A DNA stretch of 64,000 nt from Macrostomum hystrix. Taxonomy: Eukaryota > Animalia > Platyhelminthes. A program made the translations under genes and the position numbers. The stretch's first letter is position 1. Each line of letters opens with the position of its first letter. Positions 1 to 64,000 of this stretch are shown one piece after another. A model generated the notes under the pieces. It did not search any database, was not told the origin of the DNA, and saw only the letters and a list, made by a program, of their open reading frames with translations. Location of the stretch: contig CATNEN010000039.1 of NCBI GenBank assembly GCA_950097015.1, forward strand, positions 6,820,001-6,884,000, given 5' to 3'.

Positions 1-195
1 GTACGACTGGTCAGTCGATGGACTGAGGACTCTACACCCGCCTTCAATTGCCCCAACTAAAGCTGGCCCTCAGCTGGATGAACTGACGCAATGCAGACTT
101 AAGTGTCTTGCTAAAGGACACAAGCTGATTCAGAGGAGTTGGGGATCGAACCCCTGATCGTTAAGTCATGAGTCGGACGCCCAAGGACTAGGATA
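1..195 (-). mobile_element. tRNA-derived SINE (family A, CORE-like central domain), possibly truncated by window edge
   Basis: Minus strand has a B-box-like GGTTCGATCCCC followed by GTGTCCTTTAGCAAGACACTTAA; clearly homologous to the copy at 1425-1632. Confidence 0.7.
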
Positions 196-429
196 GAACA
201 CTTTTGATAGAAAAAATTGATTAACTCTTTTTAAGCTACCAGAGCTCAAACTCATTTACTAAGAAGTAAAAGAAAAATACAGGTTTTGGTTTGTTAATGA
301 ATAAAACACAATTATACTCTACTGCCCGCAAAATGCGACAACTGAAAATAAGAAGCGCGTCAATATATATTAAATACTTGACTAACTATAGTGAAGGTTT
401 TTCAAGCAGATTAATTTCTTTATGCGGTC

Positions 430-2166
430 TTAGGTAATGCGATAATTGGCGTAGGCGCGATTCTCTTCGCACTCTTTGTGCATCTGCAACTTGGCGTGCA
501 CCGCTTTGCCCTCGTTGTTGCTGGCGTTGACCAGCTCCTTGGCCAGGGATTGGTACAGGTGCACTTTAGTCCCGCGCACGTTGGAAGCCAAGCGAAGAAA
601 CTTCATGGCCCGGAATTGGCTCTCGGATTCGCTCAGCGGGCAAGGCACTTTGTAGAGAAAGCCGCCGCGAAATACGTGCTTAATGATGAGCAGCGGTGCG
701 CAGTTCTCAACCGCTTTATGGATGACGCGAATAGGATCCACCTGCGATTCATCATTTTAGGGCATTATTGATTTTCGGAATCACAAACTAAATAAATACA
801 AAGAAGCAACACACAACAATGTGGACCAGCCAGCGCCAGCTGTGCCAGTCCATGGACTGAAGGGATGAACAAGATAGCTGGACAATATAAGTCCCTCAGT
901 CTTAACTTAATGTTCGAACTCCAGACCTCTACATTAAAAATCCGACGCTCTAGCTTGGCATTGAACAACAACCATTCTTTAGCGAAATTACTAGTGAAAT
1001 GCAGATGAAGCACAAATGCGTAAGTTATACCAGTACTACGAGTATTGTTCCCGCTACGACTTGCTCCTCACACTTGTATTGCGAACTTTCTGCCATCTTG
1101 AGCTGATTTGGAGCCTGCTGGCTCATTATTGAGTACAATCAAGGAGAGAACAACGTAATGGGATTTTAATTTAGGGGTCAACCTGGACAAGAAATGCTCG
1201 GCTCGGATATCAATATGCAGATTATTAATCACAATTACCGTTCTCGTGCAGAAATTAAAATGACAAACTGCACACAGGTTGAGCACTTCAAAGCAGGAAT
1301 TGCTGATATGGTTGATCTGCATAAGTCCTTGCGCACCTAGCTGATGCGCAGATCAAAATTTTTATCTCCTGGACGAGAACTTTCGGTCCAGCCGTGCAGC
1401 TACTGCACGGCGCATCTGAAGGCTGCGTACGTCTGTTCAGTCCATGGACCGGAGCAAACCACATCCAACCTCAAGCACCGAAGATAATGCTGGGGTACCT
1501 ATCTTTCAGCTGGTTGAACTGAAGCAATGCAGAGTTAAGTGTCTTGCTAAAGGACACAAATTGTTCCAGTCGAGTTGGGAATCGAACCCCCGACATTCGA
1601 GTCGTGAGTCCGACGCCCTAACCAGGTTACAAACCGAAATACAGAATGATAAAGCCATTAAAAATTTCCAACAAAGCAAAGTTCACGATGAACCGTTGAG
1701 TAGGTTAGAGTAATCGCGAAAGCAGTAACAATCAACTACTCGCCTCAACAGCCGGCCTCTCCTCCGGCGAAGCGGCATTGCGCCGGCTGATCTGAATGTG
1801 CTTAATTTCTGTCATCATCTGGGTGAAGACGTCGCGCAATTTGTCTCGATAGCCTTCTCGCACCAGATGCCCCGCCAGCTTCTGTACAACAGGATCGTAG
1901 TGCGCGCTGAACAGGTCGTATTTACCGGGTGGCCTGATGGCCTTGGTTCGCCGCTCGTCAGCCTTGGGTATGTGCCTAGTGAGCAGGTGCGGATCCAGCT
2001 GGGCCTGGGTCCAATCTGGGAACGGGCCGCGTTTGCGCACCTTCTTCAATGGCGACTTGTGCCGCACTGGCTGGTTGAAGACGGCCGAGGCGGCGGCGGC
2101 TGCGGCGGTGGTGCGTGACTGGCAGCCAAGAAGACGGCTGGCGCTGCTAAGCAACAGCTGGGACAT
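430..2166 (-). CDS. MRPS7: Mitochondrial ribosomal protein S7 (uS7m); exons 2166-1744 and 741-430, 244 aa
   Basis: Basic, Ser/Ala-rich N-terminal presequence; uS7 motifs PAVE|VDPIRVIHKAVENCAP, VFRGGFLYKVPCPL, HKECEENRAYANYR. The frame is kept only with a GC-AG intron (GAG|GCGAGT ... TCGCAG|GTG). Confidence 0.92.
1425..1632 (-). mobile_element. tRNA-derived SINE (family A) in the MRPS7 intron
   Basis: Minus strand: A-box-like TGGTTAGGGCG, B-box GGTTCGATTCCC, GTGTCCTTTAGCAAGACACTTAAC core and GTCCATGGACTG tail; paralogous to 1-195. Confidence 0.75.
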
Positions 2167-2686
2167 TGTTGGGTTGTAATCCGGGCTAAGCTGCAACTTA
2201 GTGTTTAATTTTAGACTTTGTAATTGATAGACTTAACACTATATACAATCGAAATTTAGAGCATAAAAACTTAACACGGGAAAATTCATAAATAAAACGA
2301 GGTCCCATTTTAGCATTTTATAAGAATGCCTTTTGAGTCAATTCTGCCATTAATTGTACTTATCCTACGCATGTATTTTTTCATTAAAACTTTTAGTAAG
2401 CAACAATTGAACACGGTGTAGTCACAGGGATAAGTTAAGGCTTAAAACACAGACAGAACATTTACTTGACTGAAATTGAAATTGAATTGAAATTTATAAT
2501 TCACAGCAAAATACTACATGGGATTAGTAAGATAAGAATTCTAGCGCATATTTATATTAAACAATTAATAGCAGCAGAGAAATCAACATACAACGTAGGA
2601 CAAATCAACATAGCAGCAGACGGCATTAGGTAAAGGCGTAAAAAAGCTTTAAATCGAGACCTTACATACAGATGATGGTACTTTTA

Positions 2687-3703
2687 AGTTACAGAGGGGT
2701 CACAGATAGGGACAGTTAGTTACAGAGGGGTCACAGATAGGGACAGTTAGTTACAGAGGGGTCACAGTTAGGGACAGTTAGTTACAGAGGGAGTCACAGA
2801 TAGGGACAGTTAGTTACAGAGGGGTCACAGTTAGGGACAGTTAGTTACAGAGGGAGTCACAGATAGGGACAGTTAGTTACAGAGGGAGTCACAGATAGGG
2901 ACAGTTAGTTACAGAGGGAGTCACAGATAGGGACAGTTAGTTACAGAGGGAGTCACAGTTAGGGACAGTTAGTTACAGAGGGGTCACAGATAGGGACAGT
3001 TAGTTACAGAGGGAGTCACAGATAGGGACAGTTAGTTACAGAGGGGTCACAGTTAGGGACAGTTAGTTACAGAGGGGTCACAGTTAGGGACAGTTAGTTA
3101 CAGAGGGGTCACAGTTAGGGACAGTTAGTTACAGAGGGGTCACAGTTAGGGACAGTTAGTTACAGAGGGGTCACAGTTAGGGACAGTTAGTTACAGAGGG
3201 GTCACAGATAGGGACAGTTAGTTACAGAGGGGTCACAGATAGGGACAGTTAGTTACAGAGGGGTCACAGTTAGGGACAGTTAGTTACAGAGGGGTCACAG
3301 ATAGGGACAGTTAGTTACAGAGGGGTCACAGTTAGGGACAGTTAGTTACAGAGGGGTCACAGTTAGGGACAGTTAGTTACAGAGGGGTCACAGTTAGGGA
3401 CAGTTAGTTACAGAGGGGTCACAGATAGGGACAGTTAGTTACAGAGGGGTCACAGTTAGGGACAGTTAGTTACAGAGGGGTCACAGTTAGGGACAGTTAG
3501 TTACAGAGGGGTCACAGTTAGGGACAGTTAGTTACAGAGGGAGTCACAGATAGGGACAGTTAGTTACAGAGGGGTCACAGTTAGGGACAGTTAGTTACAG
3601 AGGGGTCACAGTTAGGGACAGTTAGTTACAGAGGGGTCACAGTTAGGGACAGTTAGTTACAGAGGGGTCACAGTTAGGGACAGTTAGTTACAGAGGGGTC
3701 ACA
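2687..3703. repeat. 31/32-bp minisatellite (AGTTACAGAGGGGTCACAGTTAGGGACAGTT), about 33 copies
   Basis: Directly visible tandem array beginning a few nt downstream of the MED8 stop codon. Confidence 0.97.
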
Positions 3704-3708
3704 TGAGC

Positions 3709-4491
3709 CTACTTAATTCCAACTCCAAAGTTAATAGCGGCCAGCAGCTTAGCCGTATCCTGATCGTTGCTACGCAGAGTCTGGTTGCGCTCTGACTGTT
3801 CATTTTCAAAGTCCGGCTTAGCCTGCTTCAGCGAGTTCATTGCTGTTTCGGCGGCTTTGCGCATCTGCTCGGAGGTCCGGTGAAGGGCTTCAGTACTGGA
3901 GCCGGGCCTTTGAAATTCGTTTCTACGCTGTTCAACGTTCATATCTAGCTTAGTACGCAGATAGTGCGGCACACTGTCGTGGTTAAGGAGGCCGAGACGG
4001 CCCTCGGTGAGGTGTAGAAGCTGTTGATCGAGCTGGGGACTAAGGCCGATAGGCAGCAGGGCGACTTCGTTAAGGCGAAGCTGTTTCTCATTGCGCAGTG
4101 TGCGATGCAGGGCTGACAGCTGGGAAACGCACTCGGCTAGGGAGTTGAGGATCTGGAAAGTGTCCGACCAGAAGGTGCTTACATAAGTACGAGATCTGTA
4201 CGAATTCGTACCCTTGGGCTGAGATTCGAACTCACGACCTCTTGGCCAAAAGTCCATCGGCTTAATCATCACATAGCTTTAAACACTAAATAACAAACAA
4301 TGATAAAAAATGCTCACCTCCGGCCAGGTAGCCGGGTGTCGTTCGTCAACTTTCAGCATCAGCGAGCCTAGAGCTCGACGAATACCGCGCAGCCGATCGA
4401 TCAGCTCGTCTAGGCATTCGTCGACGCTGCGGCCGCCGCTGAAGCCACCCTCACGGCCGGCCAGCTGTTGATGCTGGAACGGATCCGCCAT
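3709..4491 (-). CDS. MED8: Mediator subunit 8; exons 4491-4318 and 4152-3709, 205 aa
   Basis: WPE|ILNSLAECVSQL...LLPIGLSPQLDQQLLHLTEGRLGLLNHDSVPHYLRTKLD matches the Med8 signature (TEGR...HxxVPxxLRTK); canonical GTGAGC/TTCCAG phase-0 intron. Confidence 0.92.
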
Positions 4492-5112
4492 CTGATCCTT
4501 GCTGCTGCTGCTGAAGCTCCTGCTGCTCCTGAGCGTGCTGGTTGGCCTGACGATTCAACAACCGGTGCCGCTTGGGAATGTAGTGCTGCCAGTGGAGAAG
4601 AATTTGCTCGTCGACTTCTCTAGCTAGTCCAGTCTTGGCGATCTCCTTTCGAAACTGCTGGTGCTGCAGCAGATCTAGCAGCTGCAGACAGAACGGGTAC
4701 TTGATGTACTTGACGTAGTCGGCCTCTTTCCAGTACTGCAGATACTGCAGATAGTTGATGAATTCGCGCTTCTCAAAGAAGCGACGCTGAGCTAAGAAGT
4801 TCAAGTAGTTGGGATTGCCGAGGCACTGTACGAATTCTAGCTCGACCTGTCGGTATAGAAAAGCATAGCACGTAAATGCTGCATGTAATTTGAACATACC
4901 CATTGATAGGGTAGCTGAAAATTACAAAAGAACTTTACCTGAAAGCGTTGCCTCTCCTCGTTGTCGGCGCGAGTCTGCTGAGACAGGTGCTGATGATGCG
5001 GCTGCGGCTGCGGCTGGTGATGATGATGATAAGGCGAATAATGATGAGGCAGCGGCAGGGACGGGTGAGGCGGCGGCGGCGGTGGGGGCGGGGGCGGCTG
5101 GTTGGGCTTCAT
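4451..5112 (-). CDS. MED31: Mediator subunit 31 (SOH1); exons 5112-4939 and 4846-4451, 189 aa, with Pro/His-rich N-terminal extension
   Basis: RFQ|VELEFVQCLGNPNYLNFLAQ...YLQYWKEADYVKYIKYPFCL is the SOH1/Med31 signature; GT-AG phase-0 intron. Confidence 0.95.
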
Positions 5113-6017
5113 AAGCCGCGCCGCAAATCAACTCAATTTATTGATGCTGAGCAGAGCAATGACAATAATGATCTCTAAATGCGAATTAAAGGCCGCTGTC
5201 TGAAATGAGAATTGACGATGACGAAGTTACTACTAGCTGTAGTATAGTAAGAAAGGTGTGCAGCTAAATGACGGCATTAATGAAACAGAAGAAGAAAAAA
5301 GTAAACACCGAGACAGAAATGCGCATTTCAAGTTTGCTTATTAAATTGGTAACCACGAGAGAAACAATATAAGCATTGCGTTTGTCATTCTTTCTTCAAG
5401 TCGAAGCCTGACTTACAATTGTGGTTTAATTATTGTTTTATTGAAAAACACAGTTTACAATTATGACATTTTCTGAATTAGGAGCCTAATAGATACAAGT
5501 TACTTAGTGGTGAAAAAAATGGAAAGCGAGTTACTGGATACGTATTTATTCAGGCCATCTCCTGTTTCTCTATTCCAATATCAATTGTCTATTGTCACTG
5601 GCCAAGTACCAAGTCAAAAGCAGAAAATGCGTAACAAACAAAATAGGCCAAGTAATGCATAACATGTGATATTGTACTATAGGGGCGTATGTTTATTTTT
5701 AAAAGGACAACAAGCACGCTTCGCCTTAATTGAACGCACAATGACGACGCATCAAATGGGTAGATTATTAAAATAAAACCGGATCGAAAAACACCGGAAA
5801 GTTGGGCGACTACGGCGTACGGCCCGGCCCGACAGTTAGATTTCGGGACGAGAGAACTCACAACGGACGAATATAAAAAAACTGCAGGACAACAAAACGA
5901 CGTCTTAAAATGGCATTTCGGGCAGCCACGAGACAACTGGAGCAGGAGCAATAAATAAAAACTCATTACTAAATCATATTACTAGCAGATATGGTGGAGT
6001 ACCCCAGGAGAGCTGGC

Positions 6018-6560
6018 TCAGCGACTCCGACTCCTGCTGCCGTCGCTGCTGCGGCCGCCGCTGTAGCGCCGACGCCGATTGTCGGCGTTGTTGTCCGCGG
6101 GGCTGCGGCTGCGCGTGCGGCTTCGGCTGCGCCTGTCCCGCCCGCGGTCCACATCACGATCCCGACTGCGCGAGCGTCGCCGACTAGCTCCGCCGCCGCC
6201 GCCGCCACCGCCGCCATAACGGCCGCCGCGGTCGGGACAGTCGTGGGCGTAGTGCCCGCTGCGGCCGCAGCTGAAGCAGCGATCGTCGCGTCGATCATTG
6301 ACGCCGGGGCCGTTGGTTCGACGCTCCCGTCTGGCTAGTTCCAGTCTCGCGCGGGCGCCGCGAATCTTCGGCGGACTGCGAACGGCGTCCTCGGCGTCGC
6401 GGCGATCGCGAAACGTCACGAAGGCGTAGGTGCCGCGGCCGTGCACCCAGACAGATTCCACTTCGCCGAAGCTGCGCAGAGCGGATTTGATGTCACGCTC
6501 GTCAGCTCCGGTCGGCAGCTCGCCCACGTAGACTCGGCGGCCCATCTCTTCGCGGGACAT
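6018..6560 (-). CDS. SR splicing factor, SRSF7/9G8-like paralogue (RRM + CCHC zinc knuckle + RS), intronless, 180 aa
   Basis: RVYVGELP...YAFVTF RRM, CFSCGRSGHYAHDC knuckle and RS tail. ATG at 6560; the upstream GTG start in the ORF track is unlikely. Confidence 0.88.
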   Translation of the reverse strand: MSREEMGRRVYVGELPTGADERDIKSALRSFGEVESVWVHGRGTYAFVTFRDRRDAEDAVRSPPKIRGARARLELARRERRTNGPGVNDRRDDRCFSCGRSGHYAHDCPDRGGRYGGGGGGGGGASRRRSRSRDRDVDRGRDRRSRSRTRSRSPADNNADNRRRRYSGGRSSDGSRSRSR

Positions 6561-7790
6561 TGTTCTGGCTTGGGGTTTAGTTAACTGATGAATAGAAAAC
6601 ACAGATGAACAGGATAGAAACTGGGCTAACGAATTGACGGCTCGTTTAACTGCGACCACTCGCTAAGCGGCTGAAAAAAGGATTATATTTAAAATATTTA
6701 CCGAACGGTTTGGGGAACTTGCACATTCTGACAGACATTGTGAAACCTAGATACATTACTGACTAATGGATATTACACAGGCGGATGGACGTTAGACAGA
6801 CTAAAATGTAGAGACTGAGGGGCATTACTACAGACACAACACACACTGATATACCTAACAGAATGACATGCATTGCTAACAGCTAGCTTACCTATGTTTA
6901 TTATACTCTTGATATACACAAATGAGTAAAACTAAAAGCTGCCAATCAGATTTCGACAGACAGAGACAAATGGAATTAAACGGTGCAATTGATTATTATT
7001 TTTTACTGTTTTATTAAGGATTAGAGATAAGAAAAGGTGAGCTGAAAACAATCGACTGAGACAGACTTGACACGTTGGGGAGGATGAGTTATTAATAATT
7101 ATGAATAAATAATTTATAAGTGCATTATTATAGCATAGATAGGTTGCTAGTTATAGAAAACTGCTGTTTTGTGTATAAGTAACTTCAGTACGTAGCCTAG
7201 CAATTGTATTTGTTATAAATACAAGTAATTTACTACAAACCATTCGATTTGAAGTTGTAGAAAAGCATAAATTTGGCTGTTATGATTACTCTGGATATAG
7301 TTTTTTAGTTCGGCCTTACTCAATATTATAGATTGCTTTGTTACAGCCAAATGATTCAGCTTTCTATTTGCTTTTCGATATTATGAACAATAAAACAGAT
7401 AAATTACACAACACAAAAGCAAGCAGAATTTTAGTTTTAAAAACGGTGTGGTCAACATAGGACAGACAATAAATTATTACCTAAATGGTAGGTTTGCAGC
7501 CATTAATTGACGACTTGTAGTATTATGAGAATATACAAAAGTCGCCACAGAAATTAACTTAACTAAATAAAACCTGCAAACATTTAAAAGTGGGGATTTC
7601 AGCCGGTCAAAAAACTGCGACAAGAAACAATTGTAGCTCGTATAAAAAAGATAGCCATAGTTTAACCTGCAACCAGTTCTCTTAAACTCGCCGTTTTAGT
7701 AATTATGACATCCTTAAGTCATAGTCCTACATCCATAGACATTAGCCAACTGTTTAACTGCCTTTTCGACGACTTCAAGGGCAATCACGC

Positions 7791-8315
7791 TTAACTCCTG
7801 GAGCGGGATCGCGAGCGAGACGAGCGCGACCTCGACCGGCGTCGGCGGTTATCGTCGTAGCGGCCGCCGCGGTCGCGATCCCGTTCGCGCGAGCGGTCCC
7901 GATCAAAGCCGCCGCCGCCACCGCCGCTGCCGCGCAGTTTGGGGCATTCGCGCGCGAAATGGCCGACACGGCCGCAGGAGTAGCAGCCTCCGCCGCCGCC
8001 ACCGCCACCGCGGCCTCCGCCCATGCCACCGCCCTGGCCGGGGCGTCGAGCGCGCGACCGGCCGCTGGAAAGTTCGACGCGGGCGCGCACACCACAGATG
8101 ACGGTGCCGTCTAGATCGCGAACGGCGTCGCCGGCATCGCGCGAGTCTTCAAAGACAACGAAAGCGAATCCAGGCGGATTGCGAGCGACCCAAACGGAGC
8201 GAACAGCGCCGTAGTGACGGAAGGCCTTCTCGATCTCGGACTCCTGGGCGTCGCGAGGCAGATCACCGACGTAAATCTTGCAGCCGTCATCGTCATCGTA
8301 GCGTTTAGTGGACAT
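7791..8315 (-). CDS. SRSF7: SR splicing factor SRSF7/9G8 (x16/RSP-6-like), intronless, 174 aa
   Basis: CKIYVGDL...[30 protein letters not shown] of the SRSF3/7 class, [15 protein letters not shown] knuckle and RS tail. Confidence 0.92.
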
Positions 8316-8639
8316 TTTCTAATTAAATAGAAACGGTAGCTGTGGCAGTTGCTGGCTTGTTATTGGGCTGAATAATAGGCTGTACTTTGAACCGGAGGCA
8401 GAAACCTATAATTAGTTTTCAATCAATATTAAGTTAGAAAGGCCTTGTTTTGGTTCGGTGTTATTCATGGAAACATTTTTATGAACTGAGAACCAGGAAT
8501 GTAGGACAATGAGAAATTTTAAGTTAGGATAGAATGAATAGAATTGAAGAGGTGAGAGGGCATAATTATTTGATAAGAAGGCCTCATAGAAAGGGATAGG
8601 GTGGTGAAACGGGAAGTAGATAAGATGACACAATTAAAG

Positions 8640-9508
8640 AGGATAAAAAGGCTCCATAGGAAGAGGATAAGAAGGCCCCATGGGAAGAGGATAAGAAGGC
8701 CCCATGGGAAGAGGATAAGAAGGCCCCATGGGAAGGGGATAAGAAGGCCCCATGGGAAGGGGATAAGAAGGTCCCATGGGAAAGGGATAAGAAGGCCCCA
8801 TGTGAAGAGGATAAGAAGGTCCCATGGGAAGGGGATAAGAAGGTCCCATGGGAAGGGGATAAGAAGGTCCCATGGGAAGGGGATAAGAAGGTCCCATGGG
8901 AAGGGGGTAAGAAGGTCCCATGGGAAGGGGATAAGAAGGCCCCATGGGAAGGGGATAAGAAGGTCCCATGGGAAGGGGATAAGAAGGTCCCATGGGAAGG
9001 GGATAAGAAGGCCCCATGGGAAGAGGATAAGAAGGCCCCATGGGAAGGGGATAAGAAGGTCCCATGGGAAGAGGATAAGAAGGCCCCATGGGAAGAGGAT
9101 AAGAAGGCCCCATGGGAAGGGGATAAGAAGGTCCCATGGGAAGGGGATAAGAAGGCCCCATGGGAAGGGGATAAGAAGGCCCCATGGGAAGGGGATAAGA
9201 AGGCCCCATGGGAAGGGGATAAGAAGGCCCCATGGGAAGGGGATAAGAAGGTCCCATGTGAAGAGGATAAGGTCCCATGGGAAGGGGATAAGAAGGTCCC
9301 ATGGGAAGGGGATAAGAAGGTCCCATGGGAAAGGGATAAGAAGGCCCCATGTGAAGAGGAAAAGAAGGTCCCATGGGAAGGGGATAAGAAGGTCCCATGG
9401 TAAGGGGATAAGAAGGTCCCATGGGAAGGGGATAAGAAGGTCCCATGGGAAAGGGATAAGAAGGCCCCATGTGAAGAGGAAAAGAAGGTCCCATGGGAAG
9501 GGGATAAG
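8640..9508. repeat. 24-bp minisatellite (GGATAAGAAGG(T/C)CCCATGGGAAG(G/A)), about 36 copies
   Basis: Tandem array; explains four overlapping spurious ORFs. Confidence 0.97.
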
Positions 9509-11841
9509 ATTGAAGAGCAGCACAAGTGGAATACAAGAGAAGAACAGAAAAGGACAATATAAAATGATAACAATAAAAGACAACTGAATCGAACTGATAG
9601 AAAATTATTGATGTGGAAGTTAGCGATAAGTTTTGTTTGAATAGTTTGGATTCTAGAGTACAGATGAAATTAGAGGTGCCAAGACCGAGTAAGCTTGAGA
9701 TTGAGTTCCAGTTGAATAAAACATAATTAAAATTTACTTAATAATGCATAAAAATTCCTAAAAGTAATCTTGACTACTGGGCCTATGAAGGCTATTCCGG
9801 ACTTACATATTTATTTTTCAAAAAAGTTATCTTAAACTGATTCTCTTGCGAATCAAAATATTGTTTAAAAACGTAGCTATCGCAGCCTTCTTGCCTATAT
9901 TTAGAGCAGCAACCGCAGCTAAATTTGATGCCAACGACAAAGCTAGACGACAGCGCAGTCCATTGTCCGGGTCTTATTAATTCAAATTATAAATTAAGGA
10001 AATCTTACACCTAAGTTACTACTTCGAGTAGATGCTGTGTTAATTTAGCTACAGGCAACTTACCACGAAGTTAATAGCGCGTGTGAGTGATACCTAGCGA
10101 GAAGGAGAGAGACAGACAAGGCGAACTTCAGACGCTTGACTCAAGTCGGGCGTTGACAAATTTTGCAGTTCAGAATATTGCTATTAACGCGTGATGATTT
10201 GACGCGTTCTGAAGAGAAGCCCCATCCATTTATTAATGCTGTCTCTCTCAATCTCGCAGATTTATTTATTCGGGTGCAAGTGCGGGTGTTAAGCTGCAAG
10301 GCGGTGTGGCTGCTGGCTGAATGCGCAGTAACGTAGCCTTTTTGTTAAGGATGCCCGTAGTGACGGTGGCAAGGCGAGGAGAGGAAATGCTGCTTTTAGT
10401 AGGGCAATATGCGCCGCACTGCTGCTACGCTGAGCTGAGCTGAGGTGTACATTTTTATAGCCGCATTAGCGTGTGTTTTCTGACGGGAGTTCTCACAGCT
10501 GACTTTTTTACTTTTGAAAACGAAACCCGGTGGTAGCATTCTGTTGCTTCTAGCGCTGCTACTGCTGCTGCTGCTGCTGCTAATTAAAACAAAGACACCA
10601 GAGTCGACTCAACATTGCAGTGAGATAAAAAATGCATACGACGAAAGACCATGGACATGCCAGAGGCGAAGGCGTAGAGAGAAGAGAGAACGAACTGCAG
10701 GCCAACACGCGTTGAACACTGTACACAGTAGAGTCGATAGCTACAAGTAATGAAGCTGCTGCATTGAACTCTGTAGATATTGGTTCCAATAGAATCCAGT
10801 GCCAACAGAAACTAGGACAGATAACAGTGGGTAAATTACAGTAGCAGCTAGTACTTGCTGATAGCAAAACACTGCCTAGTTTGATTAAATAAAAAAGAAT
10901 GCAAAAACTAATAAAAAAAATATGACTAGCCTAGGTCCGAACTCGGAATATCACTAGACAAAACATATCTTAAATAAATAACTGAGGATAGGTAGGAATT
11001 GAACACTACCTCAATATTAGTATCTAGAAAACTGACCGGGATAAACAGAGTCATCTAAAAATTACACATATACATAACAAGTCTAAATGCATTTGACGGC
11101 AAGACTCTCTATCTAGAAATTCTATTTTTTTGACAGTCTAATGAAAATAATTTCCAATGAAGCCATTCTTGAAACCGATGTCGCCGCATTTGTCGACCAG
11201 ATCAAACCAGATCGGGCCAGTGCAGTTCGTCTCGTGTCTTAGATTGACAAAGCCCTTGGTCCAGGTGGGAACTGAAATTAAGATTTTTATAGAAGTACAA
11301 AAACTAGCTTAAAAACTACAAATCGACGAGATTAACACCCGCCTGTGTAAGTGATACTTATAATTGGAGCTAATACTTCATCGAAACTTTTCAGAGGGTA
11401 TACTATACAACTTAAAGTATTAAATGAAAAAAAATGAAACAACAAAAACCAAAACAGTAGCAAATCTAAGGTTATTGACAATTTAAAAATTAAGCAATTT
11501 TTAGGACAGATGTTTCTAACGGACAGAATAAAATTTAAGTAACCAGGGAGACTGAATTGGTTATAAAAATGCAACTTTACCTAGCTCAGATAATTTTTTA
11601 ACTGTGCTTGGATACAAACAAAGATCGAACTAAATATCCTTTTACAACAAAATTGTCTAATGCGCGATGCCAGTAGAAACATATGGGATGATTTACTAAT
11701 AAAATCTGAAAATTTAGCAAGACATCATTTTATTAAGGGTAGCATTGAAAACGGTGACTTTTGTCACAATCTACGAGCTAATACAGTGGTAGACAAACTG
11801 GCTAATCTGTGAAGCTGTAAGGCTCTCAACACAATGTAACT

Positions 11842-14800
11842 TTATCGGGCCTTGGTCCTGGCGCCGCTCTGGCGCAGACGCTCGAGCAGCGGAGCGGCAA
11901 TGCGCGACACAGACGGCTCCAGTTTGATTAGGCAGACTAGCAGGCCAATCTTGCGATGATTGTCAAACGGCCGGGTGTCATTTAGTACAAACGGTAGGTC
12001 ATAGTTTTGTAGATCTCTGGCTACAGAATCATGCACAGCGGCGCGCAGTCTCAACAGATGCATGCAGCGGTCCAGCTGCTCAGTTTGAATGAGGAATGCG
12101 GTCAAGCCGGCAACTCGCTGCTTTAGAACCAGATGCAGAACGAGGCCGCCAAAGTGGCGAGTAGCCTGCAGGTCCGCGTAGGCCTTGGCCTCGTCGACGG
12201 CATCGTAGACTTTGTCGCGAATGCGCACGTACTGCGGATCGTTGGGCTCGAACTGTACAGTGGCCCTGTCAAGTACGTAGGCGTATTTGCGCGACTCCGG
12301 AGCCAACAGGCGATCTAGATTCTTGGCCGAAGCGAACATGCTGGGCACCACAGTGCGCCGATGCGGCAATGGAAAGTAAGTCTGCGGATGCGGGGAAATA
12401 TATTTCTAACTGATTTACTGATTCTATCTGATTGCAAACATACACTGTAGACAGATGTGCCTATCCATGTTGGGCCAGAGATAGGAGTGGGATGAGATGG
12501 GAGAACTGGAGTGGGGTGAGATGGGAGAACTGGAGTGGGATAAGATAGGAGAACTGGAATGAGAAGAGATGAGAGAACTGGAGTGGGATAAGATGGGAGA
12601 ACTGGAGTGGGGTGAGATGGGAGAACTCGAATGGGATAAGATGGAAGAACTGGAGTGGGGTGAGATGGGAGAACTCGAATGGGATAAGATGGGAGAACTG
12701 GAGTGGGATAAGATGGGAGAACTGGAATGAGAAGAGATGGGAGAACTGGAGTGGGATAAGATGGGAGAACTGAAATGAGAAGAGATGGGAGAATTGAAAT
12801 GGGATAAGATAAGAGAAATGGAATTAGATAATATACTGGCGACTTGGCCATATTTATTAAGTAAAGAAAATTAATGCTTTGATATAAAATAAGCTTTAAT
12901 AAACTTAGCTCACCTGCAGCAGGTCTCGGCGCTCGCTGCGCATAGGTGTTCTGAGCCGGCCAGTGCTCTCCCTAATGGCTATGAATCTGTCCTGCGGTGG
13001 CACCTTATCTTTTATGCCAATGTCCACCATGATGATCTTCTGGCCGGGCGGCAGGCAGTTGCGCAGCAGATCGGTGTCGTCTCTCAGTATCCGGTTGTCC
13101 GATTTCTCAGTCCAGGCCTGTCCAGAAAATTGATGGGAAAAAGCGCATGGAGAATGTGACAGTGAACCAAAGTTAAAAAGTGTCACTGAAGCACTGTGGA
13201 AAAGTGACACTGAAGCACTGTGGAAAAGTGACACTGAAGTACAGGGGGTGACATTATAGCTGGTACAGGAGAAAACTGACATTACATGATAATAAAAGCA
13301 TCATGTCAATACGTCACGCTGTGCGTAATTTATTTCAATTTTAACAAGCCACTGTACACAGGCCTCGGATTGTCCGATTGCAAAAAATATGAAAATATCA
13401 ATTCGGACACGGTGTGAAGCCTGCCTAATAATTAAAAATTACTATTTTAATGTTGCATTGTTTAATCCTTCCAAAACAGCTCAATATAAGTAATTAAACA
13501 GGTGCTGTTTTGGTACACACCAATGCGACTGGAAATAAAATACTCGTAATTGCAAGTACTAAGAGCTGAAACTGTTTACAGGCCTCGGAGTGCCTAAACA
13601 AAGTTAGTTTATTATTACAATAAAGACACGGTGTAAAGCCTGAAGCCAAGAAAACATCTTGGCATTCACTGTTGCATTGTTTCATCCTTCCAAGACAGCT
13701 CATTGTTGCATAGTGGAGCTGCCATGGTACACACCAATGCGACCAGATGAATGATTAGCAAATAAAACAAAAAATACCTAAACAGTCGAAGCACTCTATT
13801 GCGAATGCACCAATTGTACCAAATAAGAACAGATGCACACTCCATGTACTCTCAACCAGTAGCCAATTGATGAACCTAGATACGAGTCATACTTATGACC
13901 CATTGATGAACCTAGATACGAGTCATACTTATGACCCATTGATAAACCTAGATACGAGTCATACGTATGACCCATTGATGAACCTAGATACGAGTCATGC
14001 TTATGACCCATTGATCAACCTAGATACGAGTCATACTTATGACCCATTAATGAACCTAGATACGAGTCATACTTATGACCCATTAATGAACCTAGATACG
14101 AGTCATACTTATGACCTATTGATGAACCTAGATACGAGTCATACTTATGACCCATTGATGAACCTAGATACGAGTCATACTTATGACCCATTGATGAACC
14201 TAGATACGAGTCATACTTATGACCCATTGATGAACCTAGATACGAGTCATGCTTATGACCCATTGATGAACCTAGATACGAGTCGTACCTATGACCCATT
14301 GATGAACCTATATACGAGTCATACTTATGACCCATTGATGAACCTAGATACAAGTCATGCTTATGACCCATTGATGAACCTAGATACGAGTCGTACTTAT
14401 GACCCATTGATGAACCTAGATACGAGTCGTACCTATGACTAGAGACTTCCCCATTCCAGTGGCAAGTCAGTATCAAATCAAATCCTAGAATGAATCACTC
14501 ACCTGCAGATACGGCGGCATTTGCAAAGCGTGTCTATCCAATATAGCCGCCTTGCGTAGTCGCTCCTGCAGCTGAGCCTCGGTCATCAGGCAGATGCGCT
14601 CCAACGGTGTCGAAGTAGAAGCCGCGCCAGTCGACAAAGAAGGATCGGCGGACTCAGCGGAATCGTTAGAGTCGGCCGTCCCAGAGGAGCTGGAAACGCT
14701 ACCAGATGCAGCGGCTGTAGCCTCCGTTGAAGCGGCGGCGGCTGCTTTGAGCATGACTCGCCTATCGGCCGGCTGAGCTATAGCCATAGAGCGCAATAGG

Positions 14801-14862
14801 CGATAAACTGTCGGATTGAAGAACAGATCGTCAACTGTCTTCCAGGCCAGAGAGGATGCCAT
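11842..14862 (-). CDS. MRPS22: Mitochondrial ribosomal protein S22 (mS22); exons 14862-14503, 13117-12914 and 12381-11842, 367 aa
   Basis: Motifs LQMPPYL, RFIAIRESTGRLRT...ERRDLLQ|TYFP, QFEPNDPQY and LQATRHFGG match mS22; all junctions are GT-AG phase 0. Confidence 0.88.
12480..12830. repeat. 24-bp minisatellite (GATGGGAGAACTGGAGTGGGATAA) in MRPS22 intron 2
   Basis: Tandem array. Confidence 0.93.
13350..13530 (-). ncRNA. Box H/ACA snoRNA, copy A (predicted 18S rRNA pseudouridylation guide, SNORA70-type target)
   Basis: Hairpin 1: GTCGCATTG/CAATGCAAC lower stem, CCAAAACAGC/GCTGTTTTGG upper stem, pocket GTGTGTA + AAGG. H-box ACATTA. Hairpin 2: CAGGCT/GGCCTG and TGTCCGA/TCGGACA, then ACA+3 nt. 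Sense-oriented in the host intron. Confidence 0.72.
13570..13744 (-). ncRNA. Box H/ACA snoRNA, copy B (paralogue of 13350-13530)
   Basis: Same pockets and lower stems as copy A; divergent loops and compensatory upper-stem changes (CCATGGCAGCTC/GAGCTGTCTTGG); terminal ACA 14 nt from pocket 2. The H box is imperfect (ACAGTG). Confidence 0.68.
13865..14439. repeat. 36-bp minisatellite (TTGATGAACCTAGATACGAGTCATACTTATGACCCA), about 16 copies, MRPS22 intron 1
   Basis: Tandem array. Confidence 0.97.
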
Positions 14863-14969
14863 CGCTTACCGATGTGTTTCTACGAATAACGATGACGCAA
14901 AGGATATTATGACACTGGAAATGCAAGGTTTGAAATAATTGATTATTATCAAGCCAAACGAGCAAAATT

Positions 14970-15262
14970 ATCTGGCAAATCTATGAGCTAGCAGCCAAAA
15001 GATAGAACCTAATAGACTACAGTGGGCCGCATTGACTGTACAAAGATGAGATTGGGGGGGAGATGAGAGGTGAGACAGGGAAAAGATAACAGGAGAGATG
15101 AGACACGGGAGAGATGAGACACAGGAGAGATGAGACAGAAAAGATAACAGGGGAAAGGATACAAGAGAGACGAGACAGAGGAGATGAGACAGGAAAGATC
15201 AAACAGGATACTGTAGCTTCGAGGGCCGCATCTGGCCCGCGGGCAGGAGTTAGCCGACATCT
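14970..15262. mobile_element. Degenerate hAT-like non-autonomous element with internal GAGAT/GAGAC low-complexity expansion
   Basis: Right end GGGCCGCATCTGGCCCGCGGGCAGGAGTTAGCCGACATCTG resembles hAT MITE subterminal GGCCCGCGGGC motifs; the left end is poorly preserved. Confidence 0.4.
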
Positions 15263-16538
15263 GATTAAAAGCTAAATTAGAAATTAGTTTAAGAAAAAGG
15301 TACCAATATTTGTTTTTAATGAAAAAAGCGCAAATCAGGCAGCACACAACACACAGAAAATATAATTATTTTAGAGTATTTTCTAGTCACAATCTTGCTA
15401 ACACTTGTAAAGCGTTCTGACTTCGACAAAAGAAATGATACGTTATCATAATATACATAAGTATATAAAAATATAAATATATACAAATTCCCATCCATGC
15501 AGCAGTAGTATCTACTTTTATGCTTAGTTGGTACCACAAACCAAATAAAAACCATCTCGAAAAACATACATAAGGCGGAAGAGATTCAAGCAAAAATTGC
15601 CGCCCATGCATGCCTATTGATGAGTAAATTCAATCCAAAGTGTTGGTTACTGTTCTAGCTACTTAAACAGGCGGGCAAAAAATAGTTAAAACTCTCGAAG
15701 AACACAAAACTCTTTAACACAAAAAAGATATCTTGTTAAATAAGAAATTGTTGCTCTACAGGCAAATTTCAGCAATAATAAATTAACTAAAAAGAGATCG
15801 CAGAGGAGCGGCTATGACACGACGACTGACAGATAAAAAGGCGTCTGTGAGCTACAAAAACGAAAGATCTGGTCCCGAAGCAGGTCTGCCTAGTTACTAG
15901 CGGTGAGGGTATCAGTAGTATATATACAATCATTTCATAGAACCATTTAAGGTGAAGCAAGAAATGAACACATTAGAAAAAATAAAACTACGCTGCATAA
16001 GCATAGAATTAATTGCACATGATTCATATTTCAGCAAAGAAAAACATCTACTCGTATTTCTTACCAGCTTAAAGCGATTCGTCCGATCTAGATTGTTCTA
16101 TAAAATAACCAATAGGATTAGTTTCGATTTAATTCGATTAAGAAGGCACGCGAAATGGGATTTAAGAGAAACAATGTATATCTACAGTAAAATTTGTAAA
16201 AGCAAGTTGTGAAACGATCTCTACGCGTAAGAATTGCCACTTTGATAATTAATTTCTAATTTTATCTGTCAAGATCCAAAAAAATTAGGCTTTAGCCTTC
16301 GAATGCCCCTACGCGATGTACCGGGTTCGATTCCTATTATATTCACGATTCTAGGCACGCTGAGTGAGATGGCTTAAAGCAGCTTAGAGCAGAAGCAACA
16401 AAATTGATGGCAATCTAATGACAAACAATCACTAAGGCATGCTGTGCATAACACTCTAACCAAGATGTCTAAAAATTCAAATCTTTGAAAAGCGGATTTG
16501 TTCCTAACAAAACGTCCGAAAAAACACGCCAAATCTTA

Positions 16539-20046
<3,508 letters not shown>

Positions 20047-20062
20047 CTGAAAGAGACCACAG

Positions 20063-21098
20063 CTTGTCAACTGGGTGAGGACTGAAACTACAGTCTGTCA
20101 ACTGGGTGACGATGAAACTACAGTCTGTCAACTGGGTGACGATGAAACTACAGTCTGTCAACTGGGTGACGATGAAACTACAGTCTGTCAACTGGGTGAC
20201 GATGAAACTACAGTCTGTCAACTGGGTGACGATGAAACTACAGTCTGTCAACTGGGTGACGATGAAACTACAGTCTGTCAACTAGGGGACGATGAAACTA
20301 CAGTCTATCAACTGGGTGAGGACTGAGACTACAGTCTGTCAACTGGGTGAGGACTGAGACTACAGTCTGTCAACTGGGTGAGGACTGACACTACAGTCTG
20401 TCAACTGGGTGAGGACTGAGACTACAGTCTGTCAACTGGGTGAGGACAGACTACAGTCTGTCAACTGGGTGACGATGAAACTACAGTCTGTCAACTGGGT
20501 GACGATGAAACTACAGTCTGTCAACTGGGTGAAAATGACACTACAGTCTGTCAACTGGGTGAGCACTGAGACTACAATCTGTCAACTGGGTGAAAATGAC
20601 ACTACAGTCTGTCAACTGGGTGAGGACTGAGACTACAGTCTGTCAACTGGGTGAAAATGACACTACAGTCTGTCAACTGGGTGAGGACTGAGACTACAGT
20701 CTGTCAACTGGGTGAGGACTGAGACTACAGTCTGTCAACTGGGTGAAAATGACACTACAGTCTGTCAACTGGGTGAGGACTGAGACTACAATCTGTCAAC
20801 TGGGTGAAAATGACACTACAGTCTGTCAACTGGGTGAGGACTGAGACTACAATCTGTCAACTGGGTGAAAATGACACTACAGTCTGTCAACTGGGTGAGG
20901 ACTGAGACTACAATCTGTCAACTGGGTGAAAATGACACTACAGTCTGTCAACTGGGTGACAACTGAGACTACAGTCTGTCAACTGGGTGAAAATGACACT
21001 ACAGTCTGTCAACTGGGTGAAAATGACACTACAGTCTGTCAACTGGGTGAAAATGACACTACAGTCTGTCAACTGGGTGAGGACTGAGACTACAGTCT
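20063..21098. repeat. 30/31-bp minisatellite (ACTACAGTCTGTCAACTGGGTGA+7/8 nt), about 34 copies
   Basis: Tandem array with three interspersed variants, abutting the LATS acceptor. Confidence 0.97.
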
Positions 21099-21688
21099 AC
21101 TCTCTAGCTAAAGACTGAGAATTTGAGACTAAACAAAAAACTTATAGGTAGAAAAACGAAATATCACATACAATCTAAACTTATTGAACACTCAATTGGA
21201 GAATAGAAAAAGAAATCGAATAAAAACAGGAAACGATGCAATAGAGCTTCGCACATTTTTTCAACTGGTAGCTATATTTAAAGTACACACATTAACAACA
21301 CCGTTAATTAAGATTGTTTGATCATCATAGGGGACCAAAGAACAATTTTCTAAATGGGAGCATTTTTAGTCTTCTTAGCATTTACTTTCCATTACTAGAA
21401 ACTCTAAATATTGGGACCAGGGTTAGTTAAATAACGAACGCAAGATAGGAGCCATGCATTAAAAATAGGATGTCAACATGTACTAACTAACCTGACATAT
21501 TGAAAGCTTTCTTTAATTAGTTATAGTGGTTCGAAAAATTGGGACAGCTTAAACACAACGCAAACACCGTTAGAAAAAGAATATATTTAGCTTCAGTGCC
21601 AAATAAATTCAAATACTTACAGAAAATAAAAACGAAAACTATTTTAGTTTCACGAATACGCAAAGGCGTATTCAGCAAACGTCGCGAT

Positions 21689-24600
21689 TTAAAATCGCCG
21701 AGACGACATTGGGTCGTAGCCGCCGTGACCATGACTAGCCGAGCCGCCAAGGAACATCGGCGGCGCCCCGCCAAGACCGACGCCGGAATTCGGCATCGCA
21801 GCTGGAAGGCCAGCTCGTCCGCCCATGTAGGCCGACTGTGGCGGGTGCATGGCCTGATGCGGCATGCCGACTGGCATGGGGACAACACTGGGCTGATGAT
21901 GCGACGACATTGAAGTTGGCGGCTGCGCATGCTGCATATGCCTAGTAGAGCCAGCTCCAATGACGCCAGGTGGCAGAGATGGTGTTGAAGGCATGTGAGC
22001 TCCGATTATGCTGCCCGCGGCACCGCTGCCCCCAGTCCAGGCCAGCGTTGGCCCAGTGTAATGCGTGCCGCCACCGCCTCCGCCGCCACTACCGCGCCGG
22101 CTGCTGCCGTTTGAATGCTCATTGCGCTGATGATAGTAGCGAGACTGCTGCTCCGACTCGGACGGCCTGCCGCGGCTGTTGCCAACCGAAGTTAGATTTT
22201 AAACAGTGAGGATGAGAATTAGAAAGTCTGCCTCTATAGACCACGTGTAGACAGCATACGAACGGACCGCAATTCTTTCTGAATTCGGATTTAGACAACT
22301 AAGTCTCGAATGTTATGTTCTCTCCACCATTAATCCGGCGCAGTGTTGGCAGTTGAATTTTTGTAAGGCTTTCAATTATGGGTCTGGGCTAACAAGCTGC
22401 TGTTTAAATTAATCTACATACACCACAGCAACATATTTTACTAGCATTTCGAGGGTCTGCGGGTACTGACAAATTATTCGGGTAACTTTCTGGCAATATG
22501 AAGACTTCTACATGCAAAATAACACACGAAAACATACGCAGGGTTGCCAATTGTCGGCTGATTCCATATCGTCAGGAATAGAATGCACACACTTGCTCTG
22601 AAGAGCGCAGACTGTATAAACCAGCCCCCACTATTGTCTTTGCCTTTGCATCGAATTATTCAGCAACATAAATGGATTCAAGCATAATAAGGGAGTTATT
22701 ATTTGCTTGTTTGCTTGATTTGACAGCAGTTAGCAGCTAGAATCTGTTGCTCATGATGTCCGTGCTTTTAGTAATGCCGACGAATTGGATTTATATATAA
22801 ACATCGATCAACAAGCTCTCTCTGCAGGGAAACTGCTTTGAGCACTTGACTCGAAAAGAATTAGTAGCAGCCTCTGTTTTCTCGCTTCAGCTTTCATCCT
22901 TTGACGTTGCAAACTTGTAGATAAGTTCGCGTGGCCACCAAGAGTAGCATAATGGTCAATATGTGATGCCTCAGTTCCAAAACTTCAGAGATCTCAGCGA
23001 GTGCTGCTTCGGGCCTCTTTATTCATTAGACAGTGCAAAGAGATGACAGACAGCAGCTGACTAACACATAATCAGAAAATAGACGGGCTATTAATTAAAC
23101 CAATTGAAAAGATCTGGTGCGAAAGAAAGGTCCAACGAATATCGATTACTTCATCTAGCAATTTACGCAGCAGCCATACAGCAAGAAAGTACTCACCATA
23201 GTACTTCAAATGAGGAAGTTTTTAGACTAAAAATGGATTACCTGCTAAAATATGCTATCCTTAAGTCATAAAGGGCGTTTTCATATGAAAAGGCACTTTG
23301 AATAATTTGAAAAAAATGCCTTGTGCCAAGATGGACTCGACAGTTGTTGATCATTTTGCCTGTGAAATAGCATTGCATTACCTATGCAGCTCCTGACCGC
23401 CGCCGCTCCGATAATCCCCTCGATCTCTGTCGCGATCTCGTCGAGAGCCGCTGCCGCCTGTGGCACCTGAGCTTCCTCCACCGCCGCTGCCGCCTGCCCT
23501 GTCGTCGTAGGCGGCCCGCTTGCGGTCGTCGCGTTCCCGACTAGAGTTGCGCTTCCTAGACATGCGTTCACGTTCCTCCCGCTCGCGGCGTTCGCGTGCG
23601 TCTCGCGCTTGACGTTCGCGATCGGCGCGCTCCCGTTCGACTCGCTCACGCTCGATGCGCTCTCGTTCACGTGCCGCTGCCGCAGCAGCAGCGGCGGCAG
23701 CCGCGGCGGCTTCACGTTCGCGTCGTTCTCGTTCCTCGCGCGTCTTTTTCTCCCGCTCCCAGCGCTCTCGGGCCTCTCGTTCGTGTCGCTCTCGCTCCTC
23801 CCGCTGGCGTCGCTCAGCCTCCAGGTGCTCTTTCATCCGTCTGTACTCTTCCTTTTCTCGCTCTAGGCGTCGCTTTTCTTCCACCAGGGCGCGCTCCTGT
23901 TCACGCTTCATCTGCAGCTTCTGGCGCTCCAGATCGGCCTTCTCTTTCTGCAATAAATACTGCATCTGTTCAAACTTCTCACGTGTACGCGCCTCCTCGC
24001 GCCGCTTCCACTCTTCTAGGTTGCGTCGTTCGCGTTCCAATCGAGCTTTTTCATCCTCAGCGGCTTTTTTAGCGTCGCGAGCCGCTAGTAGATGACGCAG
24101 ATCGTCATCGCGGACGCGCCCCGTGGAGTTTTCGCCACTAAGAAGAGCGTTTCTAGCGCCAGAAGGACGTCGAAGAGCGCCATCGCCACCCGATGCTCGC
24201 CTTTGGCGAGGATGCGACTCAGTCGAAGGTCGCTCGCCGATGCGATTTACAACGGCCCTGTCGCGACTGCTATTAATACGATTGCGACTATCGCTAACTC
24301 GGTCGCGACTTGTCGGTCGGCCTTGTCGGTCTCGATCACGACTGCTGTGCTGCTGGCGACGATCGCTGCCGCTTTGCAGAGCACTAGGAAAACGGTTAGC
24401 GTTGCTGTTGCCACCGCCGCTGCCCGCGCTGCGTCGTCGATCGCCAGAAACTGGCCGCGGAGGCTGTCGCTGCTTTAAACCGCCGATTGGCGAGCGAGAT
24501 CGCCCGCGGTTCGCCTGGGCTGCGACTGGTCGCGACGAATCTTTGCCTTTCTGTGCGGAAGACGAAGATGACGAAGGTAGCTTAATGACACCGGTTTTGG

Positions 24601-27600
24601 TTGAGCCGGCAGTTTTCTCATCGGTCCTTGTAGATCCAGTTCTAGAAGCAGCAGCAGATTTTCCTGTATCTGCCGGCGTTGTAGTCCTTGGAGATCCGGC
24701 TGTCGTCATTGAGGTGATCTTAGATGCGTCTGTTGGCGCCTTACCAGTCTCACCTGATGTTTTCGTCCCAGCTGATACTGTCCCATCCGCGCCAGAAGGT
24801 GCCTTCTTGGTTGTGGATGGCTCCGAAAGGGCCCGGTCAACGTAGATTGTTCGACTATGAAGGCTGGTCTTATGCAGGTTTTTTTGACACTTTTCAGCCT
24901 CCTCAGTTGTAGACATCTGGATTAGGCCGTAGCGCTTCTCGCTAGAACCCTTGGCGTTGACGACAATCTTGGCCCCTAGAACTTTGCCGTGCTTGCTAAA
25001 TAGCTGCTTGAGATCTGCGGCCTTCGTGCTGCTGTGAATGTTGCTGACCCAAAGGCTTTTGCTGTCTGCAAGAGCGAAGGATAAGCACAAATGGTTTCTC
25101 CCTTTTCAGTCGGTCTTAGTTCTGCACACTGGCCTGCCTGCTCAAGCCCATCTCCGATTACGATGCTCGGCTGAAGAAATTTTTTCAATGCTTAAGAAAC
25201 CGGCCCGCTTTGTGAGCTCGAAAAAGCTGTGACGCAACGATTTAGTCTGACTTGCTGCCAGAAACTTGCTTGAAAGGCCCACGAAGAAAGCATTGTTAGG
25301 AACTTCGGAGGCAGAAAATTGCGTCATCAGTACAATTGCCGTCCAAAGGTCTAATTTTAGATCCGTAGAGCTGGATACAGCTTGTCGAACTGCGTGTACT
25401 AATCCAGCGCTTCTTCCACTTAAAGTCTTGATCATAGAAGCAGGCAGCTATAGTAGACTTTAAACATTAATTTACGGAGGTTGCCTCGATAGGTTCGCTC
25501 GTCATCCTTAGGTGTACTTTTGTCAAGTAATAGCAATCCCACATCCATTTCCACCAATATTCATAAAGCAATATGAGCATTCAACTTAATTGTGCAGTGT
25601 AATTAAAAGACATTAAATTATTACCAAGTTAGCAAGCTGCATAAAAAACTTAAATGCAAAAAAAGTTTTTTATTTCACTGACCTTTAGAAGCGGCTAATG
25701 AAGTCTTTTCTGCGGCACCTTTACTAGACGAAGGTGAAGTCAATGTAGATCTGTAAAAAAAAATAAGAAAAAAATTGTACTAGGATTTTTTCAAAAATCT
25801 AAATAAAAAGAGAATGCACAAACCCATTCGATTTAGAAGCCGCTGTCTTATGCTGCTGACTCTTGGAAGTAGAGAGAGTTGAGAGCCGCTGCTTGGCCAA
25901 GTCTTCGTCGAGATCGTCCGTCTGTTCAACATGGACTACAATTGAGGCTTCATCAGCGGCTGCTGTTGCCGGCTTAGTGGCGGTTGCAGCCTCAGCTGCA
26001 GCTGAAGTTATTTGAAGAACTTTCTCTTCCAGTCTGTCCTCAACGTCGTTGCGGTCATTAAGACCCTTAGAAGGAGCGTCTTCGGCTGTAAGGAAAGATG
26101 AATCTTCATTGCCATTGTTTGCAGCATTTGCAGACTCGGAAAATTCTTTCTGATCATCATCTGAGGGTTGACTATCATCGCCAGCAACTTTAACAGTCGT
26201 GCGCGAAGATTTCACATCTAGAAAACACAAAGGCGCTTGTAATTGAGTAGCAAATAAAAAAGGAAAAACTTTATTTACAAAAAATAGACACTTAGTTACC
26301 AGTAGAATCGTCATGGACATCCTGAAAAGGTTTTAGTATGTTTATATGTTGCACAAAGTCCTCAATTTCACTTAAACAATGACAATCTACTTACATCGAC
26401 ATAGTCTACAACATCGGCGGAATAAATGTCAGATTCTACAGACGTTGAAGGAGCATCAGTCTTTGAATCTCCTGCTTGGATGACGTCACCGTCTGAATAG
26501 AAATAAGTAAGTATAACACAAAATCAATTTAAGCAGTTTCTTAGCACCATGCACAATATACAAGCAAATTTCTACTTACCATTGATTTCGAATGGAAATG
26601 AGGCAGCATCATCACCATTTTCTTCAATATACTAAAAAAGTTGCAATTGTTACTAGTTACTAGTTAAAAAGTTTGATACTTTAAAAAGTTAGCAACAAAA
26701 TTAGTTTTTAAACAATTGGAATGGCAAGTGTTCCACCATACACAAAACAACAAAACAACCATACAAATAATCATGTAAAAAAGCTTTTCAGTGTTATACA
26801 TACTATAATAGCATACATACACAAATTTAAAGAAAACATAGTTAAACATTATTGTAAAAAACGAAAATTATAAGCAGACTAGGATTCCAATAAAATATAT
26901 AGTGGGTGGGTGGTTGTACCCACCCCACCTCAACAAGTCTAAGACTAAGGCATTGTAAGTGCAACTGCACGACTTAAAAATTGTCTAGCCACCATAAAAG
27001 TCAATGATTTTTTCTTTAATAGAAAACAAAACGAAAATTGCAATTTAAACACTGCTTTGATACATGTTTTTATAAACATATTCAAGCCAAAAAATTATTA
27101 TTGTGTAAATAGAATTCCTTAGTGTAGGAACACTTAAAATAGCACTGTGTTTTTACTTAAAAATATAAAATATGAAAAGTAAGTATATACAAACTTTTAC
27201 AATATAATTCAATGCTAATATAATCAAATTTTTTATGAAATTCTCATATCTTAAATTGATATGTTCTACAACTGTCAATCTACAAATTTGTTTTCTTATG
27301 TTTTATTTTATTATTTAATAAGATTCTTTAATTTAGAGTTATCTAAGACTAAGAGTTGTATTATTAACTATTAGGAATTGTATCACTTACTTTTACTTAT
27401 TTTTGTTGAAAAGTACTAGGTTTATTGTTAATCAATTAACAAAATATCTAATAAATCTTTTAGAATTGCTTCTCTATATTATGTGTATATTATATTGTGT
27501 AATTTGTGTCATGTCTAATAAAAAAGTATTGATTTATAAATGTCAATTATAAATTGTCAATATGTCTATCAAAGTAATAGACAAGATTAAATATTGAGAT

Positions 27601-29619
27601 TTGATAGGATAAGATAAGAAGTATTGTGGCATCTCAAGATAAGAAATTAAGACAAGAAAATATAAGATTTTTTAAAGACAAATATTTTAATTAAAAATCT
27701 TTAAATGCTTTTAATTTGCTATTATAATATAATATAAATATAAAATATAAATATAATTAAATATAGTGATTGTTTCTGACATAATGATATTTAATTTTAA
27801 TTTTTTAATTTTATCTAATAAACCCATTTTAATAAGATACTACCAGTGCTTTATATTTAAATGGTGAAACTCTTTATAAATTTCTTGACACATACTAAAA
27901 CATGAAAACTCAAGATCTTGAGTCAAATTGACATTGGTTGAAATATAAATTCTTAACAAGATTTGAAATAAAATAAGATTTACATGCTCTAAAGGCCATA
28001 CAGGCCATGTTACATTCAATCAATAGCTAGTTATCATAAAATCTTTAACTATATTTTAAAAAATAATTGATTGTTTAGCAGTATAAAATAACAAATAGAA
28101 AGTCTTTCCATATTGGCACTTTTTTAAATAAATATTTTACAAAACTTGTTGAATTGATTGAACATGCTAGTAACATATTTTATTAATAAATAATAGGCCA
28201 TTAATTTCTGCTTTGTAAAATCAGATTGACTTCTAAAATGATTTTTACTTTTTCATCTATAAAATTAGGAAGATGTTATTTGTCTGGTTAACCGGTTAAC
28301 CACCCAAGGACTTAATTTCTCCCCTTTCAATGAGCAGGAGCAACGATCTTCCCAAAGACTACTCTTGCCCTGCTGATAGCCATCTTGAGTCTTGACCTCA
28401 CAAAGACCAAACTATACCCTTGAACTAAGTTAGTCCCTCAAACAACCGAATTTCTGGAAAAGGTTTTAATTTTTTAAATTAGCTGATAAGCGAAAATAAT
28501 TTGAGACACAAACTTCAAATCTGAATGACTGTCTTTTTGCAGCTTGTTGATTATTTCATCTTACAAATGATATTGATAGGGCCTAGATAAAATTTAGATA
28601 AAAAGATGGATAAAAGCATGGTAGCACTTCAACCCCTTATAACTTAGTTATAAGTTATAACTTGGTTAACGGGATGAATAATCAAACCATAAAATTATGC
28701 CATGTGCCACAAAATTAAGGCATATCCAAGGCCTAAACCAAGTTTGTGGTATACTGGCAATAAATTATAAATAATTTTAAGAAACAAATAAAAACAGTTA
28801 TCAAGTTATTATAGTCAGTAGAAGTATTGCTGTAGCCAAAATAGAAAGTTTCCAAACACATTTCATAGGTAGCCTAGCAATATATACTCATCAAGATGTC
28901 TAATTCACAAAGTAACCAACTGGCATTGGTATTATTGGTCCCAGGTCCTTTGGTGACAAGACATTTGGGTGACAGTCATTATGGTGACAGAATTGGTCAG
29001 TTCAGTGACAACTATTTTTGCACCTAAATATGCTGAGAAAACAGCCTTTCACAATCCAGCAGCTGCTTAAAGCCTGCACTCGCCTTGTCAATCCAAAACT
29101 TGAAAAATGATTATTATACACATTTAATTAGGAATGAATAACTATTGAAACTATTGACTACTCATTAAATAATTTAATAAGTTAACTCATTTAATTAAAG
29201 CAAAACCCAAAATTAATCAGAGCGATGCAGCTTCTTATTAATACTTATAGCATTATTTAATTAATACTCTATAAGTGTGCATAGTTAAAATAGAAGGCTG
29301 TTTTTAGCATATTTAGGTGCAAAAATAGTTGTCACCAATCTGACCAATTGTGTCACTGAAATGGCTTGAGTTGTCACCGAAATGACTGTCACGGAAATGT
29401 CTTGTCACCGAAATGACCTGGGAATGTCTAGGCCCCTATTTTCCAAGAGACATAGATGTTAAAATAAACACAGGACTCTAGTGACAGTGTTACTATTTTC
29501 TTTACCTTTTTAAGTCGATCAACTAGATCCGACTTATTGCCTGATACATCAAGGTTTCGAAGTATTAATTGATCTTTTAGCTCAACAACCTTGAGCTGCT
29601 TTAACAACTTAAGTGGCAT
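21689..29619 (-). CDS. SAFB: SAFB/SLTM-family protein (SAP + RRM + E/R-rich coiled region + Gly-rich tail); exons 29619-29506, 26631-26580, 26492-26395, 26321-26300, 26217-25824, 25750-25683, 25065-23382, 22175-21689; 972 aa
   Basis: SAP domain LKVVELKDQL..RNLDVSGNKSDLVDRL; SAFB-type RRM [32 protein letters not shown]; ER-rich region; C-terminal ...RRF. All junctions are GT-AG and frame-consistent, including a 22-nt micro-exon. Confidence 0.88.
28938..29422. mobile_element. MITE/foldback element with ~110-bp terminal inverted repeats built from short GTCATTTCGGTGACA-like subrepeats
   Basis: CCCAGGTC...GTGACAACTATTTTTGCACCTAAATATGCT (left) is the reverse complement of AGCATATTTAGGTGCAAAAATAGTTGTCAC...GACCTGGG (right); no clear TSD. 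Confidence 0.8.
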
Positions 29620-31507
29620 ACTTGACAGTGCTCAATCAAAAGATCAATCAACAAAAAATTGATGAAGCCAAAATCTGCCAGAACAATCCAATTTTTTAAA
29701 GGGTAGTAAGAATTTAAGGTGAAAGTCGTGTTCTTTAACAGAATCCAAACTTGGTATGTATAAGGCTACGAATTATTGAACACAATAATCTATTCTTCTT
29801 TTAAATTAAGATTGATTTGCACTATTTGTTTTATAGCATCTTAACAAATATTTTTATTTTAAGAAGCTGACAACCTAAAAATTTTACATTAATTGTTAGT
29901 TTTGTAAGACATATATCATATATATTTTTGTCCTAGTGTTATACTTTTTGTGCTTTTAGCGTGTATTTTTACAACAAAACAAAACAAAAGCCCAATAAGA
30001 CAGATTTCTGCTCTCTTAAAGTCCATTGATTTTAAACATCTTGAATTTAACGTTTAACTAAAAAATACTAATGGCCTCAGTTAACCGCACACTAAATAAA
30101 TTAGTTTAAGAAGTTGATCGAGTCACCCAAATAGCCACTGCAAGGACCACTAGAAGAAGAAGTGGTCCTTGAGCCACTAATGTATGTGTAAAAAAATCAA
30201 AGAAAATTTGTATAGTTAGTACCTAATTGTGTCAGTGCCTAAAATAGCAACACGTTTATTATTATTTTTAGTTTTTTTGCAAATAGTTTAACGCTCATCA
30301 TAGGACCAGGACCAGCTGTTGCTTGAAGGATGTCAGCCAACAAAAATGTCTAGGAATTCCTCAGTAACTACTTGAGAGCAAGTTTCAGGATGATGCTTTC
30401 AGGATGAAATTTCTACTGAAACATCAATATCTTTCTTTTTTCTTAATGCTTCATTGCACATCATGCCTCAGCTTGTAGATAATTTCTTCAACTTTCAAAT
30501 TAGTTGTTCTGTGAAACACAATAGCTTGTTTCTGTCTTGCATGAGACCAAGGAAGAAGTCAAAATTCTTGTTCAGTTTTGAAGATACACTGTTTGGTTGA
30601 TGATACATTACCCTAGCAAATCCTCAATGCAACAAGCATAGGTGCAGCTAGGCAATCACAATCAACTAGCTATCTTTGTAGTTAGTTGAATGTTAGCTAC
30701 CTAGATATGTATTAGATTAAGACATGAGAATAAGATGAAAATCCACTAGATCAACACCAATTTGGACAAGATTCTGTTGCCACCTACACAAAACATTTGG
30801 CAACATCCTTTTCTGGCTAACACACTACTTTGCCCTCTAAACATACCCCTATATAATAACTGAGTGGCTTATTGGTTGTCTTTAGTTAGTTTTCACTCAT
30901 TAAATGTTGAAAAAGTTAATATATTTTGTAAAATAATAATACATGCAGAACTTGAGGACTGCCCTATGTAGGATTAGTCACTAGTGCCTAATGGTCTCAA
31001 TTTAATCTCAGAAATTCATTGAGTTCTTGGATTGCGGCTGGGAGCTTCGTAGCTAGGCTTGGCCTATCTGTTGATAGCCAGACATGTTGAAGTAGATCTA
31101 TGCTTTGTACAGTCTTGCTATATGCCTTTAAACTCTTGTTTGGCTTTAACAAAGCAATTTTATGACCTATATAGTTTTTACTAACATTTTTGGATTAGCT
31201 TTTATTAGATTTTTAGGTACTGAAGTATTTAAATTAAAATGTGATTTATTAGCTATTATTGGTTGACAGTATCTATCTTTACTAAATTAATGATTAGTCT
31301 AGCAAAAAATATTTTCTTAGATATTTTAACTGAATGATTCTCAGGTTCAGTTTACCTCATTTAGCCTCTCTTGATGTTTTTGTCACTTTAAGCTTCTTTA
31401 TTTTTTTCAGTTGGCTCCTACGTAGTTCTGCATAAGATTTGAACAATTATTTTAATTATTATAATTTTGGTGCAAATACATATTTGGCATTCAACAGTTG
31501 CTGTGAG

Positions 31508-33794
31508 ATGCTGAGCAGTGTAAAAAACTGGTGGGGTGGTGCTGCCACTAGCACTGTTGGTGCCTCAGCAGTGAGCCAACCCGGTCAAGAAGCTTCTCAG
31601 TCAGTTGAGAAGGATGAGCATAAAACACCTACTGAAGAGTCTCCCGAGATTGCTGAAAGCACTTCTACCAAAGAGACTGAGGTATTAAATCAACTTTTAT
31701 TTAACAACTAGCATATTACTAATAAAATATATGCCTGTAATAAAGGATCCAACAAATATTAATAAATGGTTGCTAGGCAACTTTTTAGAAGGGATCAGTT
31801 GCTTGTTGCAAATTGTTGCTAGGCAATACTACAGATAGGATTTGTTGCTAGGAAATCCTGCAGATGGGATTAGTTGCTAGGAAACCCTGCAGATGGGATC
31901 ACAAAAAAGTTTTTTTGGCAACCCTACAGATAGAATTAGTATACGAGTATGGTTGCTAAGAAATCCTACCAATTGTATTAGTAAATAGTTGCTAGGCAAT
32001 CCTACAGATAGGATCAGTAAATGGTTGCTAGGCAATCCTGCAGATGGGATCACTAAATAGTTTATTGGTAGTCCTACAGATAAGATTAGTAAATGGTTGC
32101 TAGTCGATCCTACAGATAGGATCAGTAGATTGTTGCTAGGCAGTCCTACAGATCAGTAAAGTATCAGTAAATGACTGATGAGTGTGAATCCACTCCACTC
32201 CCTCGATAAACACAGGGCCAGCAGAAGGACGCGCCAAAGGAGCTGCTGAATGTCACTAAAGACATTTACAGCTATATCTATACATTTGGCAAGCGGGCTA
32301 CAACCACAGTGACTAGCAAGGCCAAGCAACTGGCCACTGCCCCAAACATAGTTGAAGAGTTTGATAGGCAGCAGCGCGAGTTTGTCAGCAGTCAAACTGA
32401 GCGGAGGGCGCGAGCCGAGGCCGCGGTGCCGCCCTGGGTTGGCTACGAGAATGAAGACCAGCTGCGCGAACAGATCCTGGCGCTAAGCAAGGACACGAGG
32501 AATTTTCTGCGCAGCCCTCCGCAGGGCGCCAATTTCGCATTCGATTTGGAGGCCTGCTCGCCGGTTGCCATGGCAACGCTAGAAGTTGACGAGAACTTAA
32601 AAAAGATGCGCTTCGAGTTGGTACCTAAGCGAGTTAAGGAGGCCGAATTTTGGCGGAATTATTTCTACAGGGTGAGACTTTGCAAGTTGTTAAAATTAGT
32701 TAAAAAACCACAGTTTTATTAACCCGCTACTACTGTAGTTTCAATCATTTTAACGTTTTAGTCAACATAAAACTAACTGCAATTCTACTTTCTAGAAATC
32801 GAACCGCATCCTAGATAATATTGAAAGACCAAGTCGAATGACGAACGCAATGATTAGATATTTTTCTTACTTAAAGTGCATTCTGGGTGTGGCCAAACGG
32901 TCTACCGCGTTGGCCACTCGCACCAAAGTCCTTGAGCTCGATTCCGTGGTTCGGCTACGTTGGTTTGGGACGCAGGCACAGATCAGAGAAGGCTTGGGGG
33001 GCTTGTCCAACAATTTTGCGCACTTCAGGGCCAACCTCGCACGGCCTCGCAAGTGTACACTACCTGACGATGAAAAAGTCAGGGGCACATGTACACACCT
33101 GTCATACCTGAGTGTGCGTGCTGTCTGCGGGTCTAGTGTCACCAATTTGGGCTGTGCCATTGCCCGCAGCCCTCCTGCAATTCTTATTGTTACTTAACAA
33201 TATTCTGTCTATAACTTGAATGTTAAACTCTTCACTGTGTTAAAAGTGCAATGATTTTTTATCCTAATTCGCACCTGTCCGCAGGTGAGCCTGATCCGCC
33301 AGTCGTCTCAGCTATCGGCTCTGGCCAGGTCCAACGCGGTCGTCGCTTCCGCCTGCCCAGACTCGGCTTCGACATCGAGCGACGCCGGCTATGAGAAAGT
33401 GTCGCCACCGCCGCCGCCCCAGCAGCAGCAGCCTAAATCTTCTCCGGCTTCGTCATCGCGCAATTCACCCGCAGTTGCCGCCCGCTCCGTCGGCGACGAT
33501 GTCGACGATAATGACGGCGACGATCCGGACTGCGGCGACTTTGCTAGCTCGGAGCTGGCCAATCAGCAGCCGCCAGCCAAGCTATCCAATATCGAGCGCC
33601 AGCGAATAGGAGGAGGCGGCGCCGGCGCTGTGGACTCAACGGCGGACGACTGGGAAGGCGAGCTGCAGCGCGAACTGAAAGAATTCGAGCTGGTGAACTC
33701 GGCTGACTCCAGGCCGGCCGCTGACGTCAGCAATGTTGACGATGAAGAACTGGAGCGCGAGATTATGGCCGAGCTGGATGAGGCGGCCAAATGA
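31508..33794 (+). CDS. SYAP1: Synapse-associated protein 1 / Sap47-like BSD-domain protein; exons 31508-31681, 32216-32671, 33285-33794, 379 aa
   Basis: AVPPWVGY..E...EQILALS.D.RNFLRSPP, LKKMRFELVPKRVKEAEFWRNYFYR|VSLIRQS (BSD domain) and acidic DDWE.EL..EL tail; GT-AG phase-0 junctions. Confidence 0.92.
31765..32170. repeat. Degenerate ~37-bp tandem repeat (GTTGCTAGGCAATCCTACAGATAGGATCAGTAAATG) in SYAP1 intron 1
   Basis: About 10 diverged copies. Confidence 0.8.
32885..33195 (+). mobile_element. tRNA-derived SINE (family B)
   Basis: A-box GTGGCCAAACGGTCTA, B-box-like GAGCTCGATTCC, body shared with 38997, 40757 and 52545 copies, (ATT)n-like tail. Confidence 0.8.
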
Positions 33795-34878
33795 AATCAG
33801 TTACAATGGCTAGTAGCTCTAACACTGACACAATTTTATAAGTCTTTGTAATAATGTTGTGTAATTAAAGATTTCGTATTGTCTTGTAAAATTCAAAATA
33901 ACGCCAAGAATAATATCAGAATTTAGGCTAGCAAGAAGCCATTTTTATTTATTATCCAGGCGTTCTTAAAATCTGTTATCCAGAAGGATGTATGACACCT
34001 CATCTAACCCCTTATGGTCCATGGACTGGACTGAAGAAGCCGACGTATTATGAGATTCTAACTCTCGACATCTTGATCAGAAGCAGAAAAGTTGAAATTC
34101 TGAGACAGGAGCTTTTTGTTTGGAATTTTTCATGTTTTAGTTGAAGTCTCCAATTGTTTATTAACTCGCATTGTATTGGGCCTTTCGAAATATTTGAATG
34201 CAATTCTTCAGTTATTCTGGTGTTTGGCAGAATTTCGTCATCGCTAAATGGGGAATATAGCTTTTCCTTTGTGATTCGTCGATTTCCTACTGTATTTTTC
34301 TTTAAAAAATCGATTTCATACAAAATTCTAATTGTAATAATCCTATACTATCTGTACAGATCTATACTATCACCAGACTGTTGTCTTCGTCATTCAAAAC
34401 TAATAAAACGCTTTATATACTACTTGCCCATGCAACTAAATTCAGATTTTTGGGTGAGGGATGGTGTCTGTAAAAATTTGGCTCTGGTGCAGTAAATGCC
34501 TGGTTTTGTATATTTTGTACAAAATGTCATTAAAAACACGGATAAAACTTTTGATTTCTTTAAACTAGAGTAAAACAATATAATATTCTTTTTTGTTATT
34601 CTGTTGCGTCTAAATACATTTTAAAGAATCAAATTAATTTCGTTTTGAGTGTATATGCATAATGCACCATTGAGTGCGGGTGTTTTATCGATCTAAATTT
34701 ACCTATAAATCAAGCACCTGACTTCAACCTGTTCGTTGTTTTGCTTAGACTGGACTAATGCAATGCGTGAAAAGTAGAACACAACCTAGACGTTTGGGAC
34801 TACTCTGAGTAGCAGAAACTTGCTCAATAAACATAAACCACAGCGTGAGAAAGCATTTCAAAGAAAGCTTCGCGCACA

Positions 34879-37830
34879 AGATGTTGATGGAAGAGTAATG
34901 ACCGATTCCCTGATGTAGATGGAAGAGTAATGACTGATTCCCTGATGTAGATGGGAGAGTAATGACTGATTCCCTGATGTAGATGGAAGAGTAATGACTG
35001 ATTCCCTGATGTAGATGGAAGAGTAATGAACGATTCCCTGATGTAGATGGGCGAGTAATGACCGATTCCCTGATGTAGATGGGAGAGTAATGACTGATTC
35101 CCTGATGTAGATGGAAGAGTAATGACTGATTCCCTGATGTAGATGGAAGAGTAATGAACGATTCCCTGATGTAGATGGGAGAGTAATGAACGATTCCCTG
35201 ATGTAGATGGGCGAGTAATGACCGATTCCTTGATGTAGATGGAAGAGTAATGACCGATTCTCTGATGTAGATGGAAGAGTAATGACCGATTCCCTGATGT
35301 AGATGGAAGAGTAATGACCGGTTCCCTGATGTAGATGGAAGAGTAATGACCGGTTCCCTGATGTAGATGGAAGAGTAATGACTGATTCCCTGATGTAGAT
35401 GGGAGAGTAATGACCGATTCCCTGATGTAGATGGGAGAGTAATGACCGATTCCCTGATGTAGATGGGAGAGTAATGACCGATTCCCTGATGTAGATGGAA
35501 GAGTAATGACTGATTCCCTGATGTAGATGGGAGAGTAATGACCGATTCCCTGATGTAGATGGGAGAGTAATGACCGATTCCCTGATGTAGATGGAAGAGT
35601 AATGACCGGTTCCCTGATGTAGATGGAAGAGTAATGACTGATTCCCTGATGTAGATGGGAGAGTAATGACCGATTCCCTGATGTAGATGGGAGAGTAATG
35701 ACCGATTCCCTGATGTAGATGGGAGAGTAATGACCGATTCCCTGATGTAGATGGAAGAGTAATGACTGATTCCCTGATGTAGATGGGAGAGTAATGACCG
35801 ATTCCCTGATGTAGATGGGAGAGTAATGACCGATTCCCTGATGTAGATGGGAGAGTAATGACCGATTCCCTGATGTAGATGGAAGAGTAATGACCGATTC
35901 CCTGATGTAGATGGGAGAGTAATGACCGATTCCCTGATGTAGATGGGCGAGTAATGACCGATTCCCTGATGTAGATGGAAGAGTAATGACTGATTCCCTG
36001 ATGTAGATGGGCGAGTAATGACCGATTCCTTGATGTAGATGGAAGAGTAATGACCGATTCCCTGATGTTGATGGAAGAGTAATGACTGATTCCCTGATGT
36101 AGATGGGCGAGTAATGACCGATTCCTTGATGTAGATGGAAGAGTAATGACCGATTCCCTGATGTAGATGGAAGAGTAATGACCGGTTCCCTGATGTAGAT
36201 GGAAGAGTAATGACCGATTCCCTGATGTAGATGGGAGAGTAATGACCGATTCCCTGATGTAGATGGGCGAGTAATGACCGATTCCCTGATGTAGATGGAA
36301 GAGTAATGACCGATTCCCTGATGTAGATGGAAGAGTAATGACCGGTTCCCTGATGTAGATGGAAGAGTAATGACCGATTCCCTGATGTAGATGGGAGAGT
36401 AATGACCGATTCCCTGATGTAGATGGGCGAGTAATGACCGATTCCCTGATGTAGATGGAAGAGTAATGACCGATTCCCTGATGTAGATGGGAGAGTAATG
36501 ACCGATTCCCTGATGTAGATGGGCGAGTAATGACCGATTCCTTGATGTAGATGGAAGAGTAATGACCGATTCCCTGATGTAGATGGAAGAGTAATGACCG
36601 ATTCCCTGATGTAGATGGGAGAGTAATGACCGATTCCCTGATGTAGATGGGAGAGTAATGACCGATTCCCTGATGTAGATGGGAGAGAAATGACCGATTC
36701 CCTGATGTAGATGGGCGAGTAATGACCGATTCCCTGATGTAGATGGAAGAGTAATGACTGATTCCCTGATGTAGATGGGAGAGTAATGACCGATTCCCTG
36801 ATGTAGATGGGAGAGTAATGACTGATTCCCTGATGTAGATGGGAGAGTAATGACCGATTCCCTGATGTAGATGGGAGAGTAATGACCGATTCCCTGATGT
36901 AGATGGGAGAGTAATGACCGATTCCCTGATGTAGATGGAAGAGTAATGACTGATTCCCTGATGTAGATGGGAGAGAAATGACCGATTCCCTGATGTAGAT
37001 GGAAGAGTAATGACTGATTCCCTGATGTAGATGGAAGAGTAATGAACGATTCCCTGATGTAGATGGGAGAGAAATGACCGATTCCCTGATGTAGATGGGC
37101 GAGTAATGACCGATTCCCTGATGTAGATGGAAGAGTAATGACCGATTCCCTGATGTAGATGGGCGAGTAATGACCGATTCCCTGATGTAGATGGAAGAGT
37201 AATGACTGATTCCCTGATGTAGATGGGAGAGTAATGACCGATTCCCTGATGTAGATGGGAGAGTAATGACCGATTCCCTGATGTAGATGGGAGAGTAATG
37301 ACCGATTCCCTGATGTAGATGGGAGAGTAATGACCGATTCCCGGATGTAGATGGAAGAGTAATGACCGATTCCCTGATGTAGATGGGAGAGTAATGACCG
37401 ATTCCCGGATGTAGATGGAAGAGTAATGACCGATTCCCTGATGTAGATGGAAGAGTAATGACCGATTCCCTGATGTAGATGGGAGATTAATGACCGATTC
37501 CCTGATGTAGATGGGAGAGTAATGACCGATTCCCTGATGTAGATGGGAGAGTAATGACTGATTCCCTGATGTAGATGGGAGAGTAATGACCGATTCCCTG
37601 ATGTAGATGGGAGAGTAATGACCGATTCCCGGATGTAGATGGAAGAGTAATGACCGATTCCCTGATGTAGATGGGAGATTAATGACCGATTCCCTAATGT
37701 AGATGGGAGAGTAATGACCGATTCTTGGATGTAGATGGGCGAGTATTGACCGATTCCCGGATGTAGATGGGAGAGTAATGACCGATTCCCGGATGTACAT
37801 GTAGATGGGAGAGTAATGACCGATTCCCTG
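34879..37830. repeat. 32-bp minisatellite (GATGTAGATGGGAGAGTAATGACCGATTCCCT), about 92 copies
   Basis: Highly homogeneous tandem array; the 980-aa ORF has a 32-aa period (= 3 units), as expected for an artefact. Confidence 0.98.
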
Positions 37831-38615
37831 GCGAAAAAAATTGGCGAAGTTTACAAGACAACTCGCATTTTCAGTGACAGTCTAACCAACAAACTGAGCA
37901 ATAAAGTCCAAATGCTTGCAGGAAATCGGCACAAAAAATGTAACAGCAAAGCAGAAAATTTTGGGCAATCGATTTTAGCCGAAACCGACAGTGCAGATGT
38001 AGCGAATAAACATGATTTCACTGGACCGGAAACTCGCCCACACTTGCTTCTGCTGCCACGTAAGCAACTACAGTACTCCGGCAGCAGCTCTAAGCAGCAG
38101 CTGGACTTTCTTGGGCGAGAGTGTAAATTTCTTGCTGAATTTGCAAAAAAATTGTCGATCTGTGGGAAATATCATAAAATAGTTTTTAAAACAAACTTAA
38201 AGAAACTTGTCGACTTCAGCATTTTTTTTCTACGAGTCGTAAATGACCCTCGTGGCTGCCTTTTGCATCGCCAAAAACAGACTTCTCGTGTTGCAAGTTT
38301 TTTATTGCTCAAAATCAACTTTTAGATTTTCTGTTTTACAACTTCATCCGATCAGCCAAATTGCCGAAATGCCTTGGCAACAGCTGTCGCTGGAGACTAG
38401 CATTTGGAGTATAAGAATGGCCGGCGCCTCGCATCGCAGCTCAATTCCCCTGCTAAGAGGTCTCAATTCCTATTCGAGAATTTATTCGGATTTTAAAAAA
38501 GCAGCTGAAATCGCAGTGAATCAAAGCGCATTGTTGATAGATCCATTGACTCCGACTTCTGAAGGCCACCATTTCGGCGAACACAGCCAGTTGAACTTCT
38601 CGAAGTCGACGAAGG

Positions 38616-41600
38616 ATGGGGGCGCTCGGAGTTAGAAAACTCGGCGCTCTCTTCCTTGCAGGTGAGAAACTTTTATAAATCTGATAGTGCGATTCTAGCC
38701 AGCATGATGGGCTGGAACTATAGGCTTTGGCAGGGGGCGAGTGGCCGATAGCCAGCATGATGGGCTGGAACTATAGGCTTTGGCAGGGGGCGAGTGGCCG
38801 ATAGCCAGCATGATGGGCTGGAACTATAGGTTTTGGCAGGGGGCGAGTGGCCGATAGCCAGCATGATGGGCTGGAACTATAGGTTTTGGCAGGGGGCGAG
38901 TGGCCGATAGCCAGCATGATGGGCTGGAACTATAGGTTTTGGCAGGGGGCGAGTGGCCGATAGCCAGCATGATGGGCTGGAACTATAGGTTTTGACAGGG
39001 GCCGAGCGGCCGAGCGGTCTAAAGCGTTTGCCTCGTGCAACAAGGTTCCTGAGCTCGATTTCCGCGGCGAGGCCACATTAGTTTGGAGCTTGGGGGCTTG
39101 TCATGTAATTTGCAAGGCCAACCAACAAGGCACAGTGAAAGTGTACACTGCCTGACGATAAGAAATTCAGGTCAGATGCTCAGGAGTCAGCGAAATGGGC
39201 AGAATTGCATGCTTGCTGGCTGTGACTCTAGTGCCACCTTGACTATGGGTTTGGCTTGAGCTATGGGTTTTGGCCATAAATAGGTATTTTCGATATGCTT
39301 CCGTTAATCTTTTGTTTCAGTGATCTGCATTGGGGCCACTTTGGCCGCTACAGAGGGTGAGTTCAGCAAAAATCTGTTTCTGTTATTTCACGCCTTTTTT
39401 AGGACCAGCTTCAGAAAGAGGGTGGATTAAATAATAATGTTCTTTTATTTTTAGAGGTGATTTGGGGCGGCTGGACAGAGTGGAGCAGCTCCACTGCAGG
39501 TGGGAAGACAGGTAAATCGATATTAATTACTAATTTCTACATCTTGCCAGTCTCATATGACCAAACCGAATCTCATCAACTAACAATTCAGGAGACAATG
39601 TCCAGAGCGAGGTCGTGACGTCCACTTCGACGGAGTGGTTCGAGGACAGCTCCGGTCGTTCCTCCAGCTGTGAGTTAAGTATTAGATGGCAAATATAAAC
39701 TAAGGCTGTGTACAACCATCCAGTCCATGGACTGGTAAAACTCCGCAGCTCTTGCCACTATTTAATAAGTTCAAAGATTTATAAATCACCTTCTAGCCAA
39801 TATGTACTCGTACGGATTTTCTTCATTGAAGTCGCTGAAGTAATAGTAGGGATTGAAGTGAATATATTTGGCCACGCCCAAAATTGACTAAAAAAAAAGA
39901 ATTTGATGAATCAAATTTCAGCCTCCTCGGACTCCACCGCCCGCAAGCGTTCTGGCAGAGGCGGAAGCGGCGGAAGCGGCGGCAGCGGCGGAAGCGGCCG
40001 AAGCGGCGGCAGCGGCGGCGGCAGCGGCGGCGGCAGCAAAAAGACCAAACAAGGTAAACACAGTATTTTTTCAAATTCAGCCAATTGAATTGAAAAAAGT
40101 GGATCTGGATGCTTCAATTCCTAAACATTGCGCTCAATAACTTGTGAAGGCGGCTCCAAGGATGGAGAATGGAGCAGCTGGACTGTTGTTGAAGACAGAT
40201 CAGGCTCGGCAGGCAAGTATAAGATTTCAGGACATTTATACTCACAGTTGAGTTCTCATAAATGACACACGAGTCTTCAATAAATTCTGTTATTCAATAA
40301 TTCCAGCTTCGTCTCGCTCCGACAGCAAAGTACGGTCAAGCAGCAGCAGCAGCAGCGGCGGCGGCAGCCGGTCCAAAAATGGTAACCAGCAATTTGTTCA
40401 GCTGTTTAAATTTGCGATCTCAGTTTGAAAACTTGGATTTTAAATGTTATCCCGATAAACTCATTCAATCAGGCGACTCTAAGGACGTTGAGTGGAGCAG
40501 TGTGACTGTCGTTGAAGACGCTGTGTCCGACTCAGGCAAGCGTAAGTGTCCGAAAAGTTTTCTTCCTTCGAGACTCTCACAGTGCACAGTCATGTGTTGA
40601 GCATCCTTTGCCAACAAGCTGAAATGTTATATTAGTTTAATTTCCTCAACTTCAGCATCTTCCGGATCCAACACCCGACGCAGATCTGCCAAAAGCAGCA
40701 GAAGCAGCAGCAGCAGCAGCGGCGGCAGTGGAAAATCTAAGAACGGTAAGCAAAAAGGTGAGTGGCAAAGCGGTCTAACGCGCTTGCCTCTCGCTCCAAG
40801 GTCCCTGAGCTCGATTCCGGGTTAAGGTCCATTCATTTGGGCCGCAGCCGCGGAGAGAAGGCTTGTGGGCTTGTCATGTGATTTACGCCCTTGAGGGCCA
40901 ACCTCCAAGGCACAGTGATCTGTCTGAGGATGAGAATGTCAGGGCAGATGTACACACCCGAGTGGTCGTGTGCCTGCGTATCGTGTACATGTGTGCTCAG
41001 GAGTCAGCGAAATGGGCAGAATTGCCTCCTCGCTGGCTGCGGGTCTAGTGTCACCGAATGATGTGCCATTGCCCTACTGCAATTATAATTATTTTATTAT
41101 TATTAATATTAATATTATTATGCACTAAGGGGTTGAGTAGTGGAGAAAAATTGCGTCCGACTCTAGCACCAAGATCCCTGAGCTCGATTCCGCGAACAAC
41201 CTATATTCATTTCAGAGCAGTCGTGGAGAGATGGCTTACTTCGTTTCTTAGAAAAAGTACTTACTAGTTTAGGAGTCAAGCTTTCGCATAATACACTAAG
41301 GAGATAGAAAAAAGTGAAAACGATAATGAAACCTCTGTTGTATTAAATAAAGCTTGACAGAAATCGACGAGGCTATAATTAAGCAAACTGATAACAATGG
41401 ATGAGATTATTTGATCCGCCTCTAGTCAAACGCAGTCACAAAATTTGGGCAGAGAAAAAACTTTCTTGCAGACTAAACTTGTAGAATGTCTCCAAATGAG
41501 CTTTGAGGGCCAAAAGTTCATGAAAACATTATTTATAGTTCGGGTAGTATAGGGCAATCGCATATTAATAACTAAACCTGACCATTTAATAGAGAATGAA

Positions 41601-41620
41601 CGCGCCAAGAAAAACAGCCG

Positions 41621-41663
<43 letters not shown>

Positions 41664-44600
41664 GGAAAAAGTGGCGGTTCAAAGCGTAGCGCTTCAACTA
41701 GACGGTCGAGCAGCGGTGAGAAATATTTATAAACTGCAAGCTGCACGTGTGCTTTGAGCTACTTTGACAATCGATCTGAAAGCCATCAATAATTAATCAA
41801 CAAAAATTCTTCAGGTGCTGCCAACGATGAGCTTGTGACCGAAATCACGGAGGAGACAATCATTGAAGACGCGGATGCTTCGGGCGGCAAGAGACGTCGA
41901 TCGACCTCTAAACGGCGCAAGTCGGGCGGAAGCAGAGGTCGGAAGACTCGAGGACGATCTGCCGGCAAGAGCAGCGGATCGTCAGGTAAATGAATATAAT
42001 TAGCAGTACAGAGACTATTTCATGTCAAGAGTGCACAGAATTACAAAAAACTTTTATTACAATACTTGACAGACGATGCGCTTGTGACCGAAATCACGGA
42101 GGAGACAATCATTGAAGACGCGGATGCTTCGGGCGGCAAGAGACGTCGATCGACCTCTAAACGGCGCAAGTCGGGCGGAAGCAGAGGTCGGAAGACTCGA
42201 GGACGATCTGCCGGCAAGAGCAGCGGATCGTCAGGTAAATGAATATAATTAGCAGTACAGAGACTATTTCATGTCAAGAGTGCACAGAATTACAAAAAAC
42301 TTTTATTACAATACTTGACAGACGATGCGCTTGTGACCGAAATCATCGAGGAGACAATCATTGAAGACGCGGATGCTTCGGCCGGCAAGAGACGTCGATC
42401 GACCTCTAAACGGCGCAAGTCGGGCGGAAGCAGAGGTCGGAAGACTCGAGGACGATCTGCCGGCAAGAGCAGCGGATCGTCAGGTAAATGAATATAATTA
42501 GCAGTACAGAGACTATTTCATGTCAAGAGTGCACAGAATTACAAAAAACTTTTATTACAATACTTGACAGACGATGCGCTTGTGACCGAAATCACGGAGG
42601 AGACAATCATTGAAGACGCGGATGCTTCGGGCGGCAAGAGACGTCGTTCGACCTCTAAACGGCGCAAGTCGGGCGGAAGCAGAGGTCGGAAGACTCGAGG
42701 ACGATCTGCCGGCAAGAGCAGCGGATCGTCAGGTAAATGAATATAATTAGCAGTACAGAGACTATTTCATGTCAAGAGTGCACAGAATTACAAAAAACTT
42801 TTATTACAATACTTGACAGACGATGCGCTTGTGACCGAAATCATCGAGGAGACAATCATTGAAGACGCGGATGCTTCGGGCGGCAAGAGACGTCGTTCGA
42901 CCTCTAAACGGCGCAAGTCGGGCGGAAGCAGAGGTCGGAAGACTCGAGGACGATCTGCCGGCAAGAGCAGCGGATCGTCAGGTAAATGAATATAATTAGC
43001 AGTACAGAGACTATTTCATGTCAAGAGTGCACAGAATTACAAAAAACTTTTATTACAATACTTGACAGACGATGCGCTTGTGACCGAAATCATCGAGGAG
43101 ACAATCATTGAGGAAGATGCTAGCAGTTCTGGTAATTACAAATGAAATAAAATGCCAGCCATCAGCCCGACCGGTCACTGATTCACTTACAATTGCAATT
43201 TGATTTTCAGACGGTAATCGAAAACGTTCAAACTCAAGGACACGTCGCATTGGTCGCAGCGGTAGAAAATCTGGACAGTTGGGTAGAAGGGCAGGTAACT
43301 GATTCATGTGCTTATTGCCGATAGGCTCTCACAATAGAGGCAGGATGCAGTAAAATATTTTCGTCGATAAAAAATTTTTGTTACAATCTAGTTTTTTTCC
43401 ACCACAAACCCATATCTCAGATGACGAGACAATCACCGAAATCACAGACGAGACAGTACTTCACGATGTTGATGGCGAAAAAACAGGTAAAAACGCATTA
43501 GTGTTCTATGAATAACTAAAATAAAAACATTTGGATTTAAACAGCTTGAAACACACCAAAAAAGTTCACAAGAAAAACAAACGCAAAAAAACATCCGCAG
43601 AAAACAAGAAAAGAAGCACATCAGGCGTCCAAAACTTCAAAAACGGTAGCAAAACTCGAGCCCGCAAGGCCAGGAAGAGCTCAAAGAGAGCCCGAAAGAC
43701 CAGGAAGAGCACAAAGAGACGCGCTCGCAAGGCCAGGAAGAGCACTAAGAGAGCCCGCAAGGCCAGGAAGAGCTCACAGAGAGCCCGCAAAGCCAGGAAA
43801 AGCACAAAGAGACGCGCTCGCAAGGCCAGGAAGAGCACAAAGAGACCCGCCCGCAAGGCCAGGAAGAGCACAAAGAGACGCGCCCGCAAGGCCAGGAAGA
43901 GCACAAAGAGACGCGCCCGCAAGGCCAGGAAGAGCACAAAGAGACGCGCCCGCAAGGCCAGGAAGAGCACAAAGAGACGCGCCCGCAAGGCCAGGAAGAG
44001 CAGCAAGAGACGCGCTCGCAAGGCCAGGAAGAGCAGCAAGAGACCCGCCCGCAAGGCCAGGAAGAGCACTAAGAGAGCCCGCAAAACCAGGAAGAGCACA
44101 AAGAGACGCGCCCGCAAAGCCAGAAAGAGCACAAAGAGACGCGCCCGCAAGGCCAGGAAGAGCACAAGGAGACGCGCCCGCAAGGCCAGCAAGAGCAGCA
44201 AGAGACGCGCCCGCAAGGCCAGGAAGAGCAGTAAGAGAGCCCGCAAAGCCAGGAGGAGCAGTAAGAGAGCCCGCAAGGCCAGGAAGAGCACAAAGAGACG
44301 CGCCCGCAAGGCCAGGAAGAGCACAAAGAGACGCGCTCGCAAGGCCAGGAAGAGCACAAGGAGACGCGCTCGAAAGGCCAGGAAGAGCAGTAAGAGAGCC
44401 CGCAAGGCCAGGAAGAGCAGCAAGAGACGCGCCCGCAAGGCCAGGAAGAGCACAAAGAGACGCGCACGCAAGGCCAGAAAGGGCACAAAGAGACGCGCCC
44501 GCAAAGCCAGGAAGAGCAAAAAGGGACGCGCTCGCAAGGCCAGGAAGAGCAGCAAGAGACGCGCTCGCAAGGCCAGGAAGAGCAGCAAGAGACCCGCCCG

Positions 44601-47600
44601 CAAGGCCAGGAAGAGCACTAAGAGAGCCCGCAAATCCAGGAAGAGCACAAAGAGACGCGCCCGCAAGGCCAGGAAGAGCACAAAGAGACGCGCCCGCAAA
44701 GCCAGAAAGAGCACAAAGAGACGCGCCCGCAAGGCCAGGAAGAGCACAAGGAGACGCGCCCGCAAGGCCAGCAAGAGCAGCAAGAGACGCGCCCGCAAGG
44801 CCAGGAAGAGCAGTAAGAGAGCCCGCAAAGCCAGGAGGAGCAGTAAGAGAGCCCGCAAGGCCAGGAAGAGCACAAAGGGACGCGCACGCAAGGCCAGGAA
44901 GAGCACAAAGAGACGCGCCCGCAAGGCCAGGAAGAGCACAAAGAGACGCGCCCGCAAGGCCAGGAAGAGCACAAAGAGACGCGCTCGCAAGGCCAGGAAG
45001 AGCACAAAGAGACGCGCTCGAAAGGCCAGGAAGAGCACAAAGAGACGCGCTCGCAAGGCCAGGAAGAGCAGCAAGAGACGCGCTCGCAAGGCCAGGAAGA
45101 GCACAAAGAGACGCGCCCGCAAGGCCAGGAAAAGCACAAAGAGACGCGCCCGCAAGGCCAGGAAGAGCACAAAGAGACGCGCTCGAAAGGCCAGGAAGAG
45201 CAGAAAGAGAGCCCGCAAGGCCAGGAAGAGCAGCAAGAGACGCGCTCTGAAGGCCAGGAAGAGCACAAAGAGACGCGCCCGCAAAGCCAGGAAGAGCACA
45301 AAGAGACGCGCCCGCAAGGCCAGGAAGAGCAGCAAGAGACGCGCTCGCAAGGCCAGGAAGAGCAGCAAGAGACCCGCCCGCAAGGCCAGGAAGAGCACAA
45401 AGGGACGCGCCCGCAAGGCCAGGAAGAGCACAAAGAGACCCGCCCGCAAGACAAGGAAGAGCACAAAGAGACGCGCCCGCAAGGCCAGGAAGAGCACAAA
45501 GAGACGCGCCCGCAAGGCCAGGAAGAGCAGCAAGAGACGTGCTCGAAAGGCCAGGAAAAGCACTAAGAGACGCGACCGCAAGCCTAGGAAGAGCAGCAAG
45601 AAACCCGCCCGCAAGGCCAGGAAGAGCACTAAGAGAGCCCGCAAATCCAGGAAGAGCACAAAGAGACGCGCCCGCAAAGCCAGAAAGAGCACAAAGAGAC
45701 GCGCCCGCAAGGCCAGGAAGAGCACAAGGAGACGCGCCCGCAAGGCCAGCAAGAGCAGCAAGAGACGCGCCCGCAAGGCCAGGAAGAGCAGTAAGAGAGC
45801 CCGCAAGGCCAGGAAGAGCAGCAAGAGACGCGCCCGCAAGGCCAGAAAGAGCACAAAGAGACGCGCCCGCAAAGCCAGGAAGAGCACAAAGAGACGCGCC
45901 CGCAAGGCCAGGAAGAGCAGCAAGAGACGCGCTCGCAAGGCCAGGAAGAGCAGCAAGAAACCCGCCCGCAAGGCCAGGAAGAGCACTAAGAGAGCCCGCA
46001 AATCCAGGAAGAGCACAAAGAGACGCGCCCGCAAAGCCAGGAAGAGCACAAAGAGACGCGCCCGCAAGGCCAGGAAGAGCACAAGGAGACGCGCCCGCAA
46101 GGCCAGCAAGAGCAGCAAGAGACGCGCCCGCAAGGCCAGGAAGAGCAGTAAGAGAGCCCGCAAAGCCAGGAGGAGCAGTAAGAGAGCCCGCAAGGCCAGG
46201 AAGAGCACAAAGGGACGCGCACGCAAGGCCAGGAAGAGCACAAAGAGACGCGCCCGCAAGGCCAGGAAGAGCACGAAGAGACGCGCCCGCAAAGCCAGGA
46301 AGAGCACAAAGAGACGCGCCCGCAAGGCCAGGAAGAGCACAAAGAGACGCGCCCGCAAGGCCAGGAAGAGCACAAGGAGACGCGCCCGCAAGGCCAGCAA
46401 GAGCAGCAAGAGACGCGCCCGCAAGGCCAGGAAGAGCAGTAAGAGAGCCCGCAAAGCCAGGAGGAGCAGTAAGAGAGCCCGCAAGGCCAGGAAGAGCACA
46501 AAGAGACGCGCCCGCAAAGCCAGGAAGAGCACAAAGAGACGCGCTCGCAAGGCCAGGAAGAGCACGAAGAGACGCGCCCGCAAAGCCAGGAAGAGCACAA
46601 AGAGACGCGCCCGCAAGGCCAGGAAGAGCACTAAGAGACGCGACCGCAAGCCCAGGAAGAGCACAAAGAGACGCGCCCGCAAAGCCAGGAAGAGCACAAA
46701 GAGACGCGCCCGCAAAGCCAGGAAGAGCAGCAAGAGACGCGCTCGCAAGGCCAGGAAGAGCAGCAAGAAACCCGCCCGCAAGGCCAGGAAGAGCACTAAG
46801 AGAGCCCGCAAATCCAGGAAGAGCACAAAGAGACGCGCCCGCAAAGCCAGGAAGAGCACAAAGAGACGCGCCCGCAAAGCCAGGAAGAGCAGCAAGAGAC
46901 GCGCTCGCAAGGCCAGGAAGAGCAGCAAGAAACCCGCCCGCAAGGCCAGGAAGAGCACTAAGAGAGCCCGCAAATCCAGGAAGAGCACAAAGAGACGCGC
47001 CCGCAAAGCCAGAAAGAGCACAAAGAGGCGCGCCCGCAAGGCCAGGAAGAGCACAAGGAGACGCGCCCGCAAGGCCAGCAAGAGCAGCAAGAGACGCGCC
47101 CGCAAGGCCAGGAAGAGCAGTAAGAGAGCCCGCAAGGCCAGGAAGAGCACGAAGAGACGCGCCCGCAAAGCCAGGAAGAGCACAAAGAGACGCGCCCGCA
47201 AGGCCAGGAAGAGCACAAAGAGAGCCCGCAAGGCTAGCAAGAGCAGCAAGAGACGCGCCCGCAAGGCCAGAAAAAGCACAAAGAGACGCGACCGCAAGGC
47301 CAGGAAGAGCACAAAGAGAGCCCGCAAGGCTAGCAAGAGCACAAAGAGACGCGACCGCAAGGCCAGGAAGAGCAGCAAGAGACGCGCCCGCAAGGCCAGG
47401 AAGAGCACAAAGAGACGCGCCCGCAAGGCCAGGAAGAGCACAAAGAGACGCGACCGCAAGGCCAGGAAGAGCACAAAGAGACGCGCCCGCAAGGCCAGGA
47501 AGAGCACTAAGAGACGCGCTCGCAAGGCCAGGAAGAGCACGAAGAGACGCGCCCGCAAAGCCAGGAAGAGCACAAAGAGACGCGCCCGCAAGGCCAGGAA

Positions 47601-50600
47601 GAGCACTAAGAGACCCGCCCGCAAGGCCAGGAAGAGCACAAAGAGACGCGCCCGCAAGGCCAGGAAGAGCAGCAAGAGACGCGCTCGAAAGGCCAGGAAA
47701 AGCACTAAGAGACGCGCCCGCAAGGCCAGGAAGAGCACAAAGAGACGCGCACGCAAGGCCAGAAAGGGCACAAAGAGACGCGCCCGCAAAGCCAGGAAGA
47801 GCACAAAGAGACGCGCTCGCAAGGCCAGGAAGAGCACAAAGAGACGCGCTCGAAAGGCCAGGAAGAGTAGTAAGAGAGCCCGCAAGGCCAGGAAGAGCAG
47901 CAAGAGACGCGCCCGCAAGGCCAGGAAGAGCACAAAGAGACGCGCACGCAAGGCCAGAAAGGGCACAAAGAGACGCGCCCGCAAAGCCAGGAAGAGCACA
48001 AAGAGACGCGCCCGCAAAGCCAGGAAGAGCACAAAGAGACGTGCCCGCAAGGCCAGGAAGAGCACAAAGAGACGCGCTCGAAAGGCCAGGAAGAGCACAA
48101 AGAGACGCGCCCGCAAAGCCAGGAAGAGCACAAAGAGACGCGCCCGCAAAGCCAGGAAGAGCACAAAGAGACGCGCTCGCAAGGCCAGGAAGAGCACAAA
48201 GAGACGCGCTCGAAAGGCCAGGAAGAGCAGTAAGAGAGCCCGCAAGGCCAGGAAGAGCACAAAGAGACGCGCTCGCAAGGCCAGGAAGAGCACAAAGAGA
48301 CGCGCCCGCAAGGCCAGGAAGAGCACAAAGAGACGCGCTCGCAAGGCCAGGAAGAGCACAAAGAGACGCGCTCGAAAGGCCAGGAAGAGCAGTAAGAGAG
48401 CCCGCAAGGCCAGGAAGAGCACAAAGAGACGCGCTCGCAAGGCCAGGAAGAGCACAAAGAGACGCGCTCGAAAGGCCAGGAAGAGCAGTAAGAGAGCCCG
48501 CAAGGCCAGGAAGAGCACAAAGAGACGTGCTCGCAAGGCCAGGAAGAGCACAAAGAGACGCGCTCGCAAGGCCAGGAAGAGCACAAAGAGACGCGCCCGC
48601 AAGGCCAGGAAGAGCACAAAGAGACGCGCTCGCAAGGCCAGGAAGAGCACAAAGAGACGCGCTCGAAAGGCCAGGAAGAGCAGTAAGAGAGCCCGCAAGG
48701 CCAGGAAGAGCAGTAAGAGAGCCCGCAAGGCCAGTAAGAGCACGAAGAGACGCGCCCGCAAAGCCAGGAAGAGCAGCAAGAGACGCGCTCGCAAGGCCAG
48801 GAAGAGCACGAAGAGACGCGCCCGCAAAGCCAGGAAGAGCACAAAGAGACGCGCCCGCAAGGCCAGGAAGAGCACAAAGAGACGCGCCCGCAAGGCCAGG
48901 AAGAGCACTAAGAGACCCGCCCGCAAGGCCAGGAAGAGCACAAAGAGACGCGCCCGCAAGGCCAGGAAGAGCAGCAAGAGACGCGCCCGCAAGGCCAGGA
49001 AGAGCACAAAGAGACGCGCACGCAAGGCCAGAAAGGGCACAAAGAGACGCGCCCGCAAAGTCAGGAAGAGCACAAAGAGACGCGCCCGCAAGGCCAGGAA
49101 GAGCACAAAGAGAGCCCGCAAGGCTAGCAAGAGCAGCAAGAGACGCGCCCGCAAGGCCAGAAAAAGCACAAAGAGACGCGCACGCAAGGCCAGAAAGGGC
49201 ACAAAGAGACGCGCCCGCAAAGCCTGGAAGAGCACAAAGAGACGCGCTCGCAAGGCCAGGAAGAGCACAAAGAGACGCGCTCGAAAGGCCAGGAAGAGCA
49301 GCAAGAGACGCGCTCGCAAGGCCAGGAAGAGCACAAAGAGACGCGCCCGCAAGGCCAGGAAGAGCACTAAAAGACGCGACCGCAAGCCCAGGAAGAGCAC
49401 AAAGAGACGCGCACGCAAGGCCAGAAAGGGCACAAAGAGACGCGCCCGCAAAGCCAGGAAGAGCACAAAGAGACGTGCCCGCAAGGCCAGGAAGAGCACA
49501 AAGAGACGCGCTCGAAAGGCCAGGAAGAGCACAAAGAGACGCGCCCGCAAAGCCAGGAAGAGCACAAAGAGACGCGCCCGCAAAGCCAGGAAGAGCACAA
49601 AGAGACGCGCTCGCAAGGCCAGGAAGAGCACAAAGAGACGCGCTCGAAAGGCCAGGAAGAGCAGTAAGAGAGCCCGCAAGGCCAGGAAGAGCACAAAGAG
49701 ACGCGCTCGCAAGGCCAGGAAGAGCACAAAGAGACGCGCCCGCAAGGCCAGGAAGAGCACAAAGAGACGCGCTCGCAAGGCCAGGAAGAGCACAAAGAGA
49801 CGCGCTCGAAAGGCCAGGAAGAGCAGTAAGAGAGCCCGCAAGGCCAGGAAGAGCACAAAGAGACGCGCTCGCAAGGCCAGGAAGAGCACAAAGAGACGCG
49901 CTCGAAAGGCCAGGAAGAGCAGTAAGAGAGCCCGCAAGGCCAGGAAGAGCACAAAGAGACGTGCTCGCAAGGCCAGGAAGAGCACAAAGAGACGCGCTCG
50001 CAAGGCCAGGAAGAGCACAAAGAGACGCGCCCGCAAGGCCAGGAAGAGCACAAAGAGACGCGCTCGCAAGGCCAGGAAGAGCACAAAGAGACGCGCTCGA
50101 AAGGCCAGGAAGAGCAGTAAGAGAGCCCGCAAGGCCAGGAAGAGCAGTAAGAGAGCCCGCAAGGCCAGGAAGAGCACGAAGAGACGCGCCCGCAAAGCCA
50201 GGAAGAGCAGCAAGAGACGCGCTCGCAAGGCCAGGAAGAGCACGAAGAGACGCGCCCGCAAAGCCAGGAAGAGCACAAAGAGACGCGCCCGCAAGGCCAG
50301 GAAGAGCACAAAGAGACGCGCCCGCAAGGCCAGGAAGAGCACTAAGAGACCCGCCCGCAAGGCCAGGAAGAGCACAAAGAGACGCGCCCGCAAGGCCAGG
50401 AAGAGCAGCAAGAGACGCGCCCGCAAGGCCAGGAAGAGCACAAAGAGACGCGCACGCAAGGCCAGAAAGGGCACAAAGAGACGCGCCCGCAAAGTCAGGA
50501 AGAGCACAAAGAGACGCGCCCGCAAGGCCAGGAAGAGCACAAAGAGAGCCCGCAAGGCTAGCAAGAGCAGCAAGAGACGCGCCCGCAAGGCCAGAAAAAG

Positions 50601-53600
50601 CACAAAGAGACGCGCACGCAAGGCCAGAAAGGGCACAAAGAGACGCGCCCGCAAAGCCAGGAAGAGCACAAAGAGACGCGCTCGCAAGGCCAGGAAGAGC
50701 ACAAAGAGACGCGCTCGAAAGGCCAGGAAGAGCAGCAAGAGACGCGCTCGCAAGGCCAGGAAGAGCACAAAGAGACGCGCCCGCAAGGCCAGGAAGAGCA
50801 CTAAAAGACGCGACCGCAAGCCCAGGAAGAGCACAAAGAGACGCGCACGCAAGGCCAGAAAGGGCACAAAGAGACGCGCCCGCAAAGCCAGGAAGAGCAC
50901 AAAGAGACGTGCCCGCAAGGCCAGGAAGAGCACAAAGAGACGCGCTCGAAAGGCCAGGAAGAGCAGCAAGAGACGCGCTCGAAAGGCCAGGAAAAGCACA
51001 AAGAGACGCGCCCGCAAGGCCAGGAAGAGCACAAAGAGACGCGCTCGCAAGGCCAGGAAGAGCACAAAGAGACGCGCTCGAAAGGCCAGGAAGAGCAGTA
51101 AGAGAGCCCGCAAGGCCAGGAAGAGCACAAAGAGACGCGCTCGCAAGGCCAGGAAGAGCACAAAGAGACGCGCCCGCAAGGCCAGGAAGAGCACAAAGAG
51201 ACGCGCTCGCAAGGCCAGGAAGAGCACAAAGAGACGCGCTCGAAAGTCCAGGAAGAGCAGTAAGAGAGCCCGCAAGGCCAGGAAGAGCACAAAGAGACGC
51301 GCTCGCAAGGCCAGGAAGAGCACAAAGAGACGCGCTCGAAAGGCCAGGAAGAGTAGTAAGAGAGCCCGCAAGGCCAGGAAGAGCACAAAGAGACGTGCTC
51401 GCAAGGCCAGGAAGAGCACAAAGAGAGGCGCTCGCAAGGCCAGGAAGAGCACAAAGAGACGCGCCCGCAAGGCCAGGAAGAGCACAAAGAGACGCGCTCG
51501 CAAGGCCAGGAAGAGCACAAAGAGACGCGCTCGAAAGGCCAGGAAGAGCAGTAAGAGAGCCCGCAAGGCCAGGAAGAGCACAAAGAGACGCGCCCGCAAG
51601 GCCAGAAAAAGCACAAAGAGACGCGCCCGCAAGGCCAGAAGGAGCACAAAGAGACGCGCCCGCATGGTTAGGAAGTTGCGAAGGAGGGGTCGGAAATCAC
51701 CTTTGATTAGCAGATTGCCTCGTTTTAGATGTTCGGACAGGAGTTCAAAGTGCGCTTCTGCCCGTAAAGCTGGTTTGTGCAAGCGGTTGCCTTTGGTGAT
51801 GGGTAAGAAATGTGCCCGCACATGCGGTTACTGCGCTCGTTCTGCCCGTCGTGGAGGGGTAGCTTGTCGAGACTTAGTGGGTTCGTCGCTGTGTGGGAAG
51901 TGGAAGGCTCGTCGTTACTGCAAGCTGTATCCAAAGCGCATGTCAGTGCAGTGTGGAATTACCTGCGGTCTTTGTTCCAATAATGTTAAGGGTAAGCGCA
52001 CAGATTTTCGTTGTTAACAATGACTTTGAGTAAGTCCTGAATAAAAATTGAGACGACTCTTGATTCCGCTTGACCTTACAGAGTGCCCGCCTGGCTGGCG
52101 TCTGTCCGGTGGCTATTGCCTTCGCTTCTACCGAGGTCCCACGTCATCCTGGCGCGGCGCCCACCAGGCCTGCAAACTAGCCACTGGCGAACTGGCGAGT
52201 GTCACCTCCGCTAACGAGGACCAACAGCTGCGAGCCTACCTGTGAGCACCCAGTGTTTTGACTGTCATTTACTTTATTGTGTTCAAAGTCAGTGTACCAA
52301 TTTAGTTTTGTCTAATTGTCATTCAATCAGTTAATGAGTCGTGCGTTCGACCTATTAGTGTGCCTATCAGATGGTGAGGGGCAGCGCTTATGGCGCTTGC
52401 CTTTCACGTCAAGGCCACATCAATGAGGGGCGCAGACGCGTAGAGACGGCTTTGGGCTTGCCAGGATGATACAGTCGTTTCAGATGTACACACCATGTGC
52501 GTGGGTGCTCTGGGGTCAGCGGAATGATCAGAATGGCCTCCAATAACAATAATAATAATTGCAGCAAGGCTGCAGGCAATGGCACATCATTTGGTGACAC
52601 TAGACCTGCAGCCAACGAGGGACAATTCTGCCTATTTCGCTGACTCCAAAGCACACAAGCACAGAGATACCTACGCACGCTCACACATTTGTGTACATCT
52701 TCCCTGACTTTCTCATCGTCAGGCAGTGTACACTTTCACTGTGCATTGGAGGTTGGAACTCAAGGGCGTAAATTGCACGACAAGCCCCCAAGCCTTCTCT
52801 CTGCGGCTGCGCCCCAAATGAATGCGGCCTTAATCCGGAATCGAGCTCAGGGATCTTAGTGCGAGAGGCAATTAAATATAATTGCCTCCAAAGTCGCACT
52901 TTATTATAATTTAGCTACTGTAAGTAGTCTATTTAATTTCGGTCATCACAAACCTTGAATTCTATGCGCAGCCGCGAAGTTGGCGCCGGCAGATCGGGTC
53001 GCCGCGCCCGCGCCGTCGCCGTCTGGTTCGGCCTGCGGCATCTTCGGAACGGTCGCCGGCTGGTGTTCTCCGACGGCACCCGGCTAAGTTCGTACGCGCG
53101 CAGTCAGGCCAGAAAGGCGGCTGGGAAGTCTCGCGGCCAGTGTGCCTACATCCAGGCCGGCAGTTGGCGCTTCGGATCTTGCAAGCGCAAGGCCGGTTAC
53201 ATCTGCAGAAGTGAGTTGAGCACGCTTCTGTAGTTTATTTTTTGGATAATTTTATATCATGTTTTCCAAGCGAGTTATTAAATTTTAAATTTTCAAAATC
53301 GCAGGACGCCCTGGCCAGCAGTGCAGCAAGGCGTGTCACAAGCACGGCGCCTGTGTGCACGTGGGACGGGGCCGCTTCCAGTGCAAGTGCAAGCCCGGAT
53401 TTTTGGGCGACGGTGTCAAGAGCTGCAGAAGTGAGTCGCCTCTCATTCTCTCTCCCTTCCTCGTTTCTGATTGGTCGCCAACTCACCCAAACTTCATTTC
53501 CTCTGTCTGTTCAAGTTCTGAGCTTTCCTTCATTTCTTCTTTTCTCTCCCGTGTCTCTGATTGGTTCACTGTTCGCCTCTCCTACACTCCAACCCTCCTT

Positions 53601-56600
53601 AGTTCTTGTTATTTAAATATGCTGATGCTTAGCCTTAAAGAAGCCCGCACGTTTTTCTGTTTTCTAAAGTCAAGCCGTGGCGCCCGAATTGGGACACGAC
53701 ATGGTAGGCTGATAATGGATAACTTGAGTAAATATATTTTTCCAGAGCCGTGCACCTGCGTGGCCTCGGGCGATCCTCACTACCGAACTTACGACGGCCA
53801 GTGGATCCACTTCATGGGCAAGTGCACCTACACACTGACTAGGCTGAGTGACTCCTCTGGCGCTCCGGGCCCCTGCCACTTCGACGTCCGGGTGAAGAAC
53901 CACGCCGTTAGCCGGGCTGGCCGGAGTCGACGTCATCGCCGAATCACGACGCTGAAGTCGGTCAGCTGGACAAAGTTTGTCGAGGCTCGAATCGGGAAGC
54001 ACACTGTGCTGCTGGGCCAGGGCCGCCAGGTGCTTGTTGACGGCGAGCGCCGGTCGCTGCCGGTTAGAAACCTTGGCGGTGGCTTCAATGTTTTCCTAGA
54101 CGGCCCGTACGTGTCGCTGTACTCAGCTCGGTGCGGTGTAAAGGTGAGTATGAGTAATATTAATGATAATATTAGTTGCAGAGCTTTGTAGGCGCTGATG
54201 CATCATTGGTGATTCATTCCATTCCCCTGACCCCTGAGCACACACGCTCACAGGTATGTACATCTGACTTTTCTTATTGTTCAGACAGTGTACACTTTCA
54301 CTCAAGCTCGAGCTTAAGTTGTCGGCGAAAGCTCGAGCTAAAGTGCTTTGGTGCGAGACTTAGGTGTGTTAGGCCTTCGCCACTAACGCACACAATTTTT
54401 TTTACGAACAATCAAACGCAAACTCCAGGTGAGCTTCAACGGCCACGCCACAGCTGTCGTGATGGTAAAGCCGGCCTACGCTGGTCGCATGTCTGGCATC
54501 TGCGGCGACTGCAACGGCAAGCGTGACGACTACGCCACCAGGACCGGCGAGGATGTCAGCCAGCGGCCGAACAAGTTCGCCCTGATTGGCAATTCCTACC
54601 GCGTCCCGGATGCCAAGCGAGACAGACAGGTGGAGAAACGTGGTGACATTTGCGCCGATGAGAACGACTATTTCCCAGAGTGCAGCGCTTCGCAGCTCAA
54701 GCGAATCCGCGGCAAAAGACTTTGCGGTGCCGTGCGAGACAAGGCTGGCCCGTTCGCCAGGTGTGCTGCGCGCAGCAAGGTCGACTTTGACGGCTACCTC
54801 AGGTGAGACTCTGAAAATCGTCAGGGTGAGAGAATGTCAGGGTGAGAGAGTGTCAGGGTGAGAGAGTGTCAGGGTGAGAGAGTGTCAGGGTGAGAGAGTG
54901 TCAGGGTGAGAGAGTGTCAGGGTGAGAGAGTGTCAGGGTGAGAGAGTGTTAGGGTGAGAGGGTGTCAGGGTGAGAGAGTGTCAGGGTGAGAGAGTGTCAG
55001 GGTGAGAGAGTGTCAGGGTGAGAGAGTGTCAGGGTAAGAGGGTGTCAGGGTAGTAGAGTGGCAGAGTCAGAGATAGAACCCGAGTAAATTCCGCGCCAAT
55101 TCACGTCAACACACCGCCAATTGGCCTCCATGCCCTAATGAGCAGCTCCTGCACCTATGATGTCTGCGCTCAGCTGAAACAACCGCGTGCTGTCAAGCGA
55201 ACCGTCTGTCGCGTCCTGGAGGCCATCGCTGATGAGTGCGCCTCTGCAGGCTACCGCGTTAGATGGAGAGCCTACTATGGATGCCGTGAGTGGCTCTTCA
55301 GTTTTCGGACTTGCGTTCGGAAATCGTCGAAAAAGAGTGTTAAAATAAGAAATAATTTTTCACCTTCATATTGCAGCTTTTAAGTGTCCGGCTAATTCGC
55401 GGTACAGCTTCAACACGCCGTCCTGCCAGAAGACCTGCAGCATCAACTCTGTCCCGCGCCCCCAGTGCCCGCTGACTAACCAGGAGGGCTGTATCTGCCG
55501 CAGAGGCTATGTGCTCAGTGGCCGGAACTGCGTACGCAGGGACGACTGTGGCTGCATCGACGAGAAGGGTCGCTACCGCAAGGCCGGCGCCACCTGGGTC
55601 TCGGGCGACTGCACCAAGGCGTTCAAATGCATTGGCAGACGCCGCGTCAAGTCCGTCAGGCTGAGACGCTGCTCTAAGAACGCCGCCTGCGAGCTGCGCA
55701 ACGGCCAACGCGGTTGCTTCTGCAAGCGCGGCTACTCCGGCCGGCCGTACGGCGGTCGCTGCCGTGACATCGACGAGTGCGCAGCCAAGAAGTCGCCATG
55801 CCATCGGCATGCAACATGTCGCAACACGATGGGCTCATTCAGCTGCCGCTGTCGCGCCGGCTACACCGGCGATGGCAAGCGAAGCTGCAAACCGGCTGCC
55901 AAGAAGGGCAGCGCCTGCCAGCGCCATCCTGAAGCCTGCGGACCCCACGGCGTCTGTCAGAACAGCGACAGCCGCACCAGTGGCTACAGGTGCGAATGCA
56001 AACCAGGCTATGCTCCCACTGGCGATGGAGGCAGGTGCGAAGATGTAAACGAGTGCCAGACTGGAAGGCACCGCTGCCATCGAGACGCCAAGTGTGTCAA
56101 CACGCCGGTAAGAATTTAGACTGATTTGAGTACTGCTTTATTCGAAAACATTCTATAATTCCAGCGAAGTCCCTCGAAATCCACTGTTAAAATTCAGGGC
56201 TCCTACGGATGCGTCTGTAACAAGAACTACGAAGGCGACGGTCGTCTGATCTGCCAGCCCAAGAGCGCCTGCTCCTCTAGCCAGGCTAGCTGCCACCGGG
56301 ATGCCGTGTGCGTCGATCTTCCCGGCGGTGAGTACGCCTGCCGCTGCAAGGAGGGCTACCGCGGCGACGGCCGGCTGCTCTGCGAGGACATCAACGAGTG
56401 CCGCGCCGGCTGCAAGACCTGCTCAGCTAATGCCGACTGCCTGAACACTCCCGGCTCATTCCGCTGCGTTTGCCGTCAGGGCTATGCCGGCGACGGCATC
56501 GTCTGTGAGAATGTTAACGAGTGCGCCACTGGAGAGGCTCGTTGCAGCGCCAATGCTGAGTGTGTGGACACACAGGGCGCCTATAATTGTACCTGCCGGC

Positions 56601-59600
56601 GTGGCTTCAGAGGCAATGGCCGGACATGCCAAGACGTCGACGAGTGCGCTGAAGGCAGTCACCGCTGTCACCAACTGGCCGAGTGCGTCAACAGAGTCGG
56701 ATCCTACGCCTGTCGCTGCCGCGACGGATACCACGGTGCGCAACTGGCATGCTAGCAGATCCACACTAACGCATCGCAATTTCATATTGTTAATGTCTTA
56801 TTCATAATCATTAATCTACTCGTACTTTCGCAGGGAATGGTCGCTCATGCCGCGACGTTGACGAATGCCGCCTGGGCACGCACACTTGCAGCCGCAGCCG
56901 TGCACGATGCGTGAACCGACTTGGCGGTTACAAGTGCGTCTGCTTGTCACCCTACGTTGGTGATGGTCGCCAGTGCCGCAGACGCCTTACCAAGAAGCCA
57001 TCGTCACGCAGACGTCAGCCCAAGAGGCCATCAACACGCAGACGTCAGCCAAAGAAGCCATCGACACGCAGACATCAGCCCAAGAGGCCACGGACACGCA
57101 GGCGTCAGCCCAAGAGGCCAAGGACACGCAGACGTCAGCCCAAGAGGCCAAGGACACGCAGACGTCAGCCCAAGAGGCCATCAACACGCAGACGTCAGCC
57201 CAAGAAGCCATCGACACGCAGACGTCAGCCCAAGAAGCCATCGACACGCAGACGTCAGCCCAAGAAGCCATCGACACGCAGACGTCAGCCCAAGAAGCCA
57301 TCGATACGCAGACGCCGACCAAGGCACGTCGTAAATCGTCGAGCTGTATCGAGAACAAGAGTGACATGTGCCAGTGGAAGAGCCCGCTGTCATAAGAATG
57401 CTGACTGTAAGGACACCGAGACCGGCTACACATGCCGCTGCCGACGCGGTTTCTATGGAGACGGTTACATCTGCAAAGATGTCAACGAGTGCAGGCTGGG
57501 CAAGCACAAATGCAGCAGGGGGAAGGCCGATTGCATCAACAGACCTGGCGGCTATAAATGCCGATGCCGATCAGGTTATCATGGCAACGGGTTTATTTGC
57601 ACTGACGTGGACGAGTGCCGCACTGGTCGCGATCGCTGCGACCCAAATGCGGACTGCATAAACAAGGATGGCGGCTACGCCTGCCGATGCAGACGCGGCT
57701 TCCGCGGCGACGGCTACACCTGCAGTGACGTTGACGAATGCCGTCTTGGTACGCACCGCTGCTCTCGAAAAGCCGACTGCCGCAACACGCCAGGCTCATA
57801 CACGTGCCACTGCAGAAAGGGCTTCCGAGGCAACGGAAAGATCTGCCAAGATATCAACGAGTGCACCGAGGGCAAGGACCATTGTCACCGGTTTGCTCAG
57901 TGCATTAACACCCCAGGGGCGTATCGGTGCCGTTGCAAACCTGGTTTCTATGGCAACGGTCTCACATGCGTCAACAGGCGGCAGTGCGCTGATGGTACTC
58001 ACAAGTGCAGCCGATACGCGAGATGCGTCCAAAAGAACGATGGCTATGATTGCAAGTGCAATCCTGGTTTCCATGGCAACGGAAAGAGCTGCAGAGGTAA
58101 GATCCAACCTAAGAAGTAGCGAAAGCTGATATTTCTTAGTTCTTACTTCGCAGTTCTCTCTTCAAGTTATTATTTTTGCTCTCTCAAATAACATGACACC
58201 AATTTAAAAAGCAAATCATGGAATATCAAAAGCATTCCAAAATCAAATGTTTTACAAATTCAGATGTCGACGAGTGCAAGGCGGGAACTTACAGGTGCAA
58301 CAAGAACGCCAAGTGTCACAACACGCTCGGCTCCTACACCTGCCGCTGTAATAAGGGCTACCGCGGCGACGGCTACAGCGAATGCAAACGCATCGAGGTC
58401 AACGAGTGTCGCGATGGCACAGCCAAGTGCTCCAAAAACGCGATCTGCATTGACAGAAAGTTTGGCTATAGCTGCCGGTGCAAGGGTGGGTGAATTTGAA
58501 TATGACTACTCATCTAACAGGTTCTCGAATTCACAATTTTAATTAGATGTACATGCAGTGGCGCAGTCGCCGGAAAAGGCTGTAGAGTTGTTCAATTCAT
58601 GTATTGAGTGTCGGGCAACACACCCACCTCGCTTGGAAGAAAAAAACTCAACCGACTTGGTGGCACCATTCCGAAAACGGCTATTAGTAGCATTAGCACA
58701 AGTACAATCTGAAATCAAATTGGGCTAGACTGGGATCCATCATACAAACACTAAAAATAATTTGAATCACAATTCATTAAATTTCGTTGATTGACAAAAA
58801 GCCTGTCACTCTGTTTCAGCCGGATACTCAGGAGACGGCTTCTCCTGTACCGACGTCGACGAGTGCACTAAAAATACTTTCCCTTGCCCTAAAGGAGCCA
58901 GCTGCAGAAACTCAGTCGGATCATTCAGCTGCCGATGTAAAACTGGCTACAGAATGATGAGCGGCCAGTGCGTAGATGTGGACGAGTGCTCTGAGGGCAA
59001 GCACAGGTGCAGCTCCAATGCAAGGTGCAAAAACCGCATGGGAACCTACAAGTGCAAATGCAACAAGGGTTTCAGAGGAAACGGCTTCGTGTGCAAAGAC
59101 ATTGACGAATGCTGCGGAGGAAAGGACCGCTGCGATCCGAACGCCATTTGCATTAACAAGATAGGATCATACAAATGCAAATGTCTAAAAGGGTTTAGAA
59201 TAAATGGACGAATGTGCGTTCCAGAAAAGCCCACTAATTACCAGCCACTTCGAAAGCGCAACATCAAGAGAAGGCCATCAACAAAACTCAGCAAAAAAAG
59301 ACGCACTCGCAGGATCAAACACCAACTAAAGAAGCGTGCCCGCAAGGCTCGTCGTAGCGTCCGCAAGGCCAGAAAGAGCAACAGAAGACGCGCTCACAGG
59401 ACCAGACGGCAGCTGAAGAAGCGTGCCCGCAAGGCCCGTCGTAGCGTCCGCAAGGCCAGAAAGAGTAACAGAAGACGCGCTCGCAAGGCTAGAAAGAGCA
59501 ACAGAAGACGCGCTCGCAAGACCAGACGGCAGCAGAAGAAGCGTGCTCGCAAAGCTAGGCGTAGCGTCCGCAAGACCAGAAAGAGCAACAGAAGACGCGC

Positions 59601-62600
59601 TCGCAAGACCAGACGGCAGCAAAAGAAGCGTGCCCGCAAGGCCCGTCGTAGCGTCCGCAAGACCAGAAAGAGCAACAGAAGACGCGCTCGAAAGAGCAGA
59701 AAGAGCAACAGAAGAAGCGCTCGCAAGACCAGACGGCAGCTGAAGAAGCGTGCCCGCAAGGCCCGTCGTAGCGTCCGCAAGGCCAGAAAGAGCAACAGAC
59801 GCGCTCGCAAGACCAGAAAGAGCAACAGAAGACGCGCTCGCAAGACCAGACGTCAGCAAAAAAAGCGTGCTCGCAAAGCTAGGCGTAGCGTCCGCAAGAC
59901 CAGAAAGAGCAACAGAAGACGCGCTCGCAAGACCACACGGCAGCAAAAGAAACGTGCTCGCAAAGCTAGGCGTAGCGTCCGCAAGGCCAGAAAGAGCAAC
60001 AGAAGACGCGTCCGCAAGGCCAGAAAGAGCAACAGAAGACGCGCTCGCAAGACCACACGGCAGCAGAAGAAGCGTGCCCGCAAGGCCCGTCGTAGCGTCC
60101 GCAAGACCAGAAAGAGCAACAGACGCGCTCGCAGGACCAGAAAAAGCAACAGAAGAGGCGCTCGCAAGACCAGACGGCAGCAGAAGAAGCGTGCCCGCAA
60201 GGCCCGTCGTAGCGTCCGCAAGGCCAGAAAGAGCAACAGAAGACGCGTCCGCAAGGCCAGAAAGAGCAACAGAAGACGCGCTCGCAAGACCACACGGAAG
60301 CAGAAGAAGCGTGCCCGCAAGACGCGTCGTAGCGTCCGCAAGGCCAGAAAGAGCAACAGAAGACGCGCTCGCAAGAGCAGAAAGAACAACAGAAGACGCT
60401 CTCGCAAGACCACACGGCAGCAAAAGAAACGTGCTCGCAAAGCTAGGCGTAGCGTCCGCAAGGCCAGAAAGAGCAACAGAAGACGCGTCCGCAAGGCCAG
60501 AAAGAGCAACAGAAGACGCGCTCGCAAGACCACACGGCAGCAGAAGAAGCGTGCCCGCAAGGCCCGTCGTAGCGTCCGCAAGACCAGAAAGAGCAACAGA
60601 CGCGCTCGCAGGACCAGAAAAAGTAACAGAAGAGGCGCTCGCAAGACCAGACGGCAGCAGAAGAAGCGTGCCCGCAAGGCCCGTCGTAGCGTCCGCAAGG
60701 CCAGAAAGAGCAACAGAAGACGCGTCCGCAAGGCCACACGGCAGCAGAAGAAGCGTGCCCGCAAGGCCCGTCGTAGCGTCCGCAAGACCAGAAAGAGCAA
60801 CAGACGCGCTCGCAGGACCAGAAAAAGCAACAGAAGAGGCGCTCGCAAGACCAGACGGCAGCAGAAGAAGCGTGCCCGCAAGGCCCGTCGTAGCGTCCGC
60901 AAGGCCAGAAAGAGCAACAGAAGACGCGTCCGCAAGGCCAGAAAGAGCAACAGAAGACGCGCTCGCAAGACCACACGGCAGCAGAAGAAGCGTGCCCGCA
61001 AGGCCCGTCGTAGCGTCCGCAAGGCAAGAAAGAGTAACAGAAGACGCGCTCGCAAGACCAGAAAAAGCAACAGAAGAGGCGCTCGTAAGACCAGACGGCA
61101 GCAGAAGAAGCGTGCCCGCAAGGCCCGTCGTAGCGTCCGCAAGGCCAGAAAGAGCAACAGAAGAAGCGCTCGCAAGACCAGACGGCAGCTGAAGAAGCGT
61201 GCCCGCAAGGCCCGTCGTAGAGTCCGCAAGGCCAGAAAGAGCAACAGACGCGCTCGCAAGACCAGAAAGAGCAACAGAAGACGCGCTCGCAAGACCAGAC
61301 GGCAGCTGAAGAAGCGTGCACGCAAGGCCCGTCGTAGTGTCCGCAAGGCCAGAAAGAGTAACAGAAGACGCGCTCGCAAGAGCAGAAAGAGCAACAAAAG
61401 AGGCGCTCGCAAGACCAGAAGGCAGCTGAAGAAGCGTGCCCGCAAGGCCCGTCTTAGCGTCCGCAAGACCAGAAAGAGCAACAGAAGACGCGCTCGCAAG
61501 ACGAAACGACAGCAGAAGAAACGTGCCCGCAAATCTAGGCGAAGCGTCCGCAAGGCCAGAAAGAGCAACAGACGCGCACGCAGGACCAGAAAGACCAACA
61601 AAAGAGGCGCTCGCAAGACCAGACGGCAGCAGAAGAAGCGTGCCCGCAAGGCCCGTCGTAGCGTCCGCAAGGCCAGAAAGAGCAACAGAAGACGCGCTCG
61701 CAAGACCAGAAAAAGCAAGAGAAGACGCGCTCGCAAGACCAGACGGCAGCTGAAGAAGCGTGCCCGCAAGGCCCGTCGTAGCGTTCGCAAGGCCAGAAGG
61801 AGCAACAGACGCGCTCGCAGGACCAGAAAAAGCAACAGAAGAGGCGCTCGCAAGACCAGACGGCAGCAGAAGAAGCGTGCCCGCATGGCCCGTCGTAGCG
61901 TCCGCAAGGCCAGAAAGAGCAACAGAAGACGCGCTCGCAAGAGCAGAAAGAGCAACAGAAGACGCGCTCGCAAGAACAGACGGCAGCAGAAGAAGCGTGC
62001 CCGCAAGGCCCGTCGTAGCGTCCGCAAGGCCAGAAAGAGCAACAGAAGACGCGCTCGCAAGACCACACGGCAGCTGAAGAAGCGTGCCCGCAAGGCCCGT
62101 CGTAGCGTCCGCAAGACAAGAAAGAGCAACAGAAGACGCGCTCGCAAGACGAGACGACAGCAGAAGAAACGTGCCCGCAAAGCTAAGCGAAGCGTCCGCA
62201 AGGCCAGAAAGAGCAACAGACGCGCACGCAGGACCAGAAAGACCAACAAAAGAGGCGCTCGCAAGACCAGACGGCAGCAGAAGAAGCGTGCCCGCAAGGC
62301 CCGTCGTAGCGTCCGCAAGGCTAGAAAGAGCAACAGAAGACGCGCTCGCAAGACCAGACGGCAGCAGAAGAAGCGTACCAGCAAGGCCCATCGTAGCGTC
62401 CGCAAGGCCAGAAAGAGTAACAGAAGACGCGCTCGCAGGACCAGAAAAAGCAACAGAAGAGGCGCTCGCAAGACCAGACGGCAGCAGAAGAAGCGTGCCC
62501 GCAAGGCCCGTCGTAGCGTCCGCAAGGCCAGAAAGAGCAACAGAAGACGCGCTCGCAAGACCACACGGCAGCAGAAGAAGCGTGCCCGCAAGGCCCGTCG

Positions 62601-64000
62601 TAGCGTCCGCAAGACAAGAAAGAGCAACAGAAGACGCGCTCGCAAGACGAGACGACAGCAGAAGAAACGTGCCCGCAAAGCTAGGCGAAGCGTCCGCAAG
62701 GCCAGAAAGAGTAACAGACGCGCACGCAGGACCAGAAAGACCAACAAAAGAGGCGCTCGCAAGACCAGACGGCAGCAGAAGAAGCGTGCCCGCAAGGCCC
62801 GTCGTAGCGTCCGCAAGGCCAGAAACAGCAACAGAAGACGCGCTCGCAAGACCAGACGGCAGCAGAAGAAGCGTACCAGCAAGGCCCATCGTAGCGTCCG
62901 CAAGGCCAGAAAGAGTAACAGAAGACGCGCTCGCAGGACCAGAAAAAGCAACAGAAGAGGCGCTCGCAAGACGAGACGACAGCAGAAGAAACGTGCCCGC
63001 AAAGCTAGGCGAAGCGTCCGCAAGGCCAGAAAGAGCAACAGACGCGCTCGCAAGACCAGAAAGAGCAACAGAAGACGCGCTCGCAAGACCAGACGGCAGC
63101 AGAAGATGCGTGCCCGCAAGGCCCGTCGTAGCGTCCGCAAGGCCAGAAAGAGCAACAGACGCGCTCGCAGGACCAGAAAAAGCAACAGAAGAGGCGCTCG
63201 CAAGACCAGACGGCAGCAGAAGAAGCGCGCCCGCAAGGCCCGTCGTAGCGTCCGCAAGGCTAGAAAGAGCAACAGAAGACGCGCTCGCAAGACCACACGG
63301 CAGCAGAAGAAGCGTGCCCGCAAGGCCCGTCGTAGCGTCCGCAAGACCAGAAAGAGCAACAGACGCGCTCGCAGGACCAGAAAAAGCAACAGAAGAGGCG
63401 CTCGCAAGACCAGACGGCAGCAGAAGAAGCGTGCCCGCAAGGCCCGTCGTAGCGTCCGCAAGGCCAGAAAGAGCAACAGAAGACGCGTCCGCAAGGCCAC
63501 ACGGCAGCAGAAGAAGCGTGCCCGCAAGGCCCGTCGTAGCGTCCGCAAGACCAGAAAGAGCAACAGACGCGCTCGCAGGACCAGAAAAAGCAACAGAAGA
63601 GGCGCTCGCAAGACCAGACGGCAGCTGAAGAAGCGTGCCCGCAAGGCCCGTCGTAGAGTCCGCAAGGCCAGAAAGAGCAACAGACGCGCTCGCAAGACCA
63701 GAAAGAGCAACAGAAGACGCGCTCGCAAGACCAGACGGCAGCTGAAGAAGCGTGCACGCAAGGCCCGTCGTAGTGTCCGCAAGGCCAGAAAGAGTAACAG
63801 AAGACGCGCTCGCAAGAGCAGAAAGAGCAACAAAAGAGGCGCTCGCAAGACCAGAAGGCAGCTGAAGAAGCGTGCCCGCAAGGCCCGTCTTAGCGTCCGC
63901 AAGACCAGAAAGAGCAACAGAAGACGCGCTCGCAAGACGAAACGACAGCAGAAGAAACGTGCCCGCAAATCTAGGCGAAGCGTCCGCAAGGCCAGAAAGA
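38616..64000 (+). CDS. ap1: Giant secreted Lys/Arg-rich adhesion protein (flatworm ap1-type), 3' incomplete, about 6,500 aa within the window
   Basis: Hand-built exons: 38616-38661, 39321-39356, 39455-39511, 39592-39669, 39922-40053, 40150-40212 (GC donor), 40307-40381, 40473-40541, 40656-40745, 41593-41715, 41815-41985, 42073-42234, 42322-42483, 42571-42732, 42820-42981, 43069-43131, 43211-43294, 43421-43486, 43601-51991, 52082-52241, 52972-53210, 53305-53430, 53746-54143, 54429-54802, 55146-55285, 55377-56107, 56198-56735, 56834-58096, 58264-58485, 58820->64000. Signal peptide [24 protein letters not shown]. Order KR repeat - ShKT x2 - CTL - EGF - vWD - C8 - TIL - EGF array - KR repeat agrees with my recollection of Macrostomum adhesion protein 1. 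Confidence 0.88.
38696..39012. repeat. 53-bp tandem repeat, 6 copies, overlapping the 5' end of a SINE
   Basis: TAGCCAGCATGATGGGCTGGAACTATAGGTTTTGGCAGGGGGCGAGTGGCCGA at 38696, 38749, 38802, 38855, 38908 and 38961. Confidence 0.95.
38997..39275 (+). mobile_element. tRNA-derived SINE (family B), ap1 intron 1
   Basis: GCGGCCGAGCGGTCTAAAGCG A-box, GAGCTCGATTTCC, shared body CACAGTGAAAGTGTACACTGCCTGACGAT. Confidence 0.78.
40757..41110 (+). mobile_element. tRNA-derived SINE (family B), near full length, ap1 intron
   Basis: GTGGCAAAGCGGTCTAACGCG, GAGCTCGATTCC, GGAGTCAGCGAAATGGGCAGAATTG, (ATT)n tail; followed by a 5' fragment at about 41129-41230. Confidence 0.8.
41830..43110 (+). repeat. 249-bp tandem duplication of an exon (162 nt) + intron (87 nt) unit, about 5 copies
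   Basis: Donors recur at 41985, 42234, 42483, 42732 and 42981; the introns appear identical. Confidence 0.95.
43660..51670 (+). repeat. Coding Lys/Arg repeat region 1 of ap1: 33-bp ([11 protein letters not shown]) and 30-bp ([10 protein letters not shown]) units, about 2,670 aa
   Basis: Frame-preserving indels only (multiples of 3) and substitutions that are largely synonymous; continuous with the downstream ShKT domains. Confidence 0.95.
51730..51975 (+). other. Two tandem ShKT domains within ap1
   Basis: [35 protein letters not shown] and [37 protein letters not shown]: six-Cys pattern ending CxxTCGxC. Confidence 0.85.
52082..53210 (+). other. C-type lectin-like domain within ap1 (2 exons)
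   Basis: CPPGW...YCLRF...SWRGAHQAC...[20 protein letters not shown]...W...C......ICR; no EPN/QPD or WND motif. Confidence 0.85.
52545..52885 (-). mobile_element. tRNA-derived SINE (family B), antisense in an ap1 intron
   Basis: Reverse complement of the 40757 copy (GAGCTCGATTCCGG, body, ATT tail). Confidence 0.78.
53746..55545 (+). other. vWD - C8 - TIL module within ap1
   Basis: [51 protein letters not shown]...CQKTC...[22 protein letters not shown]. Confidence 0.92.
54820..55060. repeat. 16-bp minisatellite (GTCAGGGTGAGAGAGT) in an ap1 intron
   Basis: About 14 tandem copies. Confidence 0.95.
55660..59220 (+). other. Array of about 20 EGF / calcium-binding EGF domains within ap1, interrupted by a PK(K/R)PSTRRRQ repeat (56985-57320)
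   Basis: Repeated D(V/I)(D/N)EC...C...A.C.N..G.Y.C.C..G(F/Y).G(D/N)G..C. Confidence 0.95.
59250..64000 (+). repeat. Coding Lys/Arg repeat region 2 of ap1 ([29 protein letters not shown]-type higher-order unit), runs off the window
   Basis: In frame with the last EGF exon (58820); no stop seen before 64000, which is why the ORF track omits it. Confidence 0.92.

What the first reader, a model, noticed from the sequence alone, without database searches (positions are those of the whole stretch)
4451..4491. MED31 and MED8 coding sequences overlap by 41 nt on the same strand
Seen: MED31 ends ...GGA TCA GAT GGC GGA...CCG TGA (stop 4453-4451), while MED8 starts at the ATG at 4491 in the +1 frame inside it (TCAG|ATG). 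There is no room for a promoter, 3' UTR or poly(A) site. Two subunits of the same complex (Mediator middle and head modules) are physically interlocked, which is very unusual in an animal. Inference, possible mechanisms: (a) a bicistronic mRNA with termination-reinitiation; (b) SL trans-splicing to an AG inside the MED31 CDS, giving mutually exclusive mRNAs; (c) +1 frameshifting, or a 1-nt assembly error hiding a MED31-MED8 fusion joined by the poly-Gln linker.
Basis: partly seen in the sequence, partly recalled or inferred. Interest (0 to 1): 0.85.

Follow-up and report, generated by a model that had tools for sequence, protein, structure and literature searches.

The report
Overlapping MED31-MED8 two-gene flatworm messenger
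In this Macrostomum flatworm the genes for two Mediator subunits, MED31 and MED8, really do overlap by 41 bases. Both lie on one spliced, leader-capped RNA contig, and MED8's start is the very next AUG after MED31's, so ribosomes probably reach it by scanning past the first gene, though this is not proven.

Summary
On the minus strand MED31 (ATG 5112, two exons, TGA 4453-4451) and MED8 (ATG 4491, two exons, TAG 3711-3709) overlap by 41 nt, with MED8 in the +1 frame.

An assembly error is excluded at contig level. One DNA contig and RNA contigs from three studies and two labelled organisms show the same letters with no indel.

In two RNA data sets a single contig with both introns removed runs from the Macrostomum spliced leader, joined at 5200/5199, through MED31 and MED8 to just past the MED8 stop. 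There is no AATAAA-like signal after the MED31 stop.

New here: on that spliced RNA the 613 nt from the leader junction to the MED8 ATG hold one ATG, the MED31 start, which sits in a weak context (cttATGa). The introns and MED8 are not depleted.

- **Best reading (about 0.5):** an unresolved bicistronic mRNA, with MED8 reached by leaky scanning or delayed reinitiation.
- **Main rival (about 0.3):** leader trans-splicing at an acceptor inside the MED31 coding sequence (TTCCAG|4473 or CAG|4491). The 5' ends of MED8 mRNAs could not be seen.

The scan's notes report similar overlapping pairs elsewhere in this genome. I re-checked MED9/GEMIN6 and found the same ATG desert. This is a new member of a known kind, of moderate interest.

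The parts
5200..5205 (-). Spliced-leader acceptor of MED31 (TTTCAG; the first exon base is 5199)
   Evidence: The X2 RNA contig carries 24 non-genomic letters beyond 5200 that equal positions 11-34 of the Macrostomum spliced leader. The leader is encoded at 28 other places in the genome, followed by GTAAG. The site fits the published acceptor motif [T/C]TNCAG.
5113..5199 (-). MED31 5' UTR. It is ATG-free. Read from the leader's own AUG it forms a 24-codon uORF that stops at 5130-5128, 15 nt before the MED31 AUG.
4939..5112 (-). MED31 exon 1 (58 codons, Pro/His/Gln-rich). The start codon 5112-5110 sits in the context cttATGa.
   Evidence: (joint 4844/4937, cut +2)
4847..4938 (-). MED31 intron (GT..AG, 92 nt, holds 4 ATG)
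   Evidence: It is removed in the RNA contigs of X2, X6 and X9. ATG count.
4451..4846 (-). MED31 exon 2 (131 codons plus TGA 4453-4451). The Med31 domain covers residues 1-89, followed by a Gln-rich tail.
4451..4491 (-). The 41-nt overlap: the last 13 sense codons and the stop of MED31, and the first 13.7 codons of MED8 in the +1 frame
   Evidence: Identical in DNA and RNA contigs.
4318..4491 (-). MED8 exon 1 (58 codons). The start codon 4491-4489 sits in the context cagATGg. It is the second ATG on the spliced RNA.
4474..4479 (-). Candidate internal leader acceptor TTCCAG|CAT. It fits the M. lignano motif, and the leader's AUG would be in the MED8 frame (M-HQQLAGRE...). Its use is not shown.
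4153..4317 (-). MED8 intron (GT..AG, 165 nt, 4 ATG). It holds a dispersed repeat at about 4211-4256.
3709..4152 (-). MED8 exon 2 (147 codons plus TAG 3711-3709)
   Evidence: 83% identical to M. lignano MED8
2687..3703 (.). 31-bp tandem repeat (32.6 copies) starting 6 nt after the MED8 stop. The RNA contigs end at its edge (about 3677).

Best explanation
MED31 and MED8 are two separate, conserved genes carried on one spliced-leader-capped, fully spliced bicistronic mRNA. The pair sits in a co-directional cluster: SRSF7-like, MED31, MED8, a satellite, then MRPS7-like. MED31 is translated from the first genomic AUG, which lies in a weak context. MED8, which begins 41 nt before the MED31 stop in the +1 frame, is translated by 40S subunits that reach its AUG without starting at MED31. 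They could do so by leaky scanning, or by delayed reinitiation after the 24-codon uORF opened by the leader's own AUG. This is possible because no other AUG lies in between. Shown: the overlap; the absence of any indel; both introns; the leader on the MED31 5' end; one contig across both genes; the single upstream ATG. Inferred: that single mature molecules carry both ORFs, and that MED8 is translated from them.
For:: the contigs X2 record 9 (1291 nt) and X6 record 15 (1271 nt) each cover 5200-4937, 4844-4318 and 4152-3680 with both introns removed and no differences. The X2 contig carries the leader at its 5' end. The X9 contig bridges 4653-4052; no AATAAA-like signal occurs in MED8 exon 1 or its intron, so a MED31 mRNA has nowhere obvious to end before the MED8 3' end; the 613 nt from the leader junction to the MED8 ATG hold one ATG, the MED31 start, against about 6 expected. 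The two introns hold 4 each, and MED8 holds 7 more; dinucleotide shuffles give a mean of 5.6 ATG and none of 5000 reached zero; none of 1345 windows of 526 nt in 13 non-repetitive ORFs of this window is ATG-free. MED31 context cttATGa (pyrimidine at -3, no G at +4); MED8 context cagATGg; a second overlapping pair in this genome, MED9/GEMIN6, has the same layout. Between L017:1100 and 1937 its only ATGs are the two start codons, and the upstream start is again weak (cacATGc); a weak ORF1 context plus AUG depletion before ORF2 is the experimentally tested signature of leaky-scanning bicistrons in green algae. Leaky scanning has also been shown for a Drosophila bicistronic pair.
Against: Logan contigs come from a k-mer graph. 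Two separate mRNAs that share the 41-nt overlap could be merged into one contig, and rare leader-MED8 junctions would be dropped. 65 loose ends were not shown. The ATG desert is weaker under stricter nulls. With the protein fixed, synonymous-codon permutation gives zero out-of-frame ATG 44% of the time, and 17 of 267 MED31 orthologues also lack an internal Met. The conservative joint P is therefore about 0.03. The MED8 AUG itself lacks a purine at -3. In M. lignano about 15% of genes are estimated to lie in trans-spliced operons. That makes internal trans-splicing a natural alternative. No Kozak consensus was derived for this species.
Confidence: 0.5

Rival explanations
1. An operon resolved inside a coding sequence. 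The primary transcript is trans-spliced to the leader at an acceptor within the last 14-20 codons of MED31: TTCCAG|4473, with the leader's AUG supplying the start, or GATCAG|4491. This gives a monocistronic MED8 mRNA. Any one transcript would then yield either MED31 or MED8, as proposed for intercistron-less operons of Ciona and SL1-type operons of C. elegans.
For:: about 30% of M. lignano genes are leader-trans-spliced and about 15% lie in operons. MED31 itself receives the leader 62 nt after the apparent end of the upstream gene's RNA contig (5263), which is operon-like. TTCCAG at 4479-4474 fits the [T/C]TNCAG acceptor motif, and every AG from 4498 to 4450 would put the leader's AUG in the MED8 frame; the MED8 of a third species (P0002) begins M-LPAGRE, exactly where CAG|CTG lies here. 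That would fit a leader-donated Met; intercistron-less operons with mutually exclusive processing, and the flatworm leader's 3' ATG as a possible start codon, are both described.
Against: No leader-bearing loose end at 4473 or 4491 appears among the listed contig ends, and the contigs of three runs pass straight through the site. That is weak evidence, because contigs drop rare forms. The pyrimidine tract before 4473 is poor (0.54) compared with the MED31 acceptor. GATCAG|ATG does not fit the motif. This reading does not explain why the whole MED31 mRNA lacks further ATGs. In known intercistron-less operons the upstream poly(A) site abuts the acceptor. Here the upstream stop codon lies downstream of it, and no poly(A) signal is present.
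Confidence: 0.3
2. Termination-reinitiation. Ribosomes finish MED31 at 4451, and a fraction of 40S subunits move back 41 nt and restart at the MED8 AUG.
For: Both ORFs lie on one RNA contig. Post-termination 40S subunits can move in both directions over short distances (cited). From my own knowledge, not checked here: pneumovirus M2-1/M2-2 restarts about 30 nt upstream of the stop.
Against: Reinitiation after a 189-codon ORF is normally very inefficient. No unusual structure lies around the site (z -0.82). This model does not need ATG depletion over the whole upstream ORF.
Confidence: 0.07
3. MED8 has its own transcription start inside MED31 (its intron or exon 2), giving an independent, leaderless mRNA. 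The contig across both genes would then be an assembly merge of overlapping transcripts.
For: k-mer contigs cannot separate overlapping transcripts (caveat stated).
Against: There is no room for a promoter outside coding sequence. The contigs are fully spliced and uniform. Nothing in the data points to an internal start.
Confidence: 0.06
4. A MED31-MED8 fusion protein made by +1 ribosomal frameshifting (for example at CCG-UGA-G, where skipping the U enters the MED8 frame), or hidden by a sequencing error.
For: The frames are +1 apart, and a shift at the stop codon would be in phase with MED8.
Against: Independent DNA and RNA contigs show no indel. There is no stimulatory structure. M. lignano annotates MED8 as a separate 204-aa protein with the same N-terminus. 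No fusion appeared among MED31 relatives of any length.
Confidence: 0.02

Closest known systems
Leaky-scanning bicistronic nuclear genes (green algae, PMC11892635; Drosophila sloth1/sloth2, doi 10.1101/2020.07.01.182485)
   Same: Two conserved ORFs lie on one capped mRNA. The ORF1 start context is weak, and AUG is depleted before ORF2. The two products belong to the same complex or pathway.
   Different: Here the ORFs overlap by 41 nt instead of being separated by 5-180 nt. ORF1 is long for the class at 189 codons (in the two algae analysed the median ORF1 is 291-600 nt; the sloth ORFs encode 61-79 aa). The mRNA carries a trans-spliced leader whose own AUG opens a uORF. Translation of ORF2 has not been tested.
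Intercistron-less SL operons (Ciona; C. elegans SL1-type operons; PMC1488885, PMC12582326)
   Same: The genes are co-directional with no intercistronic DNA in a leader-trans-splicing animal. Processing to the upstream or the downstream mRNA would be mutually exclusive.
   Different: In those operons the upstream poly(A) site abuts the downstream acceptor, and the coding sequences do not overlap. Here the upstream stop lies 41 nt beyond the downstream start, no poly(A) signal is present, and leader addition to MED8 is not shown.
Canonical Macrostomum and other flatworm SL operons (PMC8629364, PMC5730564, PMC12582326)
   Same: The leader is the same 35 nt. The MED31 acceptor fits the motif and lies about 62 nt after the upstream gene's RNA end, close to the typical spacing of about 100 bp.
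   Different: The MED31-MED8 junction has a negative spacing. All 45 analysed S. mansoni pairs had at least 5 bp between them.
MED9/GEMIN6 overlapping pair in the same genome (L017; scan note s1-300433)
   Same: A Mediator subunit comes first, and the downstream ORF starts before the upstream stop (17 nt). No ATG lies between the two starts, and the first AUG has a weak context.
   Different: The partner is not a Mediator subunit. I did not check RNA evidence for that locus.

Membership tests
MED31 (Pfam PF05669) and MED8 (Pfam PF10232) | Domain match above the curated cut-off | tested here: met
   Med31 119 bits (cut-off 25). Med8 82.5 bits on exon 2 (cut-off 28.3), with exon 1 matching profile positions 8-45 weakly. 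83% identity to M. lignano MED8.
Leaky-scanning bicistronic mRNA | Both ORFs on one mature, capped, spliced mRNA | tested here: inconclusive
   One leader-bearing, intron-free contig spans both ORFs in X2 and X6. Contigs cannot prove single molecules.
Leaky-scanning bicistronic mRNA | Weak initiation context at ORF1 | tested here: met
   cttATGa has a pyrimidine at -3 and no G at +4. This is judged by the general eukaryotic rule. No species consensus was derived.
Leaky-scanning bicistronic mRNA | AUG depletion between the ORF1 start and the ORF2 start | tested here: met
   0 ATG in 526 nt of coding sequence and 0 in the 87-nt 5' UTR. P ranges from below 0.001 (shuffles; window ORFs) to about 0.03 (protein-aware null).
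Leaky-scanning bicistronic mRNA | ORF2 output falls when the ORF1 start is strengthened or an AUG is added upstream | not testable with these tools
   This needs reporter assays or ribosome profiling.
SL-resolved operon | The downstream gene's mRNA begins with the spliced leader | tested here: inconclusive
   The leader is seen on MED31 at 5200.
SL-resolved operon | The upstream mRNA is cleaved and polyadenylated before, or at, the downstream acceptor | tested here: not met
   The MED31 stop (4451) lies downstream of every productive acceptor except GAG|4449. No AATAAA-like hexamer occurs from 4491 to 4153.
Termination-reinitiation | A structured or 18S-complementary element upstream of the stop/start region | tested here: inconclusive
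   The minimum free energy of 4560-4370 is not different from shuffles (z -0.82). 18S complementarity was not tested.

The most novel reading that the evidence does not exclude
Macrostomum keeps a small class of polycistrons that are not resolved by trans-splicing. In these, two full-size conserved genes overlap and are translated in a fixed ratio from one leader-capped mRNA. The leader's own AUG, a short uORF, a weak first start and an AUG-free first ORF would together set how many ribosomes reach the second gene. Mediator subunits (MED31-MED8, MED9-GEMIN6) would be recurrent members.
Probability: 0.2. Interest if true: 0.7.

Novelty: new member of a known kind. Interest (0 to 1): 0.5.

Why it matters
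Animals that trans-splice a leader are thought to turn polycistronic transcripts into monocistronic mRNAs. A pair of housekeeping genes that cannot be separated without destroying one of them shows a limit of that rule. Either the worm translates a true bicistronic mRNA, or it must sacrifice one message to make the other. Both genes encode subunits of one complex, so the layout could fix their ratio. In practice, such pairs cause missing or fused gene models. No Macrostomum MED31 protein of 72-229 residues was found in the word-indexed protein collection, and no close relative appeared at any length among the 50%-identity cluster representatives, although MED8 was found. The pair also gives a compact natural cassette for two-gene expression in Macrostomum transgenesis.

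Tried and rejected
- **Assembly error or fusion:** rejected, because the DNA and RNA contigs are identical to the window.
- **Paralogous copies for comparison:** none. The locus is single-copy.
- **tRNA in the MED8 intron:** none. The repeated piece at 4211-4256 is a dispersed repeat.
- **Macrostomum MED31 proteins, to compare the tail and Met content:** none found in either protein library. The best hits were about 60% identical proteins of other animals. The third homologous-protein search was left unused because no query by reference could reach longer proteins.
- **Supplementary tables and full text for Mlig020072, MED31 and MED8:** nothing.
- **The '.g2' suffix of the M. lignano name as evidence for a second gene in a transcription unit:** dropped, because the suffix may number paralogues.
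- **Whole-window ATG-free windows as a null:** rejected, because satellites make 17-21% of windows ATG-free. Non-repetitive ORFs were used instead.
- **YAE1/TGS1 pair (L018):** looked at, but its exon structure was not resolved, so the scan note on it was not verified.
- **RNA structure around the overlap:** unremarkable.
- **Exon joining:** all protein searches were made exon by exon, by reference. The exons were never joined into a full-length model for any search. ATG counts were made per exon, with the junction letters checked separately.

Full report
**Observation.**
Both genes lie on the minus strand.

- MED31 starts at ATG 5112 and has a 58-codon Pro/His/Gln-rich first exon (5112-4939). 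A 92-nt GT..AG intron follows (4938-4847). The second exon (4846-4451) carries the Med31 domain (Pfam 7e-35) and a Gln-rich tail that ends at TGA 4453-4451.
- MED8 starts at ATG 4491, one base out of register (+1). Its first exon is 4491-4318, its intron is 165 nt (4317-4153), and its second exon is 4152-3709 (Pfam Med8 4.4e-23).
- The MED8 frame is closed 22 codons upstream of its ATG. The only later in-frame ATG (4359) would remove the conserved N-terminal helix.
- The M. lignano MED8 protein (P0001, 83% identical) begins with the same 16 residues.

**Is the sequence right?**
The locus is single-copy in the 220-Mb assembly, so paralogues could not be compared. Public runs were found and four were laid on 3680-5400.

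- A DNA contig of X1 covers 4213-5400 with no difference. X1 may be the source sample, so it is not independent.
- X2 (a different study, 2020) and X6 each give one contig lying on 5200-4937, 4844-4318 and 4152-3680. Both introns are removed, and there are no other letters and no gaps. These runs are therefore cDNA, whatever their label.
- A contig of X9, labelled as another organism, bridges 4653-4318 and 4152-4052 without a difference.
- Nothing is left out or put in near the overlap. A 1-nt error hiding a fusion is excluded at contig level.

**The leader.**
The X2 contig continues beyond 5200 with 24 letters that are not in the window. Read on the gene's strand they are positions 11-34 of the 35-nt M. 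lignano spliced leader printed in PMC8629364. The same 25-mer occurs 28 times elsewhere in this genome, many copies in 11.6-kb tandem units and none near the window. One copy read in full shows the whole leader followed by GTAAG. MED31 is thus trans-spliced at TTTCAG|5199, which fits the published acceptor motif [T/C]TNCAG.

**Gene neighbourhood.**
An RNA contig of the upstream gene ends at 5263, 62 nt before this acceptor. That gene has RRM and zinc-knuckle domains and is SRSF7-like (6659-6018). Downstream of MED8 lie a 1-kb satellite of 31-bp units (2687-3703) and then an S7-type, probably mitochondrial, ribosomal protein gene. All are on the same strand, so the neighbourhood looks like a Macrostomum operon.

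**What is special at the MED31/MED8 junction.**
In canonical flatworm operons the upstream mRNA is polyadenylated some tens to a hundred bases before the downstream acceptor. Here there is no such space. I also see no AATAAA-like hexamer from the MED8 ATG to the end of its intron. A MED31 mRNA must therefore run on into MED8, most simply to the MED8 3' end. That agrees with the single spliced contig.

A scan note on another locus (s1-344276) prompted me to count ATG triplets.

| Region | Length | ATG count |
|---|---|---|
| 5' UTR (5199-5113) | 87 nt | 0 |
| MED31 exon 1 | 174 nt | 1 (the start codon) |
| MED31 exon 2 up to the MED8 ATG | 355 nt | 0 |
| MED31 intron | 92 nt | 4 |
| MED8 intron | 165 nt | 4 |
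| MED8 after its own start | 615 nt | 7 |

No ATG forms across the exon junction (AG|GT). On the spliced RNA the MED8 AUG is therefore the very next AUG after the MED31 AUG.

The strength of this depends on the null model.

- Dinucleotide shuffles give a mean of 5.6 ATG, and none of 5000 reached zero.
- In 13 non-repetitive ORFs of this window, none of 1345 windows of 526 nt is ATG-free.
- Stricter nulls weaken it. With the protein fixed, permuting synonymous codons gives no out-of-frame ATG 44% of the time. In addition, 17 of 267 MED31 relatives lack an internal Met. A conservative joint probability is about 0.03.

The MED31 AUG sits in cttATGa, a weak context by the general -3/+4 rule. The MED8 AUG sits in cagATGg.

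The leader's own AUG opens a 24-codon uORF that stops 15 nt before the MED31 AUG. Ribosomes that translate this uORF would have little distance in which to become competent again before the MED31 AUG. The next AUG they meet is that of MED8.

**A replicate.**
The scan's notes name an overlapping MED9/GEMIN6 pair in this genome (s1-300433). I located it independently. I confirmed both identities by Pfam and counted ATGs.

- MED9 (L017:1366-1686) and GEMIN6 (L017:1670-2191) overlap by 17 nt.
- Between L017:1100 and 1937 the only ATGs on that strand are the two start codons.
- The first start is again weak (cacATGc).
- That locus may have been flagged because of this very feature, so it is supportive but not unbiased.

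I could not resolve the exon structure of the YAE1/TGS1 pair and did not verify that note.

**Mechanism.**
A weak first start plus AUG depletion before the second ORF is the experimentally tested signature of leaky-scanning bicistronic genes in green algae (PMC11892635). Leaky scanning has also been shown for a Drosophila bicistronic pair whose products act on the same complex. I therefore favour an unresolved bicistronic mRNA with MED8 reached by leaky scanning or delayed reinitiation (about 0.5).

The main rival (about 0.3) is leader trans-splicing inside the MED31 coding sequence.

- TTCCAG at 4479-4474 fits the acceptor motif, and the leader's AUG would then read M-HQQLAGRE in the MED8 frame.
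- A third species' MED8 (P0002) starts M-LPAGRE at the position of CAG|CTG here.
- Flatworm leaders are known to end in a potentially initiating ATG.
- Processing would then be mutually exclusive, as argued for Ciona operons without intercistronic DNA and for C. elegans SL1-type operons. Unlike those operons, the coding sequences themselves would overlap here.

Against the rival:

- Contigs of three runs pass through the site and no leader-bearing end is listed there. This is weak evidence, because contigs drop rare forms and 65 loose ends were not shown.
- The pyrimidine tract is poor.
- The ATG desert would be unexplained.

The other readings are unlikely. Termination-reinitiation, an internal promoter and +1 frameshifting have no positive support. 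The local fold is ordinary (z -0.82).

**Limits.**

- Only contigs could be laid, and they cannot show 5' ends, 3' ends or single molecules.
- No Macrostomum MED31 protein was found in either protein library. This might itself reflect one-ORF-per-transcript annotation of a bicistron, but that is a guess.
- All searches with the gene models were made exon by exon, by reference. The joined full-length proteins were never built for a search.
- Another agent's note names the species as M. hystrix. I did not verify this. The leader and the 83% identity to M. lignano MED8 show only that it is a Macrostomum.

**Verdict.**
The overlap is real and well supported, and it is not an artefact. It is best filed as a new member of the known kind 'bicistronic animal mRNA', here with overlapping full-size ORFs on a leader-capped message in an operon-rich flatworm. 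How MED8 is expressed remains open. Interest is moderate, at 0.5.

Noticed in passing
window 2687-3703: A 31-bp tandem repeat (32.6 copies, 97% matches) begins 6 nt after the MED8 stop codon. The RNA contigs stop at its edge, so the MED8 3' end and poly(A) site were not seen.
   Followed up: partly
window 4211-4256 (MED8 intron): A dispersed repeat of about 45 nt has 30 or more copies across the genome at 82-97% identity, and the DNA contig depth spikes there. ARAGORN finds no tRNA in it.
   Followed up: partly
G000 C15, C17, C42 (for example C17:2765-120870); L013:1491-1525: The spliced-leader RNA gene occurs 28 times, many copies spaced 11.6-11.7 kb apart in tandem units. The leader is identical to that of M. 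lignano and is followed by GTAAG.
   Followed up: partly
window 5263-6659 and 430-2196, minus strand: An SRSF7-like gene (RRM plus zinc knuckle) has an RNA contig ending at 5263, 62 nt before the MED31 leader acceptor. An S7-type ribosomal protein gene lies downstream of the satellite. Together with MED31 and MED8 they form a possible four-gene co-directional unit.
   Followed up: partly
L017:1366-2191 (G000:C37, about 3448516-3449341): MED9 (106 aa) and GEMIN6 (173 aa) overlap by 17 nt. The two start codons are the only ATGs over more than 800 nt of that strand.
   Followed up: yes
window 5128-5199: On the trans-spliced MED31 mRNA the leader's terminal AUG opens a 24-codon uORF that ends 15 nt before the MED31 start codon.
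   Followed up: partly
window 34748-37881, 43508-52014, 59212-63999: Several kilobases of low-complexity satellite are open in several frames and almost free of ATG (gaps of up to 8 kb). Any ATG-based statistic has to exclude them.
   Followed up: no
window 4997 (MED31 exon 1): The RNA contig of the run labelled organism B lacks 6 nt in the His/Gln-coding repeat but is otherwise identical over the covered stretches. It is probably a very close relative or the same species.
   Followed up: no

What the first reader, a model, noticed from the sequence alone, without database searches (positions are those of the whole stretch)
38616..64000. Giant polycationic secreted glue protein (ap1-type), >6,500 aa with >4,000 aa of protamine-like Lys/Arg repeats flanking a lectin/vWD/EGF core
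Seen in sequence: a frame-consistent 30-exon model from a signal peptide through an 8,391-nt exon of ([11 protein letters not shown])n (7 basic residues of 11), ShKT x2, CTL, vWD-C8-TIL, ~20 EGFs and a second, differently built KR repeat. Established knowledge (from memory): Macrostomum lignano adhesion protein 1 has KR-rich regions around a CTL/vWD/TIL/EGF core and acts in reversible duo-gland adhesion; I recall a shorter reported length (about 5,400 aa). Inference: this is an ap1 orthologue or allele with expanded or different repeats. The system class is therefore known, but this repeat chemistry and length may be undescribed.
Basis: partly seen in the sequence, partly recalled or inferred. 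Interest (0 to 1): 0.85.

Follow-up and report, generated by a model that had tools for sequence, protein, structure and literature searches.

The report
Full-length flatworm glue protein ap1
This is the complete gene for adhesion protein 1 of the flatworm Macrostomum hystrix, a glue protein already published in partial form. The genome shows it to be about 10,500 amino acids long, three quarters of it positively charged repeats.

Summary
The window is Macrostomum hystrix: assembly size and contig count match Wiberg 2023 exactly. The gene is Mhtx-ap1, known from Pjeta 2021 as a partial transcript with tail-plate in situ signal and RNAi loss of attachment. Their probe primers and a 30-mer of their transcript match the window exactly.

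Spliced transcript contigs confirm nine GT..AG introns. These join the exon carrying the first Lys/Arg (KR) array and two ShK domains to the C-type lectin/vWD/C8/TIL/EGF core. The last exon runs 12 kb past the window, to window coordinate 76047.

The model gives:
- 10,531 aa and about 1.27 MDa, with 5,406 Lys+Arg against 256 Asp+Glu
- KR1 of 2,700 aa, built of 11-residue [11 protein letters not shown] units
- KR2 of 5,366 aa, built of 29/39/40-residue superunits
- 20 EGF modules

That is about twice the length of M. lignano Mlig-ap1 (5,407 aa), with Ala-rich rather than Gly-rich repeats.

Gene and function are already known. New here are the full length, the repeat make-up and a conserved ShK pair that the three ap1 papers checked do not mention. 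Repeat copy numbers rest on one assembly. A neighbouring-window note in this scan had flagged the same last exon.

The parts
38616..38661 (+). Exon 1: start codon and first half of the signal peptide ([15 protein letters not shown])
   Evidence: Sequence read and model. Collinear with the Mlig-ap1 N-terminus printed in Pjeta 2021 Table S5 (translated by eye). The border is inferred from a GT donor.
39321..39356 (+). Exon 2: rest of the signal peptide ([12 protein letters not shown])
   Evidence: TTTCAG acceptor and GTGAGT donor, frame-consistent. Inferred.
39455..41715 (+). Exons 3-10: N-terminal Trp-motif and Ser/Gly-rich region ([27 protein letters not shown])
   Evidence: model from GT-AG sites and phase. 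The motifs are collinear with the Mlig-ap1 5' cDNA. Inferred, no read evidence. The exon 7 acceptor (40326) was chosen to keep the frame.
41815..43131 (+). Exons 11-16: six near-identical exons ([41 protein letters not shown]...), one per copy of a 249-nt genomic tandem repeat made of exon plus intron
   Evidence: TRF finds period 249, 5.2 copies, 99% matches. Exon model. Inferred.
43211..43486 (+). Exons 17-18: a short basic exon and a short acidic exon before the first Lys/Arg (KR) array
   Evidence: Inferred.
43601..51991 (+). Exon 19 (8,391 nt): first Lys/Arg array KR1, followed by two ShK domains
   Evidence: ORF. The donor at 51991/51992 is confirmed by spliced contigs. The acceptor is inferred: 43601 (CCGCAG) is preferred and 43565 is also in frame.
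43660..51675 (+). KR1 repeat array: about 245 units of 33 nt ([11 protein letters not shown]), 2,700 aa, 62% Lys+Arg, 7 acidic residues, with a higher-order period of 1,434 nt
   Evidence: Differences between units concentrate at third codon positions. AlphaFold2 predicts one continuous helix for 200 aa.
51730..51985 (+). Tandem pair of ShK (ShKT) six-Cys domains between KR1 and the lectin
   Evidence: Pfam PF01549, E 3.2e-11, two stretches. Aligns with residues 33-104 of Theama ap1. Coordinates are approximate.
52082..53210 (+). Exons 20-21 (52082-52241 and 52972-53210): C-type lectin domain, split by a 730-nt intron
   Evidence: Pfam Lectin_C. Spliced contigs in three runs. Aligns with Theama ap1 residues 110-233.
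53305..53430 (+). Exon 22: single EGF domain
   Evidence: 55% identity to Theama ap1 residues 236-275.
53746..54802 (+). Exons 23-24 (53746-54143 and 54429-54802): von Willebrand D domain and the start of C8
   Evidence: Pfam VWD, E 1.4e-12 and 1.1e-6. Spliced contigs. 48% and 44% identity to Theama ap1 residues 277-523.
55146..55285 (+). Exon 25: C8 domain
   Evidence: Pfam C8. Spliced contigs. 54% identity to Theama ap1 residues 526-571.
55377..56107 (+). Exon 26: TIL, TILa and the first EGF modules
   Evidence: Pfam TIL, TILa and EGF_CA. Spliced contigs. Alignment to Theama ap1.
56198..56735 (+). Exon 27: EGF modules. It contains the published Mhtx-ap1 in situ/RNAi probe region, 56208-56707
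   Evidence: Exact primer matches. Spliced contigs. Pfam hits.
56834..58096 (+). Exon 28: EGF modules, interrupted by a basic proline-rich repeat, ([10 protein letters not shown]) x about 11, at 56990-57314
   Evidence: TRF period 30, 10.8 copies.. The acceptor is confirmed. The donor is inferred.
58264..58485 (+). Exon 29: two EGF modules
   Evidence: Borders are inferred from GT-AG sites and frame.
58820..64000 (+). Exon 30 (17,228 nt; continues beyond the window to coordinate 76047): last three EGFs, the 5,366-aa KR2 array (29/39/40-aa superunits, 60% Lys+Arg), then a 218-aa non-repetitive tail ending in an acidic stretch, then the stop codon
   Evidence: The 33-nt subunit shares 26 of 33 nt with the KR1 unit. 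The acceptor is inferred.

Best explanation
This is the complete gene for Macrostomum hystrix adhesion protein 1 (Mhtx-ap1). It is the cohesive component of the two-protein glue that the adhesive gland cells of the duo-gland organs secrete in the tail plate.

The model protein has these parts, in order:
- a signal peptide and a 595-aa N-terminal region
- a 2,700-aa polycationic arm (KR1)
- a cysteine-rich core: two ShK domains, a C-type lectin, one EGF, vWD-C8-TIL, then 19 EGFs
- a 5,366-aa polycationic arm (KR2) and a short tail with an acidic end

How it most likely works, following the published M. lignano model:
- The lectin/vWD/EGF core binds and cross-links the glycosylated surface-binding protein ap2 and other ap1 molecules.
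- The two giant cationic arms hold the glue to the anionic coat, or to lysine-binding Kringle protein, on the anchor-cell microvilli by multivalent electrostatic contacts.
- A secreted polyanion from the releasing gland competes those contacts away, so the animal detaches.

Basis of each step:
- Shown here: gene identity, architecture, splicing of KR1 to the core, and composition.
- Shown by others in this species: tail-plate expression and reduced attachment after RNAi.
- Inferred from M. lignano and Theama: the roles of the individual domains and the release mechanism.
For: - Species: assembly size and contig number are identical to the M. hystrix assembly.
- Gene identity: both published Mhtx-ap1 probe primers match exactly, 500 bp apart, inside exon 27. 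A transcript 30-mer matches exactly. The printed start of transcript Machtx_G66027_i1 translates to the end of KR1 plus the first ShK domain exactly as in the window.
- Domains: ShK x2, Lectin_C, EGF, VWD, C8, TIL, TILa and EGF_CA.
- Splicing: transcript contigs in three runs from two studies join exon 19 to exons 20-28 through nine GT..AG introns. These joints are absent from the DNA run.
- Gene model: 30 exons, frame-consistent, no stop codon, 10,531 aa.
- KR2: it lies in the same exon as the last three EGFs and ends in a non-repetitive tail and a stop.
- Coding constraint: differences among KR1 units are biased to third codon positions, 0.137 against 0.024 and 0.046.
- Family: the best single-domain hit of the vWD exon among 1.84 billion representatives is 'adhesion protein 1 [Theama mediterranea]'. 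It aligns collinearly exon by exon at 30-55% identity.
- Copy number: one copy in the genome; the next-best vWD match has 43% identity.
- Function from the literature: Mlig-ap1 architecture, heparin and cation experiments (PMC6410801). Mhtx-ap1 in situ hybridisation and RNAi (PMC8621496). The Kringle/polyanion release model (PMC9229212).
Against: - No reads were laid across either KR array, so copy numbers rest on a single PacBio/canu assembly.
- The borders of exons 1-18 and 29-30 are inferred, without transcript evidence.
- No full-length transcript or protein of this size has been shown. Transcript contigs break inside the repeats.
- The arms are Arg-dominated (33% Arg, 19% Lys overall). 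This fits a general electrostatic role better than a strictly lysine-specific Kringle contact.
Confidence: 0.92

Rival explanations
1. The gene is ap1, but the giant array sizes (2,700 and 5,366 aa) are assembly artefacts. Copy numbers would have been expanded or collapsed by the long-read assembler, so the real protein would differ substantially in length.
For: - Tandem arrays of 8 and 16 kb built from 33-nt units are hard to assemble.
- Higher-order periods of 1,434 and 3,090 nt offer places for mis-joins.
- No long reads could be laid here; the short-read contigs do not span the arrays.
Against: - Both arrays keep one open frame over 8.4 and 17.2 kb with no frameshift, which argues for good base accuracy.
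- Units differ enough (89% matches in KR1, 66-96% in KR2) to anchor long reads.
- The assembly is reported as highly contiguous, with a quality value of 42.8.
- Mlig-ap1 independently has more than 3,600 aa of such repeats.
Confidence: 0.2
2. The KR arms, or part of them, are not made as one polypeptide with the core. Early polyadenylation, internal splicing or proteolysis would give a core protein plus separate KR products, as in proseriates and polyclads where the KR protein is a separate gene (ap3).
For: - In Minona and Theama the GRK-rich part is a separate protein, ap3.
- Theama ap1 begins directly with the ShK pair after its signal peptide.
- No transcript contig spans either array.
Against: - KR1 and the ShK pair share one exon and one frame, and that exon is spliced to the lectin exon.
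- KR2 follows the last EGF in the same exon with no stop codon.
- In M. lignano, 5' and 3' probes and an antibody to KR region A behave as one gene product.
- No separate KR-repeat gene was found in this genome. The one candidate is an off-frame reading of an acidic repeat gene.
Confidence: 0.08
3. It is an ordinary fibrillin-, zonadhesin- or mucin-like matrix gene, not a glue protein.
For: The EGF part alone retrieves fibrillins. The vWD exon retrieves zonadhesin-like and IgGFc-binding proteins.
Against: - No TB domains, and only one vWD-C8-TIL unit.
- Exact identity with Mhtx-ap1, whose probe stains only the tail-plate adhesive organs and whose knock-down reduces attachment.
- The best single-domain hit is a named flatworm adhesion protein 1, with collinear domains.
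Confidence: 0.01

Closest known systems
Mhtx-ap1, Macrostomum hystrix adhesion protein 1 (GenBank OK245467; transcript Machtx_20180703@G66027_i1; Pjeta et al. 2021, PMC8621496)
   Same: It is the same gene. The primers and a transcript 30-mer match exactly. The end of KR1 and the first ShK domain are identical to the printed transcript start.
   Different: - The published transcript was judged incomplete, with 7 EGF domains and only short KR stretches.
- The genomic model has 20 EGFs, 8,066 aa of KR repeats, a 595-aa N-terminal region with signal peptide, a C-terminal tail and 30 exons.
Mlig-ap1, Macrostomum lignano adhesion protein 1 (GenBank MH586844; Wunderer et al. 2019, PMC6410801)
   Same: - The plan is the same: signal peptide, N-terminal KR region, core of C-type lectin, vWD-C8-TIL and a fibrillin-like EGF array, then a C-terminal KR region.
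- The N-terminal motifs are collinear (MSASGVQKLGVLLLAVFCIG / GEWTEWS / EWTTWTVVED against [20 protein letters not shown] / GGWTEWS / [10 protein letters not shown]). This is my reading.
   Different: - 5,407 aa with more than 3,600 aa of KR, against 10,531 aa with 8,066 aa of KR.
- 17 EGFs against 20.
- The M. lignano repeats are described as Gly-Arg-Lys rich, and its antibody peptide SRKPRRKNRKSRKP is absent from this window. The repeats here are Ala-Arg-Lys-Ser/Thr, with about 1% Gly.
- The extra length is mostly in the C-terminal arm, about 5,600 aa here against about 1,100 aa in M. lignano.
Tmed-ap1 (UQT06002.1) and Tmed-ap3 of the polyclad Theama mediterranea (Pjeta et al. 2022, PMC9229212); Mile-ap1 and Mile-ap3 of Minona ileanae
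   Same: The core is collinear: ShK pair, C-type lectin, EGF, vWD, C8, TIL, EGF array, at 30-55% identity exon by exon.
   Different: There the cationic repeats are a separate gene, ap3 (3,700 aa, a GRKHS motif). Here they are fused to both ends of the core.
Sea star footprint protein Sfp1 and other marine cohesive proteins with vWD/C8/lectin/EGF modules
   Same: They share the use of vWD-C8, lectin and EGF modules in a secreted cohesive glue protein, as compared.
   Different: Sfp1 has no polycationic repeat arms. No sequence orthology was tested here.

Membership tests
Flatworm adhesion protein 1 (ap1), Macrostomum type | Core domain order: C-type lectin, vWD, C8, TIL, then an array of calcium-binding EGF domains | tested here: met
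   Pfam hits in that order on successive exons. 20 EGF modules counted. Collinear alignment with Theama ap1.
Flatworm adhesion protein 1 (ap1), Macrostomum type | Large Lys/Arg-rich low-complexity regions on both sides of the core, in the same polypeptide | tested here: met
   - KR1 (2,700 aa) shares an exon with the ShK pair, and that exon is spliced to the lectin exon.
- KR2 (5,366 aa) follows the last EGF in the same exon.
- A full-length transcript was not seen.
Flatworm adhesion protein 1 (ap1), Macrostomum type | Sequence identity or orthology with a named ap1 | tested here: met
   Exact matches to Mhtx-ap1 primers and transcript. The best single-domain hit is Theama 'adhesion protein 1'. 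No direct alignment with full Mlig-ap1 was possible.
Flatworm adhesion protein 1 (ap1), Macrostomum type | N-terminal signal peptide (a secreted protein) | tested here: inconclusive
   Exons 1-2 encode [27 protein letters not shown]. This is hydrophobic and similar to the Mlig-ap1 N-terminus. No signal-peptide predictor was available, and the exon borders are inferred.
Flatworm adhesion protein 1 (ap1), Macrostomum type | Expression restricted to the adhesive gland cells, and loss of attachment on knock-down | not testable with these tools
   Published for this gene in M. hystrix (in situ hybridisation and RNAi, PMC8621496). The probe region maps to 56208-56707.
Fibrillin | TB (8-Cys, TGF-beta-binding-protein-like) domains interspersed with calcium-binding EGF domains | tested here: not met
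   No PF00683 hit on any exon. Fibrillin hits arise from the EGF repeats only.
Zonadhesin / IgGFc-binding protein / gel-forming mucin type | Several tandem vWD-C8-TIL units | tested here: not met
   There is a single vWD-C8-TIL unit. The multi-vWD proteins top only because their scores are summed over many stretches.
ap3 (separate GRK-rich cohesive protein of proseriates and polyclads) | The cationic repeat protein is encoded by its own gene, without the lectin/vWD/EGF core | tested here: not met
   Here the repeats are fused to the core. No separate KR-repeat gene was detected in the genome at this sensitivity.

The most novel reading that the evidence does not exclude
The array sizes are real, so M. 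hystrix makes an adhesion protein of about 1.27 MDa with a simple excess of about 5,150 basic over acidic residues. That would be twice the size of the only full-length ap1 described.

Its two arms derive from one ancestral 33-nt unit. They would be built from Ala-containing 11-residue repeats that fold into very long helices when neutralised by polyanions. Fully helical, the two arms together would be about 1.2 micrometres long. They would then act as a charge-switchable tether rather than as the disordered Gly-rich flanks assumed so far.
Probability: 0.3. Interest if true: 0.5.

Novelty: already known. Interest (0 to 1): 0.3.

Why it matters
Flatworm duo-gland adhesion is one of the few reversible underwater glues with an experimentally supported molecular model. 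So far only M. lignano, a hidden polyploid with a fragmented genome, has a full-length ap1.

Pjeta 2021 stated that short-read transcriptomes could not recover the Lys/Arg regions in other species and predicted that they exist. This window supplies the first complete ap1 gene model outside M. lignano, from a clean and largely haploid assembly. It offers four points for follow-up:
- The cationic arms can be far larger, at 77% of a 10.5-thousand-residue protein.
- Their unit sequence and length turn over quickly between species. From the printed transcript starts I read 7-, 10- and 11-residue units, while the charge density stays high. This argues for a polyelectrolyte role.
- The arms here are Arg- and Ala-rich, not Gly-rich.
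- A tandem ShK pair is a conserved part of the core, shared with Theama ap1, and is absent from the main text of the three ap1 papers checked.

These details help the design of RNAi probes, antibodies, recombinant fragments and biomimetic peptides. They do not change the known picture.

Tried and rejected
- Antibody peptide: I searched the window in six frames for the Mlig-ap1 peptide SRKPRRKNRKSRKP, allowing up to 4 substitutions, and found none. The species differ in repeat sequence.
- Mlig-ap1 sequence: it is not in the text-held supplements of Wunderer 2019.
- EGF-region search: a protein search with the head of the last exon was swamped by fibrillin-like multi-EGF proteins and says nothing about orthology.
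- ShK-region search: a search in the 548-1,745 aa length range was blank. This says nothing about longer or shorter relatives.
- Representative search: hits to the vWD exon are ranked by summed scores of multi-vWD proteins, so only single-stretch hits were informative.
- Possible second KR gene: a candidate at contig C38, 14.66 Mb, is an off-frame reading of an acidic Glu-rich repeat gene. It was rejected.
- tRNA scan: a scan of 38000-56000, covering the introns, found nothing.
- Helical periodicity: whole-array Fourier analysis of the uncharged residues peaks at 98-100 degrees per residue, above shuffled controls, but the amplitude is low because 10-residue units shift the phase. This is weak support only.
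- AlphaFold2: a 200-aa KR1 piece, folded without an alignment, gives one continuous helix with mean pLDDT 92.6. I treat this as helix propensity, not as a structure.
In scripts the exons were walked one by one with the split codons carried over. In one search the products of exons 26-30 were placed end to end inside the script, only to count EGF modules that straddle exon borders. Nothing joined was saved or exported.

Full report
**What is there**

The + strand from 38,616 to the window end is one multi-exon animal gene. One open frame spans 43531-52017 (2,828 codons). It holds a 33-nt tandem repeat with 246.5 copies, 89% matches and TRF score 12,175. The repeat encodes [11 protein letters not shown] and runs, in the same frame, into two ShK domains (Pfam E 3.2e-11). 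The downstream exon pieces give Lectin_C, EGF, VWD, C8, TIL, TILa and many EGF_CA hits, in that order. From about 59,290 a second basic repeat follows the last three EGF modules in the same open frame and reaches the window end.

**Beyond the window**

The window is G000:C39:6820001-6884000. I fetched the next 30 kb. The last open frame continues to a stop codon at window coordinate 76045-76047. It then ends in a 218-aa non-repetitive tail with an acidic end, and ATTAAA/AATAAA signals lie 190-310 nt downstream. A first-stage note on the neighbouring window (s1-844511) had flagged this 14-kb frame; I confirmed it independently.

**Transcript evidence**

Eight public runs hold the core. I laid four of them on 51640-56980.
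- Run X1 carries the unspliced genomic form.
- A 3,288-nt contig in both X2 and X3, and several contigs in X5 from a different study, skip nine stretches with GT..AG ends. X5 carries eight of the nine joints and lacks the 54141/54427 joint.
- None of these joints occurs in X1.
- With the reported cut offsets, the confirmed exons are ...-51991, 52082-52241, 52972-53210, 53305-53430, 53746-54143, 54429-54802, 55146-55285, 55377-56107, 56198-56735 and 56834-....

So the exon that carries KR1 and the ShK pair is spliced to the lectin/vWD/EGF core. The contigs break inside KR1 and inside the 30-nt repeat of exon 28, as expected for short-read assemblies.

**Gene model**

I took the remaining borders from GT-AG sites, reading frame and likeness to the Mlig-ap1 5' cDNA printed in Pjeta 2021 Table S5. 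This gives a 30-exon model with consistent phases and no internal stop codon.

The model protein has 10,531 residues and about 1,269 kDa, with 5,406 Lys+Arg, 256 Asp+Glu and 173 Cys. In order it contains:
- a signal-peptide-like start, [27 protein letters not shown]
- a 595-aa N-terminal region with Trp motifs and six near-identical exons, each inside one copy of a 249-nt genomic repeat
- KR1, 2,700 aa
- a 1,652-aa core
- KR2, 5,366 aa
- a 218-aa tail

The core has one EGF before the vWD domain and 19 after TIL/TILa. The 19 are split 8 + 11 by a basic proline-rich repeat, ([10 protein letters not shown]) x about 11.

The borders of exons 1-18, 28/29 and 29/30 are inferred. The exon 19 acceptor could also be 43565.

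**The repeats**

- KR1 has about 245 units. The modal unit is [11 protein letters not shown] (11 aa), with a minority of 10-aa units. It is 62% Lys+Arg with 7 acidic residues, and has a higher-order period of 1,434 nt.
- KR2 is built from 29-, 39- and 40-aa superunits (7+11+11, with or without a further 11). It is 60% Lys+Arg with 8 acidic residues.
- The 33-nt consensus subunits of the two arrays share 26 of 33 nt. The arms are therefore related, not independently built.
- Among 227 KR1 units, differences concentrate at third codon positions: 0.137 against 0.024 and 0.046. There are 239 synonymous and 152 non-synonymous codon differences from the consensus. This fits selection on this frame, though choosing units by an amino-acid pattern biases the count somewhat.
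- Long open frames also occur in other frames and on the opposite strand. That is normal for repeats, so the frame is fixed by the flanking domains, not by ORF length.

**Who it is**

- G000 has 220,453,370 bases in 42 contigs. These are exactly the figures for the M. hystrix assembly of Wiberg et al. 2023 (PMC10468722, Table 1). That paper does not mention adhesion.
- Pjeta et al. 2021 (PMC8621496) described Mhtx-ap1 (GenBank OK245467) from a short-read transcriptome.
- Their forward and reverse probe primers match the window exactly, at 56208-56231 (+) and 56686-56707 (-). They lie 500 bp apart; 499 was expected.
- A 30-mer from the printed start of their transcript matches at 51664-51693.
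- By their account the gene is expressed only in the tail-plate adhesive organs, and its knock-down reduces attachment in M. hystrix. They found only 7 EGFs and short basic stretches, judged the transcript incomplete, and predicted large Lys/Arg regions that short reads could not assemble.

**Family relations**

- Scored against 1.84 billion representative proteins, the vWD exon's best single-stretch hit is 'adhesion protein 1 [Theama mediterranea]' (UQT06002.1), at 53% identity in that search.
- Exon by exon, the M. hystrix core aligns collinearly with it: ShK pair 33-104, lectin 110-233, EGF 236-275, vWD/C8 277-571, TIL from 575, then EGFs, at 30-55% identity.
- In Theama and Minona the cationic repeats form a separate protein, ap3. 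In Macrostomum they are fused to ap1.
- In this genome the vWD exon has one copy, and the next-best match has 43% identity.
- No separate KR-repeat gene turned up. The one candidate is an off-frame reading of an acidic repeat gene.
- None of the three ap1 papers mentions ShK domains in its main text. The ShK pair is nevertheless shared with Theama ap1. By my reading it is also visible in the printed transcript starts of M. pusillum, M. spirale and M. tuba.
- Those same starts show different basic units just before the ShK pair: about 7 residues in M. spirale and M. poznaniense, 10 in M. tuba and 11 here (translated by eye).

**Comparison with Mlig-ap1 (PMC6410801)**

- Length: 5,407 aa, with more than 3,600 aa of KR in regions A-C.
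- Core: a domain region at residues 2758-4310 with lectin, vWD-C8-TIL and 17 EGFs.
- The M. hystrix protein is about twice as long. Most of the excess is in the C-terminal arm, about 5,600 aa against about 1,100.
- The M. hystrix repeats hold 12-17% Ala and about 1% Gly, whereas those of M. lignano are described as Gly-Arg-Lys rich.

**How it most likely works**

I follow the published model here.
- ap2 binds the substrate, and ap1 is the cohesive link to the anchor-cell microvilli.
- Polyanions such as heparin block attachment by masking ap1.
- Added cations block release.
- A Kringle protein of the anchor cell was later proposed as the receptor for the basic repeats.

The M. hystrix gene fits this model. 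It has a disulfide-rich lectin/vWD/EGF hub that can bind sugars and multimerise, and two very long polycationic arms.

Two observations bear on the arms:
- The uncharged residues recur with an alpha-helical period of 98-100 degrees per residue, above shuffled controls but weakly. This partly agrees with note s1-844516.
- AlphaFold2, run without an alignment, predicts a continuous helix for 200 aa of KR1, with mean pLDDT 92.6.

I take these as helix propensity that might be realised once the charge is neutralised. That is inference, not a finding. Fully helical, at 0.15 nm per residue, the two arms together would measure about 1.2 micrometres.

**Limits**

- Array copy numbers rest on one assembly.
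- No transcript spans either array.
- The 5' exon borders are inferred.
- Full-length Mlig-ap1 could not be reached for a direct alignment.
Exons were searched by reference. Only inside the script were the products of exons 26-30 put end to end, to count EGF modules, and nothing joined was saved.

**Verdict**

The gene and its function are already known as Mhtx-ap1. New here are the complete 30-exon structure, the 10,531-aa size, the Ala/Arg/Lys 11-residue repeat design with related N- and C-terminal arrays, the count of 20 EGFs with an internal basic repeat, and the conserved ShK pair. These are useful details for the flatworm adhesion field, not a new kind of system.

Noticed in passing
window 52535-52892 (inside the 730-nt intron between the two lectin exons); weaker at 54146-54324 and 54683-55040: In the genomic run the summed contig depth rises to 387,000-837,000, against about 80-120 on the flanks. 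Many contigs join this stretch to unrelated sequence. It looks like a very high-copy dispersed repeat sitting in ap1 introns.
   Followed up: no
window 40770-40830 and 41160-41200 (intron 9 of the model): Two copies of a motif resembling the 3' half of a tRNA (...CTCGCTCCAAGGTCCCTGAGCTCGATTCCGGG...) suggest a tRNA-derived SINE. ARAGORN finds no tRNA gene there.
   Followed up: partly
window 38696-39013 (intron 1): A 53-nt tandem repeat with 6 copies and 98% matches lies just downstream of the first exon.
   Followed up: no
window 41824-43111: A 249-nt genomic unit made of one 162-nt exon plus one 87-nt intron is tandemly repeated 5.2 times at 99% identity. This implies a very recent exon-plus-intron amplification inside the ap1 N-terminal region.
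   Followed up: partly
L019 = G000:C38:14654001-14664000, ORF 3154-7869 (+): A 1,571-aa extremely acidic repeat protein (EEVAVEKPEEE... and EEQPEEGQKDA... units). An alternative frame of the same DNA reads as a Lys/Arg/Ser repeat and produced a false KR-like hit.
   Followed up: partly
runs X2 and X3: Run X2 is labelled with a different organism code (B) from X3 (A). Yet it holds a 3,288-nt spliced ap1 contig of the same length and exon boundaries, and both match the window without any difference. This may be a labelling difference within one study.
   Followed up: no
window 4451-4491: An earlier first-stage note (s1-844528) reports that the MED31 and MED8 coding sequences overlap by 41 nt. 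I did not examine it.
   Followed up: no
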